Positions 1-64,000 of a stretch of 64,000 nt of DNA are shown piece by piece. Source of the stretch: an uncultured Thermoleophilia bacterium. Its GTDB lineage: Bacteria > Actinomycetota > Thermoleophilia > UBA2241. The stretch is taken from the NCBI GenBank assembly GCA_963702475.1, contig CAVPCT010000002.1:224001-288000 (forward strand), written 5' to 3'. The number at the start of each line of letters is the position of its first letter. Within the stretch, counting starts at the first letter, position 1. The notes under the pieces are model-generated. The model worked only from the letters and a program-made list of their open reading frames with translations. It was not told where the DNA came from and did no database searches. A program made the translations under genes and the position numbers.

Positions 1-444
1 CATGGACCGCGCGGCCTGGATCAGGCGCTCGCGGTGGTTGGCCGCGAGCCAGCGCACTCCGGCGGGGTGCGACAGAAGGCCGAGGGCGATGCTCTGGGGG
101 ATGCAGTAGAGCTCGGTCTCGCTGCGGGTCCGCACGGTGAACTCCGGCGGCAGGCCGGTGAGCAGCGTGGGGTGGCCGAAGACATCGCCGCTGCCGACCA
201 CGGCGACAAGGACATCGGAGCGCGTGAGCTCCACGATCCCTTCGCGCACCACGAAGAGGTGGGTGCCCGGCGGGCCGCCCTCCAGGAGCACCGTCTCGCC
301 GGCCGGCACGCGACGTGACTCGACCGAGGCCGCGACGGCCTGCAGCTCGCCGGCCTCGAGCGACGCGAACGGTCCGAGTCCGCTCAGGAACCGAGCTACC
401 TCTTCCGGTCCGGCACCGCCGTCCCGTGTGCCCACCACCGCCAC
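1..444 (-). CDS. Cyclic-nucleotide-binding domain protein, 5' part (runs off window; possibly cNMP-CBS-nucleotidyltransferase type)
   Basis: Manual translation from GTG 444: FLSGLGPFASLEAGELQAVAASVESRRVPAGETVLLEGGPPGTHLFVVREGIVEL...GDVFG, a typical cNMP-binding pattern; frame open to position 1. Confidence 0.8.
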   Translation of the reverse strand, partial: MAVVGTRDGGAGPEEVARFLSGLGPFASLEAGELQAVAASVESRRVPAGETVLLEGGPPGTHLFVVREGIVELTRSDVLVAVVGSGDVFGHPTLLTGLPPEFTVRTRSETELYCIPQSIALGLLSHPAGVRWLAANHRERLIQAARSM

Positions 445-448
445 CGCC

Positions 449-1225
449 TCAGATCCCGCACTGGGTGAGCAGGCCGCGCTCCTTGAGATAGTCGAAGCTC
501 TGCTGCACCTCTTCTTCGTTCTTGTGCTCGAGGATGATGGTGGCGCCGATCTCTCGCGCCACGGAGATGACTTCGGCGGCGTCCACGACCCCTGTGCCGC
601 AGGGCTCGTGCACGTCGCCGCCGTGGACGCCCTTGTTGTCGTGCAGGTGCACGTGCCGCACGGGCAGGTCGCGACGTGCGAGCCAGGCGTCCAGGGTGTC
701 GGTGATCGCCGCGTGGCCCGCGTCGAAGGCGATGTGCATGCCGGCGATGTCGAGGTCGTCCGGCGCCACGAAGTGGGAGTGGCGCGCGAACGGCAGGTTC
801 TCCAGGGCGATGGGCATGCCGTACTCTTCCTGAAGCTCGGTGAACTGCTCGCAGGCGCGCTGCATGGTGGCGACGACGCGCTGGTTGCGCGGGCGCGGCT
901 TGCGCTGGACGTCGGGGTGCACCACGTAGAGCCCTGCGCCCAGTTCGGCGGCCTTGGCGATGTGCCGCTTGTGCATCTCCATCGCCGCCTTGTGACGGGA
1001 GCTCCAGCGGCTGCCGAGCTCGAAGTGGGCGAAGGGACCGTGCACACTGAACGGCAGCCCGGCCACCTCGATCACACGCGCGTTGGCTGGCTCGAGGATG
1101 GTGTGCCGTCCGAGGTCGAGGATCTCGGCGAAGGACGTGAGCTCCGAGATGCGCAGCAGGGCTGAGGCGAGCGAGAGGTTCAAGTACGCCCCGGTCGACA
1201 CGCCCACATGCGAGATGCACTCCAT
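449..1225 (-). CDS. Sugar phosphate isomerase/epimerase family TIM barrel (AP endonuclease 2/xylose isomerase-like)
   Basis: Motifs SVHGPF, VVHPD, ALENLP, FDAGHA, HVHLHDN, ILEH. Confidence 0.85.
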   Translation of the reverse strand: MECISHVGVSTGAYLNLSLASALLRISELTSFAEILDLGRHTILEPANARVIEVAGLPFSVHGPFAHFELGSRWSSRHKAAMEMHKRHIAKAAELGAGLYVVHPDVQRKPRPRNQRVVATMQRACEQFTELQEEYGMPIALENLPFARHSHFVAPDDLDIAGMHIAFDAGHAAITDTLDAWLARRDLPVRHVHLHDNKGVHGGDVHEPCGTGVVDAAEVISVAREIGATIILEHKNEEEVQQSFDYLKERGLLTQCGI

Positions 1226-1350
1226 GTCGCGAGTATCGCACACGCGTCGAGACCCAAACGCGCCGGCGGCTCCGCGACGGGCGCGGAAGGGGGACCGGCG
1301 GGAGGGCACGGCAACGACCGGCGCGACGGCGCCGGGCCGGTTCGCGCCCC

Positions 1351-2121
1351 TCAGGCCAGCAGCCCGCTCCGCTGCAGGTGGTGCACGCTGGCGACCACGT
1401 CCGTGTCGCGGGAGTGCTCCAGGACGACGGAGGCGCCGGCGGCGCGCGCGGCGGCCAGGACGGCCGCCGCGTCCACCACGCCGGCGCCGACCGGCAGGTG
1501 TGGGTCTGCGTCGTCGCCCGCGCCCGCGTTGGAGTGCAGGTGTACGTGGCGCAGCGGCGCCTGCGGGTCCTCGAGCCAGTCGTCCAGGCAGCCGCTGATG
1601 CTGGCGTGACCCACGTCCAGGAGCAATCCGAGGCCCCGCAGGTCCAGGTCGCCCGGGTGCGTGAAGTGCGAGTGCCCGGCGCCCGGCATGTTCTCCACGA
1701 CGATCTCCACGCCGTACTCGTCCCGCAACTCGAGCAACTCGCCGAACGCTTCGGCGAGGGCGGCGATGACGCGCGGGTCGCGCGGGGCGTCGGCGTCGGG
1801 CCGCCAGTCGGGGTGCACGACGTAGAGGCGGGCGCCGATGTCGGCGCTCGCCTCCAGGTGACGGCGGTGCTCGTCCAGCGCTTCACGCCGGTCCGATGCG
1901 TCGGTGGCGGCGATGCCGATGTAGCCGAAGGGACCGTGGACCGTGTAATCGAGGCCGGCCTCACTGCAGGCGCGCCGGTTGCGGTCGCTGAGCAGCGTGT
2001 GCAGGCCGAACGAACGGATCTCCGCCGACAGGGCGAGCTCGGCGATGCGCGCGAGAGTGGGCGCGAGCATGTCGCCGGCGTACGCACTGGTGGAGATGCC
2101 GATGTCGGGGAGGCGAGGCAC
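1351..2121 (-). CDS. Sugar phosphate isomerase/epimerase family TIM barrel, paralog of 449-1225
   Basis: TVHGPF, VVHPD, VVENMP, LDVGHA, HVHLHSN, VLEH. Confidence 0.85.
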   Translation of the reverse strand: MPRLPDIGISTSAYAGDMLAPTLARIAELALSAEIRSFGLHTLLSDRNRRACSEAGLDYTVHGPFGYIGIAATDASDRREALDEHRRHLEASADIGARLYVVHPDWRPDADAPRDPRVIAALAEAFGELLELRDEYGVEIVVENMPGAGHSHFTHPGDLDLRGLGLLLDVGHASISGCLDDWLEDPQAPLRHVHLHSNAGAGDDADPHLPVGAGVVDAAAVLAAARAAGASVVLEHSRDTDVVASVHHLQRSGLLA

Positions 2122-2207
2122 GGGGCATCAGTATGGCAGAGCGGGGGTGTCGGCGTCGCCCGGGCGCGGGGCGCATGAGCCCGCGCGCGCCCGGGTAGGC
2201 TGCCGCT

Positions 2208-3374
2208 ATGGACGCCTCGTCACTCACGCCTCGGCCGTCCGGAACGGCCGCCTACGACCTGCTGGCCGGCCTGTCGTTCGCGGTCGAGTCGTACAGGGTC
2301 GAACGGCACGAGCTGGACGTCTCCAGCGGCTTTCGCCGCGTGACCACCGTGATCATCCTGCGCGGCGACGGCGTGGAGGGCCGCGGCGAAGACGTGACCT
2401 ACGCGGCTGAGGATCACGACGACTACCCGGAGTCCCTCCCGTTGTCCGGGGAGTGGACGCTCGATGCCTTCTCCGAGCGTGTGGGCGGCCTGGACCTGTT
2501 TCCAGGCAGGCCGCCTCAAGAGGCGTTCTTCCGCCTCTACCGGCGCTGGGCCTTCGAGAGCGCCGCGCTCGATCTGGCCCTGCGCGCGAACGGCGTCTCC
2601 CTCGGCGCGGCGTTCGGGCGCACGTATCATCCCGTGCGTTTCGCCGTCTCGACGCGGCTCGACATCATGCCCTGGCTGCAGGTGGACCCCGGGCTTGAGT
2701 TCAAGCTCGACCCGACGCCGGAGTGGGACCTTGACCAGATGCGTCGCATCGCTGCCACGGGCCGTGTGCGGGTGCTGGATTTCAAGTCGTTCTACACGGG
2801 GTCGCCGGTGGACAACCCGCCAGACCCGGTGCAGTACCGCGATGTGGCCGGCGCCTTCCCCGGAGCCGTCCTCGAGGACCCGGCGCTCGAGGGGCCGGCG
2901 CGCGACGCGCTGCGCGGGCAGGAGACGCGCTTCAGCTTCGACGCGCCGGTGCACTCGTGGCGGGATGTCGAGGAGCTGTCGGCGCGGGTCTGGGAGACGG
3001 CGCCGCCGCCGGCGGGCGCAGCCGGCCCGGCATCCGGCGGCCGGGGTGCCGCAGCGGTACGCGGGCAAGCCGCGCCGGTGCTGCGGCACCTCAACATCAA
3101 GCCGTCGCGCTTCGGCTCGCTGCGCGCGCTGCTCGACTGCATCGCGTGCGCGCAGGCCGCCGGCACCGAGCTCTACGGCGGCGGCCAGTTCGAGCTGGCC
3201 GTGGGCCGCGACCACATCCAGGCCCTGGCCAGCCTCTTCTACCCCGGCGGGCCCAACGACGTGGCGCCGCGCGAGTACCACGGCGCGGCGCACGGGGACG
3301 TGCCGCGCAGCCCTCTCGTGCCGGTCGCCGGGCTCGAGGCGGCGCCGGGCTTCGGCTTCGCCTTTCGGCGCTGA
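2208..3374 (+). CDS. Enolase-superfamily (mandelate racemase/muconate lactonizing-like) protein
   Basis: GRGEDVTY, FESAALDLAL, FKLD, LDFK, EDP, NIKPSRFG, YGGGQFE. Confidence 0.7.
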   Translation: MDASSLTPRPSGTAAYDLLAGLSFAVESYRVERHELDVSSGFRRVTTVIILRGDGVEGRGEDVTYAAEDHDDYPESLPLSGEWTLDAFSERVGGLDLFPGRPPQEAFFRLYRRWAFESAALDLALRANGVSLGAAFGRTYHPVRFAVSTRLDIMPWLQVDPGLEFKLDPTPEWDLDQMRRIAATGRVRVLDFKSFYTGSPVDNPPDPVQYRDVAGAFPGAVLEDPALEGPARDALRGQETRFSFDAPVHSWRDVEELSARVWETAPPPAGAAGPASGGRGAAAVRGQAAPVLRHLNIKPSRFGSLRALLDCIACAQAAGTELYGGGQFELAVGRDHIQALASLFYPGGPNDVAPREYHGAAHGDVPRSPLVPVAGLEAAPGFGFAFRR

Positions 3375-3508
3375 GCTTGGGCGGAAGCCCGCGGCAGGCC
3401 GACCACGCCGACCGCCGCCGGGTCCTGTTACACTGGCGCATCCCGCGCGGCCGGTCGCGGCACGCGGGTCTCAAGTCCCCTCGACGCTCGGACCACGAGA
3501 GGAGACCA

Positions 3509-4099
3509 GTGACCGACATGACGACTCACGGCCGGGACGGCACTTCCGGCGGCGACCAGGCCGCCGGCGCCGCCGGCGCCGACCTCATCTCCCGCGCGCT
3601 CGCGGCCGGCGCCTCCGCCGCCGCCGTCGTCGGTCCGTCCGCGGTCGTCACGGCGGAGTGGGTGCGCATGAAGTGCCTCTGGGGCTGCACGCCCGGTGAC
3701 TGCCTCAACTGCCCGCCGTACTCGCCGGCGCCGGCGGACACGCGCCGTCTGCTCGACGAATACGACACCATCCTTCTGCTCCGCTTCGACGTCGACTCCA
3801 CGCGCATGGCGTGGCTCGAGTCCAGTCGCTGGGTCCACGACACGGCCCTGGCTCTGGAGCGCGAGCTCTTCCTGCAGGGCTACCACAAGGTCTTCGCCAT
3901 CGCCGGGGGGCGCTCGTGCGACCTCGAGCAGGATTGCGGCAAGCCGGAGACCTGCTCCTCGCGCGAAGGCCTGCGCCCCGGCCCCGTGGCCTGCGGCATC
4001 GACGTGTTCACCACCAGCGCCAACGCCGGGTGGCCCCTCGGAGTGGTGCAGGCGCCCGGTGAGCCGTATCATCGCTATGCGCTCGTTCTCGTGAAGTGA
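3509..4099 (+). CDS. DUF2284-like Cys-rich metal-binding protein
   Basis: WVRMKCLWGC..CLNCPP, GRSCDL..C, ACGIDVFTT; GGAGA RBS before GTG 3509. Confidence 0.75.
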   Translation: MTDMTTHGRDGTSGGDQAAGAAGADLISRALAAGASAAAVVGPSAVVTAEWVRMKCLWGCTPGDCLNCPPYSPAPADTRRLLDEYDTILLLRFDVDSTRMAWLESSRWVHDTALALERELFLQGYHKVFAIAGGRSCDLEQDCGKPETCSSREGLRPGPVACGIDVFTTSANAGWPLGVVQAPGEPYHRYALVLVK

Positions 4100-4159
4100 C
4101 CGGCGGAGCGGGCGCCCGAGATCATCACTCCGATACTTGCCGACCCCGAGGTTGACCAC

Positions 4160-5071
4160 ATGACCCCTGTTGAGACCATCCAGCGCGAGCACGGCATCGT
4201 CGGCCGCGACAAGGAACTCGCCATGGCCCTGGCCGTGCTCGGCGCCGGCCGCCATCTCCTCCTCGAGGGGCCGGTGGGCGTGGGCAAGACCACCGTCGCC
4301 CTCGCCGTCTGTGCCCACCTCGGGCGCGACACCGTGCGTGTGGACGGCGACGACCGCTACTCCGAGAGCAAGCTCACCGGCTGGTTCGACCCGCCGCTCG
4401 TGCTGAAGCAGGGCTACAAAGAGGAGTCGTTCTTCCCCGGCCCCCTGGTCGAGGCCATGCGCGGCGGCCGCGTGCTGTTCATCAACGAGCTGAACCGCAT
4501 GCCGGAGTCGGTGCAGAACGTGCTGCTGCCGGCGCTCGACGAACGCATCCTGCAGGTACCGCACATCGGCGAGGTCCGCGCCGCCGACGGCTTCCAGGTC
4601 GTGGCGACGCAGAACCCCGTGGAGTACATCGCCACGGGCCACCTCTCGGAGGCCCTGCGTGACCGCTTCGAGCACCTGGCGCTGGTGTACCAGTCGGCCG
4701 GTGAGGAGCGGGACATCGTCGTGGCCGAGACCGGCAGCGACGACGGGCAGCTCGTCAGCACGGCGGTGCGCCTCACGCGCGGCACGCGCCTGCACGCCCG
4801 CTTCCGCAAGGGGTCGTCGGTGCGCGGCGCCATCGCCACCGTGGCCATCGCCGAGCGCCTGTGGGCCGAAGAGCGGGAGGCCTGCGGCGCGGTGAGCCGC
4901 GAGGTCATCAAACGCGCTGCCGAGGCCGCTCTCACCACGCGCGTGGATCTGCGAGACGACCTCGACGCCGACTTCGGCTCGGCGCTCGAGGACCTCCTCG
5001 AACTGGTCGTCGACAAGGGCCTCGACCCCGACGAGGTGCTCGGCACCGCGGAGCCGGCCCCAAAAGCCTGA
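4160..5071 (+). CDS. MoxR-family AAA+ ATPase
   Basis: Walker A LLLEGPVGVGKT, Walker B variant LFINELNR, ATQNP, LSEALRDRF. Confidence 0.9.
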   Translation: MTPVETIQREHGIVGRDKELAMALAVLGAGRHLLLEGPVGVGKTTVALAVCAHLGRDTVRVDGDDRYSESKLTGWFDPPLVLKQGYKEESFFPGPLVEAMRGGRVLFINELNRMPESVQNVLLPALDERILQVPHIGEVRAADGFQVVATQNPVEYIATGHLSEALRDRFEHLALVYQSAGEERDIVVAETGSDDGQLVSTAVRLTRGTRLHARFRKGSSVRGAIATVAIAERLWAEEREACGAVSREVIKRAAEAALTTRVDLRDDLDADFGSALEDLLELVVDKGLDPDEVLGTAEPAPKA

Positions 5072-5166
5072 GCGCCCCTGGCCGGGGGCTCGACTCGATC
5101 CGCAAGAGGCCCCGAGTCAAGCCCGTGGAGCGGCGCGAGCCCCCGCCGCCCCAGCACGAAGCGGCC

Positions 5167-5997
5167 ATGGAGGCGCTCTCCAAGCGCTACCGCATCGAGA
5201 GCGACGACCTCGACGGCTGGGCCGTCGCGGTCAACCTCACCAAGAGCGGCTGCCGCATCGTCGACCCGGGCCTGCGGCACTACGCCGAGAAGCTGGCGGC
5301 GCGGGCCGTGCTGGCGCGGGCCCACCGGCTCGTCGGCCCGCTGCGCGGCGTCACGCACACCGTGCGCGAGACGCTGCGCGAGCCGTTCGCCGGCGAGATC
5401 GACCTGGAGGCCACCCTGGACAACGTGCTCGGCAAGGAGTTCCCCGAGCGTCACGACTGGGTGGTCAAGCACCGCGAGGAGAGGCGCCATCAGGTCGTGC
5501 TCATGGTCGACACGTCGCTCTCCATGTCGGGCGAGAACATGGCCATCGCCGCCGTGGCCGCGGCGGTCCTCGCGCTCAAGCTGCACCCCGAGGACCTCTC
5601 CGTGGTCGTCTTCGAGAACACGGCGAAGGCGGTGACGCACCTCGAGGTGGCCGACGCGCCCGAGACGGTCGTGGAGCGCATGCTGGACCAGCCGGTCAAC
5701 GGTTACACCAACATCTCCGCGGCGCTCGAGCTGGGGGCGCGGGAGCTGGAGCGGGGCCGCAATCCGCGGCGCAGCGGCCTGCTCATCACCGACGGGGTGG
5801 TGACGGCGGGAGGGGATCCCACGGAGCTGGCGTACCGCTTTCCCAAGTTGTTCGTCCTGCTCACCGAGGACTACAAGACCAACCCCAAGCTGTGCCGCCA
5901 GCTGGCCGACGCCGCCCACGGCGACGTGTTCCCCGTGAACACGTTCCGGGATCTGCCCTCGCGCCTGCTCACGGTCGCGAACAGGGTGCTGCGCTAG
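5167..5997 (+). CDS. von Willebrand factor A domain protein (MoxR partner; may be made as a frameshift fusion)
   Basis: MIDAS VDTSLSM, GYTNI, LLITDG; frame open from 4861, -1 relative to MoxR. Confidence 0.85.
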   Translation: MEALSKRYRIESDDLDGWAVAVNLTKSGCRIVDPGLRHYAEKLAARAVLARAHRLVGPLRGVTHTVRETLREPFAGEIDLEATLDNVLGKEFPERHDWVVKHREERRHQVVLMVDTSLSMSGENMAIAAVAAAVLALKLHPEDLSVVVFENTAKAVTHLEVADAPETVVERMLDQPVNGYTNISAALELGARELERGRNPRRSGLLITDGVVTAGGDPTELAYRFPKLFVLLTEDYKTNPKLCRQLADAAHGDVFPVNTFRDLPSRLLTVANRVLR

Positions 5998-6064
5998 ACG
6001 GTAGACTGAGACCGCAGACCACCGGCCGGATGCGCCCTGTGCCCCGGCCGCCCGAGGAGACGCC

Positions 6065-6571
6065 GTGGCAGTGTTCGGTCCCCCCAACGTCGCCAAGCTC
6101 GAGGCCGTCGGCAACATCGACGGGCTTGTCAAGGCCGCCAAGTACAAGAAGGACCCGCAGGTGGCCGCCGACGCGCGCCGCGCTCTCACCACCTTCCTGG
6201 ACAAGATCATCCAGCGGCTGCAGTCCAAGAACCTGGTGCAGCTGAACACGGCGCGTGAGGCGCTCGTCATCATCGGCGAGCCGGCCCGCGACCGCCTCGT
6301 CTATGTCCTCGGGGAGGGTCACACGCACCGGCGCCAGGACGCCGCGTTCGTGCTCGGCATGATGGGCGACCCTGCCGCGGTCAAGCCCCTTTGCATGGCC
6401 ATGCATCACCCGGATCCCCTGCTGCGCATGATCGCCGTCGAGGCGCTGGGCAAGATCGGCGACCCCGCGGCCACCGACACGCTGCGCCGGGCTATCGGCG
6501 ACCCCGAGCCGCGTGTGGCCGCCGCCGCCACCAAGGCCTTCAAGAGGGTCAAAGCCGACCAGGGCGGTTGA
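6065..6571 (+). CDS. HEAT/PBS-lyase repeat protein
   Basis: RRQDAAFVLGMMGDPAAV, RMIAVEALGKIGDPAA repeats; GAGGAG RBS. Confidence 0.8.
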   Translation: MAVFGPPNVAKLEAVGNIDGLVKAAKYKKDPQVAADARRALTTFLDKIIQRLQSKNLVQLNTAREALVIIGEPARDRLVYVLGEGHTHRRQDAAFVLGMMGDPAAVKPLCMAMHHPDPLLRMIAVEALGKIGDPAATDTLRRAIGDPEPRVAAAATKAFKRVKADQGG

Positions 6572-6831
6572 CGGTCTGCGCCGCGGGTGCCAGACGCGCC
6601 GCGGCGCGGGGCCGCCGCCGAGGCCGTGGCCGCCGGACGCACCGTCACGCGTGCGGACGCACCAGTCGTCTGGGTTTTCGCGCCTTACGGGTTGTCGTGC
6701 TGTTTCGTGCATGGGTAGAGTCTGACGCGGACCGTGACGTTTGGAGGATCGGTCCCGGTACTGCTCGAGGAGGATGGGGTGTGCAAGGGTGCGATGGCGA
6801 CTGTTGGTGACGGCCGCTGATGGAGGGCGCC

Positions 6832-8613
6832 ATGGCCGTTCGCACGCTCGACGGGTCCAGCTTCTCACGGGTCCTACGGGCCGGTGCCCTCAGCGTGATG
6901 CGCGAGCAGGAGACGCTGAACCGCATCAACGTGTTCCCGGTGCGCGACGCGGACACCGGGGCCAACCTGGCGGCGACCCTGCAGGCGGCAGCCGTGCGTG
7001 TCGGCACCGCCTCTGCTGAAGGCATCGGCGATGCGGCGCGCGCGGCCGCCGACGGCGCGCTCGAGGGCGCGCGCGGCAACTCCGGGGCGATCTTCGCCCA
7101 GTTCTTGCACGGCCTCGCCGCCGCCGTCGCCGCGCGCCATCGCGTGGATCGCGCCGAGTTCGCGGCCGCCGCGGCGCAGGGCTCCGAAGCGGCCTGGCTG
7201 GCGCTGCAGGAGCCGCGCGAGGGGACCATCCTGTCGGTGCTTCGGGCCTGGGCGCGCGAGCTTGGGCGGCGCGCCCACGAGGAGGAGTTCACGGCGATGA
7301 TGCATGCCGGTCTCGTGGCGGCTCGCGGTGCGCTCGCCGAGACCGAGCACCAGCTCAAGGTCCTGGCCGCCAACCACGTCGTCGACGCGGGCGGCCAGGG
7401 GTTCGTGTACTTCCTCGAAGGCCTCGGCGAGGCGCTTCACGGCCGGACCGTCCAGTGGCGACCGGCTGAGGCGCCGGCGCACGGGCTGCCACCCTTCGCC
7501 TCGACCCACGAGGAGATCGACGAGCGGTACAGGTTCTGCAGCGAGGCTCTGCTGGTCGCCGATGGGGGGATGCTCTCGAGAGAAGGGGTCGCGGCGGCCG
7601 TCGGCGGCCTCGGGGAGTCTCTCGTGGTGGCCGGCGGCGAGCGGCGCGTGCGCGTGCACCTGCACACCAACGAGCCGCAGCGCTTTCTCGCCGCGCTCGC
7701 GGATCTCGGCACGATCGAGCGGAGCAAGGTGGACGATATGGTCCTGCAGCAGCTCCAGGGGCGTGCCGCCGCGATCGCCCTGGTGACCGACTCGACCAGC
7801 GACCTTCCCGAGGACGAGGCGTTCGGACTGGGGGTCGTCCGCGTACCGCTCACCTTGGCGCTGGGCGATGACGAGTTCCTGGACGGCGTCGACATCACGC
7901 CCGACTGGTTCGTGGACCGGCTGCGGGAGACAGTGGCCGTGCCGCGCTCCTCGCAGCCGGCGGTGCCCGACTTCGTCGCCACCTATCGCCGCCTGCTCGA
8001 GTACCGGGAGGGCGTCGTGTCGGTGCACATCGCCGGGGCGATGTCCGGCACCGTGCAGGCCGCGCGCACCGCGGCGCGCGAGGTCGACCCGGCGCGCGTG
8101 CGGGTGGTCGACTCCTGCTCGGTCTCCGTCGGCAGCGGCCTGGTGCTCCAGGCGGCCGGCGAAGCGATCGCGGCCGGCGCCGGCCTCGACGAGGTCGCGG
8201 CTGCCGCCGAGCGTGCCGCGGCAGAGGTCCGCGTGTTCGGGACGACCTCGTCGCTCGAGTTCGCCGTGCGCGGCGGGCGCGTCAGCCCGCGCCTGGCGGG
8301 CACCCTCGAGCGCCTGCACCTCGCCCCGATCATCGTGTTCGACGAGACCGGCAAGGCGGGCAAGGGGGGCGCGGCGCTCGGCTTCGGCCGCGCGCTGGGC
8401 GGCATCGTCAAGCGCGCCGTCCGCTACGCCGACGGCGCCCCGGCGCGCGCCATGGTGGTGCACAGCGGCGCGCCGGCCGAGGCGCAACGCGTGGCGGCCC
8501 GTCTGCAGGCCGCGTTCGGTGTGGAGGTCCCGGTGGTGCGTGCCGGGACGGTCCTCACCATGCACGTCGGCCCCGGCTCCGTCTCGGTCGCCGTCCGGCG
8601 TCTGCCGTCCTGA
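6832..8613 (+). CDS. DAK2-DegV fusion (fatty-acid kinase FakA/FakB-like)
   Basis: LNRINVFPVRDADTGANL, GARGNSG, EGTILSV, VVDAGG (DAK2); IALVTDSTSDLP, SSQP, VRGGR, HVGPG (DegV). Confidence 0.9.
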   Translation: MAVRTLDGSSFSRVLRAGALSVMREQETLNRINVFPVRDADTGANLAATLQAAAVRVGTASAEGIGDAARAAADGALEGARGNSGAIFAQFLHGLAAAVAARHRVDRAEFAAAAAQGSEAAWLALQEPREGTILSVLRAWARELGRRAHEEEFTAMMHAGLVAARGALAETEHQLKVLAANHVVDAGGQGFVYFLEGLGEALHGRTVQWRPAEAPAHGLPPFASTHEEIDERYRFCSEALLVADGGMLSREGVAAAVGGLGESLVVAGGERRVRVHLHTNEPQRFLAALADLGTIERSKVDDMVLQQLQGRAAAIALVTDSTSDLPEDEAFGLGVVRVPLTLALGDDEFLDGVDITPDWFVDRLRETVAVPRSSQPAVPDFVATYRRLLEYREGVVSVHIAGAMSGTVQAARTAAREVDPARVRVVDSCSVSVGSGLVLQAAGEAIAAGAGLDEVAAAAERAAAEVRVFGTTSSLEFAVRGGRVSPRLAGTLERLHLAPIIVFDETGKAGKGGAALGFGRALGGIVKRAVRYADGAPARAMVVHSGAPAEAQRVAARLQAAFGVEVPVVRAGTVLTMHVGPGSVSVAVRRLPS

Positions 8614-8626
8614 TGCGCTGACGTCC

Positions 8627-8685
8627 GGGTGCGCCTGCGGCGGCCCGGCTCATCCTCCCGGGCGCGCCTGCGGCGGCCCGGCTCA
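8627..8685. repeat. Intergenic direct repeat, 2 x 26 bp with 33-bp period
   Basis: GGG(T/C)GCGCCTGCGGCGGCCCGGCTCA at 8627-8652 and 8660-8685. Confidence 0.8.
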
Positions 8686-8784
8686 CTCCGCCGCGTGCCT
8701 GCGCGAGGTTTTGCACGCCTGTCGCAGTGGGAAGTGACGGGTCGGGTCCACGCAGGCCCGGGTACCACGACCCTGGAGGAACCG

Positions 8785-9918
8785 ATGCCCGTTCGCATAG
8801 GCATACCGTGTGAGACGACGCTGGGGGAGACCCGCGTTGCGCTCGTGCCGGCGGTGGCCGAGAAGTACGCGGGTCTCGGTGCCGAGGTCGTCCTTCAGAG
8901 GGGAGCCGGCCACGCGAGCTATCTGGCCGATGCTGCGTACGTGGGCGTCACGCTCGTGGACTCAGCAGCGGAGGCGCTCGGCGCGGACGTCGTCCTCAAG
9001 GTCGATCCACCGAACGTGGATGAGGTGGCTCAGCTGCGCGAGGGCGCCGTGCTCGCCGGGTTGTTGCAGCCCTACAAGGCGCTCGACGAGACCAGGGCTC
9101 TCCGCGACCGAAAGGTCACCAGCTTCTCCCTCGAGCTGTTGCCGCGCATCACCAGGGCGCAGTCGATGGACGCGCTCACGTCGCAGGCGTCCATCGCCGG
9201 CTACAAGGCCGTGCTCATGGCCGCCGACCTGGCGCCGCGCTACTTCCCGATGCTCACCACCCCGGCCGGGACGTTGCGGCCGGCCAGAGTCGTCGTGCTG
9301 GGCGTGGGCGTGGCCGGCCTGCAGGCCATCGCCACAGCGCGCCGGCTCGGCGCCGTCGTCGAGGCCTACGACGTGCGCTCGGCCACCCGCGAGCAGGTGC
9401 AGTCGCTGGGCGGGCGCTTCATCGACACCGGCATCGACGCCGAGGCCGAGGGCGGCTACGCGCGCGAGCTCACCGACGAGGAGAAGGCCAAGGCGCAGGA
9501 GATCGTGGACAAGCACCTCGTGGACGCCGACGCGATCGTCACCACCGCCGCCATCCCCGGCAAGCCGTCGCCGAAGCTCATCAGCGCCGACGTGGTGGCG
9601 CGCATGAAGCCCGGCGCCGTCATCATCGACATGGCGGCCGAAGGCGGGGGCAACTGCGAGCTCACGCGCCCCGGCGAGACGCTCACCACCGACGCGGGCG
9701 TCACTGTCTGGGGCCCGCTCAACATCCCGGCCATGCTCCCTGTCCACGCCAGCGACCAGTACTCCCGCAACCTCATGCACTTCCTCACGCCCTTCATCAA
9801 GGAGGGGGAGCTCGCGCTCGATTGGGAGGACGAGGTGCTGGCCGGCAGCGTGCTCACGCGCGACGGAGCGATAGTCAATGAGCGCGTCCGCGCCCTGGTG
9901 GAAGGAGGCGCGTCATGA
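8785..9918 (+). CDS. pntA: NAD(P) transhydrogenase subunit alpha, soluble part
   Basis: GETRVALVP, RITRAQSMDAL, GYKAV, GVGVAGLQAI, GGYAREL, GGGNCELT; GGAGG RBS. Confidence 0.95.
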   Translation: MPVRIGIPCETTLGETRVALVPAVAEKYAGLGAEVVLQRGAGHASYLADAAYVGVTLVDSAAEALGADVVLKVDPPNVDEVAQLREGAVLAGLLQPYKALDETRALRDRKVTSFSLELLPRITRAQSMDALTSQASIAGYKAVLMAADLAPRYFPMLTTPAGTLRPARVVVLGVGVAGLQAIATARRLGAVVEAYDVRSATREQVQSLGGRFIDTGIDAEAEGGYARELTDEEKAKAQEIVDKHLVDADAIVTTAAIPGKPSPKLISADVVARMKPGAVIIDMAAEGGGNCELTRPGETLTTDAGVTVWGPLNIPAMLPVHASDQYSRNLMHFLTPFIKEGELALDWEDEVLAGSVLTRDGAIVNERVRALVEGGAS

Positions 9919-10256
9919 TCAGCGGCTGGGCCGCCCTCTACATCTTCATCCTCGCCGGCTTCGTCGGCTACGAGGTCATTTCCCGTGTGCCGGTGATCCT
10001 GCACACGCCGCTCATGAGCGGGTCCAACTTCGTGCACGGCATCGTCGTGGTCGGCGCAATGGTCGCGCTCGGCAGCGCGACGACAACGCCCGAGCGCATC
10101 CTCGGCTTCGTCGCCGTGCTGCTCGGCACCGCCAACGCCGTCGGCGGCTACGCCGTCACCGAGCGCATGCTCGAGATGTTCACGAGCAGCAAGGACAAGG
10201 CGAAGAAGAAGGCCGCCGAGGGCGACGCCGCCGGCGGCGAGTCGAAGGCGGGCTGA
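9915..10256 (+). CDS. pntA: NAD(P) transhydrogenase subunit alpha, membrane part
   Basis: LHTPLMSGSNFVHGIVVVGAM, NAVGGYAVTERMLEMF. Confidence 0.95.
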   Translation: MISGWAALYIFILAGFVGYEVISRVPVILHTPLMSGSNFVHGIVVVGAMVALGSATTTPERILGFVAVLLGTANAVGGYAVTERMLEMFTSSKDKAKKKAAEGDAAGGESKAG

Positions 10257-10257
10257 C

Positions 10258-11642
<1,385 letters not shown>

Positions 11643-11643
<1 letters not shown>

Positions 11644-12062
11644 TGCCGGCGCCGGACGAGGCGGCCCCGAGGCCGTTCGACCCGATCCGGTACAAGGCGG
11701 CGAGCGCCGTCTTCAAGCTCGCCCTCACGACGCAGAAGGCGGGCGTACACCGCACCCTCAACCGCGAGCCCAAAGGCAAGGGGTGGGTGCAGTGCGTCGA
11801 CTCGCCCGAGGGCCTGCTGTGCCGGCCGCAGAAGGTGCGCGAGGCGATCGAGTACTTCAGGATCGCCTACGAGGTCTGGCCGGATATCGTCGCCCTCAAC
11901 CAGATCGCCTTGAGCTACGAGATGATCGGCGAGGCCGGGGAGGCCCGAGGGCACTTCGTCCGCATGCTGGCCCAGGCCGAGGCGGAGCAGAACGACGCGT
12001 ACGCCGGCGCCGCCCGGCTGGGCCTCGCGCGTCTCGGGCAGAGCGCGGAACCTGGGCGATGA
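11643..12062 (+). CDS. Hypothetical protein with TPR-like C-terminus
   Basis: ATG overlaps pntB stop; EAIEYFRIAYEVWPDIVALNQIALSYEMIGEAGEARGHF is TPR-like. Confidence 0.6.
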
Positions 12063-12560
12063 CGCCGGCGCCGGGCATCGCGAGGCCGGCGCCGGCAGAG
12101 ATGTCGCCGGGCGCGCCGCCGGCCGGCAGCTCCGGGACCACGGGGGAGAGGCGGCCGCCGGCCTTGACGGCGTTCCCGCTCGCCGGCGCGATCCTCGAGC
12201 GGTTCGCCGGCGCTCTCGGCCCCGACTACGCGGGGTACGCCGGGCACGTAGCGCGCGTACTGGCGTTCTACCGGGCTCTCGCGCCGGACCGGCAAGCGCC
12301 GGAGCAGGTGCAGGTCGCCGGCGCCTTCCACGACCTGGGCATCTGGACGGCGCGCACGTTCGACTACCTCGCGCCGTCTGTGTCCCTCGCGCGCGAGTAC
12401 CTGTCGGCCGAGGGCCGCGAAGCATGGACGCCGGAGGTCGAGACGATCATCCTGCAGCATCACAAGCTGACTCCGTACACCGGACCGTTGCGGATGACCG
12501 TCGAGACGTTCCGGCGGGCCGACCTCACGGACCTCTCACTGGGTCTCTTCCGCTCGCGCC
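12059..12560 (+). pseudogene. HD-domain protein, C-terminally truncated and fused to a TA remnant
   Basis: GYAGHVARV, AFHDLGIWT, HHK, FRRADL; sequence switches to BrnT/BrnA-like text after ~12552. Confidence 0.65.
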
Positions 12561-12583
12561 TGGCAGAGAGGAGATCGAGCCGT

Positions 12584-12855
12584 ATGGATGCTGAGGAGTT
12601 CGACAGGAAGTCCGATGACGGGCTCGAAGACGTCATGCAGTAGTGGACCTCTCCGGTGAGCGTCGACCCGATCGCGACACGAAGCGCGTGAGCGTCGATC
12701 TTCCCCCGTGGTTGGTCGATGCCCTCGATAACGAGGCTGCGCGCTTGGCGGTGACCCGGCAGTCTGTGATCGAAGTCCGGCTCTCGGAGAGGGTCGACCA
12801 GAACCGGCGCGCGCTGGAGGCCGAGGGCGCGCGCCGCAAGTCGCAGACTGGATAA
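12584..12855 (+). pseudogene. BrnA/CopG-type antitoxin, frameshifted at ~12641
   Basis: MDAEEFDRKSDDGLEDVMQ / VDLSGERRPDRDTKRVSVDLPPWLVDALDNEAARLAVTRQSVI; TAA stop lies within the attC inverse core GGATAAC. Confidence 0.7.
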
Positions 12856-12944
12856 CAGCGCTTCCTAGCTTCGTGGTACCTTCCTACGCAGAAGCCGGAA
12901 GCTGCAGCAGAGGTCTTCTCTCTACTGCACAAATGCAGTCGGGC
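12850..12944 (+). repeat. attC-like site
   Basis: GGATAAC...GTCGGGC; last ~57 nt nearly identical to 20698-20754. Confidence 0.65.
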
Positions 12945-13003
12945 ATCCGCTCGTCGACCCGTGGCGGAGTGCGGAGCGCGGGGTGGACGTTGCCCTCTGG
13001 CCG

Positions 13004-13031
13004 TTGCGGTTCCGCAGCTTCTGGTTATACT
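13004..13031 (+). promoter_or_regulatory. Sigma70-type promoter for a probably leaderless TA operon, with overlapping palindrome TATAC-N5-GTATG
   Basis: TTGCGG-16-TATACT; ATG at 13038 with no SD. Confidence 0.55.
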
Positions 13032-13037
13032 CACGGT

Positions 13038-13271
13038 ATGAAGACAGCGATCTCCATACCCGACGACCTGTTCGCCGACGCCGAGGAGCTGGCGCGGGAG
13101 CTGAAGAAGTCGCGCAGCCGCCTCTACGGTGACGCGGTGCGCGAGTACGTCGCCCGCCACTCCGCCGAAAGCGTCACCGAGGCCCTCGATCGCCTCTGCG
13201 ATGAGGTCGACTGCCGCAGCGATTTCGCCGGTGCCGCTGCGCACCGCACCCTGGAGCGCTCCGACTGGTGA
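13038..13271 (+). CDS. Ribbon-helix-helix antitoxin (MazE6/ChpI-like)
   Basis: MKTAISIPDDLFADAEELARELKKSRSRLY; overlaps toxin start (GTGA). Confidence 0.85.
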   Translation: MKTAISIPDDLFADAEELARELKKSRSRLYGDAVREYVARHSAESVTEALDRLCDEVDCRSDFAGAAAHRTLERSDW

Positions 13272-13609
13272 CCGCCCAGGGCGAGGTCTGGTGGGCCGAC
13301 CTGGCCGAGCCCTCCGGCTCCGAGCCCGGCTTCCGCCGCCCCGTCGTGGTCGTCCAGGGCGACGCCTTCAACCGCAGCCGTATCGGCACCGTCGTCTGCG
13401 TCGCGCTGACCAGCAACCTGCGCTGGGCCGACGCTCCCGGCAACGTCCTTCTCACCGCGCGCGCCACGGGCCTGCCCAAGGACTCGGTCGCCAACGTCTT
13501 GCAGCTCGTCACCCTCGACCGCGAGGCGCTGACCGAGCGCGTCGGCGCCCTGCCCGCGAAGAAGCTCGAGCTGGTGCTGCTCGGCATCGACATCGTCCTC
13601 GGGCGTTGA
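13268..13609 (+). CDS. mazF: PemK/MazF-family toxin
   Basis: QGEVWWADL..PSGSEPGFRRPVVVVQGDAFNRS, LTSNL, GLPKDSVAN. Confidence 0.92.
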   Translation: MTAQGEVWWADLAEPSGSEPGFRRPVVVVQGDAFNRSRIGTVVCVALTSNLRWADAPGNVLLTARATGLPKDSVANVLQLVTLDREALTERVGALPAKKLELVLLGIDIVLGR

Positions 13610-13616
13610 CGCGATT

Positions 13617-13703
13617 GCCCAACAAGCGGAGCAAGCTGGCTCGCCGAACCTCCGCGGCGCAGCGGAGCCGCGGCGCTCGCAGCTTCTCCGCGGCGCGTCA
13701 GCC
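13617..13703 (+). repeat. attC-like site
   Basis: GCCCAAC AAGCGGAGCAAGCTG...GCAGCTTCTCCGC...GTCAGCC. Confidence 0.8.
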
Positions 13704-13745
13704 CGAACCGATCCTGTTCACACACCCGTAAGGAGATCTTCCACA

Positions 13746-14492
13746 GTGGACATCCCGCGGATCTTCACCATCACTGAGAGTGCTCACCGCATCCACAACC
13801 CGATCACACCCGAGAAGCTCGCCACTCTCGGCGCGGCGCTGCGTCTGGAATCGGGGGCGCGAGTGCTCGACCTCGGCAGCGGTTCGGGGGAGATGCTGTG
13901 CACCTGGGCGCGCGATCACGGCGTCAGCGGCACCGGCATCGACATGAGCCGGTCGTTCACCGAGCAGGCGAGACGCCGTGCTGAAGAGCTCGGCGTCGCC
14001 GATCGAGTCAAGTTCATCCACGGCGATGCCGCCGGCTATGTCTCTGACGAGAAGGCCGGCGTGGCGGCCTGTCTCGGTGCCACCTGGATCGGCGGGGGAG
14101 TCGCCGGCACCATCGAGCTCCTGGCGCGCAGCCTGCGCCCCGGAGGGATCGTCCTCATCGGCGAGCCCTACTGGCGGCAGGTGCCGCCGACGGAAGACGT
14201 CGCCAAGGGGTGTCTTGCCGGCGCGATCTCCGACTTCCTCCTGCTTCCGGAGCTTCTCGCGTCGTTCGGCCACCTCGGCTACGACGTCGTCGAGATGGTC
14301 CTGGCCGACCAGGACGGCTGGGACAGATACGAGGCGGCCAAATGGCTCACCATGCGCCGCTGGCTTGAAGCCAATCCCGATGACGAGCTCGCGAAGGATG
14401 TTCGAGCCCAACTGACCGCGGAACCCGAGCGCTACGCCGCGTACACGCGTGACTACCTGGGCTGGGGTGTGTTCGCACTGATGCCGCGGTGA
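13746..14492 (+). CDS. Class I SAM-dependent methyltransferase (YjhP-like), cassette gene
   Basis: VLDLGSGSGE, GIDMS, FIHGDA, LRPGGIVLIGEPYW; AAGGAG RBS. Confidence 0.9.
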   Translation: MDIPRIFTITESAHRIHNPITPEKLATLGAALRLESGARVLDLGSGSGEMLCTWARDHGVSGTGIDMSRSFTEQARRRAEELGVADRVKFIHGDAAGYVSDEKAGVAACLGATWIGGGVAGTIELLARSLRPGGIVLIGEPYWRQVPPTEDVAKGCLAGAISDFLLLPELLASFGHLGYDVVEMVLADQDGWDRYEAAKWLTMRRWLEANPDDELAKDVRAQLTAEPERYAAYTRDYLGWGVFALMPR

Positions 14493-14572
14493 TGCGTTGG
14501 CGCATGAGGCGGATCGTCAACGCCGAAGGTCATTGGCGGTTGGTCTGGGCCCAGATTGGCTACACGCGGTCG

Positions 14573-14657
14573 GGCTGATGAAGGCATCAACCTGACGGCC
14601 AGAAGGTGGACTGACCCGAGGGCGCCTGCGCCGCAGGTCATGCCTACGACGTTAGGC
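14573..14657 (+). repeat. attC-like site
   Basis: GGCTGAT GAAGGCATCAACCTGACGGC...GCCGCAGGTCATGCCT...GTTAGGC. Confidence 0.8.
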
Positions 14658-14672
14658 CGACGAGACGCGGGG

Positions 14673-15182
14673 ATGGAGTCGATGGGTGACATTGATCGTG
14701 ACGTTCGCGAGCTTCGCGCAGCGCTCGCGATGGGCAGGATCCAGAACGCTTACGTCGCACTCGTCAAGTACATGTCTCGACTTCGCGCAAGGTACGCGGG
14801 CGAGCGAGGGGACCGCACAGTCTCCGGCCTCTATCAAGGCTACTTTGACATGACGTACTTCGCGCTCTTTCCGGATTGGTTCAGGGAGCGCGACTTGAAG
14901 GTGGCGGTGGTCTTCGACTACGCGAGCTTCTCTTTCCAGGCATGGTTGGCGGCCCGCAATCGCAGGGTGCAGAGGTCCTACTGGGAGCAACTGCGTGACG
15001 CTGGATACACCGAACACACGTTGGTCGAGCCGGGTGCCGGGATCGATGCCATCGTGATCTCGGTTCTTGCCGACGACTTCTCCCTTGCTGATGAGTCTGC
15101 TCTGACCAGGCGAATCGAGGCTGGTGTGGAGTCCTTCGAAGACGACATGCTTGCCGTGCTCAGTGAACTGAGCGGTGTGTGA
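14673..15182 (+). CDS. Conserved hypothetical (DUF7000-like), cassette gene
   Basis: GRIQNAY..L, GLYQGYFDMTYFALFP, LKVAVVF, WLAARNR; visibly more A/T-ending codons than host genes. Confidence 0.7.
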   Translation: MESMGDIDRDVRELRAALAMGRIQNAYVALVKYMSRLRARYAGERGDRTVSGLYQGYFDMTYFALFPDWFRERDLKVAVVFDYASFSFQAWLAARNRRVQRSYWEQLRDAGYTEHTLVEPGAGIDAIVISVLADDFSLADESALTRRIEAGVESFEDDMLAVLSELSGV

Positions 15183-15186
15183 CGCG

Positions 15187-15273
15187 GCCGAACAAGCAGG
15201 AAGCTGATGCGGCGCAGGCCTTCTTGACTCTGTGAGGCCTGCGCGCACAGCTCATCCGCATGGGACGTTGCGC
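15187..15273 (+). repeat. attC-like site
   Basis: GCCGAAC AAGCAGGAAGCTGATGCG...CGCACAGCTCATCCGC...GTTGCGC; inner hairpin GCGCAGGCCT/AGGCCTGCGC. Confidence 0.75.
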
Positions 15274-15399
15274 CGGGACTCGAGGGTCGCGGCGTGCGTG
15301 GACTCGTCTACGGCGCGTATCGCGTCTTCGCCTCCACGCTCGGGAGTTGCTGAGCTTCGAGCCCCGGCCGTGGCGGCCGGGTCTCGAAGGATGCCTCGG

Positions 15400-15800
15400 T
15401 CATCCCCAAGCTCCGAGGATCGCGCCCATGATCGTGAACGCGACCGCGTGGTAGCCGGCGTCGATGAACCACAGCGCCAATGGCCGGCGCTCGAAGAGGT
15501 ACGTGATCGCCATGCCGGCCGCCACCCAGGCGACGCCGGCCGCGGCGCCGGCGGCCGCGCCGAAGGCGACGCCCACATCGGCGCCGATGAAGAACGCAAG
15601 GGTCGTGGCTGCGACCACGGCGACGACCGCCGACAGGCCGAACACCACGGGGAGCTTGCGGGCGGCGAGGTCGGCGTCGCTGAGCGCCGCGGCGCACTGC
15701 CACGCTTTCGCGAAGGGCAGGGGTGAGTACAACATCCCACCCAGAAGGAACATCGACGCCGCCGCAGCGGCGATCGCGCCCCCGTCTCCACACCGCTCAT
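15400..15800 (-). pseudogene. DUF1761-family membrane protein, 5' end frameshifted
   Basis: FLLGGMLYSP..FAKAW, YLFERRPLALWFIDAGYH; upstream ATG 15800 out of frame. Confidence 0.6.
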
Positions 15801-15831
15801 CGCGCCTTCCGGGAAAGGCTCGCGTCCGAGG

Positions 15832-15898
15832 AAGTAAAAAACTCTTGACATGATGTCCGCATCGCTTTACAGTACGTCATGTCAAACATTCCTGACAT
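15832..15898 (+). promoter_or_regulatory. Sigma70 promoter overlapped by three ATGTCA-N8-TGACAT-type operators
   Basis: TTGACA 15845-15850, 17 nt, TACAGT 15868-15873; operators 15832-15851, 15853-15872, 15879-15898. Confidence 0.8.
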
Positions 15899-15947
15899 CA
15901 TGAGCAGCCCCCACAGTGGGGCGACTCGCAGCAAGGAGGCGATCCTG

Positions 15948-16400
15948 ATGCCGTTCGAAGAGAAGATCTCATGGGTCAACGCGGTGGTCATGGCCATCGT
16001 CCCGGTGGCCTATTTCGTGATCATGCTGGGCCGGCTGGGCGACACGCCGGCGGCCGACATCTCCTACCAGTGGCCGCTCCTCATCGCCATCGGGGCGTCG
16101 ATCGTCCTGACCATCGTCGGGTCGATCCTGGCCGGCATCGGCACCGGCATCTCGGCGGAACTGCGCGGCAGGTCCGCCTCCGCCGAGATCGATCGCAAGG
16201 ACGAGCGGGACAAGCAGATCAGCCGTCACGGCGACCTGATCGGCTTCTCCGTCTCCTCCTTCGGCATGGTCGGCGTGCTCGCCCTCACGATGCTCGAGTA
16301 CGAGTATTTCTGGATCGCCAGCGTCCTCTATCTCTCGTTCGTGGTCGGCACGCTGGTCGGATCGGTGGTCAAGATCGTCTCGTACCACCGGGGCTTCTGA
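15948..16400 (+). CDS. Four-TM membrane protein (DER-motif, DUF2178-like) paired with XRE regulator
   Basis: Hydrophobic helices flanking DRKDERDKQI; AAGGAGG RBS. Confidence 0.75.
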   Translation: MPFEEKISWVNAVVMAIVPVAYFVIMLGRLGDTPAADISYQWPLLIAIGASIVLTIVGSILAGIGTGISAELRGRSASAEIDRKDERDKQISRHGDLIGFSVSSFGMVGVLALTMLEYEYFWIASVLYLSFVVGTLVGSVVKIVSYHRGF

Positions 16401-16402
16401 CC

Positions 16403-16624
16403 ATGGGCAAGCCGACCAGAGTGACCAACCGCATCCGGGCGCTCCGCTTCGCCGCCGGCGAGATGACGCAGGCCGATCTCGCCGACAGGGTGGGCGTCAC
16501 GCGCCAGACCGTCATCGCCATCGAGCAGGGCCGGTACTCGCCGTCGCTCGAGATGGCCTTTCAGATCGCGCGGGTGTTCGACCTCCCGCTCGACGACGTG
16601 TTCCAGTATCCGAAGGAGAAGTGA
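16403..16624 (+). CDS. Small XRE/Cro-family HTH regulator
   Basis: NRIRALR...MTQADLADRVGVTRQTVIAIEQGRYSPSLEMAFQIARVF. Confidence 0.92.
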   Translation: MGKPTRVTNRIRALRFAAGEMTQADLADRVGVTRQTVIAIEQGRYSPSLEMAFQIARVFDLPLDDVFQYPKEK

Positions 16625-17376
16625 TGGACACCTCCACAATCCGCGCCGAGCCCACGGTGCTGCTCCTCGGCGGCACCGGGCGCACCGGCGGGCGCGTCCT
16701 GACGCAGCTTCTGGGCCGCGGCATCCGTTTGCGCGCCCTGGTCCGGTCGGCCGAGCGGCTCCCGGCGGGCGTCGCGGGCGACCCGCTGCTGACGATCGTC
16801 GAGGCGGACCTGCTCTCCCTGAGCGCCGAACAGGTCAAGGAGCAGGTCGACGGCTGCGACGTCGTGATCTCCTGTCTCGGCCACACCATCAGCGCGAAGG
16901 GGGTCTTCGGGCGGCCGCGCGACCTCGTCACGCGGTCGGTGGAGCGGGTGTACCGGGCGACTTGGGAGCTGCGGCCTGCGCGGCCCGTGAAGCTCATCCT
17001 CATGAGCAGCGTCTCCGTGAACCGCCCGGGAGGCCTGGACACGCGGCGCGGGTGGTTCCAGCGCGCCGCCCTCTGGCTGCTGCGCGGCCTCGTGCCTCCG
17101 GCGCGGGACAACCAGCGCGCCGCCGACTTCCTCCACGACGTCGTCGAGGCGGCCGATCCCTCTGCGGAGTGGGTGGTCGTCCGGCCCGACACGCTGAAGG
17201 ACGGCGACGTGACCGAGTACGCGCTGCACGAGGGTCTCGTGGACGGCATGTTCCGCCCCGGCGAGACCAACAGGGCCAACGTCGCCCATTTCATGTGCGA
17301 GCTGGCGAGCGACGTCGGGGCGTGGGCGGCCTGGCAGGGCAAGCTCCCCGTGATCGTGAACGCATCGCCTGAGTGA
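16624..17376 (+). CDS. Atypical SDR / NAD(P)H-binding protein
   Basis: LLLGGTGRTGG, ALVRS, WVVVRP, RANVAHFM. Confidence 0.85.
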   Translation: MDTSTIRAEPTVLLLGGTGRTGGRVLTQLLGRGIRLRALVRSAERLPAGVAGDPLLTIVEADLLSLSAEQVKEQVDGCDVVISCLGHTISAKGVFGRPRDLVTRSVERVYRATWELRPARPVKLILMSSVSVNRPGGLDTRRGWFQRAALWLLRGLVPPARDNQRAADFLHDVVEAADPSAEWVVVRPDTLKDGDVTEYALHEGLVDGMFRPGETNRANVAHFMCELASDVGAWAAWQGKLPVIVNASPE

Positions 17377-17563
17377 CCCCGCCGCGGCGGTGACGGCCGC
17401 CGCGCGCAGCCCCATGGGCATGGCCGACGCCTGACGTCGCCGTGCTCGCCTCGAGGTCGTGTGTGGTGCACGACCGACCCATCCAACGACGAGCCTGGGC
17501 TTGCCATGCGCTGCTTCGGCCCGTCACGGCCGCCGGCGCGAGACCAGCCGGCAGCGGGAGAAG

Positions 17564-19894
17564 ATGACAGTGACGCAGAGCGAGAACAAGCAGAACAGGC
17601 GGGGCGCCGGAGCGGGCTCCAGCCTCACGGAACGCCTGGCGCGCACCAGCGCCCTCCACCCGTGGCGCACCATCGGCATCTGGACGGTGCTCATCGTCCT
17701 CGCCGTGGTCGCGGTCGGTACGCTGCTCGGCAGCGGCCTGACCTCGGACATCAAGTTCCGTGCCGACAAGCCGGACAGCCTGGTCGGCCAGGAGCTCCTC
17801 GAGCAGCGTCTCACCGGGCCGCGGCAGATCACCGACTTCGTCATCGTGCGCTCGGCCTCGGCCACAGTCGACGACCCCGCATTCAAAGCCTACGTCGACG
17901 ACCTCACCCGCCGGATCACCGGCCTGGGCCCGGCGGTCGTCAGGAGCGTGTCCACCTACTACCAGACCGGTGACCCCACCGTCGTCTCGAGAGACGAGCA
18001 CGCGACCCTTATCCCCGTGGTCATGGCCGGCACCATCGACGACGCCGTGAAGAACGCGGGCAAGCTGCACACGCTCGTCGTGGCGGCCCAGGGCCGGGGC
18101 TTCACCGTCGCGCTGACCGGCGACGCGAGCATCATGGAGATGTTCATGACGCTCGCCGAGAAGGACCTGGCGCGCGGCGAGATCCTCGGCGTCCCCGCCG
18201 CGCTGATCGTGCTCCTGATCGTCTTCGGCGCGGTGCTCGCGGCGTGCATGCCGCTGCTGATGAGCATAATCAGCATCGTCCTCGCGCTGGCCCTGACCGC
18301 GCTCATCGGCCAGGTCTACCCGATGACCGCCTTCGCGCTGAACATCCTCACCATGATGGGCCTGGCGGTGGGCATCGACTACACACTCTTCGTGATCAGC
18401 CGCTACCGCGAGGAGCGCGCCCGAGGCCTCGCGAAGATCGACGCCATCGCCGCGACCGGCGCCACCGCCAATCGCGCCATCTTCTTCAGCGGCATGACCG
18501 TGGTGCTCGCCATGGCCGGCATGGTCATCATCCCGCTCGACGTCATGATCAGCATGGGCATCGGCGTGATGCTGGTGGTGTTCACCACGCTGGTGACGGC
18601 GCTCATCGCCCTGCCGGCGCTGCTGAGCCTGCTCGGGGACCGCGTCGACGCCCTCCGCGTGCCCTTCATCCGCCGCCGCGCCACCCGCCGTCTGAGCGGC
18701 GGCTCCGGCATCTGGGAGCGCCTGGCGCACAGCATCATGCGCCGCCCGGTCGTCTGGCTCACTATCGCCGTCGTGGCGCTGCTCGTGGCGGCCGCCCCCG
18801 TGATGATGATGAAGAGCGGCGACAGCACCGCGAGCGCAGCCCATCTTCCCGACAGTGAGTACGCGAAGCAGGGCTGGGACATCCTGGACCGGGACTTCAC
18901 CCTGGGCAAGGCCAATCCGCTGCTGATCGTGATCGACGGGCAGGCGGCCTTTCCGCAGGTGAAGCGGGCCGTGGAGGACCTGCAGGCGGCCATGAAGAGC
19001 GATGGCGACTTCGGCCCGGCCCGGGTCACAACGAACGAGGCCGGGGACCTCACCCTCATCACCACGACGCTCGCCGGCGATCCTGCGGGCGAGGCCACCC
19101 AGTCCGTCGTGAAGCGCCTGCGCGAGGACATCGTGCCGCGGGCCGCGGGCGGACTGGCCGCGAAGGTGTACGTCGCCGGCACCACCGCGGGCGTCGTCGA
19201 CTACCTCGGCTTCTTCGGCGCCTGGATGCCGGTGGCGATGGCGGTGATCCTGAGCCTGAGCTTCGTGCTCCTGCTGGTCGCCTTCCGCTCCGTCGTCATC
19301 CCGGCGCAGGCGATCCTCATGAACCTGCTGTCGGTCGGAGCCGCCTACGGCCTCATGGTGCTGGTCTTCCAGAAGGGTGTCGGCGCCGGCCTCCTTGGCC
19401 TCACCCAGGTCGACACCATCGAGGCCTGGGTGCCGCTCTTCCTCTTCAGCCTGCTGTTCGGCCTCTCCATGGACTACCAGGTGTTCCTGCTCAGCCGCAT
19501 CAAGGAGCGCTACGACGAGACCGGCGACACCCGCGAGGCGGTCGCCCACGGCCTCGGCCGCACCGCCGGCATCATCACCGGCGCGGCCGCCATCATGGTG
19601 TGCGTGTTCGGCGGCATGGCCACCGGCGAGCTGGTGATGTTCCAGCAGATGGGCTTCGGCCTCGCCGTGGCGGTCTTCCTCGACGCCACGGTGGTGCGCA
19701 CCATCATCGTGCCCGCCGCCATGGAGCTGCTCGGAGACTGGAACTGGTACCTGCCGCGCCGGCTGCAGTGGATCCCCGATGTCAGTGTGGAGGGGCGCAG
19801 CCACGAGCCGGCGGCGCCGAAGGAGCCCCGTCACCCCCGGCACGAGCCCGGCATCACCGTCCCGCGGCCTTCTCTCGGAGGCGCGGAGCACTAG
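17564..19894 (+). CDS. MMPL-family (RND) transporter
   Basis: GLAVGIDYTLFVISRYREE, LFGLSMDYQVFLLSRIKE, DATVVRTIIVPA. Confidence 0.93.
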   Translation: MTVTQSENKQNRRGAGAGSSLTERLARTSALHPWRTIGIWTVLIVLAVVAVGTLLGSGLTSDIKFRADKPDSLVGQELLEQRLTGPRQITDFVIVRSASATVDDPAFKAYVDDLTRRITGLGPAVVRSVSTYYQTGDPTVVSRDEHATLIPVVMAGTIDDAVKNAGKLHTLVVAAQGRGFTVALTGDASIMEMFMTLAEKDLARGEILGVPAALIVLLIVFGAVLAACMPLLMSIISIVLALALTALIGQVYPMTAFALNILTMMGLAVGIDYTLFVISRYREERARGLAKIDAIAATGATANRAIFFSGMTVVLAMAGMVIIPLDVMISMGIGVMLVVFTTLVTALIALPALLSLLGDRVDALRVPFIRRRATRRLSGGSGIWERLAHSIMRRPVVWLTIAVVALLVAAAPVMMMKSGDSTASAAHLPDSEYAKQGWDILDRDFTLGKANPLLIVIDGQAAFPQVKRAVEDLQAAMKSDGDFGPARVTTNEAGDLTLITTTLAGDPAGEATQSVVKRLREDIVPRAAGGLAAKVYVAGTTAGVVDYLGFFGAWMPVAMAVILSLSFVLLLVAFRSVVIPAQAILMNLLSVGAAYGLMVLVFQKGVGAGLLGLTQVDTIEAWVPLFLFSLLFGLSMDYQVFLLSRIKERYDETGDTREAVAHGLGRTAGIITGAAAIMVCVFGGMATGELVMFQQMGFGLAVAVFLDATVVRTIIVPAAMELLGDWNWYLPRRLQWIPDVSVEGRSHEPAAPKEPRHPRHEPGITVPRPSLGGAEH

Positions 19895-19908
19895 CTCGGA
19901 CGAGGGCA

Positions 19909-19944
19909 GAAGGGGCGGGGCGCCCGCGGGCGCCCCGCCCCTTC
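19909..19944. terminator. Perfect GC-rich hairpin between convergent mmpL-like and osmC-like genes
   Basis: GAAGGGGCGGGGCGCC-CGCG-GGCGCCCCGCCCCTTC. Confidence 0.8.
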
Positions 19945-19991
19945 CGTCGTTCTCTGAGGCGGCCACCCGGCCGGCGTGACCGCGGCGAGGC

Positions 19992-20436
19992 TCAGGCCAG
20001 CGTCGCCTCCACGCTGAGCTCCACGTTGCCCTTGAGTGCGCCGCTGATGGGGCAGCCGTCCCTGGCGTCCTCGGCGGCTTGATTGAACGCCGCCTGGTCG
20101 ATGCCCGGTACCCGGCCCTTGACCGTGATCCGCGATGAGCCGGTCTTCCAGCCGCCCTCGATCTCCTTGAACGTCACCGTGACGCTGGTCTCGAGCTTCT
20201 CGGGCGGGGTGCCGGCCTCACCGAGGATGTGCGAGAGCGCCATGCTGTAGCAGCTCGCGTGCGCGTCGGCCACGAGCTCCTGGGGGCTGGTCTTGCCGTT
20301 CGAGCGCTCGGTGCGCGATGCCCAGGTCACGGGCAGCGGGCCGGCGGCGCCGCTGGTCACCAGCGAGACTTCTCCGGAACCCTGACCCAGTGAACCCTGC
20401 CAGACTGCGTCGGCGACGGCGTGGTGCGTCGGCCAT
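19992..20436 (-). CDS. osmC: OsmC-family peroxiredoxin; one extra base just after the start codon
   Basis: AVWQGSLGQGSG, TSPQELVADAHASCYSMAL, GCPISGAL; AAGGAGG RBS before ATG 20436, which is 1 nt out of frame. Confidence 0.8.
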
Positions 20437-20680
20437 GACGGAACCTCCTTCAGGGTGGATGCTGGCGGCGGACGCCGCGCGGCGGCGCGGCGCCCACCTT
20501 CGCCACTGACGTCCCCAGCAGGTGCGGAACTCGAACCGGCGCGTCATGCGAGCCGCACTCCGACGACAGGTGACAGCCTAAGAACCGCAGAGTACGGTGA
20601 TGCATGACGCACTCGACAGGGGCGGCCGGCTGGGCCGTCGGGCCGGCATTCTCCCGTCTGCGTAAGTCCCTTCGTCGAGC

Positions 20681-20754
20681 GGGGAGCACTGTCTTATGCA
20701 GAAGTCGACAGCTGCAGCAGAGGTCTCCTCTCTACTGCAGAAATGCAGTCAGCC
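20681..20754 (+). repeat. attC-like site (same subtype as 12850-12944)
   Basis: TTATGCAGAAG...CTACTGCAGAAATGCA GTCAGCC. Confidence 0.6.
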
Positions 20755-20766
20755 GGAGGCCGCTCG

Positions 20767-21306
20767 ATGAGCACCGAGTGTGTCGTCCGGTTGGCCGACC
20801 CCGAGCACGTCGCCGCACTGCCCGCCATCGAGCGCGCGGCGGCCACCAGGTTCGGCGATTCGCTGCCTCAATCCGTGCTTTCGCATGTCACTTCGGTGGA
20901 CACCCTCGCGGCAGCACAACGTTCGGGTGTACTCTGGGTGGCTCTCGAATCAGCCTGCGACCCGATTGGATTCGCCGTTGCCAGCGTCTGCGGACGGCGC
21001 GTGCATCTCGACGAACTCGATGTGCTTCCTGAGCATGGTCGCAAGGGTGTGGGATCGGCGCTTGTCGAGGCAGTCGAGAACTGGGCGCTGCACAGCGACT
21101 ACATCGAAATCACCCTCACCACCTTCCGCGACGTCCCATGGAATGCGCCGTTCTATGCTCATATCGGTTTCGTGGTGATACCGGAGGGCGAACTCGATGC
21201 GGATCTCCTTCGAAGACTCTCAGATGAGTCTGCCATGGGTCTGGAACGTGTCAGACGGGTGGCGATGCGCAAGTCGCTTAGCCGTCTGACAGGCGCTTCA
21301 ACCTGA
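20767..21306 (+). CDS. GNAT acetyltransferase, cassette gene
   Basis: ELDVLPEHGRKGVGSALV, LTTFRDVPWNAPFY; GGAGG RBS. Confidence 0.9.
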   Translation: MSTECVVRLADPEHVAALPAIERAAATRFGDSLPQSVLSHVTSVDTLAAAQRSGVLWVALESACDPIGFAVASVCGRRVHLDELDVLPEHGRKGVGSALVEAVENWALHSDYIEITLTTFRDVPWNAPFYAHIGFVVIPEGELDADLLRRLSDESAMGLERVRRVAMRKSLSRLTGAST

Positions 21307-21367
21307 CGCGACAGCTCCTCGGCTATCCTGAAAGCGCTCGGCGCGCAGGTTTGCCGCTCTTGAGGCG
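21284..21367 (+). repeat. attC-like site, degenerate core
   Basis: GTCTGAC AGGCGCTTCAACCTGACGCG...CGCGCAGGTTTGCCGC..TTGAGGC. Confidence 0.65.
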
Positions 21368-21481
21368 GAGCTGTCGATAGCCGAGATCGCGTCTATCGAA
21401 GAAGTCATGCCTCCTGACGTTGCCGCTGGGACGCGCTACTCTGAAGCCTCGATGCGGGGACTGGATCTGTGATCGTGCGCC

Positions 21482-21541
21482 GCCGAACAAAGGGTTGCAG
21501 CCGACGTTGCTCCGCAACGCGGCTGACTCCTAACGCTACCG
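21482..21541 (+). repeat. Short (~60 bp) 59-base-element-type attC
   Basis: GCCGAAC AAAGGGTTGCAGCCGACGTTGC TCC GCAACGCGGCTGACTCCTAAC GCTACCG. Confidence 0.75.
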
Positions 21542-21616
21542 GTACAGCAGGGACGTGGGGCCAGTGTCCACCACTCGGGTGTTGCGTCCGTCCGCATCGC
21601 GGGGGAGACTGAAGCC

Positions 21617-21847
21617 ATGCGCAACACCGACCTCGATATCTCCAAGCTCTCAGTCGCCGAGCGCATCCAGCTCGCGGAGGACCTCTGGGACAGCGTCGCC
21701 GCCGAGACCGGTGACCTGCCGCTCACCGAGGCGCAGGCCGCCGAGCTCGACCGCCGCCTCGCCGAGCTCGAGCGCGACCCCGAGGCCGGCGAGAGCTGGC
21801 CGGTCGTGCGCGCGCGCATCGAGCAGCGCCTCGACAGGGCCGGCTGA
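21617..21847 (+). CDS. Putative addiction-module antitoxin
   Basis: LSVAERIQLAEDLWDSV...ELDRRL...GESWPVVRARI. Confidence 0.88.
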   Translation: MRNTDLDISKLSVAERIQLAEDLWDSVAAETGDLPLTEAQAAELDRRLAELERDPEAGESWPVVRARIEQRLDRAG

Positions 21848-21850
21848 GGC

Positions 21851-22146
21851 GTGCGCCTCGTCGTCCGCGAGGCGGCCGAGGCGGACATCGCCGAAGCCGC
21901 CCGTTGGTACGAGCAGCGCTCACCTGGCCTCGGATCGGAGTTCCTGCGCGCCGTCGACGTCACCCTCGCCGAGACCACGCGCATGCCCGAGCGTTACCCG
22001 GTCGTCCGCGGCAGAGCTCGCCGTGCTCTGCTCCGCCGTTTCCCCTAAGCGGTCTACTTTGTCGCCACCCCGGACCTCATCAGCGTCTTCGCTCGCCTGC
22101 ACGCGCGACGCGACCCGAGGCATTGGCGGGAGCGCAGCGAAGCTGA
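21851..22146 (+). pseudogene. RelE/ParE-family toxin with premature stop (22046-22048) and downstream frameshift
   Basis: AEADIAEAARWYEQRSPGLGSEFL...RRALLRRFP*AVYFV...HARRDPRHW. Confidence 0.8.
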
Positions 22147-22180
22147 CCGCTAATCCGAACGTGCGTCGGGCGGGGTAGAG

Positions 22181-22576
22181 GTGGTCACGTCACTGCGACC
22201 CGTCGTGGAGGGCGACCAGGCGAGCATCCAGCGCTGGGCAGGCCTCGCCGCCGGCCACATGTCGCGCACGCATCGTCTCGATGACGCTGCCGATCGCCAC
22301 GCTCCCGCTGAGGGGCTCTGCTGGTACATCCTCGACGCTGACGGCCGCGACGTCGGCACCGTCTGGGTCGAACTGCCCCCCGGCTCAGGCGAAGCGGTCC
22401 TCGGCATCTTCCTCTGCGATGCCTCGCATCTCGGTCGCGGCATCGGCGCCGCCGCCGTCGAGCGCGCCATCGCCTGCTACCGCCGGGTCGGCTTCACGGT
22501 CACCGGCAGCGGCACCAGGTCGCTGCCCTCCGGCGAGACCGTCCCCTACTACAGCATGGTCCTCCCGCCGTGCTGA
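22181..22576 (+). CDS. GNAT acetyltransferase, probably with internal deletion
   Basis: LGIFL.DASHLGRGIG directly joined to RAIACYRRVGF. Confidence 0.6.
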   Translation: MVTSLRPVVEGDQASIQRWAGLAAGHMSRTHRLDDAADRHAPAEGLCWYILDADGRDVGTVWVELPPGSGEAVLGIFLCDASHLGRGIGAAAVERAIACYRRVGFTVTGSGTRSLPSGETVPYYSMVLPPC

Positions 22577-22797
22577 CCCCCATCTCGCCGACGTTCCCCG
22601 ACCTGCCTCACAAGCGCGAGGTCGAGCACGCGCTCACGCAGGTCGAGACGTTTCCCGAGGCGGCGGAGCCGCTCCGCGACCGGGTGAGCCGGCGCCACTT
22701 GCACACGTTCCCCTGCGCGCTGCGCACCGATGAGGTCCGCGTCCTCGCGGTGGCGTATCAGAGGCGCCGGCCGTTCTACTGGGAGGATCGCCGGTGA
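22570..22797 (+). pseudogene. RelE/ParE toxin C-terminal remnant
   Basis: RRHLHTFPC...VRVLAVAYQRRRPFYWEDR. Confidence 0.65.
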
Positions 22798-22801
22798 GTG
22801 C

Positions 22802-22891
22802 GGCTGACAAGCGGATCAAGCCGGCTCGCCGCAGCGCCGGCGGCCTCACGGGAGGCCGGCGCGCTCGCAGCTTATGCGCGGTGCGCTAGCC
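22802..22891 (+). repeat. attC-like site
   Basis: GGCTGAC AAGCGGATCAAGCCGGCTCGC...GCGCTCGCAGCTTATGCGCGGTGC GCTAGCC. Confidence 0.8.
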
Positions 22892-22896
22892 AGACG

Positions 22897-23340
22897 ATGG
22901 CGGTGCGCTTGCAGACCCGGGCGGCAACCCATGACGACACACCGTTTCTGGTGCAGCTTGCGTGCGAGGCGTACCGCGACGTGGTCACCCTCCAGTTCGG
23001 CAGCTGGAACGAGCGCGAGCAGGCCACTCGCTTCGCGGCCAAGGTCGCGCGGCTGCCGTTCGAGGTCGGTGTGCTCGCGGACCGGCCGATCGCTACGGTC
23101 TCGTCGTCGGTCCACGCCGATCGCGTCGTCCTGAACGAACTGCTCGTACTGCCGGAGTTCCAGAACCGCGGGTTCGGCAGCGAACTGCTCGGGCGCGAGA
23201 TCCAGCGCGCTCTGCAGCTGGGCCTCCCACTGCGGCTGCACACGCTCCGGCGAAACCGGGCGTTGCGCCTCTTCGAGCGTCATGGTCTCATCGTCACGGC
23301 ACAGGGAGAGGTCTTCATCGACATGGAACGTGCTGGCTGA
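22897..23340 (+). CDS. GNAT acetyltransferase, cassette gene
   Basis: VLPEFQNRGFGSELL, NRALRLFERHG; starts 6 nt after attC core, stop inside the next inverse core. Confidence 0.85.
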   Translation: MAVRLQTRAATHDDTPFLVQLACEAYRDVVTLQFGSWNEREQATRFAAKVARLPFEVGVLADRPIATVSSSVHADRVVLNELLVLPEFQNRGFGSELLGREIQRALQLGLPLRLHTLRRNRALRLFERHGLIVTAQGEVFIDMERAG

Positions 23341-23424
23341 CATGCGGAGAGAGCTGGCTCGCCGCAGCGCCGACGCTGTCATCAGAAGTCGGCGCGCTCG
23401 CAGCTTGTCCGCGGTGCGTTTGAT
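23335..23424 (+). repeat. attC-like site
   Basis: GGCTGAC ATGCGGAGAGAGCTGGCTCGC...GCGCTCGCAGCTTGTCCGCGGTGC GTTTGAT. Confidence 0.8.
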
Positions 23425-23470
23425 CTGGCGACGCTGACGAATCCCCAGACGCCTGGCCCGGAGGTAGCTG

Positions 23471-24067
23471 GTGCACCTTGTCCTTGATAACCAGCGAGAG
23501 GCAGCGGCCGAGACGCTCGCGGAGGCGTTCAGAAATGATCCGCTGCTCCAGGTTCTCGCGCCCGACCCACGACGGCGGGTGGCAGTCGGTCGTTGGTTCT
23601 TTCGGGTCAGCATCGATTACGGGATGCGATGGGGCCGCGTCTGGGGCGCTGACGACGCCGCGGCGGTCTCCATCTGGCTGCCGCCGGGCAGTCGCTGGAG
23701 CGCCCTGCGCTCGTTGCGCGTCGGGATGGCCGCCTTCCCGTTCCGGGTGGGGCCAGGACCGATGCTGGACGTCATACGAGTCGCCCCTGCTCTCGAACGA
23801 CTCCACCGTTCGGTTCGTGGGCCGCACTGGTATCTCATGGCGATCGGTACGAGACCGTCGAGGCAGGGCGAAGGTTTGGGCAGCGCGCTCGTCGCGGCTG
23901 GTACGTCGCAAGCGGACCTCGCAGGGCTGCCCTGCTACCTTGAGACGTCTACGCAGAGCGCTGTCGACTTCTATGTCAAGCGGGGGTTCGAGGTCGTTGG
24001 CCAGGAGGATCTCAACGGGCACATCCTGTTCGGAATGGTGCGCCCTACGGCATCGTTGCTCATCTGA
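23471..24067 (+). CDS. GNAT acetyltransferase, cassette gene
   Basis: LAEAFRNDP, PHWYLMAIGTRPSRQGEGLGSAL, CYLETS, FYVKRGF; GGAGG RBS. Confidence 0.9.
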   Translation: MHLVLDNQREAAAETLAEAFRNDPLLQVLAPDPRRRVAVGRWFFRVSIDYGMRWGRVWGADDAAAVSIWLPPGSRWSALRSLRVGMAAFPFRVGPGPMLDVIRVAPALERLHRSVRGPHWYLMAIGTRPSRQGEGLGSALVAAGTSQADLAGLPCYLETSTQSAVDFYVKRGFEVVGQEDLNGHILFGMVRPTASLLI

Positions 24068-24145
24068 CCGGCGCCTCAAGCTGACGTCCAGAAGGTCGTA
24101 GCGACGTGAAGGCGCACGGGGCAGCTCATCGGTCACGTGTTGGTC
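24062..24145 (+). repeat. attC-like site
   Basis: ATCTGAC CGGCGCCTCAAGCTGAC...GCAGCTCATCGG...GTTGGTC. Confidence 0.65.
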
Positions 24146-24214
24146 ACAGCCTTCTCCACTGGTTGCGAGGGTACGTTAGTGGTACCGTTGTCAGTAGCAC
24201 AGGAGGTAGCGTCA

Positions 24215-24490
24215 ATGGTATCAGTACCTGACATCGTCCCCATCACCGACCTCCGCCAGGACGCCTCGGGCGTGATCAAGCGCGCGTCCGACACGCAGCA
24301 GCCGGTGTTCATCACGCAGCGCGGCCGCGCCACCGCCGTCGTCGTCAGCGCCAGGGCCTACGAGCGCACGCAGCACGAGCTCGAGGTCCTGCGCCTGCTC
24401 GCACGCGGCGAAGCCGAGATCGAGGCCGGCTCAGGCCACACGCTCGCCGACGTGCTGGCCGAGGCCGACGGGCTGCTCGGCAGGCCGTGA
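24215..24490 (+). CDS. Phd/YefM-family antitoxin
   Basis: IVPITDLRQDAS, PVFITQRGRATAVVVS; AGGAGG RBS. Confidence 0.9.
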   Translation: MVSVPDIVPITDLRQDASGVIKRASDTQQPVFITQRGRATAVVVSARAYERTQHELEVLRLLARGEAEIEAGSGHTLADVLAEADGLLGRP

Positions 24491-24846
24491 GCCGCAGGGT
24501 CCTCTTCACCCCCGCCGCCCGTGAGCAGTTCCTTGCGGCGCTCGCCTACACCGCTGCCGCAGACCCGGCGGCAGCGCGGAGTCTGCGCGATCGCGCCGCG
24601 GCCTCGCTCTCCCGCCTCGCCGACTACCCGGGGTCGGGGCGCGCGCTGCCCGAGTTCCCCGACCTGTCGTTCCGTGCGGTCATCGTGCCACCGTACCGCT
24701 TCTTCTACCGCGTCATGGACGACGCGGTCTGGGTGGTCGCGGCGTGGCACTCGGCCAGCTCCCTGGCGAGCCGACGGACGTTGGGCGTGACTGACAAGCG
24801 GAGAAGCTGGCTCGCAGGCAGCTCTACGGTACACTTCGTAGCGTGA
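24487..24846 (+). CDS. RelE/ParE-family toxin, C-terminus apparently frameshifted into the attC
   Basis: LADYPGSGRALPEFP, PPYRFFYRV, VVAAWH; alternate frame QLPGEPTDVGRD* ends in the inverse core at 24792-24794. Confidence 0.75.
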   Translation: MSRRVLFTPAAREQFLAALAYTAAADPAAARSLRDRAAASLSRLADYPGSGRALPEFPDLSFRAVIVPPYRFFYRVMDDAVWVVAAWHSASSLASRRTLGVTDKRRSWLAGSSTVHFVA

Positions 24847-24877
24847 GCGCTGGCAGCTTGTCCGCGAGGCGTTAGGC
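24789..24877 (+). repeat. attC-like site
   Basis: GACTGAC AAGCGGAGAAGCTGGCTCGC...GCGCTGGCAGCTTGTCCGCGAGGC GTTAGGC. Confidence 0.8.
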
Positions 24878-24908
24878 GAACGAGCAGCGCTCAACAGGGG
24901 GCGAGTGC

Positions 24909-25379
24909 ATGCTGCCGCAAGCGGGACAGGGTCCATGGTGGGCGGCGTTGACGGTGTGGGGTGTCGTCAACTCCGTCAACGTGCTTCAGGCCCTCGGGTT
25001 CCTCTCCAGGGTTCGTTCCGGGGCCATGACGCTCAATCACCGTCTGGGCTACGTGATGATCGCACTCGCCGCGCCGACTCTGATCGCGCTGGTCGGTTAC
25101 GTGAAGTCCCGGGCGGGAGTCCTGACCTATCTCGGTCCGCTCGCGTACCTCGGTTTCGTGGCGTTGATGCTGGCGGTCGACTACATCGCTCCGGTGGAGT
25201 TCCGCTCACCGCCTCGCTACGTCATCCTTGTGCCCTATCTCGCGCTCTTCTTCGGCGCGATCCTCTTGATGGGCCTCCCGATGTACGAGCTGAACCGCTC
25301 GTACTGGCTGGTGACCGTCGTGACCAGCGCGTTGCTCCTTGCCTCCATGGTCGCGGCCATGCGTAAGGGAGTGGGCTGA
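24909..25379 (+). CDS. Hypothetical multi-pass membrane protein, cassette gene
   Basis: About 5 hydrophobic segments; fills the space between two attC-like sites. Confidence 0.65.
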   Translation: MLPQAGQGPWWAALTVWGVVNSVNVLQALGFLSRVRSGAMTLNHRLGYVMIALAAPTLIALVGYVKSRAGVLTYLGPLAYLGFVALMLAVDYIAPVEFRSPPRYVILVPYLALFFGAILLMGLPMYELNRSYWLVTVVTSALLLASMVAAMRKGVG

Positions 25380-25401
25380 CGAGACGCGCGGGTGGATCGT
25401 C

Positions 25402-25491
25402 GCCTGACAAGCGCATCGAGTTGGCTCGCAGTAAGCTCACCGCTGGACTGCATCGCGTGAGCGCTCGCAGCGTGTCCGCGGCGCGTTCGAC
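25402..25491 (+). repeat. attC-like site
   Basis: GCCTGAC AAGCGCATCGAGTTGGCTCGC...GCGCTCGCAGCGTGTCCGCGGCGC GTTCGAC. Confidence 0.8.
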
Positions 25492-25542
25492 GCACGCCGT
25501 TTCTTTGCGGGCGGAGATGCAGCGAGAGGCGGGGAGGCCTGG

Positions 25543-25881
25543 ATGGCATCGGAATTGAGCTTCGTCGAGTTCGTCTGCGACCAGCTTCGTGACGCCGGCG
25601 AGCCGTCGTTTCGCAAGATGTTCGGCGAGTATGTGATCCACCTTGACGGCAAAGTCGTCGCGCTCGTGTGCGACGACCGCCTCTTCGTCAAGCAGACCGC
25701 CGGCGGGCGAGCCTTCCTCGGCGATCCGGTCGAAGCCCCTCCGTATCCCGGGGCCAAGCCGTACTTCCTGATCGGTGACGGACTCGATGATCATGCGTGG
25801 TTGAGCGCGCTGGTTCGCGTGACCACAGAGGAGCTTCCGCCGCCCAAGCCCAAGCGCGCGAGGCGTCCGCGCTCGGAGTAG
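25543..25881 (+). CDS. TfoX N-terminal domain protein, cassette gene
   Basis: RKMFGEY, ALVCDDRLFVKQT, PPYPGAKPYF; GGAGG RBS. Confidence 0.9.
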   Translation: MASELSFVEFVCDQLRDAGEPSFRKMFGEYVIHLDGKVVALVCDDRLFVKQTAGGRAFLGDPVEAPPYPGAKPYFLIGDGLDDHAWLSALVRVTTEELPPPKPKRARRPRSE

Positions 25882-25946
25882 CCGGCCTCGGACTGTCGCC
25901 ACGTCACGGGCAATCGCATCGAGCATCCGTCGCCCGACATGCCGGC

Positions 25947-25975
25947 GTCGAACAAGGGCGTCAACCTGACAACCA
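25947..25975 (+). repeat. attC-like left arm only
   Basis: GTCGAAC AAGGGCGTCAACCTGAC; complementary to GTTCGACGC at 25485. Confidence 0.65.
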
Positions 25976-26195
25976 CGCCGTAGACTGCGGAAGAGAAGTG
26001 CGTCGAACCCCGCCGCCCCGGGCGGCGCGCGCCCAACCAGGTGGTCGCACTTCCCTGCCCGATGCTCTGATGCGGCAGCGCTCCGCGCATCGGCGCGGAT
26101 CCCCGCGAACCTCCGTCTGCACGCGAGCGTCCCACGGGCAAGGGCACAGCCGGCGCAGCCGTTTCCGGCGTGCTCACTCCAGAAGGGGGACCGTG

Positions 26196-26936
26196 ATGGC
26201 ACTCAGGAACAGGTACGCTACCGCCGGACTCGTCGCGGCTCTCGCCCTGGCGCTCGGCGCGCTTGCGGGATGCGGCACTACCGCCACCACTGCCACGTCC
26301 ACCCAGGCAGGCGCCGCCGCCGGCACCGTGACCGCCTCCGGCATGGGCACCGCGCAGGCCGCGCCGGACACGGCCGAGATGTCCTTCGGCGTGACCACGA
26401 TGGCGTCCGACGCAAAGTCGGCACTCGACGACGCCTCCGCGGTCGCCGAGCAGATCGCCTCCGCGGTCAAGAAGCAGGGCGTCGCCGCCGAGGACATCCA
26501 GACGCGCGACGTCAGCGTCTACCCGCAGACGCTAGACCAGGACGGCAAGCAGGTCATCAGCGGCTACCAGGCCTCGCTCAGCGTGCAGGTCAAGGTGCGC
26601 GACATCGCCAAGCTCGGCGAGGTCATCTCGGCGGCGAACGCCGCCGGCGCCAACAGCATCAGTGGACCCGCGTTCACCATCGCCGATCCGGCGCCCGTCC
26701 GCGCGAAGGCGATCGACGAGGCCGTGGCCGACGCCCGCAAGAGCGCCGAGGCGATGGCGAAGGCGGCCGGCAAGAGCGTCGGAGAGGTGCTGAGCATGAG
26801 CTCAGGCGACGTGGGCCTGGTCTCCGTCCCGATGTACGGAGGGGGCGGCGACATGGCCGAGGCGGCCAAAGTGCCCATCGAGCCGGGCCAGCTCGACGTC
26901 ACGGCGAACGTGGTCGTGGTCTTCGAGCTCAAGTAG
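26196..26936 (+). CDS. SIMPL (DUF541) domain lipoprotein
   Basis: Lipobox LAGC; ASGMGTAQAAPDTA, DIQT, GANSISGP, PIEPGQLDVTANV. Confidence 0.88.
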   Translation: MALRNRYATAGLVAALALALGALAGCGTTATTATSTQAGAAAGTVTASGMGTAQAAPDTAEMSFGVTTMASDAKSALDDASAVAEQIASAVKKQGVAAEDIQTRDVSVYPQTLDQDGKQVISGYQASLSVQVKVRDIAKLGEVISAANAAGANSISGPAFTIADPAPVRAKAIDEAVADARKSAEAMAKAAGKSVGEVLSMSSGDVGLVSVPMYGGGGDMAEAAKVPIEPGQLDVTANVVVVFELK

Positions 26937-27204
26937 CCTTGCAGGGCTGAAGCGGGGCAAGCGCTCCGGTTCCTCACGACCCGTCGACACGAGGGCGGCC
27001 ACGGTGCCGCCCTCCTTGGCTGTTGGGCCACGGGCAACGGCGAGCGACTGTGCCTGCTCGCCGCCGTGGGACGGGCCGGCGGTGTCTCCTCACCTGCCCG
27101 ACGCTAAGCGAACGCAGGAGCAGGGAACGAGTCTGTCGACATCATCTGGATGCGCGACCCTCGGACTTCTCACCTGCGGCGCGCCTGACCTGAAGGCGGC
27201 CCTC

Positions 27205-27574
27205 GTGGAGCTCGGTGCGTTCCCGGTGAGTCTCAACGTGCGGGACATCGCAGCGTCCGCGCGTTCTACGAGAGGCTCGGTTTCACTCCCGTCATGGGTG
27301 ATGCGGATCAGGGGTGGCTCATCATGCGCAACGCCCGGACCACCCTCGGGTTGTTCCGGGCGATGCTCGAGAGCACCACCCTCACCTGTGACCCCGGCTG
27401 GGACGCAGAGGCGAACGAACTCAGCTCGTTCGCCGACGTCCGCGAGATCCAGCGCGACCTGAAGGCTGCCGGAGTCCAACTCGACAGCGAGGTGGATGAG
27501 TCGGGGCAGGGCCGGGAAGCCTCGTGCTCCACGACCCCGACAGCACCCCGATCCTTGTCGACCAGCACGTGTAG
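27205..27574 (+). pseudogene. VOC/glyoxalase-family gene, multiply frameshifted
   Basis: ELGAFPVSLNVRDIAAS / FYERLGF, QGWLIM, PGWD..ANELSSFADVREIQ / ILVDQHV*. Confidence 0.75.
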
Positions 27575-27613
27575 CGCGCGGGTCGGGTGGACTTCGCGGT
27601 CGTGCCGCGCGTC

Positions 27614-27690
27614 GCCCAACAGGCGCGTCGACCTGATGCCGGCGCTGAGGAGGCGCTGGCCGAGCAGCTGGTGCGCACCAGGCCATGGAG
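27614..27690 (+). repeat. Degenerate attC-like site
   Basis: GCCCAAC AGGCGCGTCGACCTGATGC...GCACCAGGCCA; GCGTCGCCCAAC roughly complements GCTAAGCGAACGC at 27103. Confidence 0.5.
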
Positions 27691-27775
27691 GGAGTCGCAG
27701 CAGAGGGGTGGCCGGTCCGTCCGACAAGCGGATGCGTAGCGTCCATGCACCTCTGCGATGTCGAGAGGAGCGCTG

Positions 27776-28174
27776 ATGGCTCATACCTGCCGAACCGGTG
27801 GATGCCTCTGCGGGGCGGTCCGGCTTGAGATCTCGGGCGAGCCGTATCGAGTGGGCATTTGCCACTGTCTGGATTGCCGCAAGTATCACGGCGCGGTCTT
27901 CAGCACCTTCGCCGTCTTTCCAGCCGATGCAGTCGCGGTCACAGGCGAAACGAGGAGCTATCGCGACCGGCATTTCTGTCCTGTCTGCGGAGCCTCGGTG
28001 TTCAGCTACTCCGCGGACGAGATCGAGGTCCCTCTGGGCGTCTTCGACGTGCCAGATCAGATGAGGCCGACCTACGAGATCTGGACCAGGCGTCGCGAGG
28101 GCTGGCTGCCTCCCTTCGCTGTCGCCCGCCGCTTCGACGGCGATCGGGAGGGCACCGGAAGGGCGGAGCCCTGA
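27776..28174 (+). CDS. GFA (CENP-V) family Zn-binding protein
   Basis: TGGCLCGAVR, CHCLDCRK, RHFCPVCG; GAGGAG RBS. Confidence 0.92.
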   Translation: MAHTCRTGGCLCGAVRLEISGEPYRVGICHCLDCRKYHGAVFSTFAVFPADAVAVTGETRSYRDRHFCPVCGASVFSYSADEIEVPLGVFDVPDQMRPTYEIWTRRREGWLPPFAVARRFDGDREGTGRAEP

Positions 28175-28435
28175 CAAGACCACTGCGTCGATGGAGAGGG
28201 TGGAACGGGGCTTCGTCTGGGCGACGTTGCAGGGGAGAGGCTCGGTGGCCACGGCCGCATGGAGTCGGTCGTCGACGCCCGCGCCAGCCCCATGGCTCCG
28301 ATCACCGCCACGAACAAGACGTCTTCGGGAGCCGTCAGGGAGCGATCTCATCCGCCGTCCGCGACGGCGGCTGCCTTCGCCGCGACGAGGCGCTGGGTGG
28401 TTCCAGTTCGGTGCTCGCGCGGCGTGAGCGGTCGA

Positions 28436-31400
28436 TCAGGGGCGCGAGGGACACGTGGGCAGAGTGAATCTGACGTACACCGTGTGCGTCGTGCCGTCCT
28501 TGAGCGTCATGACGAACGCGCGACACGTGCCCGCCCAGGATGGGTTGGTCACCCACAGGTAGTTGTAGGTCTTGGTGACGGGCGAGTAGAAGTACAGTGG
28601 GCTGAGCGCGCACGTGGGGAGCGGCTTCAATGGTCCGATCGGCGCCAGCGTCGAGCATGAGATCTGCTGCGAAGCCGGCATGCCGCTCGCGAAGATGTCC
28701 GGTCCGTGATAGCCGCCGAGGCTGAAGACCATCTTGAGGATGGTGCCGGCTTGCGCGTTGACCGCTTGGGGCTTGTCCCATGTCCCTGGGCAGAGGCCGG
28801 TGAACTGGTACCGCACCGCGAGCTCATAGCTTCGGCTGGTCGACCGGCCGTTCGCGTCTCTGACGGCGATGGTGAAGGCGAAGACGCCCACCCTCGTCGG
28901 AGCGCCTGAGAGGACTCCGGTACTCGACAAGCTCATGCCTGGCGGTAGGGCGCCCGCCGCAACCATGAAGGTGTAAGGGCGCGCGCCGTTCCTGACGAGA
29001 AGGCTCTGCCGATACAGCACACCGAGCTGGGCGTCGGGCAGCTCCGGGGGCAGCAGCGCCATCTGGCGCACCGTCAGCGTCGCCGCCCTCGACCTCGTGC
29101 TGGCACAGGTGTTGCTGAACACCGCTTGGTAACGGTTGCCGCTCTGGGAGGCGGCCGCCGTGAAGCTCAGCGTCGCGCTCGTGGCGCCGGGGAGGTCGCT
29201 CCAGGTGAGGCCGCCGTCGCTGCTCACCTGCCACTGCACGGTAGGCGCCGGTGAGCCGGAGGCGGCGGCCGTGAAGCCGGCCGTCTGCCCGTCGTCCACC
29301 GTGAGGTCGGCCGGCTGGGAGGTGATCTGCGGCGGCGTGTTCACGGTGAGGGTGGCCGCGTCCGTTGTGGCTGTCCCGGATCCATTGCTGAACACCGCCC
29401 GGTAACGGTTGCCGCTCTGGGAGGCGGCCGCCGTGAAGCTCAGGGTCGCGCTCGTGGCGCCGGGGAGGTCGCTCCAGGTGAGGCCGCCGTCGCTGCTCAC
29501 CTGCCACTGCAGGGTAGGCGCCGGTGAGCCGGAGGCGGCGGCCGTGAAGCCGGCCGTCTGGCCGGCGCAGACGGTCGTGTCGGCGGGCTGGGTGGTGATC
29601 TGCGGCGGGGTGTCCACGGTGAGGGTGGCGGACGCGGAGGTCGCCTGGCCGAGGTCGTTGCTGAACACCGCCCGGTAACGGTTGCCGCTCTGGGAGGCGG
29701 CCGCCGTGAAGCTCAGCGTCGCGCTCGTGGCGCCGGGGAGGTCGCTCCAGGTGAGGCCGCCGTCGCTGCTCACCTGCCACTGCACGGTGATCTCGGGTGT
29801 CCCGGTCGCTGCCGCGGTGAATGTCGCGTCAGAACCCGCGCTGACGGTCTGGTCGACCGGGTCCGTCGACACGGTGGGCGGAGCGCACGGGTTCACGGGA
29901 GACGACGTGTTGCGCGGGTCAGGCGTTGCGACCCGGAAGTCGGACGCGTTGTCGTCGGTGTCGACGCACCCGGCGCCGCGACGCAGCGCGGCCGTCGTGT
30001 TCGAGATGCTGCCCGTCGGCCCGGTTCCCTCGAAGCAGTTCGTCCCGGTTCCGTAACCCACCTTGTCGGCAACGCCGGGGCCGGCGGGACACGACGTGCC
30101 GGTCGGGATGAGCGTCTGGCTCGCGACGAGGACGACCTTGCCGACCGACTGGTGGATGGTGATCGTGCCGACAGCGTCGGGGGTGGGAAGATCAACGGTG
30201 CCGCCCGCCCCTTGGGCCTCTTGCACAAGGTAGTAGCCGTGTGGCGGGATGGTGCCGGAGAGGTCGGTCTTGAACCACGTGACACCGACCGTCGACGCGT
30301 ACTGGACCGACCACCCGGACAACGAGACTGTGCTGGAGCTCCGGTTGAAGAGCTCGATGAAGTCGTTCTTCAGAGTTGCGCCGACGTTGCCGCCACCGCC
30401 GTAGACCTGGCTGATGACCACCGCCGGCAGACGCACCATCAGAGTCGCAGCGTTCGACGTGGTGCTGGCACAGGTGTTGCTGAACACCGCTTGGTAACGG
30501 TTGCCGCTCTGGGAGGCGGCCGCCGTGAAGCTCAGCGTCGCGCTCGTGGCGCCGGGGAGGTCGCTCCAGGTGAGGCCGCCGTCGCTGCTCACCTGCCACT
30601 GCACGGTAGGCGCCGGTGAGCCGGAGGCGGCGGCCGTGAAGCCGGCCGTCTGCCCGTCGTCCACCGTGAGGTCGGCCGGCTGGGAGGTGATCTGCGGCGG
30701 CGTGTTCACGGTGAGGGTGGCCGCGTCCGTTGTGGCTGTCCCGGATCCATTGCTGAACACCGCCCGGTAACGGTTGCCGCTCTGGGAGGCGGCCGCCGTG
30801 AAGCTCAGGGTCGCGCTCGTGGCGCCGGGGAGGTCGCTCCAGGTGAGGCCGCCGTCGCTGCTCACCTGCCACTGCACGGTAGGCGCCGGTGAGCCGGAGG
30901 CGGCGGCCGTGAAGCCGGCCGTCTGGCCGGCGCAGACGGTCGTGTCAGTGGGCTGGGTGGTGACGGAGGGAGCGACGGCGCACGGGTTCAGCGGCGAGGC
31001 GGTGTTGCGCGGCGCCGGCGCTCCTGCCGCGAAGTCCGCCACGTTGCTGTCGGTCTCCATGCATCCCCCGCCGTTGCGCAGCACCGCGGTCGAGTTCGTG
31101 GTCGCTGGCGCGGCGCCCGGGCCCTCGTAGAAGTTGGCGGCCCCCCACCCGACGAGATCGACGATCAACGCCAGCTGCGCGGGCGTGCAGGGGGTGGAAC
31201 CCCCGTTGCAGGCGAGGCCCGTCGTGGTGCTCGCGAGGATGACCTTGCCGCCCGTCGCGCTCATCGCGGTCGTGCCGATCGCGTCAGGAGTCGGCAGTGC
31301 CGATCCAGCCGCTCCTCCTGAAGACAGCTGCACGAGGTAGTACTGGCCCGGAGCCAGGGAACCCGAGAGCGGCGTGACGTTCGCCGAGAACAGGCCCGTT

Positions 31401-31660
31401 CCGGTCGCCGACGCGTACTGTATGGACCAGCCGGTTAGAGAGGCGGTCGTCGCACCCCGGTTGAAGAGCTCCACGTAGTCATTGCGATAGGGGGCGCCGA
31501 CGTTGCCGCCGCCGCCATAGACCTGGCTGATGACGACCGTGGTAGACAACGCTGCAGCCGACGGCGTGTGTGTGACGGCGACCGTCGCAGCGACGCACAG
31601 CGCGACGAGGAAGACCCCGATCCGGGTCATGGAACGGCGGACGCCACGTGAATCGGTCAT
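28436..31660 (-). CDS. Large secreted protein: 2 lamin-tail domains, 5 Ig-like repeats, putative Ig domain, PxKF-like C-terminus
   Basis: Signal peptide; VVISQVYGGGGN...DYVELFN x2; TTQP...F.AAASGSPAPTVQWQVS...GATSATL...YRAVFSN x5; GALPPGMSLSSTGVLSG; YNYLWVT. Confidence 0.88.
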   Translation of the reverse strand: MTDSRGVRRSMTRIGVFLVALCVAATVAVTHTPSAAALSTTVVISQVYGGGGNVGAPYRNDYVELFNRGATTASLTGWSIQYASATGTGLFSANVTPLSGSLAPGQYYLVQLSSGGAAGSALPTPDAIGTTAMSATGGKVILASTTTGLACNGGSTPCTPAQLALIVDLVGWGAANFYEGPGAAPATTNSTAVLRNGGGCMETDSNVADFAAGAPAPRNTASPLNPCAVAPSVTTQPTDTTVCAGQTAGFTAAASGSPAPTVQWQVSSDGGLTWSDLPGATSATLSFTAAASQSGNRYRAVFSNGSGTATTDAATLTVNTPPQITSQPADLTVDDGQTAGFTAAASGSPAPTVQWQVSSDGGLTWSDLPGATSATLSFTAAASQSGNRYQAVFSNTCASTTSNAATLMVRLPAVVISQVYGGGGNVGATLKNDFIELFNRSSSTVSLSGWSVQYASTVGVTWFKTDLSGTIPPHGYYLVQEAQGAGGTVDLPTPDAVGTITIHQSVGKVVLVASQTLIPTGTSCPAGPGVADKVGYGTGTNCFEGTGPTGSISNTTAALRRGAGCVDTDDNASDFRVATPDPRNTSSPVNPCAPPTVSTDPVDQTVSAGSDATFTAAATGTPEITVQWQVSSDGGLTWSDLPGATSATLSFTAAASQSGNRYRAVFSNDLGQATSASATLTVDTPPQITTQPADTTVCAGQTAGFTAAASGSPAPTLQWQVSSDGGLTWSDLPGATSATLSFTAAASQSGNRYRAVFSNGSGTATTDAATLTVNTPPQITSQPADLTVDDGQTAGFTAAASGSPAPTVQWQVSSDGGLTWSDLPGATSATLSFTAAASQSGNRYQAVFSNTCASTRSRAATLTVRQMALLPPELPDAQLGVLYRQSLLVRNGARPYTFMVAAGALPPGMSLSSTGVLSGAPTRVGVFAFTIAVRDANGRSTSRSYELAVRYQFTGLCPGTWDKPQAVNAQAGTILKMVFSLGGYHGPDIFASGMPASQQISCSTLAPIGPLKPLPTCALSPLYFYSPVTKTYNYLWVTNPSWAGTCRAFVMTLKDGTTHTVYVRFTLPTCPSRP
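29097..30946. repeat. Intragenic 273-bp Ig-unit repeats; 29097-29581 nearly identical to 30462-30946
   Basis: Direct comparison; units recur at 29136, 29409, 29682, 30501, 30774. Confidence 0.9.
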
Positions 31661-32056
31661 GATCCAAGCTCCCCTCTGTCTCCCACACGGCTCTCGACCG
31701 CACGCGGACTTGCCACCGAGCTCGCGTCGATGCGAGGACGCGTGTCGCATAGTTCGTCAGGAGGTGTCGTTTCCCCTAGGGCGGACTCAGGGCTGGCAGC
31801 GAAACGCCCGCTGCGTCGTGCTCGCCCCGGATCCGTCGATTCCTCTTCGTCGTCAGGCCACTATAGTCGGCAGCGCAGGCCAGGACCTTACCTTTCCTGG
31901 GTCCCAGGAAGTGGCAGCCGCGTCTGCCCCTCCGCGGTGCGTTCGGCGGTACCCAAGGCGTAGTCTGGCAGCGGACAGGGATTGGTAGGCGATCTGATGT
32001 GGGGTGGGTCTGCCAAGGCGTGAGGCGGCACCAGATCCGTACCGGAAGGAGACAGC

Positions 32057-32601
32057 AGGGAACTCGGCGCGTTTTCCATCAGCTTGGCGGTCAAGGACCT
32101 CGCTGCATCGAGGAGCTTCTACGAGAACTCGGGTTCAGGGTCTTCGCCGGCGACGTTGGGCAGAACTGGCTGCTCGTCAAGAACGGCGACCACGCGATCG
32201 GCCTGTTTCAAAGCCTGTTCGAGAGGAACATCCTGACGTTCAACTCTGGCTGGGACGCCGACGCCCGGAGTCTCGCCGCGTTCACCGATGTCCGCGAGCT
32301 CCAGCGTCGGCTCAAGGCGCGAGGGGTACCGTTCCAACAGGAGGCAGACGAGAGCACCACGGGGCCCGCGAGTCTCATGATCGTAGACCCCGATGGAACG
32401 GGCGCGATAGACCTCGTCGCCGAGGTCGCGTTGTCCGACCCAACGGTGCCGTTCGTGATGGCGTGCGCCCGGCTGGACAACCTGGCCTCGCAGCGGGCCT
32501 TCGCCAAGGCGGGCTTCCGCAAAGACAGGGAGTTCGACGACGTCCCGAACGGGCTGCACGTGCTCATGGTGCGTCGCCGTCAGGAAGGGCAGCTCGCATG
32601 A
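32057..32601 (+). pseudogene. Chimeric remnant: VOC/glyoxalase 5' part fused to a GNAT-like 3' part
   Basis: Start apparently mutated (AGG GAA CTC GGC GCG TTT TCC), frameshift, QNWLLVKNGDHAIGLFQ...IVDPDG joined to DNLASQRAFAKAGF. Confidence 0.7.
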
Positions 32602-33380
32602 GCCAACCCGGACCTCGCTTCTGGGAGATCTTCTTCGACGTGTACGAGGACCTGCCCCGTCAGGGGCCCGGCAACCGCACGTGCGCCGTCAGAGCCCTCG
32701 GTCTTTGCCGCGAGCTTCCGGAAGCCCCCGCGGTCCTCGACCTGGGGTGCGGTGTCGGGGGGCAGACCCTCCAGCTCGCCGAGCTCACGTCAGGGTCCAT
32801 CGTGGCTCTCGACAGCCATGCGCCGAGCATCGAACGGCTGAAGGCGGCTGTAGCGGCGCGCGGGCTCTCGCATCGCGTCAGTGCCATCGTTGGGAACATG
32901 GCCCACCCGGGGCAGCCGCTCGGGGCCTTCGACCTCGTGTGGTCGGAAGGCGCACTCTACAACCTCGGACTTCGGGACGCCCTTCGCGTCTGCCATGGCT
33001 TGCTGCGACCCGGCGGCTACCTCGCGTTCACCGATGCGGTCTGGTGCAAGGAGAACCCGCCTCCCGAGGTCGCGGCCGGGTTCGATCTGGACTACCCGAC
33101 CATGGGATGGCTGGACGATGACGTGGCAGCGATACGGGACTGTGGGTTCGAGCTCGTCGGACACTTCACCCTGCCCGACGAAGCATGGTGGGACGATTTC
33201 TACGCGCCCATGGAAACGCGCATCGCCGAGTTGCGTGGCACATACGCCGGCGATGCCGAAGCCGCGGCCATACTCGACCAGCTCGCCGAGGAGCCCGAGA
33301 TGCACCGGCGACATTCCGACTTCTATGCCTATGAGTTCTTCGTAGCCCGCCGCACTCTCGGGCAGGCGCATCCAGGATGA
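32598..33380 (+). CDS. Class I SAM-dependent methyltransferase
   Basis: LPRQGPG, VLDLGCGVGGQT, FDLVWSEGA, LRPGGYL. Confidence 0.9.
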   Translation: MSQPGPRFWEIFFDVYEDLPRQGPGNRTCAVRALGLCRELPEAPAVLDLGCGVGGQTLQLAELTSGSIVALDSHAPSIERLKAAVAARGLSHRVSAIVGNMAHPGQPLGAFDLVWSEGALYNLGLRDALRVCHGLLRPGGYLAFTDAVWCKENPPPEVAAGFDLDYPTMGWLDDDVAAIRDCGFELVGHFTLPDEAWWDDFYAPMETRIAELRGTYAGDAEAAAILDQLAEEPEMHRRHSDFYAYEFFVARRTLGQAHPG

Positions 33381-33497
33381 CGGTGGAATCGGTGCGGGCG
33401 CGGGGCGACCCGGCGACCGGCGCCGGTCGCCCGTCGGTCGTATGATGGCCAGGAGGACCGGACCGTCGTGCCGTGAGGAGGGTCGCTGACGACGATC

Positions 33498-33740
33498 GTG
33501 CTCATCATCTCGGTGGTCGCGTGCGTCGCGGCTCTCGTCTACGGCTTGCACCGGCTCGCCATGTGGGCGGAGGCTCGCGGGTGGATCTACTACCGCAAGG
33601 GCCGCGGCAGCTCCGGCTCCGCCGCCGGGGCCGCGTTCCAGCTGCACTCGCTCGCTCAACCTTCCGTCCGGCACGTCGTCGAGGAGCGCCGGCGCAGCGA
33701 GCTCGAGCGGGTGGACGACCAGGTCTCGAGCGACCGGTAG
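33498..33740 (+). CDS. Small single-TM hypothetical protein
   Basis: Hydrophobic N-terminus, LHRLAMWAEARGWIYYR. Confidence 0.6.
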   Translation: MLIISVVACVAALVYGLHRLAMWAEARGWIYYRKGRGSSGSAAGAAFQLHSLAQPSVRHVVEERRRSELERVDDQVSSDR

Positions 33741-33750
33741 GCCGAGGAGG

Positions 33751-34314
33751 GTGCACAGCCTCTGTATCGTGGTGGGCGACGACCCCCGCCGGGCGCTGGC
33801 GCCGTTCTCCGACCACCTCAAGGTCGAACGCTACCGCGCCTACCTGGAGCCGTCTGCCGTAGCCGCCATGGCGGAGCACCGCGGGGTGGCTGCGGACGAC
33901 GTCGAGGCGCTGGCGCCAAGGTTGCGTGAGTGGATGGGGGCGGAGGGAGGCGTCCATGACGGTCGCCTCTTCGTCTGGACCACCGAGAACCCGCGGGGCA
34001 GGTACGACTGGTACCGGCTGGGCGGGAGGTTCAGCGGCTACCTGCGACTGACGTCGCCGGCGACGACGACGTGGCGCGACCGGCTTCGCGGCCGGACCGG
34101 CGCGTACTCGGCGGACAGGGCGCGCAAGGGCGATGTGGACGCGAGCGCCATACTCGCCGACCCTCCCGCGGCGCTGCTGCTGGACGGCGCGCGGCACGAG
34201 TGCCCTCCGACGGCGGAGGAGGGAGAGGCCCGCCGGTGGGCAGAGGAGTGCGCCGCGCTGCTGGACGCGGTGCCGGACGGTGCGCTCCTCACCGTCGTCG
34301 ACCTGCACTCGTGA
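33751..34314 (+). CDS. Hypothetical protein
   Basis: GAGGAGG RBS; NPRGRYDWYRLGGRFSG, LLTVVDLH. Confidence 0.65.
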   Translation: MHSLCIVVGDDPRRALAPFSDHLKVERYRAYLEPSAVAAMAEHRGVAADDVEALAPRLREWMGAEGGVHDGRLFVWTTENPRGRYDWYRLGGRFSGYLRLTSPATTTWRDRLRGRTGAYSADRARKGDVDASAILADPPAALLLDGARHECPPTAEEGEARRWAEECAALLDAVPDGALLTVVDLHS

Positions 34315-34444
34315 TGTACGGCGCCTGACCTGCGGCCGCGCCCGGCTGCGCGGTTCACGCCCGACGTCTCCGGCGCCGACTGGGACGCGCCGCAGACGGG
34401 CATACCCGCAGCGACCGCGCTCTTCGTGCAACGGGGGTCATGAC

Positions 34445-34810
34445 ATGCCCAGGACGACTGCACAGACCGTCGATGAGTACATCGCCGAGTTCCCGGAGGA
34501 GACGCGGCGCGCGCTCGAAGAGGTCCGCGCCGTGATCCGCGAGGCGGCGCCCGACGCGGTCGAGACGATGAGCTACGCGATCCCGACGTTCGATCTGAAG
34601 GGCCGGCACCTCGTGCACTTCGCCGGCTACGCCCGGCACGTCGGCTTCTACCCCGGCGCGGACGGCATCGCGGCCTTCGCCGGGGAGCTCACGCGCTTCA
34701 AGAGCGCGAAGGGGTCGGTGCAGTTCCCGCTCGACGAGCCCCTGCCGCTCGACCTGGTGCGCCGCGTCACGGCGTACCGCGTCGATCGGGTGCTGGCCGG
34801 TGGGCGCTGA
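34445..34810 (+). CDS. DUF1801 (YdhG-like) protein
   Basis: TVDEYI, APDAVETMSYAIPTF, HVGFYP, KGSVQFPLDEPLPLDL. Confidence 0.9.
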   Translation: MPRTTAQTVDEYIAEFPEETRRALEEVRAVIREAAPDAVETMSYAIPTFDLKGRHLVHFAGYARHVGFYPGADGIAAFAGELTRFKSAKGSVQFPLDEPLPLDLVRRVTAYRVDRVLAGGR

Positions 34811-34816
34811 GGGCCG

Positions 34817-35473
34817 GTGCGGGCGGGCCGCGGGGTGAGCTCTCCGCCTGGCGACGAGCCGGGCGCGCACGGCCTCGACGAGGACTCGGAGCAGCCGAGC
34901 GGGCGCGCGGCCGCAGGCGAGGCGGAGGCGGCGAACGCGACTGGCGGCGACGTGCTGCTCCGCACCGAGCGCCTGCGGATGCGGCGCGTCGAGGAGGGAG
35001 ACCTCGCGCTGTTCGAGCGCGTCTTCTGCGACCCCGGCATGATGCACTACCTGGGGTCGCCCTGGACGCGCGAGCTGGCCGCGGAGACCCTGCGCGAGTG
35101 GAGGGACGAGTGGGGCCGCCGCACGTACTACTACGGCGTCCTGGAGCCCAGGAGCGGCGGCTCCGCGGTGGGCATCGCCGGCATCAGCGAGGACACCGAC
35201 CCTGGGGAACCCGGCGTGGAGCTCTCCTGGTTCATCCTGCCCCAGTACCAGGAGCGGGGATACGCCACGGAGATCGGCGAGGCGCTTGTGGAGGTCGTGT
35301 TCTGCCGGCTGCGGCGTCGGCGGATGTTCGCCGAGACGCACCCGGAGAACGCTGCGGCCGCAGCCGTGTTGCGCAAGATGGGGTGGCGGCGCGTCGGTGA
35401 GAGACGGCGCGCCATCGACTACCTCCCGGACATGGACACCCAGGTGCTCTGGGAGCGCCTGCGAGGGGTGTGA
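34817..35473 (+). CDS. GNAT (RimJ/RimL-like) acetyltransferase
   Basis: LRTERLRMR, ELSWFILPQYQERGYATE, PENAAA..VLRKMG; exact start uncertain. Confidence 0.85.
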   Translation: MRAGRGVSSPPGDEPGAHGLDEDSEQPSGRAAAGEAEAANATGGDVLLRTERLRMRRVEEGDLALFERVFCDPGMMHYLGSPWTRELAAETLREWRDEWGRRTYYYGVLEPRSGGSAVGIAGISEDTDPGEPGVELSWFILPQYQERGYATEIGEALVEVVFCRLRRRRMFAETHPENAAAAAVLRKMGWRRVGERRRAIDYLPDMDTQVLWERLRGV

Positions 35474-35476
35474 GGA

Positions 35477-36319
35477 TTGGGTCCCGCGGCTCGCGTAGAT
35501 CCTGGCCCGGACGATGGCTACGTCCACGGCTACCACGCTCGTGAAGGCGAGCGCCTGCTCGATCAGGCTGTGGCGCTCGTCGACCTGCTTCACGGCGACA
35601 CCTCCTATCCTGCCGGCAGCGTTGTACTGGAGGCGGGCTGCGGCACGGGGGCCCAGACGGTCACGCTGCTTCGCACCAGCCCGGGGGCCAGGTTCGTCTC
35701 GGTCGACGTCTCGGAGGCGTCGCTCGGCGAGGCTCGCAGGAGGCTGGAGGAGGCCGGTCTCGGCGGAGTGGAGTTCCACCGCGCCGACATCTTCTCGTTG
35801 CCCTTCGAGCCGGAGTCGTTCGACCACGTGTTCGTCTGTTTCGTGCTCGAGCACCTCGCGCGACCGCTCGAGGCCCTTCGGGTGCTCGGCCGGCTGCTGC
35901 GACCCGCGGGGACGATCATCGTCATCGAGGGCGACCACGGGTCCGCGTACTTCCACCCCGACAGCGCCTCGGCGCGGACCGCCATTGCATCCCTGGTGGA
36001 GTTGCAGCGGAGGGCCGGCGGTGACGCCATGATCGGCCGGCGGCTGTACCCGCTGCTCACCGAGGCGGGGTTCGGCGACGTGCGCGTCTCACCGCGCGTC
36101 GTCTATGCCGACGCGAGCCGGCCGGACCTCCAGGACGGCTTCACACGCAGGACCTTCACGGCGATGATCGAGGGGGTGCGTGAAGCGGCTGTGGGCGCCG
36201 GGCTCGCCGGGCCGGACGTCTTCGACCGGGGCGTGGCCGACCTGTATCGCACCGCCGCGCCCGACGGCACCTTCAGCTACACGTTCTTCAAGGGCCGGGG
36301 CATCAGACGCGAAGTGTAA
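35477..36319 (+). CDS. Class I SAM-dependent methyltransferase
   Basis: YVHGY..RE..RL.DQA, VLEAGCGTGAQT, FDHVFVCFVLEHL; start uncertain. Confidence 0.88.
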   Translation: MGPAARVDPGPDDGYVHGYHAREGERLLDQAVALVDLLHGDTSYPAGSVVLEAGCGTGAQTVTLLRTSPGARFVSVDVSEASLGEARRRLEEAGLGGVEFHRADIFSLPFEPESFDHVFVCFVLEHLARPLEALRVLGRLLRPAGTIIVIEGDHGSAYFHPDSASARTAIASLVELQRRAGGDAMIGRRLYPLLTEAGFGDVRVSPRVVYADASRPDLQDGFTRRTFTAMIEGVREAAVGAGLAGPDVFDRGVADLYRTAAPDGTFSYTFFKGRGIRREV

Positions 36320-36434
36320 GGTCAATATCGTAGAGTAGTAATGCTCCTATCGTGGCCGGCGCCTACATGACGTAGACTCGCGGTCGTGACAGGGCCGCCT
36401 GCAGGGGCGGCCCGCGAGCCGGGAGCACTGCAGC

Positions 36435-37757
36435 GTGGCCAGCACGCCGACCGAGGTGAGGATCTCCATCAGCATCTACCGCGGATGGATCGTCACCGTG
36501 GCCGCCGCGCTCAGCGGTCTCGTGCTGGGCATCCTGTACATCTGGAGCGTGGTGCGTGCCGGCATCCCACCCTCGTGGGGCTGGAGCAAGGCCGACATGG
36601 CGCTGCCGTACTCGACCATGTGCGCCTTCTTCGCCGTCACCATGATCCCGGCGGGTCGCCTGCAGGACAGGTTCGGCCCCCGTCTCGCCATCCTCCTGGG
36701 CGGCTTTCTCGCGGGCTTGGGCTGCGTGATCGCCGGACTGGGCGGTTCGTCCCTGGCCGCCTACGTGATCGGCTTCGGTGTCGTGACCGGCTCCGGCGTC
36801 GGGTTCGGCTACGCCGCCACGACGCCGGCCTCCATCAAGTGGTTCGCGCCGCAGAAGACCGGCCTCATCGCCGGCATCGTGGTGGCCGGCTTCGGGCTCG
36901 CGCCGGTCGTGCTGGCGCCGCTCTCGGCGTGGTTCCTCGACCTGTTCGCCGTCGCCGGCGCCGGCGGGGTCGTGGAGCAGGGCGTCTCCGGCACCATGAT
37001 CGCCCTCGGCGTCGTCACCTGGGCGGTGGTCGGCGGGTTGTCCTTCTTCATCCGGAACCCGCCGGAAGGGCTTTCCGTGCAGCCGCGGCAGGCCGCAGGC
37101 GCGGCCGCGGCCCGGATCCACCGCCCCGAGTTCGTGTGGCGCGACATGCTGCGCACCGCGCAGTTCTGGCTGCTGTTCGCCATGTACTTCTTCGGGGCGG
37201 CCGCCGGCCTCACGTTCATCAGCGTGGCGTCGGACCTCGGCAAGCACGCGCTGGGTCCGCTCGCCTTCCTCGCCGTCGTGGTGCTGGCCGTGGGCAACGC
37301 CGGCGGCCGCGTGGTGGCCGGCACGCTGTCGGACCGCATCGGCCGCCAATGGACCCTGTTCTCGGAGTTCGTCTGCCAGGCGGCGGTGGTCGGCGTGCTC
37401 TACCTGATCAGCGGCCACGACGCGCCCTGGCCCGTCATCCTGGTCGTCGTCTTGCTGCTCGGCTTCAACTACGGCACCAACCTCGCGGTCTTCCCGGCCG
37501 CGTGCAAGGACTACTACGGCATCCGCAGCTTCGGCCTCAACTACGGCTGTCTGTTCGCGGCCTTCGGCTCGGCCGGTCTCGTCATGCCCTGGCTCAACGG
37601 GCTCATCGAGGACAGGACGGGGTCCGGCGACCTCTCGTACGTCATCATCATCGTCATGCTGGCGTCGGCTGCGGCCCTGGCCGTGGTGAGCAGGCTCCTG
37701 GACCGGCCGGGCGCACGCAGAGCACCTTCCCTCGTTGCGGAAGAAAGGACCGGCTGA
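36435..37757 (+). CDS. MFS transporter, oxalate/formate antiporter (OFA) family
   Basis: LYIWSV, GRLQDRFGPR, KWF..KTGLIAGIVVAGFG, LSDRIGR, GLNYG. Confidence 0.9.
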   Translation: MASTPTEVRISISIYRGWIVTVAAALSGLVLGILYIWSVVRAGIPPSWGWSKADMALPYSTMCAFFAVTMIPAGRLQDRFGPRLAILLGGFLAGLGCVIAGLGGSSLAAYVIGFGVVTGSGVGFGYAATTPASIKWFAPQKTGLIAGIVVAGFGLAPVVLAPLSAWFLDLFAVAGAGGVVEQGVSGTMIALGVVTWAVVGGLSFFIRNPPEGLSVQPRQAAGAAAARIHRPEFVWRDMLRTAQFWLLFAMYFFGAAAGLTFISVASDLGKHALGPLAFLAVVVLAVGNAGGRVVAGTLSDRIGRQWTLFSEFVCQAAVVGVLYLISGHDAPWPVILVVVLLLGFNYGTNLAVFPAACKDYYGIRSFGLNYGCLFAAFGSAGLVMPWLNGLIEDRTGSGDLSYVIIIVMLASAAALAVVSRLLDRPGARRAPSLVAEERTG

Positions 37758-38569
37758 TGGCCGTCGTCACCATCTCGCGCGGCTCGTTCACCGGCGGCAT
37801 CGCCGTCGCGGAGGCGCTGGCGGCCGAGCTCGGCCACCCCTGCGTGAGCCGCGAAGTCGTGCGGGACGCCGCGCTGGAGTACGGGCTGCCCGAGGACAGG
37901 CTGCAGGCCACCCTCGAGGAGCCTCCGCGATTCTGGGAGAAGACGCCCGGCAAGATCCCCGCACACCTCAACCTCATCCGCACAGCGCTGCTGCGGCGCG
38001 CGCGTGGCGGCGACCTTGTCTACCACGGCTACGCAGGTCACCTGCTGCTTGAGGGCGTGCCCAACGTGCTTCGGGTGCGCGTCATCTCCGACGACGCCTC
38101 CCGCGTGCGGGCGGCGATGCGCGACAAGGGCCTCACGGAGAAACAGGCGGCGGAGTTCGTGCGCAAGCTCGACGTCCACCTGGCCAAGTGGACGCGGTTC
38201 CTGTACGGCGTCTCCTGGCAGGACCCGGCCCTGTACGACGTGGTCCTCAACACGGAAGACCTGAGTGTTGAGGGTGCGGTGGCCACGCTGGCGGGTATGA
38301 CGAGGCTGGATGACTTCCGGCCCACGCCGGAGTCGCGCCGGGCGTTCGACGACCTGCTCCTCGCCAGTGAGGTGTGGTCCGCTCTCACGGTGGACCAGCG
38401 GACCCGGTCGGCGAACGTTCGCGTCTCCGCCGCGGCCGGTTCCGTGCTCGTGACCGGCTCGGCGGGCAGCGCCAGGGTGCTGACGGCGATCGAAGAGGTG
38501 GCCGCCGCCGTGCCCGGCGTGCGCGAGGTGGAGAACGAGGTAGGGGTGGGCGGCAGCTGGCAGTGGTGA
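37757..38569 (+). CDS. Cytidylate kinase-like protein with C-terminal BON domain
   Basis: VVTISRGSFTGG..VAE.LA, VYHG, YDVVLNT; VLVTG...VPGVREVENEV. Confidence 0.85.
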   Translation: MAVVTISRGSFTGGIAVAEALAAELGHPCVSREVVRDAALEYGLPEDRLQATLEEPPRFWEKTPGKIPAHLNLIRTALLRRARGGDLVYHGYAGHLLLEGVPNVLRVRVISDDASRVRAAMRDKGLTEKQAAEFVRKLDVHLAKWTRFLYGVSWQDPALYDVVLNTEDLSVEGAVATLAGMTRLDDFRPTPESRRAFDDLLLASEVWSALTVDQRTRSANVRVSAAAGSVLVTGSAGSARVLTAIEEVAAAVPGVREVENEVGVGGSWQW

Positions 38570-38634
38570 GCGCGCACCCCAGCGGATGAGGCCGGGCGCC
38601 GCAGGCGGCCCGGCCCCGAAAGGGGTGAGCGGCC

Positions 38635-38994
38635 GTGAACGTAAGCGCAGTGGTCGGCCATGAGGACGGCGTCACGCCGGTGCCCATGGCGGGAGAGGGC
38701 ATCGTCGGCGTCGCGAAGCGCGTGCTGGTCTCGCCCGCCGAGGGCTGGGACGGGTGGGTGCTGCGGCTGTTCGACGTGGAGCCAGACGGGCACACGCCGC
38801 GCCACTCGCACCCCTGGCCGCACATCAACTTCGTCCCCTCGGGGCGAGGGACCTTGTACGTGGGCGGTCAGGAGCAGCCGCTCACGCCGGGCAGCTACGC
38901 GTTCGTGCCCGGCGGCGTGGAGCACCAGTTCCGCGCCGCCCCGGATGAGTCGCTCACGTTCATTTGCATCGTGCCCTCCGAGGGTGACTATTGA
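38635..38994 (+). CDS. Cupin-domain protein
   Basis: GHTPRHSHPWPH, FVPGGVEHQF. Confidence 0.88.
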   Translation: MNVSAVVGHEDGVTPVPMAGEGIVGVAKRVLVSPAEGWDGWVLRLFDVEPDGHTPRHSHPWPHINFVPSGRGTLYVGGQEQPLTPGSYAFVPGGVEHQFRAAPDESLTFICIVPSEGDY

Positions 38995-39160
38995 CCCGGC
39001 GCGCGTGCGGTGCGACCCCGCCGGCCGCGCCCGGCGAACGGGTACGCTCCGGGGTCTGTCGAAATGCGGCCCGGTGGGAGAGACTACGAAGCGCCGCGTG
39101 GACGGCGCAGTCAAAACGACGGCCCGCGTCGGGGCGAAGCCGGCGCAAGGAGTGATGAGG

Positions 39161-40315
39161 ATGCCCGCTGCCTCCCGTGTGGCGCAGCTTCACGAGTTCG
39201 GACAGAGCCCCTGGCTGGACCACATCGGCCGCGACCTGGTCGAGCGTGGCGGCCTCAAGCGGTTCGTGGACCGCGACGGCCTCGGCGGAGTCACCACCGA
39301 CGCGGCCGTGTTCGAGCGAGCCCTGGTCGCCGCAGGGATCGCGTACGACCAGCAGATCCGGGAGCTGGCGGAGCAGGGGCTGAGCGCGGCGGAGATCCTC
39401 GACCGCGTCCAGGTCGACGACGTGCGCGACGCCTGCGACGTGCTGGCGCCGGTGTACATGGGCAGCGGCGGCGAGGACGGCTTCGTCTCCATCGAGGTCG
39501 GGCCGGCGTTCGCGCACGATCGTCAGGCGTGCATCGCCGAGGCGCAGCGCCTGTTCACGGCCGTGGACCGGCCCAACGTCATGATCGGCATCCCCGGCAC
39601 GGAGGACGGCGTGCCCGCCATCCTCTCGAGCATGAAGGACGGCCTGAACATCGACGCCACGCTCCTCTTCACCGTGAGTCAGTACGAGGCCGTTGCCGAC
39701 GCGTACCTCGACGCCCTCGAGTACAGGCTGCGGCGGGACCTCACGATCCGCGCGATCTCCTCCGTGGCAAGCGTCTTCGTGTCGCGCGTCGACACCTGCG
39801 TCGACGCGCTCCTCGATCAGCGCATCCAGAGCGCCGCCGACGAGGCGGAGCGGCGCCGCCTCGAGGCGCTCAAGGGCAGGGCCGGCGTCGCCAACGCCAA
39901 AGTGGTGTACGAACGCTTTCGCAGCTACCTGGGCGGCCGCGGCTGGCAGCTCATCGCCGCGTCGGGCGCCAAGGTGCAGAGGCTTCTGTGGGCCGGCACG
40001 GGCGTCAAGGACCTGGGCCGCAAAGACGTCGGCTATGTGGACGAGCTCATCGGTGGACACACCGTCGCCAGCATGCCGGCCGAGACGCTCAGGGCGTTTG
40101 CCGACCACGGCACGCCGGCGCGCAGCGCCGACCGGCACATCGAGGACGCCCACCGCACGCTGCGGGAGCTGGCGCGGGTCGGCGTCGACATGGAGCGCGT
40201 CGGCGAACAGCTGCAGGCAGCCGGTATCGAGGCGCTCGCCGACGCGTGGGGCAGGGCCGTGGACGTGGTCGAGGCCAGACGGCGTCAGGCTCTCGGCGAG
40301 GAGGTGACGTCGTGA
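39161..40315 (+). CDS. tal: Transaldolase-like protein with substituted catalytic residues
   Basis: GQSPWLD, GFVSIEV, SVASVFVSRVD, YVDELIG; RPNVMIGIPGT in place of RPNVMIKIP. Confidence 0.85.
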   Translation: MPAASRVAQLHEFGQSPWLDHIGRDLVERGGLKRFVDRDGLGGVTTDAAVFERALVAAGIAYDQQIRELAEQGLSAAEILDRVQVDDVRDACDVLAPVYMGSGGEDGFVSIEVGPAFAHDRQACIAEAQRLFTAVDRPNVMIGIPGTEDGVPAILSSMKDGLNIDATLLFTVSQYEAVADAYLDALEYRLRRDLTIRAISSVASVFVSRVDTCVDALLDQRIQSAADEAERRRLEALKGRAGVANAKVVYERFRSYLGGRGWQLIAASGAKVQRLLWAGTGVKDLGRKDVGYVDELIGGHTVASMPAETLRAFADHGTPARSADRHIEDAHRTLRELARVGVDMERVGEQLQAAGIEALADAWGRAVDVVEARRRQALGEEVTS

Positions 40316-41994
40316 GCACCGCAGCATCGTTTCGGGAGGCGGTCGAGCGGCGCTTGGCCGAACTGGCCCGGCAGGACGTGGCCGAGCGCCTTTGGCAGGC
40401 CGACACGACCCTGTGGAAGGATGGCGACGCGGCCCACCAGAAGATCGTCGCCGACTCGCTCGGGTGGCTCAGCGTGTTCGAGGCGGTGCGCGGTGAGCTC
40501 ACCGGTCTGCGCGCCTTCGTCGACGAGTTGCGTGCCGAGGGCTACCGCTCCGCGGTGCTGCTCGGCATGGGCGGCTCGAGCCTGGCGCCCGAGGTCATGG
40601 CGCAGGCCTTCGGCACGGCGCCGGGGTATCTCGAGCTCACCGTGCTCGACACCACCGACCCGGCGGCCATCGCTGAGGTAGAACGTGGCCTGGACCTCGA
40701 GTCCACGCTGTTCATCGTGGCCAGCAAGTCGGGCGGCACCACCGAGACGTCCTCGCTGCACGCCTACTTCTACCAACGTCTGCGCGAGCTGGACGGCGAC
40801 CACGCCGGCCACCACTTCGTGGCCGTCACCGACGAGGACACCTCGCTCGAGAAGGAGGCGCTGGCGCAGGGCTTCCGCGCCGTCTTCGTCAATCCGTCTG
40901 ACATCGGCGGGCGCTACTCGGCCCTGAGCTTCTTCGGTATCGTGCCGGCGGCGCTCATGGGCGTCGACCTCGAGCGGCTGCTGGACGGCGTCCGCAGCAT
41001 GGCGCGGGCCTGCGGCCCCGACGTGCCGCCCGCGGGGTCGCCGGCGCTGCGGCTCGCTGCGATCCTCGGCGAGGCCAGTCTCGCCGGGCGGGACAAGGTC
41101 ACGCTGGCGACCTCGCCGGCGGTCGGCGATCTCGGCGCCTGGGTGGAGCAGCTCGTCGCTGAGAGCACCGGCAAGGAGGGGGTGGGTCTCTTCCCGGTCG
41201 ACGGGGAGCCCCTCGGGCCTGCGGAGGCGTACGGCGACGACCGCTTGTTCGTGTACACGCGCCTGCCGGGGGCCGTGGATGCCGACCAGGAAGAGGCGGT
41301 GGCCGCGCTCGAAGACGCAGGGTTCCCTGTGGAGCGCATCGACTGCCGAGATGTGTACGGGCTGGGCGGCCTGTTCCTGTTGTGGGAGATCGCGGTGGCC
41401 CTGGCCGGGTCCATCCTCGGCATCGACGCCTTCGACCAGCCCAACGTGCAGGAGAGCAAGGACAACACCAAGCGCGTGCTGGCGGAGATCGCGGCCGGCG
41501 CGGAGCCGGCGCCACCAACGGGGGAGCGCGGTCAGCTCGTCGCCTGCGCTTTGGGCGACGAGCTGCTCGAGCCTGCCCTGCGGGACCTGCTGGCCGGCGC
41601 GGCGCCCCCGGCCTACGTCGCCCTGCAGGCCTGGGTCACGCCCGGCGCAGAGGCGCGCCTCGAGTTGCGGAGCATGCGCGAGGCGCTGCGCGACAGGTTC
41701 CGCGTGGCCACCAGCGACGGCTTCGGCCCACGCTTTCTGCACTCCACCGGGCAGTACCACAAGGGCGGGCCTGCTCACGGCGTCTTCCTGCAGCTCGTGA
41801 GCTCCGGAGGCCCCGAGCTGCCTGTGCCCGGGCAGTCGTATACGTTCGGTGCTCTCAAACACGCGCAGGCCCTCGGCGACCTGCAGGCGCTCGTCGCCCA
41901 CGGCTGCCGTGTGCTGCGCGTCGATCTCGGCGACGACCCGGTCGAGGGGCTCAGGGCGTTCCGCATGCGCCTCGAGACCGTGCTGGGCCGTTAG
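40312..41994 (+). CDS. pgi: Glucose-6-phosphate isomerase (Tal-Pgi C-domain type)
   Basis: LGMGGSSL, SKSGGTTET, IGGRYSALS, EQLVAESTGK, FDQPNVQESK, HSTGQYHKGGP. Confidence 0.93.
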   Translation: MSTAASFREAVERRLAELARQDVAERLWQADTTLWKDGDAAHQKIVADSLGWLSVFEAVRGELTGLRAFVDELRAEGYRSAVLLGMGGSSLAPEVMAQAFGTAPGYLELTVLDTTDPAAIAEVERGLDLESTLFIVASKSGGTTETSSLHAYFYQRLRELDGDHAGHHFVAVTDEDTSLEKEALAQGFRAVFVNPSDIGGRYSALSFFGIVPAALMGVDLERLLDGVRSMARACGPDVPPAGSPALRLAAILGEASLAGRDKVTLATSPAVGDLGAWVEQLVAESTGKEGVGLFPVDGEPLGPAEAYGDDRLFVYTRLPGAVDADQEEAVAALEDAGFPVERIDCRDVYGLGGLFLLWEIAVALAGSILGIDAFDQPNVQESKDNTKRVLAEIAAGAEPAPPTGERGQLVACALGDELLEPALRDLLAGAAPPAYVALQAWVTPGAEARLELRSMREALRDRFRVATSDGFGPRFLHSTGQYHKGGPAHGVFLQLVSSGGPELPVPGQSYTFGALKHAQALGDLQALVAHGCRVLRVDLGDDPVEGLRAFRMRLETVLGR

Positions 41995-42181
41995 GGCACG
42001 GTCGCCGGCGGCTGGACGAGGTTCTCGCGAGTCCCACGTCGCTGGACTGACCCGCCGGTGCCTGGTCCGCTTCCGGCGGTCGAGAACCACGCCGGCGCGG
42101 TGGTTTGTGCGAGCACCGCGCCGGGCACGACCCGGTCGACGTGGACGACCCGGGCCGGCTACGGCGCACCGAGGAGGCAGT

Positions 42182-43085
42182 ATGGAACTGGGAATGGTCG
42201 GTCTGGGCCGCATGGGCGGCAACATGGCGCGGCGGCTGCTGCGCGGCGGCCACCGCGTCGTCGTGTGGAACCGCACGTATGCAAAGGCGGAGGAGCTCGG
42301 CGCCGAGGGCGCCGAGCCGGTGCGGGAGCTCGTCGACGTCGTCGCGGCTCTGCAGCCGCCCCGCGTGATCTGGTTCATGCTGCCGTACGGCGATCCCACG
42401 CAGGAGGCCATCGACGCGCTCGTCCCGCTGCTGGACGAGGGCGACATCCTCATCGACGGCGGCAACTCGCCGTTCCAGCACGACATCGAGCGCGGCGCCG
42501 CGCTCGGCGGCAAAGGCCTGCGGTACCTCGACGCCGGCACCAGCGGCGGCGTGTGGGGCCTCGAGGTCGGCTACTGCCTCATGGTCGGCGGCGAGCGCTC
42601 GGCGTTCGACCACATCGAAGCCGATCCTCAAGACGCTGGCGCCGCCCGGCCACGGGTACGAGTACTGCGGTGGTCACGGCTCCGGCCACTTCGTCAAGAT
42701 GGTCCACAACGGCATCGAGTACGGCATGATGCAGGCCTACGCCGAGGGCTTCGAGCTGCTCAACGCGACCCAGTGGGACCTCGATCTCGCTTCCATCGCC
42801 GACCTGTGGAACCAGGGCAGCGTGGTGCGCAGCTGGCTGCTCGAGCTGGCCGCCGACGCGCTCAAGAAGGACCCCGGCCTGCAGGGGATCACCGGGTACG
42901 TGGAGGACACCGGCGAGGGACGCTGGACGGTGGAGCAGGCCATCCAGCACTCGGTACCGATGCCGGCCATCTCGGCCGCCCTGTTCATGCGCTTCCGTTC
43001 GCGCCAGGAGGACAGCTTCGCGGGCAAGGTACTGGCCGCCCTGCGCAACGAGTTCGGCGGCCACGCCGTCCAGGAGAAGGCGTGA
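42182..43085 (+). CDS. gnd: 6-phosphogluconate dehydrogenase (short type); extra base at ~42618
   Basis: [24 protein letters not shown]; second frame [28 protein letters not shown]. Confidence 0.9.
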
Positions 43086-43182
43086 ACAGCCGCCGAAGCG
43101 ACGCTCCGGAGGGGGGCGCCGACGGCGTGCCCCTCTGCGTCGCGGCGGCCGCGGCGGGCGGCGCCCTGGAGCGGCACGCGCG

Positions 43183-44871
43183 ATGAGCGACAGGTCGGAC
43201 CAGCCGCGGTACCGGGATGAGGCCCCCGAGCCGCACATCGGCTACGAGGACGTCGACCGCTTCGCGGACGACGAGGGGCTGCGGGTCGGGGGCCTTGCGC
43301 AGCGCGACGCCGAGCCCTCGCCGTTCGGCGGCCGGCGCGACCCCGATCCGTGCAGCCTCGTCATCTTCGGGGTCACCGGCGATCTCACGCACCGCAAGCT
43401 CATCCCGGCCCTCTACGACCTCGGCTGTCACGGCGTGCTGCCGGCGGACACCACCCTCGTCGGCTACGGCCGGCAGGGCCTGGCCGACGATCCTCTCCGC
43501 GCCCGCATGCGCGAGGCCATCGACGACCACTACGGGCAGGCCGACGTGGACGGCGCCCTGTGCGAGCGCATCCTGCGAGCGCCCAAGTACGTGCAGGGCG
43601 AGCTCGACGAGCCCGAGGGCTACGCGCGGCTCGCGGACACGCTGGACGACCTCGACAGACAGGGCAGCCGCGGCAACCGCATGTTCTACCTGGCCACGCC
43701 GCCCAGTCAGTTCGAGCCGATCATCAGGCGGCTGGGTGAGGCCGGACTGGCGCGCCGCGGGGCCTTCGACGCGGCGCACGGAATGGGCGAGCCGGCCGGC
43801 TGGACGCGCATCGTGATCGAGAAGCCGTTCGGGCGCGACCTGACAACGGCGCAGTACCTTAACGCGGTCCTCGCCGAAGTCTTCTACGAGCGGCAGGTGT
43901 ACCGCATCGACCACTACCTCGCCAAGGAGACAGCGCAGAACCTGCTGGTGCTGCGCTTCGCCAACGGCATCTTCGAGCCGGTGTGGAACCGGCGGTACGT
44001 GGACTACGTGGAGATCACGGCCGCGGAGACGCTTGGCGTCGAGCACCGCGGCCCGTACTACGAGGAGGCCGGTGCGCTGCGCGACATGGTCACGCCGCAC
44101 CTCATCCAGCTGTTCACGCTGGTCGCCATGGAGCCGCCGGTCGCCTTCGACGCCGACGGCGTGCGCGACGAGAAGCTCAAGGTGCTGCGCGCCGTGCGGC
44201 CCATCCCCCGGCACCTGGTGGGGCAGTGGGCCGTGCGCGGCCAATATGTGCAGGGCCTCGCCGGTGGCGAGCAGGTCCCCGCGTACAGGGCGGAGGACCG
44301 CGTCGCTCCCGATTCGTACACCGAGACGTACGCCGCGGTGAAGCTTCTGGTGGACAACTGGCGCTGGCAGGGCGTGCCGTTCTACCTGCGAACCGGCAAG
44401 CGCATGGCGCGCCGCGTGACGGAGATCGCCATCCACTTCCGGCAGCCGCCCGTCCGCCTCTTCAGGGACGTGGGCGCGGGCGGCCTGCGGCCCAACACGC
44501 TGGTGTTGCGCGTGCAGCCGGACGAGGGCTTCTCGCTGCACATCCAGTCCAAGGCTCCCGGCCACGGGGTGTGTCTGCAGTCGGTGGCCATGGACTACTC
44601 CTACGGAACGACCCTCCACGAGCTCCCGTTCAGCGCCTACGAGACGGTGCTGGTGGATGCCATGGAGGGCGACATGACCCTGTTCACGCGCGGCGACCAG
44701 GCCGAGGAGGCCTGGCGGATCGTCGGCCCTGTCCTGGACGAGTGGGCCGCCAGGCCGAGCCGCGGGATCCCCATCTACGAGGCCGGCAGCTGGGGGCCGG
44801 AGGCGGCGGACTCGCTCATCGCCGCCGACGGCCACACGTGGCGCCGACCGGCAAAGGACGGTGAGGTATGA
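43183..44871 (+). CDS. zwf: Glucose-6-phosphate 1-dehydrogenase
   Basis: IFGVTGDL, EKPFG, YRIDHYLAKE, RWQGVPFYLRTGK, YEAGSWGP. Confidence 0.96.
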   Translation: MSDRSDQPRYRDEAPEPHIGYEDVDRFADDEGLRVGGLAQRDAEPSPFGGRRDPDPCSLVIFGVTGDLTHRKLIPALYDLGCHGVLPADTTLVGYGRQGLADDPLRARMREAIDDHYGQADVDGALCERILRAPKYVQGELDEPEGYARLADTLDDLDRQGSRGNRMFYLATPPSQFEPIIRRLGEAGLARRGAFDAAHGMGEPAGWTRIVIEKPFGRDLTTAQYLNAVLAEVFYERQVYRIDHYLAKETAQNLLVLRFANGIFEPVWNRRYVDYVEITAAETLGVEHRGPYYEEAGALRDMVTPHLIQLFTLVAMEPPVAFDADGVRDEKLKVLRAVRPIPRHLVGQWAVRGQYVQGLAGGEQVPAYRAEDRVAPDSYTETYAAVKLLVDNWRWQGVPFYLRTGKRMARRVTEIAIHFRQPPVRLFRDVGAGGLRPNTLVLRVQPDEGFSLHIQSKAPGHGVCLQSVAMDYSYGTTLHELPFSAYETVLVDAMEGDMTLFTRGDQAEEAWRIVGPVLDEWAARPSRGIPIYEAGSWGPEAADSLIAADGHTWRRPAKDGEV

Positions 44872-45614
44872 GCATCGAGATCTACCCCGACGCAGAGGCG
44901 CTGGCCCTGCACACGGCGGACGTGCTGGCCATGGCGGCGCAAGAGGCCGCCGCCGCCCGCGGCCGCTTCGCGGTCGCGCTGAGTGGCGGCGAGACGCCGA
45001 CGACCCTGTACCGCATGCTGGCGCGCCAGCAGTTCAGCCAGAAGATCCCCTGGCGGCGCGTCCAGCTGTACTGGGGCGACGAGCGCTGCGTGTCGCCCGA
45101 CGATCCGACCAGCAACTACGGCGTGGCCCGCGAGACGTTCATCAAGCACGTGCCGATCGCGCCGGCGAACGTGCATCGCATGCTCGGCGAGGAGGAACCC
45201 GGGAAGGCCGCCGAAACGTACGAGAAGGAATTGCGCGACCTCGCCGCCAAGGAACGGCCTCCGAGCGGCGTGCCGGTCTTCGACCTGGTCCTGCTCGGTC
45301 TGGGCAGGGACGGGCACACGGCGTCGCTCTTTCCGCGCAGCGACGCCCTCACCGTTGAAGACAGGTTCTGCGTGGCCACGCAGGCGCCGGACGGGTCGCC
45401 GCGCCTCACCGTCACCGCGCCGGTCATCAACGCCGCCCGGCGCGTGTGGTTCTACGTGAGCGGCGCCGACAAGGCCGGCATGGTCGCGGAGGTCCTCGAG
45501 GGCCTGCGTGCGCCGCTGGCCGTGCCGGCCCAGGGCGTCGCGCCCGTCCACGGCACGCTCACCTGGCTGCTCGACGAAGCCGCGGCAGCCGAGCTCAGCC
45601 CCAACGTCCGCTGA
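44868..45614 (+). CDS. pgl: 6-phosphogluconolactonase
   Basis: ALSGGETP, WGDERCV, DLVLLGLGRDGHTASLFP. Confidence 0.95.
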   Translation: MSIEIYPDAEALALHTADVLAMAAQEAAAARGRFAVALSGGETPTTLYRMLARQQFSQKIPWRRVQLYWGDERCVSPDDPTSNYGVARETFIKHVPIAPANVHRMLGEEEPGKAAETYEKELRDLAAKERPPSGVPVFDLVLLGLGRDGHTASLFPRSDALTVEDRFCVATQAPDGSPRLTVTAPVINAARRVWFYVSGADKAGMVAEVLEGLRAPLAVPAQGVAPVHGTLTWLLDEAAAAELSPNVR

Positions 45615-45626
45615 AGGGAGGCCCCG

Positions 45627-45935
45627 ATGAGCACGGGCTTCGACACGCCCGGCACCTACGACGTGCTCGCCGCCGACGGCACGGTGTGGCGGTTCCGCGC
45701 CGACCAGTTCGAGCAGTTCGCCGAGGCGCGCACGCGCGAGGACCGCGAGCGGCTCGTCGGCGAGGGCTGGACGCCGCTCGACGAGCGCATCGAGCCGGGG
45801 GTCACGCCGCCGCACAAGTCGGCCGTCAAGGAGGCGTTCCTGGAGACGGTCACGCCTCCGGAACCTGCCGGGCACGTGACCGTCTACGTCCTCGGCAAGC
45901 TCAAGCCCGGCGCCGAGGGCGTCAAGGTCGTCTGA
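45627..45935 (+). CDS. Small hypothetical protein
   Basis: GGAGG RBS; host-like codon use; paralog of next gene. Confidence 0.7.
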   Translation: MSTGFDTPGTYDVLAADGTVWRFRADQFEQFAEARTREDRERLVGEGWTPLDERIEPGVTPPHKSAVKEAFLETVTPPEPAGHVTVYVLGKLKPGAEGVKVV

Positions 45936-45963
45936 TCGGGGGGCGACAGGGAGAGGGGACCAC

Positions 45964-46290
45964 GTGAGCCAGGACGACGTGCGCAGCTTCGAGATAGCGG
46001 ACTCCGGCGGTGACGCGCGCCGCTACCTCGAGACCGACTTCGACGAGGTCTTCGCGACGCGCGACGAGCCGGAGATGCGGCGGCACCTGGGCTTGGGATG
46101 GCTGCTGCTCGACGAGCGCGTCGAGCGCGCGGACGGGCCCCGCCGCGAATGGCTCGACACGCTCCTGCGCCGCAGCGCCGGACGCGTTCTGCCGGCGGCC
46201 GCCGACCCTGTCGGCGGGGCGGCCGCCGGCGCGACCATGTACGTCCTGGGGCACCTCAAGGAGGGCGCGAGCGGGCAGCCACTCGGGTGA
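45964..46290 (+). CDS. Small hypothetical protein, paralog of 45627-45935
   Basis: Shared GWxxLDERxE and YVLGxLKxGA. Confidence 0.7.
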   Translation: MSQDDVRSFEIADSGGDARRYLETDFDEVFATRDEPEMRRHLGLGWLLLDERVERADGPRREWLDTLLRRSAGRVLPAAADPVGGAAAGATMYVLGHLKEGASGQPLG

Positions 46291-46419
46291 GCGCTCGCGC
46301 CCTGGGCGGCCGGCACGGCACGCCGGCACCCATGTCCTGTATCGATGGTGATCATGACATACGCTATCGATATCGACCGAAGAACGGTATGATGACGGCG
46401 TCCCACGAGGAGGCCAGCC

Positions 46420-46629
46420 ATGCCCATCGCCGTCATCTCGCCGAAGTTCCAGATCGTGATCCCCAAGGAGATCCGCGAGCGCCTCGAGCTCAAGCCGGGC
46501 CAGAAGGTGGCCCTTATCGAGAGGCAGGGTCTCGTCACCATGGTCCCGCACCGCCCGCTGTCTGAGCTGCGCGGCATCGCCAAGGGCGCTCCCACCGATG
46601 ACTACCGTGACGAGACCGACCGGTTCTGA
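46420..46629 (+). CDS. AbrB/MazE/SpoVT-family antitoxin
   Basis: ISPKFQIVIPKEIRERLELKPGQKV; GAGGAGG RBS. Confidence 0.9.
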   Translation: MPIAVISPKFQIVIPKEIRERLELKPGQKVALIERQGLVTMVPHRPLSELRGIAKGAPTDDYRDETDRF

Positions 46630-47005
46630 CGGACTGCGGGTCGTCGACTCGTCGGTCTGGATCGAGCACCTGGCGGACGGCGCGCGCGCAGAAGCCTGTC
46701 GCACCGTATTGGCCGACGAGGCACGCGTCGTGACCCCGGCACAGGTCCTGTACGAGGTGTACCGGTGGACGCGACGGCACTGCGGTGAGTCGGTGGCCAT
46801 GGAGGTCGTCGGTCACATGGAATACACCCGGCTGGTGCCGGCGGACGTCACGGTCGCCATCGTCGCGGTCGACCTGAGCCTGGACCACGGTCTGTCTGCG
46901 GCGGACGCGCTCATCTACGCCACCGCCCGCCTGGCCCCGGCGGAGCTCGTGACGGTGGACGGTGACTTCCGCGGGCTGCCGGGCGTCACGCTGATCGGGG
47001 AGTGA
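46598..47005 (+). CDS. vapC: VapC/PIN-domain toxin
   Basis: VVDSSVWIE, LYEV, LSAADALIYATA, LVTVDGDF; start uncertain. Confidence 0.88.
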   Translation: MTTVTRPTGSDGLRVVDSSVWIEHLADGARAEACRTVLADEARVVTPAQVLYEVYRWTRRHCGESVAMEVVGHMEYTRLVPADVTVAIVAVDLSLDHGLSAADALIYATARLAPAELVTVDGDFRGLPGVTLIGE

Positions 47006-47057
47006 GCGGGGCGTCCGGCGCAAGGAGTCCGCGCGGCGGCCGCGAAGCACGTCAGTC

Positions 47058-47663
47058 ATGGCTGCCGGACGCCGACCCTTCCTCTCCGCCCCCGTCGTGC
47101 GGGGCCTCGACCTGCTCCTCCTCGCGTGGGTGCTCGCCTGGCTCGTGGTGGGCGTCGCCGTCGGACGCGCGGTGTGGGACGTGAGCGCGATCGCCGACCC
47201 GATCATCCGCAACGCCGCCGGCGTGAGCGACGCGACGCACAGCCTGGACAAGCTCCGCTCGGTCCCGCTGGTGGGCGGCGTGCTCGGCGATGCGGTCGGC
47301 GGCGTGCGGGCCCCGTTCGACAAGACACGCGCTGAGGCCCAGCTCGTCAAGGACCGGGTGCGTCAGGTGGGCGTCGTGGTGGGCCTGCTGCTGGCCCTGG
47401 CCCCGACGCTCCTCGCGCTCGTGGTCTATCTGCCGTTCCGCATGCGCTGGCGCCGTGACGTCGCGGCCGTGCGGGCGGCGCTGGCGCACGACCCGTACGA
47501 CCTCGTGCTGCAGCGGTACCTCGCCCTGCGCGTGGTGCAGGGCCTCCGCTACGACGAGCTGCTCGCGCTCAGCCACGATCCGTGGCACGACATCGTGACC
47601 GGGCACGCCTGGCCGATCGCGGATCTGGAGCTGCGGCGGCTCGGCCTCTCGCGCGGCGTCTGA
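47058..47663 (+). CDS. Hypothetical membrane protein
   Basis: Two TM segments; VPLVG; LADLELRRLG-like end. Confidence 0.65.
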   Translation: MAAGRRPFLSAPVVRGLDLLLLAWVLAWLVVGVAVGRAVWDVSAIADPIIRNAAGVSDATHSLDKLRSVPLVGGVLGDAVGGVRAPFDKTRAEAQLVKDRVRQVGVVVGLLLALAPTLLALVVYLPFRMRWRRDVAAVRAALAHDPYDLVLQRYLALRVVQGLRYDELLALSHDPWHDIVTGHAWPIADLELRRLGLSRGV

Positions 47664-47721
47664 CGGAGCCGATGGGCGGCGGCCTGCGCTTGGACGCGCC
47701 GCCCCGGTGGTACACTTCGAA

Positions 47722-48101
47722 GGCAAGCCAGGTGGCCGCGTCGGGGCCGCGTCGCGGTGCTGTTCGCAGCCCGCGAGGCACTTCGTCGAGGAAAGTCCGG
47801 ACACCGCAGAGCAGGGCGCTGGCTAACGGCCAGCCGGGGAAACCCGAGGGAAAGCGCAACAGAGAGCAGACCGCCAGCGGCCTCTTCGGAGGTGCGGGCA
47901 AGGGTGAAACGGTGAGGTAAGAGCTCACCAGCGGTCCTGGTGACAGGCCGGCTCGGCAAGCCCCGCCTGGTGCAAGGCCAAATAGGGGAGTGTTTGAGGG
48001 TTGCTCGCCCGAGACTCCCGGGTTCCGGCCGCTTGAGCCGTCCGGCAACGGACGGCCGAGATGGATGGTCACCCACGACAGGATCCGGCTTACGGCTTGC
48101 T
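47722..48101 (+). ncRNA. rnpB: RNase P RNA (bacterial type A)
   Basis: GAGGAAAGTCCGGAC, GGAAAGCGCAACAGAGAGCAGACCGCC, GGGTGAAACGGTGAGGTAAGAGCTCACC, GGCAAGCCCCGCC..GCAAGGCCAAATAG, ACAGGATCCGGCTTA; P1 GCAAGCC/GGCTTGC; extended -10 TGGTACACT at 47708-47716. Confidence 0.97.
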
Positions 48102-48104
48102 ACA

Positions 48105-48141
48105 GAAAGGCCCCTCGGTCCAGCTGGGCGAGGGGCCTTTC
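48105..48141 (+). terminator. Hairpin terminator after rnpB
   Basis: GAAAGGCCCCTCG...CGAGGGGCCTTTC. Confidence 0.8.
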
Positions 48142-48224
48142 CACGTACGGGGCGTGACGCGCTGGTCGCGTCTGCGGCCGCGTGAACGCCGTCCCCGGTC
48201 GATCGCTGCGGGAATACTCAGACC

Positions 48225-51100
48225 ATGTCGAGCGCTGCGCCGACACACGAGCGGGGCGAGGGGGTGCGCGCACGCCGGCCGTTCGTCCGGCGCCGCCGCG
48301 TGCTGTACTCAGCTGCGCTCGTCGTCGTGGTGCTGGCCCTCGTGGCCGCGATCCTCTCCATCTACACGGACTGGCTGTGGTTCGGCGAGGTCGGCCTGCG
48401 CTCCGTGTTCTGGGCACGTGTCTGGACCGGCCTGGTCGCCGGCGCCGCCGCCGCCGCAGTGTTCCTCGCCGTCTTCATCGGCGACCTGGCACTGGCGGCG
48501 CGTTTGGCGCCTCGCTACCGTCCGGTCGCCGGCGTCGACGTGGTCGAGGCCGTACACGGGACGGCGCAGCGCTGGGTGCGGCGCGCCGGCCTCGCCGTCG
48601 GCGTCCTCGGCGCGCTCATCGCCGGCGCGGCGGCGGCCGGCGCGTGGCTCGTGTTCGCACGCGCCCTCAACGTCGTCCCGTTCGGCGCGTCCGACCCGGT
48701 CTTCCACCACGACCTGGGCTTCTACGTCTTCACGGTGCCGGCGTGGCACTGGGCCTGACGTTCCTGTTCTGGACGGTGTTCGTCACCCTGGTCGCGTGTA
48801 TCGTGGCGCACGTCGCGCTGGGCGGGATCTCCGTGCGCCGCGGCGGGCCGCCTCGGGCGGCGGAGCCGCCGCCTCGCGGGTGGGCGTCGCGGCTGGGTCG
48901 GGGCGTCTCCGCCGCGATCCCGCTCGAAGTCGCGCCCGGCGCGGTCGCCCAGCTTTCGGCGCTGCTCGGCGTGCTCTTCCTGCTCGGCGGCGCCGGCTAC
49001 CTCTTCGCCGCCTGGGATCTTCTGTACTCGACCGCCGGCGCCGTGTTCGGTGCCGGCTACACCGACGTGCACGTGCGCCTGCCGATGCTGCGCGTGCTCA
49101 TGGGCCTGTCCTTCGCGCTCGGCGCCGGGCTCGTGTACAACGCCGCCCGGCCACGCCGCCCGAGCTGGCCGCCGCTCGCCGCCGGCCTGTGGCTCGGCGC
49201 CGTGATCGTGCTGCTGGGCATCGTGCCGGCGGTCTGGCAGGCGCTCGTCGTGAACCCGAACGAGCTGGCCAAGGAGACGCCGTACATCGCCGCGGAGATC
49301 CGGGCCACGCGCGCGGCGTACGGCCTCACGGCGGTGACCGTGACCCCCTACTCGCTGCAGGGCGACCTGTCGGCCGCCGAGCTGCGCGTCAACCAGGTCA
49401 CGGTGCGCAACATCCGCCTCTGGGACCCGGACGTCCTGCGGCGGAGCTACAGCCAGCTCCAGGAGCTGCGTCCGTACTACTCGTTCAGCACGGTGAGCGT
49501 CGACCGCTACCAGCTGGGGGGCGGCTACACGCAGACCATGCTGGCTCCGCGGGAGCTGCAGCGTGACGGTCTGCCGGCCAACGCGCAGACATGGGTCAAC
49601 GAGCATGTCACGTACACGCACGGGTACGGCGTGACGCTGTCCGCGGTGAACCAGGTGGCCTCGGGCGGGACGCCCGACTTCCTCGTGCAGGACATCCCTG
49701 TGGTGTCGTCAGACGCGGCATTGCGGGTGATCCAGCCGCGCATCTACTACGGGCTGCTCGGCACCGACTACGTGCTCGTACGGACCAAGGGACCCGAGTT
49801 CGACTACCCCGGTCCCGGCGGCGACGTCTACACCACCTACGCCGGCACCGGCGGCATCCCGATCGGCGCGTGGTTCGATCGCATCGCCTTCACGGCGCGG
49901 TTCGCCGACATCCGCTTCCTGACCACCACCGCCATCACCGACCGGAGCCGTGTGATCATCTACGACGGTGTCCGCGAGCGTCTCGCGGCGGCGGCGCCCT
50001 TCCTGCGGTTCGACGCCGACCCGTACATGGTGATTGCCGACGGTCAGCTGTACTGGATCGCCGACGCCTACACGACGACCGACCGGGTGCCGTACTCGGA
50101 GCCCAACGGGCGCCTCAACTACCTGCGCAACGCGGTCAAGGCAGTGGTCGACGCCTACGACGGCAGCATGACGTTCTACGTGTTCGACGAGCGGGACCCG
50201 CTGCTCCGCGCGTACCGGCGCATCTTCCCCGGCGTGTTCGCCCCCGCTTCCTCGATGCCGGCCGGCCTGCGCGCCCACGTGCGCTACCCCGAAGACCTCT
50301 TCCGCATCCAGGCGCAGCAGTTCGCCACGTACCACGTCACCGACGCCAGCCTCCTCTACAACAAGGGAGACCAGTGGGAGATCCCTGGCAACGTGTCGAT
50401 CTCGGGCAGCGGGCCCATGGACGCCCTCTACATGGTCATGCGCCTGCCCGGCCAGCAGCGTGAGGAGTTCGTCCTGCTGCTGCCGTTCGTGCCGAACGGC
50501 CGGCCCAACATGATCTCCTGGCTGGGGGCGCAGTCGGACCGGCCGGGCTACGGCAAGGCGGTCGGCTTCCGGTTCCCGTCGAGCCAGAACGTCTTCGGCC
50601 CAGCCCAGGTGGAGGCGGCCATCAACCAGGACCCCACGATCTCGGCGCAGCGCACGCTCTGGGGGCAGCAGGGCTCCGCGGTCATCTTCGGCAACCTGCT
50701 CACGGTGCCCATCGGCGACTCCATGCTCTACGTCCAGCCGCTCTACATCGAGTCGCTGGTCACGCGCCTGCCGCAGATCCAGCGCGTGATCGTCTTCTAC
50801 CGCTCGCCCTCGGCCACGTCGCGCCTGCCGACGGGCCAGCAGCAGAACGTGGTCATGGCGCCCACCCTCGGGGAGGCCCTGGACGAGATCTTCGGGGGCG
50901 GGGCGACGCCGGGAGGCGGCGGTGGCGACGGACGGCCGGCGGGGGCGGCGTTCTCGGCCGCCGCGGCGAAGCTCGTGGCGAGGGCGAGCGCTCAGTACCA
51001 GGCGGCGCAGGCCGACCTGCGGGCCGGCGACCTGGAGGCGTTCGCGCGCGACGTGAAGGCGCTGGGCGAGACCCTGGCCCGGCTCGAGGCGATGCGGTAG
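48225..51100 (+). CDS. UPF0182-family membrane protein; missing base at ~48752
   Basis: YTDWLWFGEVG, FGASDPVFHHDLGFYVF; second frame GAGYTDVH, NIRLWDP, YTHGYG, NYLRNAVK, RYPEDLF. Confidence 0.9.
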
Positions 51101-51152
51101 GGGCACGGGGTCGGAGGCGCGCCGCCGGCGTGGCCGGCCGGCACGGATCGGT

Positions 51153-51770
51153 TCAGCCCGAGCCCGCGGCCCGGCTTCTGACGATCCGTCGCGCGCCGCG
51201 AGCCGTACCCTCGCCGACGGCCATGCCGATGAGGACGCCGGCCAGCACGTCCCCCGGGTAGTGCACGCCGGTGTGAACGCGCGAGTACGCGACCACCGCG
51301 GCGAGCGCCCGCAGGGGGAAGCCCGCGCCCGGGATCCAGGCGCACACCGCCTGCGCAAAGGCGAAGCCGGACGCCGAGTGCCCCGATGGGAACGACGTGG
51401 ACGTGGGCATGTCCACGTGCCGCTCGACGAAGGCGGTCTCGTCCGTGGCGCGGTCGGGCCGCTCCCGCTTGCCGAGCTGTTTCAGTGGCTGGTTGACGAT
51501 GAGCGAGTTGAGGCCGATGGCGACGGAGCCGGTGACGGCCGCCCGCCGGCCGCGGCGCCCCCCGGCGACGAACAGCACCGCGGCGATCGCGAACCAGAGC
51601 TTCGAGTTGTTGGCCGAGCGCGTGAGGCGGCGCAGCGGCACGTCCAGCGTCGGCGTGCTCGTCTCCTCGACGGCGCGGTAGACCGCGACGTCGAGGGCGT
51701 GGAGCTCGCCGAGCACCGTGCGCCCGCCGGCACGCACGTCTTCGAGCCTGCCGTTCAGACCGCCGTTCAC
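51153..51770 (-). CDS. PAP2-family phosphatase
   Basis: KQLGKRERP, SFPSGHSA, SRVHTGVHYPGDV. Confidence 0.92.
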   Translation of the reverse strand: MNGGLNGRLEDVRAGGRTVLGELHALDVAVYRAVEETSTPTLDVPLRRLTRSANNSKLWFAIAAVLFVAGGRRGRRAAVTGSVAIGLNSLIVNQPLKQLGKRERPDRATDETAFVERHVDMPTSTSFPSGHSASGFAFAQAVCAWIPGAGFPLRALAAVVAYSRVHTGVHYPGDVLAGVLIGMAVGEGTARGARRIVRSRAAGSG

Positions 51771-51792
51771 GTTGTGACCTTGATGGACGCGT

Positions 51793-53157
51793 TCACCGCG
51801 CTCCCTTCACCGGATGGCCGAGCGCTGTGCGCCACACGTCGGCGCTCAGCGTCCTCAGCGGTGTGGACAGGGCCGCCGGCGAGTAGCCGATGGCCTGGGC
51901 GTGCCGGCGGATGCGCAGCACGCCCGGACGAGACGTGAACACCAGTGGCGGCTCCATGTCCAAGGCTTCACCGTCGAGGCCGACGGCGACGGGCCCCGCG
52001 GACTCCACCGTCAGCGACGGCGTGTCCCACGCCACGTACCCCTCGAAGCGGTCCGGGCGGCCCGCGGCGAACTCCGCGATGAAGCGCGTCGCGGCGAAGC
52101 CGTCGGGCACGAGCAGGGCGAAGACGCCGAGCCGGCCCGTGTCCAGGCGGGGACGCGAGCTGAGCCCGGTGACGGTCGTCCCGTACGGGCCGTTGGACAC
52201 CTGGAGCACGTGCGCCCCGTCGTGCCTGACGCCGTCGGGGCCGGTGAAGCGCAGGTCGAACGGCCGCGAGTCCGGGCCGAGCATCTCCGGTAACGCGGCC
52301 AGTGTCGTCTCGCGTTTGGCGTCGCGGTACTCGGGCGACCGGACGATGGAGGCGTACAGGCCGAGCGAGACGTTGTTCACGAACACGCGCCCGTTCACGT
52401 CGGCCAGGTCGATGACGTGCTCGTACGCATCGCCGTAGGCGTCCAGAGCACCGACGACGTCGTTGCGGTCGAGCCCCAGGTCGAGCGCGAAGTGGTTCCG
52501 CGTGCCGGCCGGGATGACGACCATGGGCACGCCGCGCTCGGCGGCGATGCTCGCCACGAGCGCCTGGGACCCGTCGCCGCCGGCCATACCGATTACGTCG
52601 GCGCCCCTGTCGATGGCGTCCCGGGCGAGCTGCAGCAGGTCGTCCCCCGGCTGCAGGACGATGGGCTCGATACCCCGCGTCTTGCACTCGTCCACGAGGT
52701 GGAACTTCTCCGCCTTCCCGCCCCCGGACCTGAGGTTCATGATCAGCGCCCCGTGCCGGGCGGCGGGGACGGGCGCGCCGGGCGTGCGGCTGCGCTTGAG
52801 GGTGCGCCGGTCGCGGGAGAGCGCGTACCTCGCGAGGCCCGTGGCGACCAGCAGCAGGACGATGCGGATCAGGAGCGACAGGGCCATCATCTCGCCCCTG
52901 GCGATCTCGAAGACGATGATCCCGACGAAGGCGGCTGCGGCGACCGTGGCGGAGAGCCAGCGGAGGGCGCCCTTGCGCGTGAGCGCGTCCCACGCGGAGA
53001 CGCCGAGCACGAGCAGCAGGGCCGCCTGGGCGAGGAAGATGAGGGGGTCGGCGAGGATGACCAGCGCGGTGTCGACGAGGACGTAGACGCCGAGCAGTAC
53101 AGCCGCGACGGCGGCCAGGCGGCGGCGCAGGGGCGGCCGTACCGGTGTACCGTTCAC
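51793..53157 (-). CDS. Diacylglycerol kinase family protein with N-terminal TM region
   Basis: NLRSGGGK, AGGDGS, PAGTRNHFA, FVNNVSLG, LDGE; GGAGG RBS before GTG 53157. Confidence 0.9.
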   Translation of the reverse strand: MNGTPVRPPLRRRLAAVAAVLLGVYVLVDTALVILADPLIFLAQAALLLVLGVSAWDALTRKGALRWLSATVAAAAFVGIIVFEIARGEMMALSLLIRIVLLLVATGLARYALSRDRRTLKRSRTPGAPVPAARHGALIMNLRSGGGKAEKFHLVDECKTRGIEPIVLQPGDDLLQLARDAIDRGADVIGMAGGDGSQALVASIAAERGVPMVVIPAGTRNHFALDLGLDRNDVVGALDAYGDAYEHVIDLADVNGRVFVNNVSLGLYASIVRSPEYRDAKRETTLAALPEMLGPDSRPFDLRFTGPDGVRHDGAHVLQVSNGPYGTTVTGLSSRPRLDTGRLGVFALLVPDGFAATRFIAEFAAGRPDRFEGYVAWDTPSLTVESAGPVAVGLDGEALDMEPPLVFTSRPGVLRIRRHAQAIGYSPAALSTPLRTLSADVWRTALGHPVKGAR

Positions 53158-53332
53158 TCGGGCGTCCTCCGTCTCGCGGTCATGCCTGTCATGGCCCCCT
53201 CCATGGTCGTCGGCGGATTCTCGCACACCGCGCGGAGCCGGGCACGTGGCTCGCAGGCCCGGGTGCCTGCTTCGTGCGCCCCGGGCGGCGCCGGTTTCGA
53301 CTGGCGGCCCGCGAGGGGTATGCTGCCGTCTC

Positions 53333-53902
53333 GTGAGACCGACTGCCGCACAGATGGCCGCGTCGCTGGGGTTGCAGCCGCACCCCGAGGGCGGCTACTA
53401 CCTCGAGACCTACCGCGCGACGGCGACGCTCAGCACACCGCGCGGTGAACGTCCGGCGTCCACGGCCATCATCTTCCTCGTCACGGCGGAGTCCGTCAGC
53501 AGGCTGCACCGGCTGGGCAGCGACGAGCTCTGGATCTACCAGGGCGGGCTTCCGCTCGAGCTGGTCACGCTCTCGCCCGAGGGCGTGCTGGAGACGCGCG
53601 TGCTCGGCGACCTCGAGGAGATCGTGCGCAGCCGCGACCACGGGGCGCCGCCCACGGAGGACTTCCCCGTGGGGCTGCCGGCGGGTTCGGAGGAGTGGCT
53701 GCTGCAGGCGCTGGTGCCGGCGGGCAGCTGGCAGGGCGCCCGCATAGCGGGCGGCCCGCACCTGCCCGCCGACTACGCCTGGGCCGTCGTGAGCTGCGTC
53801 GTCACGCCGGGCTTCGACTACGCGGACTTCGAGCTCGGTGACCGCGGGACGCTTGTGGCGGCGTACCCGGATCACGCTGAGGTCATCGGCGCGCTGACCT
53901 GA
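53333..53902 (+). CDS. Cupin_5 (DUF985) protein
   Basis: LGLQPHPEGGYYLET, STAI, HRL.SDELW, VPAGSWQGA, SCVVTPGFDYADF. Confidence 0.9.
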   Translation: MRPTAAQMAASLGLQPHPEGGYYLETYRATATLSTPRGERPASTAIIFLVTAESVSRLHRLGSDELWIYQGGLPLELVTLSPEGVLETRVLGDLEEIVRSRDHGAPPTEDFPVGLPAGSEEWLLQALVPAGSWQGARIAGGPHLPADYAWAVVSCVVTPGFDYADFELGDRGTLVAAYPDHAEVIGALT

Positions 53903-54006
53903 GCGCGGCTGCCCGGACGCCCGGGTCCGGCCCACTCACGCCTGCCTCTTCGAGAGGGCCGGCGGCTCCCGCGTTCCGTCCGCGGGCGGTGATAGGCTCG
54001 GCGCCC

Positions 54007-57000
54007 ATGTCAGGAACCCACGGACACAGCGGACTGCTTGCGCGCGGTCGCTTCTCCGAGCTCGAAGGCGCGCTCTCCCAGCGCGTCCGCGAGCTCAAGC
54101 AGGAGGCGCCGCTGGCGCCCGTCGTCGTCATCGTCGGGTCGGCCGCCGTCAGGGTCCGCGTGGGCGATGTGCTGGTGCGGCGGCTCGGTGGCGTCGCCAA
54201 CGTGGGGGTCGTCACCTTCGGCGGCTTCGCGGCAGACCTCGTGGCGCAGCACGCCGAGTGGCCGCTGCCCACGCTGAGCGCCCTTGCGCGTGAGAGGCTC
54301 GTGCGGCGGGTGGTCGCCGCACACACGGCGCGGCTCGCGTACTACGGTCCCGTGGTCGAGCGGCCGCATTTCGCGGCTGCCCTCGCGGCCACGTTCTCAG
54401 ATCTCCGTGAGGGATGTGTCGACCCCGCGTCGGCGTGGGCGAGCGCTCTCGAGGCGTCGCCGGTACAGGCCGCACCACCGAACCGCGCGGCCCTGGCCGA
54501 CCTGGCTCTGTTGTACGCCGCGTACTGCCGCGAGCTGCGGCAGGTGGGGGTCGCGGACAGGGCTGGGGTCCTCCTGGCAGCCGCCGAGCTGCTCGAGCGC
54601 GGCGCCGGCGCCGGTTCGCACGCCATCCTGTACGGCATCTACGACCTCAACCGTGCCCAGGAGCGACTGGTCGTGGCGCTGCTGGCTTCGGGCGCGGACG
54701 CCTTCGTCCCTGCGCCCCGAGACGCGGACCTGTCCGCGGTCACGCTGCTCGCGGTCGCGACGGACGCAGGGCTGGCCGAACAGGCCTGCGAGCCCGGGCG
54801 AGCGTCCGCGGACCGTGAGCTCGTCTCCGGTGTCTGGAGCTCCCGTCAAGACGGCGATCCGGGCAGGCTGCAGCCGGCCGGTGACGGCAGCCTCGAGGTG
54901 GTATCGGTGCCCGACGAGCGCGCCGAGGCTCGCGAGGCCGTGCGCGCGGTCGTGGCCGCCGCCGAGGCGGGCACGCGCCTGTACGACTGCGCCGTCGTCG
55001 TGCCGCGGCAGGACGACGTGCCGCGCCTCGCGGCGGCATTCACGGCGGCCGGCATCCCCGTGGCCTGCCGGCTCCCCGAGTCAGGTACGGCACCCACGCT
55101 GCTGCGGCGCGTGGTCGAGTGCCTCTCGCCGGAGGCCGGAGAGCCGTTCGCGCGCCGCGCCGTCGTCGACCTCTTGCAGACGGCTCCGCTGGCCGGCGGT
55201 CCGCCGCAGCCGGGAGACGCCGCCCTCTGGCTGGACGAGGCGCGTAAGGCTGGGGTCGTCTGCGGGCTCGACCAGTGGCTCGAGCGGCTGTCCGCGCGCG
55301 CGAGCTACCTGGAACGACGTGTGCCGGAGCTCGAACTGGCTCAAGATCCTGGCGCGGACGACGACGGTGGCGAGCGGCTCGAGGTCGCGCGCGTCCGCCT
55401 GCGGGCGGTCGGCAGCCTGCACGCCGCCGTCGCGGCGCTCGCACGCGCTATGCGTCGCCTGCCGTCGGGGCGTGCGCCGTGGGCGGCCTGGGCGGACGCG
55501 TTCGCGCTTCTCGTCGCGGACGTGTTCGCGCCCGAGATCGCGGAGCCCGTTGCCGACGTCACCGGCCGGCTGCACGCGTTTGCCTTGCTCCCTGAAGAAG
55601 TTGAGCTGGCCGACGCGGCCGCAGGCCTGCGCGACGTGCTCGCCGCGGCCACCGTCCAGTGCAACCGGGTCGGGCGTGTCGGCGTGGCTCTGCTCGCGCC
55701 GCTCGACCTGCGCGGGCTGAGCTTCTCCACGGTGGTCTTCACGGGGCTCGCCGAAGGCGGCTTCCCCGTGCGTGGGCGGCCCGATCCCCTGCTCGGCGAC
55801 GGACTGCGGCGCGGCCTCAACGAGCTGGCCGGCGTGCGGCTCCCGCTCGCCGAGCAACGCGATGCCGAGTCGGCGCTCCTCTTCGGTTTCGTGTGCGAGT
55901 CGGCGCGTGACCGCCTGCTGTTGCTCGCGCCCCGTACCGACGCGGCGACCGGGCGTCCGCGCCTGCCGTCGCGATTCGCCTTGCGGCTGGCCTCTCTCGC
56001 GGCCGGCCGCCCCGTCGGCCAGGAGGAGTACCTCAGCGGCCGGCCGCTGGCGCCCGTGTGGCGCCACGTCGGTGGCGCCCCCGCCTTCGCCGACGGTGTC
56101 GTCTGGGTCGACGGGCGCGAGCGCGACGTCGCCGCTTTGCTCGCGCTTTCGGGCACCGGCGCCCGGCGGTCTGCGACCGCGTACTTCGAGGCGGTGCTCG
56201 GCTCCTCGGCCGCCGCCGCCCGCCGCCTCTCCGCGTGGCGCGCGTCTCAGGGCGGCCGGGCGGGGTCCTGGGACGGCCTGCTCTCCGCCGAGGCGCGCGC
56301 GGCGCTCGCCGCGCGCCACCCCTTCTCCGGTGAGCTCCACCCCACGAGTCTCGAGCGCTACGTCACCTGTCCATGGGTGTTCCTGCTGCGCTCGGTCTTC
56401 GGGCTCGAGGCGCCTCAGGAGCCCGGCGACTCGCTCGACATCGACGCCATGGAGTACGGCTCCCTCGCTCACGCCATACTCGAGGATGCCTACGCGGGTG
56501 TCGTCGCGGAAGACCTCGATCTCAGGGGGGCGCTCGCGGCAGTGGACGAGGCGTGGGAGGTGCGCTGTGCCGAGGCCGAGCGCAGCGGCGTCACCGGCGC
56601 TGCCCTTGCGTGGGAGGTACGTCGCGACCTGCTGCGCGAGGATCTCCGCGAGACTGTGCGGCGGGATCCGGTGTTCGCAGCCGGCGAGGGCCGAACGCGG
56701 GGCGTCGAGTGGCGGTTCGGCGACCGGCACGGTCTGCCGGTCGTCCTGTCCTTGGACGACGGCCGGCAGATCCGTTTCGGCGGGCGTCTCGACCGCGTCG
56801 ACCAGACGCCGGCCGGCGCCCGCGTCGTGGACTACAAGACGGGCGCCGGATCCATCGAAAAGGGCCGCCTCAAGGATCGGCTCAGCGTGCAACTTCCCGT
56901 CTACCAGCTTGCGGTGCGGCAGGCGTGGGCCGCCTTGGCGCCCGACGAGGACGAGCCGGCGGCCGTCACGTCGCTTTACCGGCTCGTCTCGCGCAAGGGA

Positions 57001-57255
57001 GGGTTCCAGGACCTCGTGCTGCCGCAGGCCGAGCCCTCCGCCCAAGCGCGTCTTCGTGAGCTCGTGGCCCAGGCCGCGGCTCTCGTCGACCGGGGGTGCT
57101 TCCCGCGCACCACGCGCGGTCGCTGCGAGTACTGCGACGTGGGGTATGCCTGTGGCGTGTCTGAGTGGGCGCGGGCCCGCAAGCGGGAGAGCGAGGCGAT
57201 GGCGCCGGTCGTGAGCCTGCAGGGTCCGGCTCCGAAGGGTGGCGGCGATGCCTGA
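54007..57255 (+). CDS. addB: AddB-like subunit: inactive helicase fold + PD-(D/E)XK nuclease with Fe-S cysteines
   Basis: PTSLERYVTCP, GSLAHAILE, GRLDRVD, VVDYKTG, QLPVY, CEYCDVGYAC; no Walker A seen. Confidence 0.85.
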   Translation: MSGTHGHSGLLARGRFSELEGALSQRVRELKQEAPLAPVVVIVGSAAVRVRVGDVLVRRLGGVANVGVVTFGGFAADLVAQHAEWPLPTLSALARERLVRRVVAAHTARLAYYGPVVERPHFAAALAATFSDLREGCVDPASAWASALEASPVQAAPPNRAALADLALLYAAYCRELRQVGVADRAGVLLAAAELLERGAGAGSHAILYGIYDLNRAQERLVVALLASGADAFVPAPRDADLSAVTLLAVATDAGLAEQACEPGRASADRELVSGVWSSRQDGDPGRLQPAGDGSLEVVSVPDERAEAREAVRAVVAAAEAGTRLYDCAVVVPRQDDVPRLAAAFTAAGIPVACRLPESGTAPTLLRRVVECLSPEAGEPFARRAVVDLLQTAPLAGGPPQPGDAALWLDEARKAGVVCGLDQWLERLSARASYLERRVPELELAQDPGADDDGGERLEVARVRLRAVGSLHAAVAALARAMRRLPSGRAPWAAWADAFALLVADVFAPEIAEPVADVTGRLHAFALLPEEVELADAAAGLRDVLAAATVQCNRVGRVGVALLAPLDLRGLSFSTVVFTGLAEGGFPVRGRPDPLLGDGLRRGLNELAGVRLPLAEQRDAESALLFGFVCESARDRLLLLAPRTDAATGRPRLPSRFALRLASLAAGRPVGQEEYLSGRPLAPVWRHVGGAPAFADGVVWVDGRERDVAALLALSGTGARRSATAYFEAVLGSSAAAARRLSAWRASQGGRAGSWDGLLSAEARAALAARHPFSGELHPTSLERYVTCPWVFLLRSVFGLEAPQEPGDSLDIDAMEYGSLAHAILEDAYAGVVAEDLDLRGALAAVDEAWEVRCAEAERSGVTGAALAWEVRRDLLREDLRETVRRDPVFAAGEGRTRGVEWRFGDRHGLPVVLSLDDGRQIRFGGRLDRVDQTPAGARVVDYKTGAGSIEKGRLKDRLSVQLPVYQLAVRQAWAALAPDEDEPAAVTSLYRLVSRKGGFQDLVLPQAEPSAQARLRELVAQAAALVDRGCFPRTTRGRCEYCDVGYACGVSEWARARKRESEAMAPVVSLQGPAPKGGGDA

Positions 57256-60200
57256 GCGCAGCGTCTGCGACGCCGACGTCCGTCTGCGGGTCACGAGCGA
57301 GCTCGCGACCACCTTCCTGCTCGAGGCCGGCGCTGGCACGGGCAAGACGAAGGTGCTGGTGGACCGCTACGTCGCGTGCGTCCTGGACGAGGCGCGCGGC
57401 GCCGGCGACGTGCGTGCCGTGGCCGCCATCACGTTCACCGAGAAGGCCGCGGGCGAGCTGCGGCAGCGCATCCGCGAAGAGCTCGAGCGGCTTGCCGCGG
57501 CCGAGGCTGCTGGCTCCCCATCCGCACAACGCGTCCAGGCCGCGCTCGACGCGCTCGACGACGCGCCTATCGGTACCATCCACGGATTCGCCGGCCGTCT
57601 GTTGCGTGAGTTCCCCGTGGAGGCGCGTGTCGACCCGGCGTTCGAGCAGCTCGACGAGCTCGGGTCAGACCTCGAGCGTGCTCGGCTGTGGGGCGAGTGG
57701 CTCACCGGGCTCGCCGCCGCCGGCGACGGGCACCAGACCGTCCGGCGCCAGCTGCAACGACTTCTCCGCGCCGGCGTCACGCTCGACGATGTGCGCAAGC
57801 TTGCCGTCGGCAAGAGCGGTGTGTTCGGTGAGCGGTACGACATCGAGGCAGTCACCGGCGTCGCGGACGAGCCCGACCTCGCGAGTCACCTCGAGAGGCT
57901 CGCGCGGGCGGTCGACGACCTGTGCGCCTTCTGCAGCGTCGCCTGCGGCGACCAGGAGGACGGCGCCTTCAAGGGCGCCATGGGCCTCGCGGGCGCGTGC
58001 CGCGAGGTGCTCGGCGGTGCGCCTGTCGAGGTCGACCAGCTGGTGGCATCGTTGTCCCGCATCACCGTCCGCGAGAAGCAGGGTGGCCTCGGCGGCCGCC
58101 AGGGCAACTGGTCCGCGACGCACGGCGGCAAAGACGTCTTGTGGGAGCGCTACCGGGCGGCGGCCGGCGTGGTCACCGCGATCGTCGACGCCTACGCCGA
58201 GTATCTCACCGGCCTCGCCGTGGCCGTCGCCGACTCCTTCTCCCGCTGGGCCGGAGCCACCCAGCTCGGCCTGGGCCGCCTCGATTTCACCGATCTGCTC
58301 GGGTGCCTGCGTGATCTGCTCCTGCACGATCGCGAGGCACGCCGCACGCTGCAGCGGCGCTTCAGCTACGTGCTCGTGGACGAGTTCCAGGACACCGACC
58401 CGCTGCAGGCGGAGATCGTGTTCTTCCTCTGCGAGCGTGAGCCGCTGGCCGGCGACTGGCGAGAGGTGGTGCTCGAGCCGGGCAAGTTGTTCGTGGTGGG
58501 CGACCCGAAGCAGTCCATCTACCGCTTTCGCCGCGCCGACATCGCCATGTACGACGAGGTCAAGCAGCTCGTCGCTGCTCAGCCGGGCGGGTCCGGGGAG
58601 GTCAGGGCCATCAGCCAGAACTTCCGCACCACGCCGGCGGTGCTCGGGTGGGTCAACAACGTGTTCGCCGACCTGTTCGACGGCGAGCAGGAGACCGGCC
58701 GCCAGCCCGGCTACCAGTGGGTCGAGCCGTACCGGCTCTCCGTCGAGGAATCGCGCGTGGCGGTGCTCCTCGGGCCTCCGTACGACGGGTCGGCCGGCTC
58801 CGCCGACGCGCAGCGGCGCGACGAGGCGCGCGCGGTGGCCGGCCTGCTGGCGCGCGTCCACGGCTACGATGCGCATGCATGGGCAGTCCGCGAGCGTGAG
58901 GCCGGCGGCGACGGTGAGGTCCCTCGCGCGCCGCAGTGGGGCGATATCGCCGTGCTGTACCGCACCACCACGGGACTCGAGACGCTGGAAGACGCGCTGC
59001 GCGAGGCAGGGGTGCCGTACAGGGTCGACGGCGGCACGACGTACTTCGCGCGCCGCGAGATCGACGACACGCTGCTCTGCCTGCGCGCCGTCGACGACCC
59101 CAGCGACGGGCCCGCAGTGTACGGCGCTCTCCACTCCACGCTCTTCGGCTTCACCGACGACGACCTGTTCCTGTTCTGGGCGGCCGGCGGGCGCTTCGAC
59201 CTGTTCGGGGAGCAGCAGCCGGAGGCCTGGCCGGCCGTCGCCGCCGCGCTCCGCAACCTGCGCGAGTTGCACGCATCGCGGGCACACCTGGAGCCACACG
59301 AGCTCGTCGACGACCTGGTGAGACGTACTCGAGCCGCCGACCTGCTCGCGGCTACGGGCTCCGGTGGGGCTCAGTCGATCGCCAACCTCGACAAGCTCGT
59401 CGAGCGGGCGCGCGCCTTCTCGGGGGCGAGCGGCGGCAGCCTCGCGGCCTTCCTCGCGTGGGCGGCTGAGGCCGGGGAGGCCGCCGGTGAACAGGAGTCG
59501 CAGGTCGACGACGCAGGCGACGTCGTCCATCTGCTCACCATCCACAAGGCCAAGGGTCTCGAGTACCCCATCGTCGTCGTGTACGGCGGGGGACGCGGGG
59601 GGCGCGGCGGCGGTGGCGGCGGGGAGCCGATCGTGGACCGCGGCTCGCGGCACATGTCCATCCGGCTGCGCGTCGCGCTGCCGGGATCGGCGCAGCAGAC
59701 CCTCGAACCCGGCGCGTACACGCGCCTCAACGAGCGTGAGAAGCGCATGGGGGAGAGCGAGCTGAGACGCCTGCTCTACGTGGCCGCGACGCGAGCGCGC
59801 GACCACCTGGTGGTCAGCTGTTTCGGCACTCCGCTCACGAAGGACGGCGAGCCGGTCGCGGGAGCGCTGCTCGGGCCCATCGCCGGGTCGCTGCCCGCGC
59901 CGGCCGTGCTCGACGCCGACGTCGAGGACGACGGGTTGCTGGTGCTGGCCCCGAGCGCCGCGCTGCCGGGGGCGGAGGGGGAGGCGACCGTCGACACGCA
60001 GCGGCTGCTCGAGGATCGGGAGGCGTGGAACGTGCGACGAAACGAGGTCATGGCCACCGCCTCGGCGCCGGCGCCGGCGACCAGTCCGAGCAGCCTGGAA
60101 CACGTTGACGAGGAGGCGCGTGTGGGCGGGCCGGGCGCTCCTCCCGGCAGAGCCCGTGCGCTGGCGCTCGGCACGGCCGTGCACCGCATCATGGAGTTGT

Positions 60201-60721
60201 GCGACCTGGGCGACGAGGCCGGGTTACCGGCTCTCGCGGCAGCCGTCGCCGGCGAGCTCGGGCGGCCCGACCTCGAGGCCGACGCGGCAACGCTGGCCGG
60301 GCACTGCTGGAGGGCCGAGCCGGTGCGGCAAGCAGCCGCCGCGCTGGCGGCGGACCCGCAGGCCGTCCACCGCGAGGTCCAGGTGGGCGCCCTCGTTGGC
60401 GATGTCGCCGTGACCGGCGCCATCGACCTCCTGTACCGCCGCGGGGCCGAGTGGGTCGTCGTCGACTACAAGACAGACAGAGGTGCCGGACCGCAGGAGC
60501 TCCTGGAGCGCTACCGCCCGCAGGGCGCTGCGTACACCGTGGCCGCAGAGGCGGTGCTGGGCCGGGGCGCGGTACGCGAAGTGGTGTTCGTCGCGGCTCG
60601 TGCGGGCGGTCTCGCCGTCCGCGTCCCCGTGGACGACGGGCTGCGCGCGCTGGCCGCGGCCGAAGTACGGGCCGCGTTGTCCGGCGGGGGCGCCGTCGTC
60701 CACGACGACCGTTTCGCGTGA
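57248..60721 (+). CDS. addA: AddA-like UvrD helicase + RecB-type nuclease
   Basis: EAGAGTGKT, ITFTEKAA, TIHGF, VDEFQDT, VGDPKQSIYRFR, TIHKAKGLE, LYVAATRA, GAIDL, VDYKT. Confidence 0.92.
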   Translation: MPERSVCDADVRLRVTSELATTFLLEAGAGTGKTKVLVDRYVACVLDEARGAGDVRAVAAITFTEKAAGELRQRIREELERLAAAEAAGSPSAQRVQAALDALDDAPIGTIHGFAGRLLREFPVEARVDPAFEQLDELGSDLERARLWGEWLTGLAAAGDGHQTVRRQLQRLLRAGVTLDDVRKLAVGKSGVFGERYDIEAVTGVADEPDLASHLERLARAVDDLCAFCSVACGDQEDGAFKGAMGLAGACREVLGGAPVEVDQLVASLSRITVREKQGGLGGRQGNWSATHGGKDVLWERYRAAAGVVTAIVDAYAEYLTGLAVAVADSFSRWAGATQLGLGRLDFTDLLGCLRDLLLHDREARRTLQRRFSYVLVDEFQDTDPLQAEIVFFLCEREPLAGDWREVVLEPGKLFVVGDPKQSIYRFRRADIAMYDEVKQLVAAQPGGSGEVRAISQNFRTTPAVLGWVNNVFADLFDGEQETGRQPGYQWVEPYRLSVEESRVAVLLGPPYDGSAGSADAQRRDEARAVAGLLARVHGYDAHAWAVREREAGGDGEVPRAPQWGDIAVLYRTTTGLETLEDALREAGVPYRVDGGTTYFARREIDDTLLCLRAVDDPSDGPAVYGALHSTLFGFTDDDLFLFWAAGGRFDLFGEQQPEAWPAVAAALRNLRELHASRAHLEPHELVDDLVRRTRAADLLAATGSGGAQSIANLDKLVERARAFSGASGGSLAAFLAWAAEAGEAAGEQESQVDDAGDVVHLLTIHKAKGLEYPIVVVYGGGRGGRGGGGGGEPIVDRGSRHMSIRLRVALPGSAQQTLEPGAYTRLNEREKRMGESELRRLLYVAATRARDHLVVSCFGTPLTKDGEPVAGALLGPIAGSLPAPAVLDADVEDDGLLVLAPSAALPGAEGEATVDTQRLLEDREAWNVRRNEVMATASAPAPATSPSSLEHVDEEARVGGPGAPPGRARALALGTAVHRIMELCDLGDEAGLPALAAAVAGELGRPDLEADAATLAGHCWRAEPVRQAAAALAADPQAVHREVQVGALVGDVAVTGAIDLLYRRGAEWVVVDYKTDRGAGPQELLERYRPQGAAYTVAAEAVLGRGAVREVVFVAARAGGLAVRVPVDDGLRALAAAEVRAALSGGGAVVHDDRFA

Positions 60722-60788
60722 CGTCTCGCTCGGGTTAGGGACGGCATGTGGTGGAACACTCCGCCCCAGACGACCCGAGGAGCACACC

Positions 60789-61265
60789 ATGGCCACCATC
60801 CAGAAGATCACCCCCATGCTCTGGTTCGACGGAAGGGCCGAGGAGGCCGCGCGGCAGTACGTCTCCATCTTCCCGGACTCGTCGCTGGGCGCTGTCAGCA
60901 GGCAGCCCGACGGCACGCCGCTCGTCGTCGAGTTCACACTGGCCGGCCAGCGCTTCACGGCGCTCAACGGCGGTCCGGAGTACACGTTCACGCCGGCGGT
61001 CTCCTTCGTCGTCGGCTGCGATACGCAGGACGAGGTGGACCACTACTGGGACAAGCTCTCGGAGGGAGGCGCCCCCGAGGCCCGGCAGTGCGGCTGGCTC
61101 GCCGACCGGTTCGGCGTCTCGTGGCAGGTCGTGCCGCGGCGGCTCGGTGAGTACCTGAGCGACCCCGACCCCGAGAAGGCGGGGAGGACCATGCAGGCCA
61201 TGCTCAAGATGAAGAAGCTGGACATCGAGGCCCTGCGTCGCGCCCACGACGGGGAGGAGGCCTGA
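60789..61265 (+). CDS. VOC-family protein (PhnB / 3-demethylubiquinone-9 3-methyltransferase-like)
   Basis: QKITPMLWFDG.AEEA, ALNGGP, QCGWLADRFGVSWQVVP, MKKLDI. Confidence 0.92.
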   Translation: MATIQKITPMLWFDGRAEEAARQYVSIFPDSSLGAVSRQPDGTPLVVEFTLAGQRFTALNGGPEYTFTPAVSFVVGCDTQDEVDHYWDKLSEGGAPEARQCGWLADRFGVSWQVVPRRLGEYLSDPDPEKAGRTMQAMLKMKKLDIEALRRAHDGEEA

Positions 61266-61270
61266 CCACG

Positions 61271-61975
61271 GTGGCGAGCGCCCGGCAGAGCCCCGACCCT
61301 CCCGGCCTCCCCCCGGATCCTGCGTCAGTCGCCGGCGGTGCGCGCGAGCTCCCCGCCGGCGACTTCTCCGCCTGGCTCGCGCGCATGCGCGATGCCCTGC
61401 GCACGGGCGCCGACATGGACGTGCCGTGCGGCGACTGCCGCGCCTGTTGCACGACGGCGCACTTCGTGCACGTCGGCCCCGACGAGCGCGACGTGCTGAC
61501 CCTCGTGCCGCGTGAGCTGCGGTTCCCGGCGCCCGGCCTGCCGTCCGGCCACGTCGTGCTGCCCTACGACGAGCGCGGGCGTTGCCCGATGCTGGAGCAG
61601 GACGGGACCTGCGGCATCTACGAGCACCGTCCGCGCACCTGCCGCGTGTACGATTGCCGGGTGTTCGCGGCGGCCGGGGTGGACGCCGACCGCGAGGCGA
61701 TCACGGCGCAGAGCCGCCGCTGGAGGTTCACGTCTCCGACGTCGGAGGACGGGGAGGAGCGCGAGGCCGTGCGTGCGGCGGCGCGCTTTCTGCACGACCA
61801 CGCCGCCGCCTTCCCGCCCGGCGTCGTCCCGGACGCACCGCGCCTCGCCGTGCTCGCGGTGGCGGTGTGTCACCTCTTTCTCGACCGGGGCCTGCTGAGC
61901 CGAAGCGAGGCCCGGCCGCTCGATGCCGAGTTGATCGGGGCCATCGCGCGAGTGCACCGCGGCCTGATGCCCTGA
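61271..61975 (+). CDS. YkgJ-family CxxCxxCC protein
   Basis: VPCGDCRACC, GRCPML, CGIYEHRPRTCRVYDCR. Confidence 0.88.
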   Translation: MASARQSPDPPGLPPDPASVAGGARELPAGDFSAWLARMRDALRTGADMDVPCGDCRACCTTAHFVHVGPDERDVLTLVPRELRFPAPGLPSGHVVLPYDERGRCPMLEQDGTCGIYEHRPRTCRVYDCRVFAAAGVDADREAITAQSRRWRFTSPTSEDGEEREAVRAAARFLHDHAAAFPPGVVPDAPRLAVLAVAVCHLFLDRGLLSRSEARPLDAELIGAIARVHRGLMP

Positions 61976-62005
61976 TCGAGGCCGAGCACGCGGTATGCTG
62001 GCCGC

Positions 62006-62680
62006 GTGGTCCCGCACAGCCGCACAGCAGGCGATCGTGAGGAGGCCGGCCTCGATGCCGGCGTCTTCTCGGTCTGGCTCCGCGACACCGAGGCCGCCTT
62101 GGCCGAGAAACGAGAGGCCGACGTGCCGTGCGGCCCGTGCAACGCCTGCTGCCGGACGTCCCACTACATCCACGTCCGGCCCGAGGACCGCCGCGCGCTC
62201 AAGTGCCTCCCGCGCGCCTATCTGAGCCCGGCCCCCGACCTGCCGCCGGGCAATCTCGTCCTCGGCTTCGACCAGGCCGGCCGCTGCCCCATGCTCGTCG
62301 ACGGCCGCTGCACGATCTATGCCGACCGGCCGCGTGCCTGCCGCACCTACGACTGCCGCATCTACGCGGCCGCCGGTATCGAGGCCGACCGCCCGGACAT
62401 CGACGCACAGGCGCGGCGCTGGCGGTTCACGTTTCCGGCGGCGCGAGACCACGAGGCGTTGGATGCGGTCCGCGCGGCCGTCGCGTTCGTCCGCGCGCAC
62501 CCGGAGGGCTTTCCGAGCGCGGCCGCCCACCGTCAGCCGCTTCGCGTGGCTGTCGTGGCGATAGCCGTCCACGAGCGCTTCCTGGAGCGGCCCCAGCGCC
62601 CCTGGCGTCCGCCCGAGACAGACCGGCGCCGCGTCCGCGCCGTGGCCGACGCCCACGAGCTGCTCTTCGGCGACGGGTGA
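62006..62680 (+). CDS. YkgJ-family CxxCxxCC protein, tandem paralog
   Basis: VPCGPCNACC, GRCPML, CTIYADRPRACRTYDCR. Confidence 0.88.
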   Translation: MVPHSRTAGDREEAGLDAGVFSVWLRDTEAALAEKREADVPCGPCNACCRTSHYIHVRPEDRRALKCLPRAYLSPAPDLPPGNLVLGFDQAGRCPMLVDGRCTIYADRPRACRTYDCRIYAAAGIEADRPDIDAQARRWRFTFPAARDHEALDAVRAAVAFVRAHPEGFPSAAAHRQPLRVAVVAIAVHERFLERPQRPWRPPETDRRRVRAVADAHELLFGDG

Positions 62681-62751
62681 AGCGGGGGGTCGAGAGGCCG
62701 CACCCGACACGCGAGGGCCGCGCGGCGCAGTGACTGCGCACGGCCCTGCAG

Positions 62752-62785
62752 TTGACCATTGATGCGCCCTTGCATAGCATCAATG
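62752..62785 (+). promoter_or_regulatory. Sigma70-type promoter with overlapping inverted-repeat operator
   Basis: TTGACC-17-TAGCAT; CATTGATGC-N11-GCATCAATG at 62757-62785. Confidence 0.7.
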
Positions 62786-62833
62786 CATCGTCGGCGCCTG
62801 CCGGCGGGCCATGATCGAGCGGAGGAGGCGAAG

Positions 62834-62902
62834 ATGGGCAAAGAGCTCGCGATCCTCGCGCACGACACGGTCGACCAGCCTCCTCCAGCGCGCCTCTCCT
62901 AG
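62834..62902 (+). CDS. Candidate 22-aa leader peptide MGKELAILAHDTVDQPPPARLS
   Basis: GGAGGAGG SD 5 nt before ATG; located between promoter and the ord-like gene. Confidence 0.4.
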   Translation: MGKELAILAHDTVDQPPPARLS

Positions 62903-63097
62903 CCGCACGCCGCGCGTCGCTCGACGCCGGCGCGGGCTCTCCTGCAGCGGTCGGGCGGTAGTCTCGCTCGCACCCCGTCCGCATCCGCGTGACGCACGGC
63001 TCCGTGCCTGCACGCGCACCGCTGCACGTTCCCCATGCACAAGTGAAACACGGGGCCGCGGCCGTTCTGCCGACCGTCCCGTGGAGAGGAGTCCGAC

Positions 63098-64000
63098 ATG
63101 ATCAAGGTAGCGGAGTGGGGCACCGGCATGATGGGCCAGGGCCTCCTGGGCTACATCCTGGACCGTCCCAGGGACATCGACCTCGTGGGCGTCATCGTCA
63201 CCAGTCCCGCCAAGGAGGGGAAGACGGTCGGCGAGCTGTTGGGCCGCCCGTGTGACGTCAGGATGACGACCGACTTCGAGGCCATCCTGGCGAAGAAGCC
63301 GGACGTCGTCTGCATCAACACCCAGTCCAACCTGGACGAGATCGAGCCGCAGGTCATTCCGGCACTCGAGGCCGGCTGCAACGTCATCTGCATCGCCGAG
63401 AAGCTCTCGTACCCGTGGGCCAGTGACCCCGAGCGCGCCGAGCTGTTCGACCGCACGGCGAAGGAGCACGGCGTCAGCTGCCTCGGCACCGGCATCAACC
63501 CCGGCTTCGTACTGGACGCCCTCATCGTCATGTGGAGCTCCATCTGTCTGCGCGTCGACTCCATCGAAGCGTCGCGCGTCAACGACCTCTCGCCCTTCGG
63601 CCCCACCGTGATGAAGGGGCAGGGCGTGGGGACCACCGTCGAGGAGTTCGAGAGGGGCGTCGCCGACGGCACCATCGTGGGCCACATCGGCTTTCCCGAG
63701 TCCATCATGCTCATCGCCAGGGCGCTGGGCTGGAAGATCGACCGCGTCGAGGAGACGCGCGAGCCCATCGTCACCGAGGTCGAGCGCTCCACGCAGCACG
63801 TGCACGTGCCGGCGGGCTGGGTCGCGGGCTGCAAACAGGTCGGCAAGGGCTACGTCGGCGACGAGCTCAAGATCCACCTCATCCACCCGCAGCAGATCCA
63901 CCCGGAGATGGCCGGCACTGACACCGGCGACTACATCAGGATCACCGGCGACCCTGATGTGAACATGGTCAACTCGCCGGAGGTCCCGGGTGGCAAGGGC
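63098..64000 (+). CDS. ord: 2,4-diaminopentanoate dehydrogenase-like (Ord) oxidoreductase, partial
   Basis: MIKVAEWGTGMMGQG, AEKLSYPW, LGTGINPGFVLD, RVNDLSPFGPTVMKGQGVG, GHIGFPES, HPQQIHPE, TGDYI; GAGGAG RBS. Confidence 0.85.
   Translation, partial: MIKVAEWGTGMMGQGLLGYILDRPRDIDLVGVIVTSPAKEGKTVGELLGRPCDVRMTTDFEAILAKKPDVVCINTQSNLDEIEPQVIPALEAGCNVICIAEKLSYPWASDPERAELFDRTAKEHGVSCLGTGINPGFVLDALIVMWSSICLRVDSIEASRVNDLSPFGPTVMKGQGVGTTVEEFERGVADGTIVGHIGFPESIMLIARALGWKIDRVEETREPIVTEVERSTQHVHVPAGWVAGCKQVGKGYVGDELKIHLIHPQQIHPEMAGTDTGDYIRITGDPDVNMVNSPEVPGGKG

Follow-up and report, generated by a model that had tools for sequence, protein, structure and literature searches.

Treponema denticola provides an example of an inverted-integrase integron, in a grouping that reportedly goes back to Boucher and colleagues in 2007. 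The layout of sedentary integrons of this type is set out in PMC13323075, and clusters of attC sites that lack an integron integrase were termed CALIN by Cury et al. 2016 (PMC4889954). In the literature searched (PMC9024848, PMC4889954 and PMC13323075), Actinomycetota are described as being without complete integrons, and PMC9024848 grants the phylum "a few CALIN" only and no complete integron; the sequence-only reading had cited genome surveys in which chromosomal integrons were rare or absent in Actinobacteria. Here, we analyzed a window of 64,000 nucleotides from an uncultured soil actinobacterium labelled as Thermoleophilia, phylum Actinomycetota. The window contains a genuine integron cassette array that has lost its integrase, i.e., a CALIN. 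We consider it very likely that this array is what is left, in a frozen and decaying state, of a sedentary integron of the inverted-integrase type that belonged to the chromosome. In close relatives, complete integrons occupy this location, although the phylum is described as essentially lacking them, and the literature searched contained no published description of this Thermoleophilia integron.

Twelve full attC sites had initially been claimed, nine of which hold up in folding, covariation and model score. The nine sites lie on the + strand between 13617 and 25491 and score 20-80 bits with R2, a covariance model built from 150 sites at the integrase-adjacent loci of relatives with the window sites left out; its training sites were located with a model derived from the window (R1), so that R2 is not fully independent. 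They comprise attC1 (13617-13703, 77.2 bits), attC2 (14573-14657, 49.8 bits), attC3 (15187-15273, 28.2 bits), attC4 (21284-21371, 23.7 bits and 62.4 bits with R1, with a degenerate R', GCGGAGC), attC6 (22802-22891, 80.5 bits), attC7 (23335-23424, 70.6 bits), attC8 (24062-24145, 20.1 bits and 60 bits with R1), attC9 (24789-24877, 62.7 bits) and attC10 (25402-25491, 52.6 bits). The short attC5 (21482-21543, + strand) is marginal in R2 (15.3 bits, E 0.03) and coincides with a cassette boundary seen in relatives, which makes it a probable site. The remaining two, at 12850 and 20681, were rejected as attC and are treated below as attI-type elements. Among three proposed half sites, the one at 25947 stands, since its R'' (GTCGAAC) complements the R' before it (GTTCGAC) at 7/7 positions; the 5' arm is similar to the consensus, and no model scores the site. 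The site at 27614 is weak (27609-27697 reaches 18.9 bits with R1 only and is absent from the R2 list at E≤1), and the one at 31941 is dropped, as neither R1 nor R2 supports it.

The nine sites group into repeat families when repeats of the window are compared, and they fold into long imperfect hairpins. When the nine are aligned, pairing covers 79% of the cells, compared with 27-45% in slid controls, eight pairs are changed on both sides, and the covariation score was reached by none of 500 shuffles. They share the layout R''-L''...L'-R' with the attC sites of relatives, the cores being eroded in the window copy. The relatives' sites are not exotic, because their cores, G-Y-C-Y-A-A-C and G-T-T-R-G-R-C, correspond to the canonical RYYYAAC/GTTRRRY. 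Their 12-bp stem (96.7% of cells paired) is broken by one bulged C in 146 of 150 sites, predicted to be an extrahelical G on the bottom strand in 99 of 146 MFE folds; the unpaired C is present in six of the nine window sites (alignment A1). Stop codons fall inside R'' at 23338-23340 and 24065-24067, as had been noted for the inverse core, and further ORFs terminate within their own attC.

GC-rich hairpins 3' of genes resemble terminators, and we considered whether the sites could be common palindromes between genes, such as REP/MITE-like repeats or terminators, that have nothing to do with integrons. The probability of this is negligible: the sites are restricted to one locus and one strand of the genome, they adjoin bona fide intI genes in relatives, and the units between them move among arrays. 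Over the 4.3-Mb genome, R1 matched the window sites and 27609 only (150 of 7557 first-look candidates scored), and the best off-locus match of R2 was 22.8 bits. RNase P was the sole Rfam match at gathering thresholds. Every supported site lies on the + strand; all sites had first been placed on one strand.

Ordinary palindromes would also leave unexplained how neighboring sites relate to one another. In the window, the variable bases of R'' (four per site) complement the R' of the preceding site at 34 of 40 positions, compared with 19 of 36 for the site's own R' (2 of 20000 permutations). In relatives, the match of R'' to the preceding R' is perfect in 103 of 139 cases, against 17 of 149 for the own R', 6 of 139 for the next R' and 9% at random (0 of 5000 permutations). 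Such complementarity between the first 7-mer of a site and the end of the site before it is the trace that cassette recombination at G|TT leaves behind. A crossover at this point implies that the first six bases of a cassette complement its own R'' and that every R' within an array is chimeric, and the window and the relatives both conform to this.

The locus is anchored by the conserved chromosomal gene pntB (NAD(P) transhydrogenase beta; 10258..11643, + strand; PF02233, 589 bits), whose DNA is 82-84% identical to that of the gene preceding intI in L112, L113, L115, L117 and L118. The position occupied by intI in relatives is taken by a 286-aa ORF (11783..12643, + strand) that has a weak HD-domain match only, matched no NCBIfam family and has a homologue directly 3' of pntB in L011 (74% over 140 aa). 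A brnA-type antitoxin gene follows (12643..12855, + strand), which is 5'-truncated relative to the profile (NF047399, 63.4 bits, cut-off 60, profile positions 20-70 of 70); in L116 and L117, sequence corresponding to its 3' part separates intI from attI, with homology beginning at 12708. The leader at 12708-12945 matches the sequence that immediately follows intI in L117 and L116 (85-89% identity), and at 12938 this homology gives way to a cassette. The putative primary insertion site, attI-A (12866..12938, + strand), ends here; its crossover is G|TCGGGC, with the G at 12938, and a 94% match to attI-A adjoins intI in G296.

A second, 5'-shortened copy, attI-B (20692..20748, + strand), ends at G|TCAGCC (G at 20748) and is 88% identical to attI-A over 59 nt. 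These genuine repeats are the elements first read as attC at 12850 and 20681, and they are attI-type junction elements. Shortened equivalents occur in G339 (C25:4017-4074) and G206 (C12:253058-253112), and the second array of G206 begins ~1.8 kb downstream. A conserved element precedes the first cassette at the six intI-bearing loci inspected, clear in five and diverged in L112, and the 7-mer past the attI junction complements the R'' of the first attC 7/7 at three of the six loci and 5-6/7 at the others. BLAST with the 79-nt attI element found it in 9 of 53 congeners at E≤0.001. Position, conservation and junction, the basis of the assignment, suggest that the two elements are attI copies of this integron family and function as such; in genomes that have IntI, the second copy would be served in trans.

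Three cassettes on the + strand follow attI-A. Cassette 1 (12939..13703, attC1) encodes an antitoxin and a MazF toxin (13268-13609; PemK/MazF PF02452) and recurs at 88-93% identity in L117, L121 and L116 at other array positions; cassette 2 (13704..14657, attC2) carries a SAM methyltransferase gene (13746-14492; Methyltransf_31/25) and recurs at 83-90% in L113, L118, L119 and L121; and cassette 3 (14658..15273, attC3) encodes a DUF7000 protein (about 14700-15182; PF22526). They are followed by a 5.4-kb non-cassette block (15274..20691) with Pfam matches to an XRE regulator, an NAD(P)-binding protein, an MMPL transporter and OsmC (- strand). Neither R1 nor R2 finds an attC match inside this block, and in G339 contig C25 the same block (91%) immediately precedes an attI copy that is followed by an array. 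The array, first described as a single one, consists of two sub-arrays parted by the block.

The second sub-array, also on the + strand, opens after attI-B with cassette 4 (20749..21371, attC4), which encodes a GNAT acetyltransferase (PF00583), and a short ORF-less unit (21372..21543) ending in attC5, just past which (21533-21537) the window begins to match a cassette found in L115 and L119. That cassette (21544..22170, 88-89% to L115 and L119) encodes a 207-aa hypothetical protein (21555-22178) and ends in an attC scar (about 22150-22170) that kept R'' and R' alone, CGCTAA being joined almost directly to GTCGGGC, where L115 and L112 have a full attC of ~100 nt. The next cassette (22171..22620; GNAT, 22181-22576; 83-91% to L112 14863-15390) has lost all but the initial ~12 nt of its attC, and this 5' stub is fused into the interior of the following toxin-like gene, a 3' remnant (22621..22891, attC6; L121 has a longer gene whose 3' part matches it at 86%). 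Two GNAT cassettes (both PF00583) have TGA stops inside R'': 22892..23424 (in-frame ATG 22897, end 23340; attC7) and 23425..24145 (23471-24067; attC8). The Phd/YefM antitoxin and ParE toxin cassette (24146..24877, attC9; PF02604, PF05016) recurs at 88-90% in L112, L114, L115 and L117, and in L117, unlike in the window, it directly precedes the MazEF cassette. A cassette for a 156-aa hypothetical protein without a Pfam match (24878..25491, attC10) and one for a TfoX_N protein (25492..26060; gene 25543-25881; PF04993) complete the series; the attC of the latter has a clear 5' half from 25947 and a degenerate 3' half, which makes its end approximate, and TfoX homologues adjoin attC matches in other genomes, e.g., G271 C7.

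Beyond 26.06 kb, membership in the array is not secure. This decayed tail (26061..28180, + strand, Pfam assignments) contains a SIMPL/DUF541 gene, a 152-aa ORF, the weak site at 27614, an attC 5' fragment (about 27717-27735, with GACAAGCGG at 27723) and a GFA gene (27758-28174); SIMPL homologues (82-87%) occur at many places in congeners, some ≤9 kb downstream of intI (G134). At least five window cassettes recur at 83-93% in the arrays of other genomes next to different neighbors, with homology breaking at attC sites. Cassettes such as MazEF, the methyltransferase and Phd/ParE are shared with relatives in an order that is not conserved.

No intI had been noticed in the window, and this result extends to the assembly, where a profile search gave nothing above the cut-off (best 80.9 bits, Xer-like). 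Using the IntI of a relative in tblastn, we obtained window matches only at E>1, with no intI remnant at the syntenic position, and just Xer-like matches of 30-42% in the assembly; with an assembly completeness of 93.8% (contamination 6.5%), an intI could lie in unassembled DNA. Across the class, TIGR02249 scored above its cut-off (265) in 53 of 401 genomes and in none of 14 controls. In the same genus, 28 of 48 genomes had an integron-integrase model match at E≤1e-30, most at 435-490 bits, and this attC type is carried by 47 of 53 genomes (54 species-level genomes searched). The IntI P0001 of a relative (TIGR02249, 459 bits, full length) is 54.7% identical to IntI1 and can be aligned along its entire length with 2a3v, the integron integrase of Vibrio, IntI-specific region included. 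In G375, G359, G221, G316, G296 and G206, the attC matches share the strand of intI and begin no more than 1-2 kb from it, and intI lies upstream of the cassettes and on their strand in all six relatives inspected. In several relatives, intI is located directly downstream of pntB, matching the window locus. An IntI adjoining the array is thus present in relatives and missing from this genome, in which nine clustered, co-oriented attC sites without a nearby integrase correspond to a CALIN, for which two such sites suffice.

Based on sites, footprint, cassette sharing and the IntI of relatives, the proposed sedentary integron-type array in an actinobacterial host is supported. None of the outcomes named as refuting it occurred: the sites fold, they are not spread genome-wide, relatives do not conserve the cassette order, and the host carries actinobacterial labels. 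The integron family is native to this Thermoleophilia genus, downstream of pntB, and in the intact form that relatives carry, intI is oriented towards its cassettes. IntI, a tyrosine recombinase, would fold the bottom strand of the ~90-nt attC into a hairpin and recombine it at G|TT with attI or another attC, whereby promoterless single-gene or toxin-antitoxin cassettes would be inserted, excised and reshuffled. Here, intI has been lost, with another ORF now between pntB and the truncated brnA-attI leader, leaving two attI copies that head co-oriented sub-arrays of three and at least eight cassettes around the block of ordinary genes. Without an integrase, the array is very likely frozen and decaying.

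Erosion is evident from GAC cores, attC scars and the truncated gene. R'' retains AAC in 2 of 8 window sites (2 of 9), versus 142 of 150 in intI-adjacent arrays (Fisher p 5e-7 on 2/9); AAC cores have mostly become GAC, GTT is kept in 5 of 8 sites, and R2 scores are low at four. The erosion does not track intI absence cleanly: AAC is kept in G261 (9/10 sites), G271 (16/18) and G140 (8/9), where no intI was found, and only G002 (1/4) and G191 (0/2) resemble the window; in this comparison, related genomes do not count as independent, and the G271 array runs up to the end of its contig. Some GAC cores may be tolerated variants rather than damage, because GTC in the preceding R' at times matches them (attC1/attC2, attI-B/attC4). 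Such compensation between the two ends of a cassette would fit an array that is still active, with an integrase located elsewhere (in the unassembled ~6%, on a plasmid or in a co-resident element) serving attI and attC in trans, as would the incomplete assembly and the largely intact footprint of the window; IntI-bearing G339 and G206 hold another array that begins with attI and has no intI of its own, which makes trans action plausible. We regard continued activity as unlikely, given that the 4.3 Mb contain no IntI-like sequence, that the syntenic position is taken by another ORF without a remnant, and that scars, a stub fused into a truncated gene and the degenerate R' of attC4 are unexpected in a maintained array. 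For a frozen remnant, the loss of the integrase would be old enough to account for the erosion.

The taxonomic interest depends on the host, and it would be void if the contig were mis-binned or the lineage mislabelled. The contamination and the fact that all close relatives are MAGs leave some room for this, as do two close IntI records (88% and 94%; L132, L133) labelled "delta proteobacterium" and "Deltaproteobacteria" and the Gammaproteobacteria that are next-best for PntB. However, the contig is large (at least 288 kb) with a uniform GC of about 0.70-0.75, it has a transaldolase of mycobacterial-equivalog type, and its nearest PntB (80-86%) and Zwf (72-79%) relatives are in Thermoleophilia-labelled MAGs, with Zwf dropping to about 52% beyond these. 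Together with the prevalence of this attC type in the genus and several integrons on contigs of 0.1-2 Mb, this reduces mis-binning to a very small probability, and an actinobacterial integron remnant is the reading we retain.

Compared with described systems, the window resembles a CALIN in its co-oriented attC sites that delimit small promoterless cassettes, in its cargo of GNATs, a methyltransferase and toxin-antitoxin modules, and in the lack of intI nearby or in the assembly. It differs in its eroded attC cores (GAC for AAC) and in keeping two attI copies and a syntenic leader, and because of the latter it is demonstrably a decayed complete integron rather than a stray cluster. As in the inverted-integrase type, intI in the relatives precedes the cassettes on their strand and is followed by attI. 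The relatives' arrays occupy a fixed place in the chromosome and are large and homogeneous, with about 20-30+ similar attC sites that have a median spacing of 599 bp. Unlike the known examples, the host belongs to Thermoleophilia, a brnT/brnA remnant lies between intI and attI in some members, an additional array starts from a second, shortened attI, and the window is without an integrase. The Vibrio cholerae superintegron (VchIntIA, PDB 2a3v) is similar in that its integrase can be aligned with the full-length IntI of the relatives, that the attC sites form one homogeneous, VCR-like family and that toxin-antitoxin cassettes are interspersed. In contrast to it, the IntI is clearly diverged despite a strong phmmer alignment (E 7e-91), intI has the opposite orientation, the host GC is very high (about 70%), and the arrays are much smaller.

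Covariation, covariance-model scores and the footprint of crossover together bear out the integron-type, CALIN-like array (an attC cluster without integrase) proposed by the sequence-only reading, and we conclude that the window locus is genuinely an integron array, now decayed: a CALIN that still has attI remnants. The nine attC sites align well (alignment A1) and, as had been expected of them, form long imperfect hairpins when folded on either strand. RNAalifold returned only 10 pairs on the raw MAFFT alignment because the variable centre of the sites aligns poorly, and the structure was then given by hand. In this structure 79% of cells are paired and 8 pairs carry changes on both sides; none of 500 shuffles reached the covariation score of the nine-site alignment, and with the partner slid, pairing was 27-45%.

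A covariance model built from these nine sites (R1), run on the window with filters off, found the nine sites, 27609 (18.9 bits) and nothing more. In the whole 4.3-Mb assembly, where scoring covered only 150 of the 7557 first-look candidates, it returned the same set, all on the + strand. Because the scored matches are restricted to one locus and one strand, we rejected a REP- or MITE-like repeat spread through the genome, the alternative raised when the array was first proposed. A second model, built from relatives' sites (R2), gave scores from 80.5 down to 20.1 bits to the nine sites and of 15.3 bits to 21477; its training sites were first located with R1, and R2 is thus not wholly independent. 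An Rfam scan of the window at gathering thresholds matched the bacterial class A RNase P RNA alone (47720-48107, + strand, 269 bits), with no attC family among the matches.

Integron recombination takes place at G|TT and leaves a chimeric R' end core in the array, in which the six bases after the G come from the next cassette and complement the R'' end core of the cassette they belong to. For the window sites, complementarity over the four variable bases of R'' is 34/40 positions with the R' of the preceding site and 19/36 with the site's own R', a result equalled in 2 of 20,000 permutations. Among relatives (150 sites, ten loci), R'' is perfectly matched to the preceding R' in 103 of 139 adjacent pairs, with 17/149 when the site's own R' is taken, 6/139 when the next one is taken and 9% at random; the observed mean was reached in none of 5000 permutations. 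Three half sites had also been proposed, at 25947, 27614 and 31941, and all are absent from the R2 match list for the window. Of these, 25947 stands through its 7/7 match to the preceding site, 27614 is weak, being picked up by R1 alone (as 27609), and 31941, supported by neither model, was discarded.

We found the integrase in relatives. Across the class, 53 of 401 genomes have a match above the TIGR02249 cut-off; at E<=1e-30, matches occur in 28 of 48 genomes of the genus and in 45 of 79 sampled species genomes of the family. The 14 control genomes gave no match. R1 matched 66 of the 121 relatives sampled with it (64/72 within the family), and the integron family of the window appears to be common in one Thermoleophilia family. 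R1 matches start 1-2 kb from intI and on the same strand in six relatives (G375, G359, G221, G316, G296 and G206), and ten relatives' loci hold 175 matches in 164 kb at a median spacing of 599 bp. One relative's IntI (P0001) scores 459 bits across the full TIGR02249 model, can be aligned over its whole length with the Vibrio integron integrase 2a3v (E 7e-91), and shares 54.7% identity with IntI1. The relatives' attC sites have the canonical cores RYYYAAC and GTTRRRY and a 12-bp stem with 96.7% of cells paired, which a single conserved bulged base divides in two in 146 of 150 sites. On the bottom strand this is a bulged G in 99 of the 146 predicted folds, and it probably corresponds to the extrahelical G of classical attC.

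The absence of intI from the window, already noted from the sequence, holds for the assembly as well: the TIGR02249 search gave nothing above cut-off there (top match 80.9 bits, Xer-like), tblastn with a relative's IntI gave only Xer-like matches at 30-42% identity, and a search of the window for an intI pseudogene found none. Several congeners or other class members carry intI in two frames or with internal stops (G206 C8, G331 C3, G226 C3, G178 C1 and G193 C5, as genome and contig), so that integrase decay seems frequent in this lineage; the arrays adjoining these broken genes still score well.

In five relatives the gene upstream of intI is a syntenic counterpart of the window pntB. The stretch directly 3' of intI in two relatives' loci, L116 and L117, shows 85-89% identity to window positions 12708-12945; at 12938 the homology switches to a MazEF cassette that lies mid-array in L117. 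Between the intI stop and the first attC of six relatives lies one conserved element, ending ...GCA|GTTRRRY before the first cassette, which five of the loci show clearly and L112 in a diverged form. It corresponds to a distinct 59-nt repeat of the window, present at 12882 and 20692 in two copies 88% identical. Since the same element stands directly before the first cassette in relatives, 12850 and 20681, listed earlier as attC, were rejected as such and are, judged by this homology, two attI copies: attI-A, ending at G12938, and attI-B, ending at G20748.

In a BLAST search with a 79-nt query, whose shortness gives low sensitivity, the attI element was found in 9 of 53 congeners, adjoining intI in G296, G339, G226 and G206. 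Both G339 and G206, and possibly G266, have a second copy shortened at its 5' end, which shows that the two-platform layout is shared and is not a local accident. The window array is interrupted by a 5.4-kb block (15.3-20.7 kb) encoding, by Pfam, an XRE regulator, an NAD-binding protein, an MMPL transporter and, on the other strand, OsmC; in G339 this OsmC block (91% identity) likewise precedes the second attI, and an array then follows. Both window copies end ATGCAG|T (12933-12938 and 20743-20748), with the ATG in frame with the first cassette ORF of each sub-array (12873-13271 and 20743-21306). An ATG at the attI end is also present in 4 of 6 relatives inspected, and these in-frame codons suggest that attI may donate the start codon of the first cassette. 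The leader region is variable, as a brnT/brnA toxin-antitoxin remnant between intI and attI is present in L116 and L117, with a window counterpart at 12643-12855, and missing from L112-L115.

The GC content drops to 0.65-0.70 in 12.8-28.2 kb, versus 0.71-0.75 across most of the remaining window, and GC3 is 0.68-0.96 (mostly 0.68-0.86) in small array genes; that of pntB is 0.98. Repeat families of 33-84 nt recur there at 13617, 22802, 23335, 24789 and 25402. The cargo by Pfam agrees with that previously named and comprises MazF, a methyltransferase, DUF7000, four GNATs, Phd/ParE, TfoX_N, SIMPL and GFA. Five cassettes (MazEF, methyltransferase, 207-aa, GNAT and Phd/ParE) have copies of 83-93% identity in other genomes with different neighbours, and cassette order is hence not conserved among relatives. 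A scan of the window found zero tRNAs, so that the locus is not a tRNA-anchored island. Just beyond the array, a 1104-aa protein (28436-31750, - strand) combines Ig-like (I-set/Ig_3), lamin-tail and He_PIG domains, and its gene is built of 273-bp tandem repeats of 71-96% identity.

Signs of decay are spread over the window copy. The intI position holds a 286-aa ORF (11783-12643) followed by a brnA gene without its 5' end; we dismissed this ORF as a clue to intI loss, its single homologue lying beside pntB in L011 and offering nothing further. The AAC core of R'' is kept in 2/8 window sites and the GTT core of R' in 5/8, versus 142/150 for each in intI-adjacent arrays. The commonest change, TAAC to TGAC, keeps a stop codon (TAA to TGA, in a 70% GC genome), and for some GAC cores the opposite end of the cassette has a matching GTC. 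The R' of attC4 is degenerate, of the attC at ~22150-22170 only R'' and R' are left, the one at ~22607-22620 stops after 12 nt, where it runs into the middle of a toxin gene whose L121 version is longer, and past 26.06 kb sites are weak or partial. That core erosion marks intI loss is only partly supported: of the congeners whose intI search came up empty, two (G002 and G191) are similar to the window, whereas G261, G271 and G140 have intact cores. A ~90-nt stretch at 27643-27733 has copies of 78-85% adjoining attC matches in several congeners (e.g. G211 C4:255836-255928) and one further copy in its own genome (C3:539510-539601), by a weak R2 match (22.8 bits); it could represent either a solitary cassette end or a second junction element.

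The closest relatives of PntB (80-86%) and Zwf (72-79%, with ~52% beyond them) are MAGs labelled Thermoleophilia, with no cultured organism among the close matches. G375, of the same genus, corresponds to a record labelled Thermoleophilia, a class of Actinomycetota. An actinobacterial host also fits the pentose-phosphate cluster at 38660-44871, which carries zwf, a phosphogluconate dehydrogenase-like gene and a transaldolase of the mycobacterial equivalog type. IntI genes 88-94% identical to the IntI of Thermoleophilia occur in MAG records labelled delta proteobacterium or Deltaproteobacteria (L132 and L133), one lying where a 968-kb contig ends; these labels reflect either mislabelling or mis-binning, or recent integron transfer. 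At 63-68% identity, more remote IntI are present in MAGs whose labels are Coriobacteriia, Slackia and other Actinomycetota (L130, L150, L157, L172, L175 and L177), and by these sequence matches further actinobacterial classes may have integron integrases.

We incline slightly to the view that large sedentary chromosomal integrons are native to, and vertically maintained in, an entire family of soil Thermoleophilia, that their supposed absence from Actinobacteria is an artefact of sampling cultured genomes, with no phylum-wide barrier, that a further array, headed by a second, shortened attI with no integrase of its own, is served in trans, and that the window shows the final stage reached once the integrase is lost. 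Since one actinobacterial class has, at a fixed chromosomal site, a canonical IntI/attI/attC system whose arrays run to dozens of cassettes, the supposed barrier to integrons is not phylum-wide, and a comparison between Thermoleophilia and the rest of Actinomycetota could test which host factors permit them. The window offers a natural example of array decay after integrase loss (AAC to GAC, attC scars, truncated genes), and its high-GC cassettes, with many GNATs and toxin-antitoxin pairs, add to the known cassette metagenome.

That the lineage is not noted for integrons agrees with the literature, in the portions of text available. Complete integrons were absent from all Actinobacteria genomes surveyed in PMC4889954, and such complete-genome surveys led to the suggestion of a mechanism hindering their establishment (PMC4889954, PMC9024848). 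The phyla listed with integrons in PMC9668308 omit Actinobacteria, and a 2026 soil meta-omics study still remarks on their 'virtual absence' in Actinomycetota and describes an inverted-integrase layout (PMC13323075). We found no description of integrons in Thermoleophilia in the literature, where supplementary taxon tables could still list some. The kind of system is thus already known, and it is the host that is unexpected.

Follow-up and report, generated by a model that had tools for sequence, protein, structure and literature searches.

Between positions 12938 and 25953 of the window analysed here (the whole stretch of 64,000 nucleotides from an uncultured Thermoleophilia bacterium), short genes alternate with a family of repeats. 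The original prediction held that the two ends of each gene-bearing unit are complementary to each other, as a fingerprint of circular cassette integration. The question is whether this complementarity is real and specific to each unit and, if so, what kind of element left it behind.

The bases after the G of a recombination site belong to the next cassette, and cassette ends pair with each other in the circular form. Under the proposed mechanism, each cassette would once have been a DNA circle with one attC site, and an integron integrase (IntI) would have recombined the folded bottom strand of this attC with either attI or some other attC, crossing over directly behind the G of GTT. With the exchange at that point, the bases after each G in the linear array would be part of the next cassette, and their partner would be that cassette's own inverse core, one gene further on. 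The crossover of GTTRRRY has been placed between G and TT (PMC3518468). Complementarity across a gene is the classical proof of the circular cassette form; the mechanism is already known and nothing is added to it here, and the complementarity yields exact cassette boundaries without annotation.

Results

All 16 core and inverse-core motifs named in the original prediction were found where it had placed them. Read directly from the sequence, complementarity was perfect at 25485/25945 (9/9) and nearly so at 14651/15185 and 20748/21282 (8/9 each) and at 12938/13616 (7/8). Pairs 22885/23333 and 24139/24787 matched at 7/9 positions each, and the two longer pairs, 13697/14567 and 24871/25397, gave 12 and 11 matches, respectively, each with 1 mismatch and 1 indel. 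For scoring, we excluded the conserved GTT and used the 10 variable positions 4-13 after the G, adding junctions 21359>21488 and 23418>24068 to the eight predicted ones (n=10). Upstream-neighbour pairs had a mean of 5.9/10, compared to 3.78/10 for pairs within one attC (n=9) and 3.87/10 for the remaining pairs (n=102, sd 1.4). When partners were drawn at random, a sum as high as the observed one came up in 3 of 100,000 ungapped trials with ten junctions, in 0 of 100,000 with the eight predicted ones, and in 0 of 100,000 when one gap was permitted. The true neighbour was not outscored by any other R' box at 6/10 junctions without gaps and at 8/10 with gaps. Both added junctions were poor (scores of 2/10 and 4/10), and two of the ten pair at chance level. 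In 7 of the 8 comparable cassettes, the ends paired better across the gene than within the attC, as had been claimed, the exception being 14651>15193 (5 across, 6 within).

Box positions 21359, 21488 and 25953 were set by eye or from weak model matches. In related genomes, where only model-given coordinates were used, the outcome was the same: across 105 consecutive attC pairs in 11 loci, 0 of 20,000 shuffles reached the observed sum, with means of 6.34/10 for neighbours, 4.16 for the own attC, 4.13 for other pairs and 4.27 for a reversed-direction control. In general, then, the 5' end of a cassette pairs with the inverse core of that same cassette in a cassette-specific manner, and the prediction withstood comparison with shuffled pairs, which fell short in the window and in relatives alike. 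That the shared consensus of the two boxes alone accounts for the matches can practically be dismissed: box positions 4-7 are semi-conserved and unrelated pairs match at about 3.9/10, yet own-attC and reversed-direction pairs stay at that background while the shuffles reject the idea.

Circularisation in silico pointed the same way. When each attC was joined to the first 12 nt of its own cassette, an R''/R' stem of 6-11 bp was restored in 7 of 8 cassettes, the remaining one forming no R stem, compared to 1 of 8 in array form. Mean folding energy was -24.45 kcal/mol for circles and -21.36 kcal/mol for the array form (Wilcoxon p=0.016). Cassette 10 had the weakest end pairing. Comparison with other genomes located the boundaries independently. 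Five other genomes have the MazEF cassette beginning at the same G (12938), and seven have the Phd-ParE cassette beginning at the same G (24139), with unrelated sequence upstream; the latter lies directly after attI in two cases. Shared cassettes are elsewhere preceded by different upstream sites, in some genomes by attI itself. The G|TT crossover assumed in the prediction stands insofar as boundaries fall after the G, with the comparison resolving them to after the G and before the third base. Taken together, the permutation tests, the in silico circles, the shared cassette starts and the IntI proteins of relatives are four independent lines that support an IntI scar of circular cassettes.

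The repeats have the R''-L''-variable-L'-R' architecture of attC sites: imperfect hairpins with extra bases on the R''/L'' arm, co-oriented and spaced by less than 4 kb. A covariance model derived from 8 sites of the window scored these at 60-87 bits and a ninth at 26 bits, with everything else on the window's plus strand at 18.7 bits or less. The census is nine model-supported sites and three degenerate ones. In the alignment with its consensus fold, the L''/L' stem shows compensatory changes at 7 of 13 pairs. Among relatives, the model found 118 matches in 14 loci, co-oriented in arrays. It is very improbable that these repeats are intergenic palindromes of another kind (REP-type elements, Xer-type module borders or terminators). 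In favour of that idea, they are imperfect, GC-rich hairpins located behind genes, and the tyrosine recombinases of this genome are Xer-like only. Against it, relatives have homologous repeats arranged in arrays of a single direction, headed by an attI next to a bona fide IntI; units with G|TT at their borders are found in varied order across genomes; and elsewhere in this genome the family is represented only by one decayed remnant on contig C3.

The eight predicted boundaries are supported, but the "cores" at 12938 and 20748 sit in attI-like sites and not in attC. Both sites are on the plus strand at the head of an array, with the crossover at G|TT, and the first cassettes begin right after the attI G. 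The first, attI-1 (12830-12938, crossover G 12938), can be aligned along some 110 nt with the attI of ten relatives, where that site lies 150-280 nt downstream of intI; the region 12708-12945 is 89% identical to L079. The second, attI-2 (20640-20748, crossover G 20748), aligns with the attI of 10 relatives, and its 59-nt core (20692-20750) is 88% identical to 12882-12940. Where relatives have GTT, both attI sites here have GTC. The junction of osmC with attI-2 is also found in G058:C25 (91% identity), and the two 59-nt cores are identical to each other in G058.

All cassettes are on the plus strand, with gene assignments from Pfam. Cassette 1 (12939-13697) encodes an RHH antitoxin (13038-13271) and a PemK/MazF toxin (13268-13609), with attC a1 at 13615-13705 (85 bits). 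Cassette 2 (13698-14651) carries a SAM-dependent methyltransferase (13746-14492) and a2 (14571-14659, 71.1 bits), and the ends of its orthologue in G020 are perfectly complementary. Cassette 3 (14652-15267) has a DUF7000 protein within 14556-15182 and a3 (15185-15275, 59.9 bits). Sub-array 1 is truncated in the start of a fourth cassette, about 60 nt long (15268-15330), of which 15270-15329 resembles the cassette starts of six relatives (78-88%), with no match further on.

Sub-array 2 opens with cassette 5 (20749-21359), which has a GNAT acetyltransferase within 20743-21306 and a5 (21282-21368, 26.2 bits, E=1.3e-4), where a C replaces the R' G; its orthologue in G064 is flanked by attC sites. 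A cassette remnant follows (21360-21535), with a 46-codon ORF fragment that gave no Pfam match and a degenerate site, a6 (about 21480-21545), whose 12.1 bits fall below significance for the attC model; the boundary after it is fixed by the start of the next cassette in relatives. Cassette 7 (21536-22153) encodes an Unstab_antitox antitoxin (21617-21847) together with a ParE toxin that is interrupted at 22048, and its attC is deleted beyond the inverse core. This cassette occurs in six other genomes, spanning 21533/21537 to 22125/22153; homology to the G001 and G020 copies runs from 21534/21537 to 21957/22135 and is lost, by eye, after about 22153. The scrambled stretch 22154-22885 contains a GNAT fragment (22181-22576), a 75-codon ORF (22570-22797) and a8 (22800-22893, 85.4 bits). 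Two GNAT cassettes come next, cassette 9 (22886-23418; gene 22897-23340; a9 at 23333-23426, 87 bits) and cassette 10 (23419-24139; gene 23471-24067; a10 at 24060-24147, 60.4 bits). Cassette 11 (24140-24871) encodes a Phd/YefM antitoxin (24215-24490) and a ParE toxin (24487-24846), with a11 at 24787-24879 (83.6 bits). The 156-aa ORF of cassette 12 (24872-25485; ORF 24909-25379; a12 at 25400-25493, 76.6 bits) had no Pfam match and by eye looks like a membrane protein. Cassette 13 (25486-26047) encodes a TfoX_N-domain protein (25543-25881); its attC has an inverse core at 25945-25953 and a degenerate 3' arm, and gave no significant match to the attC model. Homology to the flank of the SIMPL gene in G064 begins at 26047, and this SIMPL/DUF541 gene (26196-26936, plus strand) follows the last attC here as it does there.

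Apart from the broken cassettes at 15268-15330, 21360-21535 and 22154-22885, each unit consists of one or two short same-direction ORFs and an attC. The content (four toxin-antitoxin pairs, five GNAT ORFs of which one is a fragment, a methyltransferase and DUFs) is typical of cassettes. Copies of the MazEF, methyltransferase, GNAT, antitoxin-ParE and Phd-ParE cassettes are found in further genomes in different order, in other positions and arrays, as expected of independently mobile units.

No integron integrase was detected in the 4.3 Mb genome, a metagenome-assembled genome (MAG) with 93.8% completeness and 6.5% contamination: the best TIGR02249 match scored 80.9 bits against a cut-off of 265, so that no IntI above this cut-off adjoins the array. 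With a relative's IntI as query, tblastn found no IntI remnant in this genome; the only matches, of about 37% identity, were on contig C5, and we take them to be Xer-like. In 13 distinct relatives, intI lies on the cassette strand between pntB and attI, just downstream of pntB. At this position, and that of brnT, the present genome has a replacement segment of about 0.9 kb (11667-12566) with an HD-domain ORF (11783-12643); homology to relatives stops at 11643-11667, in pntB, and restarts at 12567/12708. Next to it, an RHH antitoxin gene of the integron platform (12585-12855, plus strand), presumably brnA-like, is broken by a stop and a frame change at 12641-12643. Its part 12643-12855 had no Pfam match, but by tblastn it corresponds to the gene between intI and attI in L079 (75%) and L097 (81%), and its upstream start is visible in L108. 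Several relatives have a toxin-antitoxin pair between intI and attI.

The array itself is damaged by frameshifts, truncated cassettes and lost or degenerate attC sites. The inverse-core AAC is kept in 2/9 sites here and in 90/116 in relatives (Fisher p=0.0013), whereas the R' triplet was not significantly depleted (6/9 and 99/116, p=0.16). For three shared cassettes, the relatives' ends are better matched or canonical where the present genome has point changes, and in relatives the ends of the methyltransferase and Phd-ParE cassettes pair without a mismatch. Part of the imperfect pairing is therefore due to later point mutation. Judging from sequence, the cassettes would now be immobile, and the box mutations, frameshifts and truncations may reflect relaxed selection after the loss of intI. 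Three observations weaken a reading of simple decay: the six altered inverse cores all carry the same TAAC>TGAC change, two cassettes have the matching change at their 5' end, and in G001, where intI is split as well, 11 inverse cores read TAAC and 0 read TGAC.

An array kept active in trans by an IntI encoded on an unbinned contig, on a plasmid or in another strain is a distinctly improbable alternative. The incompleteness of the MAG leaves room for it, and so do the compensated changes at both ends of two cassettes. G058, a close relative, has an array beside osmC that begins with the same orphan attI; canonical triplets are present in 13/13 of its attC sites while an intact intI lies on another contig, and this orphan attI may be used in trans. 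However, neither HMM nor tblastn searches found an IntI in this genome, intI is gone from its native place, many cassettes and attC sites are broken, and few inverse cores retain AAC.

Between the sub-arrays lies a block of ordinary genes of about 5.4 kb (15331-20640) without attC model matches. It encodes, by Pfam, a DUF1761 protein (15400-15753, minus strand), an XRE HTH protein (16403-16624), an NAD(P)H-binding protein (16621-17376), an MMPL transporter (17459-19894) and OsmC (19992-20360, minus strand), together with a membrane ORF (15879-16400). These genes are contiguous in G052, G014 and G058, and the G052 and G014 loci examined have no attC sites. Linkage of the sub-arrays is known from one contig, and public sequencing runs contained only fragments of relatives. 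It is unlikely, though less so than activity in trans, that two attI-headed sub-arrays with this block between them are a chimera of MAG assembly. The contamination estimate would allow it, no other genome shows the left junctions near 15330 and 15778, and metagenome contigs containing 15339-15778 diverge at 15778, which is also the breakpoint against other genomes. Against it, the right junction of osmC with attI-2 is present in G058, and the breakpoints lie outside repeated sequence. A chimera would leave the finding on cassette ends untouched.

Discussion

The interval is very probably a chromosomal array of integron cassettes whose integrase gene has been lost, and would have been built by a Thermoleophilia IntI. 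The original prediction was right about the circular scar; it missed that no integrase is left, that the array is split by 5.4 kb, that two boundaries are attI and that later point mutation lies behind part of the imperfect pairing.

The mechanism is textbook, but the host group is unusual, in a phylum reported to be nearly integron-free. IntegronFinder surveys of complete genomes report no complete integron in Actinobacteria (PMC4889954; bioRxiv 10.1101/2022.02.28.482270), and a 2026 permafrost study notes a "virtual absence" of integrons in Actinomycetota (PMC13323075). Despite this, about half of the genus combines an intact IntI with adjacent arrays of this attC family. IntI above the TIGR02249 cut-off occurs in 13/24 congeners and in 5/5 further ones, and in relatives it adjoins homologous attI and attC sites; 52 of the 401 class genomes sampled have an IntI above this cut-off. 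At E<=1e-60, IntI was found in 43/79 genomes of the same family and 26/48 of the same genus. We tentatively suggest, as something that could well prove otherwise, that chromosomal integrons are a regular genome feature of one or two uncultured Thermoleophilia (Actinomycetota) families, and the present genome a natural integrase knockout. If so, comparing its cassettes with their orthologues in integrase-bearing relatives would reveal which features of attC and attI are maintained by IntI-driven selection; among the differences are a site-specific TAAC>TGAC shift of the inverse core, compensated at the other end in two cassettes, and a duplicated 59-nt attI core at the head of a second array that lies apart from any integrase. 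With orthologous cassettes and a conserved locus at which intI is intact, frameshifted or deleted, the lineage forms a natural series suited to asking how fast attC and attI decay after integrase loss and whether orphan attI sites function in trans.

Several known systems resemble this one. The crossover logic and end pairing are those of the class 1 cassettes and 59-base elements analysed by Hall, Stokes and colleagues in the 1990s; unlike class 1 cassettes, the present array has no resistance genes and no mobile platform, and its attC sites are 87-96 nt long and GC-rich, with many GTC/GAC triplets. A CALIN is defined as two or more attC sites, spaced by under 4 kb, without a nearby IntI, with intI loss as one proposed origin (Cury et al. 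2016, PMC4889954). The array is a CALIN by spacing and lack of IntI, but its attI sites are preserved, and while most CALINs have no recognisable history, the ancestral pntB-intI-attI platform is here known from relatives.

That platform resembles the "inverted integrase" integrons of the Treponema/Chlorobium/Kuenenia group, in which the integrase is on the cassette strand (PMC3607928, PMC13323075). In the relatives, intI, attI and all attC likewise share one strand, with attI downstream of intI, and their IntI shares 61-69% protein identity with IntI from Chlorobiaceae, Coriobacteriia, Desulfuromonadales and Planctomycetia MAGs. The differences are the host, a Thermoleophilia-type actinobacterium of 70% GC, the toxin-antitoxin pair between intI and attI in several relatives, and the loss of intI here. 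A further parallel is Treponema phagedenis, where intI is lost while attC and cassettes persist in synteny with the intact integrons of congeners, an array read as static (Wu, Doak and Ye 2013, PMC3607928). This pattern of loss and synteny is shared by the locus described here; in contrast to T. phagedenis, two copies of attI are preserved, the roughly 0.9 kb of DNA that replaced intI can be mapped, and orthologous cassettes provide a reference for measuring how far the recombination boxes have decayed.

Results

The intergenic repeats align as one attC family, in the order inverse core (R''), conserved 5' arm (consensus AAGCGGATCAAGCTGGC), variable centre, 3' arm (GCAGCTTATCCGC) and a core (R') starting with G. 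The inner arms form a predicted L''/L' stem of 13 pairs, with compensatory changes at seven and some unpaired bases in the 5' arm. Eight of the sites served to build a covariance model, which scored them at 59.9-87 bits and recovered a ninth (21282-21368; 26.2 bits, E=1.3e-4); nothing else in the 64-kb window scored over 18.7 bits on the + strand. By eye, 21480-21545 (12.1 bits) and the last attC in its 3' half (25945-26048) resemble attC remnants, but neither was significant with the model. Nor was an attC-like inverse core plus 5' arm at 27612-27685 (11 bits). It lies past the SIMPL gene, in the stretch 27100-27745, after a seemingly frameshifted gene of glyoxalase/VOC type (judged by eye; no Pfam match for 27294-27776) and before a GFA-family gene (27758-28174). 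The stretch from the VOC-like to the GFA-family gene may represent old cassettes outside the present array.

In the rest of the genome, with 150 of 8,024 first-look candidates scored, one further notable match was found (24.8 bits, contig C3). It is the attC-like 3' arm that closes a second, decayed cassette remnant (C3:876380-877912; 3380-4913 of the fetched locus L100), where an attC with its centre deleted precedes a methyltransferase-cassette copy that is 96% identical to window 13692-14522 and begins with the same G|TCAGCCCG. This remnant adjoins an MMPL paralogue of 77% identity.

The cassettes are arranged in two sub-arrays. The first comprises attI-1, the MazEF, methyltransferase and DUF7000 cassettes and a fourth of which only the initial ~60 nt are present. 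It is followed by 5.3 kb without attC, carrying DUF1761, membrane, XRE, NAD(P)H-binding, MMPL and OsmC genes, and then by attI-2 with nine further cassette units to about 26047, where a SIMPL gene flank starts that also follows the last attC in the relative G064. A near-perfect palindrome at 15860-15920 (TTGACATGATGTCCGCATCGCTTTACAGTACGTCATGTCAA...), which has the divergently oriented DUF1761 gene on one side and the membrane and XRE genes on the other, looks like a putative operator for the XRE regulator.

Both sub-arrays start at a repeat (12882-12940 and 20692-20750, 88% identical) that aligns with the conserved, intI-proximal site of ~110 nt in relatives, and the sites at 12938 and 20748 are therefore attI. 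The first "core" of each run in the original prediction is at these two positions and thus lies in attI, not attC; the idea that this repeat (D9) is an odd attC type was dropped on the same alignment. The 59-nt attI core occurs twice, after the platform antitoxin and after osmC, here and in relatives' loci (L094 4017-4074; L108 about 5390-5448). The osmC-attI-2 junction is common to the relative G058 (91% identity), whose two 59-nt cores are identical; there the osmC-side attI heads 13 attC sites, and an intact intI, accompanied by an attI of its own, lies on a different contig. Only one of these 13 cassettes is in common with our sub-array 2, so cassettes turned over after the junction arose. 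The left junctions, at about 15330 and 15778, are known from this contig alone. The share of sampled words present in any one public sequencing run was at most 0.20, and contigs of four runs, compared with the junctions at about 15330, 15778 and 20640, yielded only short pieces of 90-99% identity from related organisms. Some joints in these runs connect cassette ends in other orders; being metagenomic and of 90-99% identity, they were not counted.

Eight pairs of motifs, each a core before a gene and an inverse core after it (12938-25953), had been predicted to be scars of circular cassette integration. All quoted motifs were found in place and, read off the sequence in order, match at 7/8, 12 with one mismatch and one indel, 8/9, 8/9, 7/9, 7/9, 11 with one mismatch and one indel, and 9/9. 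For scoring, the 13 nt from each R' G were set against the 13 nt up to the end of each R'' (reverse-complemented), counting positions 4-13 only. Eleven boxes of each kind, three positions being placed by eye or from weak hits, gave ten upstream-neighbour junctions, namely the predicted eight plus 21359>21488 and 23418>24068. Pairing across a gene proved better than pairing within one attC, as had been claimed: neighbours averaged 5.9 matches of 10, compared with 3.78 for own-attC pairs (n=9) and 3.87 for the remaining pairs (n=102, sd 1.4). For all ten junctions, 3 of 100,000 shuffled R' assignments attained the observed sum; for the predicted eight alone, and likewise when one gap was permitted, none of 100,000 did. 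The two junctions omitted from the prediction are poor (2/10 and 4/10, respectively).

Because three box positions in the window had been placed by hand, the test was repeated on relatives, whose loci gave 118 model hits with coordinates free of hand-picking. Of these, 116 were used; one of the two left out ran off the end of a locus, and the other was our genome's own contig C3. The resulting 105 consecutive pairs averaged 6.34/10, against 4.16 for own attC, 4.13 for other pairs and 4.27 in the reversed direction, and none of 20,000 shuffles attained the observed sum (666 vs 438 +/- 12.6).

In silico circularisation, as proposed with the prediction, linked each attC (up to its G) with the 12 nt that open its own cassette; folding of the bottom strand with DNA parameters then produced an R''/R' stem of 6-11 bp in seven of eight cassettes, the exception being 23419-24139. 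With the array-form tail instead, the stem appeared in one of eight. Mean dG was -24.45 kcal/mol for the circular and -21.36 for the array form (Wilcoxon p=0.016).

Blast comparison with relatives' loci returned blocks of 82-91% identity that correspond to whole cassettes. In five other genomes (six loci, of which two come from one genome) the MazEF cassette begins at the boundary equivalent to 12938, and in seven the Phd-ParE cassette begins at that of 24139; the sequence before the G is always unrelated, belonging to different attC sites or, in the relative G021, to attI itself. In relatives the ends of the MazEF (GTTGGGCAT / TTGCCCAAC), Phd-ParE (GTTAGTCAC / GTGACTAAC) and methyltransferase (GTTAGCCCGAACCG / CGGTCGGGCTAAC) cassettes are perfectly or almost perfectly complementary, with point changes in our genome, and part of the imperfect pairing is therefore later mutation. 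The methyltransferase cassette has an unusual C at position 3 of both ends, and position 1 is unlike (G vs A). This fits the predicted G|TT crossover in so far as exchange falls between the G and the third base, finer placement being impossible.

Orthologous cassettes (88-91% identical) differ in the centre and 3' part of their attC at 13615-13705 and 24787-24879, with inverse core and 5' arm unchanged, and many attC sites have one GC-rich hairpin module in common. Such patterns suggest that attC sites may exchange parts internally, apart from the G|TT crossover.

Signs of decay are several. Interruptions affect the antitoxin gene before attI-1 and the ParE gene (21851-22140), the attC after 22153 lacks everything past its inverse core, attC a5 (21282-21368) has an R' that has lost its G, and 21360-21535 and 22154-22885 contain fragments. 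Two short ORFs, of 46 codons (21332-21469) and 75 codons (22570-22794), resembled by eye an aldo/keto-reductase and a ParE/RelE C-terminus, respectively, but had no Pfam match at E<=1, and neither identity is claimed. The AAC of R'' is kept in 2/9 sites vs 90/116 in relatives (Fisher p=0.0013), and the GTT of R' in 6/9 vs 99/116 (p=0.16). Without exception, R'' boxes expected as TAAC are TGAC (6) or TGAT (1), the changed boxes lying at 21290, 22808, 23341, 24068, 24795 and 25408 (and 14579). The two model-supported CAAC/GAAC boxes are intact, and the hand-placed inverse cores at 21488 and 25953 are both GAAC too. Two cassettes carry a complementary T>C at their 5' end.

No integron integrase was found in the 4.3-Mb genome (best TIGR02249 match 80.9 bits, cut-off 265), and tblastn with a relative's IntI detected no remnant in the window (best E=0.13). 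Genome-wide it gave only matches of about 37% identity, which we take to be Xer-like. Among congeners, IntI is above cut-off in 13 of 24 and in pieces in five more, and a further five all carry it. In 13 distinct relatives pntB lies directly upstream of intI, which shares its strand with the cassettes and is followed, in several genomes after a small toxin-antitoxin pair, by the ~110-nt site ending ...ACTGCAGAAATGCA|GTTRGGC and then attC arrays. Here pntB homology stops at 11643-11667, about 0.9 kb with an HD-domain ORF occupies the expected place of intI, and platform homology restarts at 12567 with a frameshifted RHH antitoxin gene followed by attI-1. A single fixed integron locus in the genus was rejected, as intI of G064 and G058 lies behind other flanks. 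The upstream flanks at L101 (G064:C4) and L108 (G058:C8) match C6:239273-245508 and C5:522942-526585 of our genome. By these flanks, the intI platform has moved or been rearranged within the genus.

Discussion

The complementarity of cassette ends is confirmed, and its reading as the product of circular integration is supported. The mechanism behind it is already known. Cassette crossover is reportedly the subject of classical papers by Hall and Stokes. The G|TT position is established (PMC3518468).

The locus, in a genome of Thermoleophilia type, is an integron array that lacks an integrase, is partly decayed and has two attI sites. It is unusual for an orphan attI to head an array of its own.

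As to the inverse cores, a rule that broken intI means TGAC fits our genome and G020 (frameshifted intI; TGAC 8, TAAC 2) but fails in G001 (split intI; 0 and 11); ten other loci have TGAC 4 and TAAC 41. We prefer relaxed selection combined with a mutational bias towards GC, the genome having 70% GC, although this leaves the site specificity and the compensated pairs unaccounted for.

The nearest IntI-bearing loci belong to uncultured Thermoleophilia or Actinomycetota MAGs, and more distant IntI (61-69% identity) to Chlorobiaceae, Coriobacteriia, Desulfuromonadales and Planctomycetia MAGs. IntI was above cut-off in 52 of the 401 class genomes drawn. At E<=1e-60 it was present in 43/79 genomes of the family under study (26/48 of the genus), 12/61 of a second family and 1/24 of a third, and in none of 236 from the remaining eight. 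Complete-genome surveys give Actinobacteria as lacking complete integrons (PMC4889954; bioRxiv 10.1101/2022.02.28.482270), and a 2026 study calls them virtually absent from Actinomycetota (PMC13323075). Our search of the literature on integrons in Thermoleophilia and actinobacterial MAGs, which covered papers without their supplements, where such MAGs may be listed, found no description of these arrays. What makes the array moderately interesting is its host range and its standing as a natural series of integrase loss.

The layout of intI, attI and attC in the relatives is the "inverted integrase" type of Treponema and Chlorobium, as described in PMC3607928 and PMC13323075. The former also provides, in Treponema phagedenis, a published precedent for loss of intI with attC kept at a syntenic locus.
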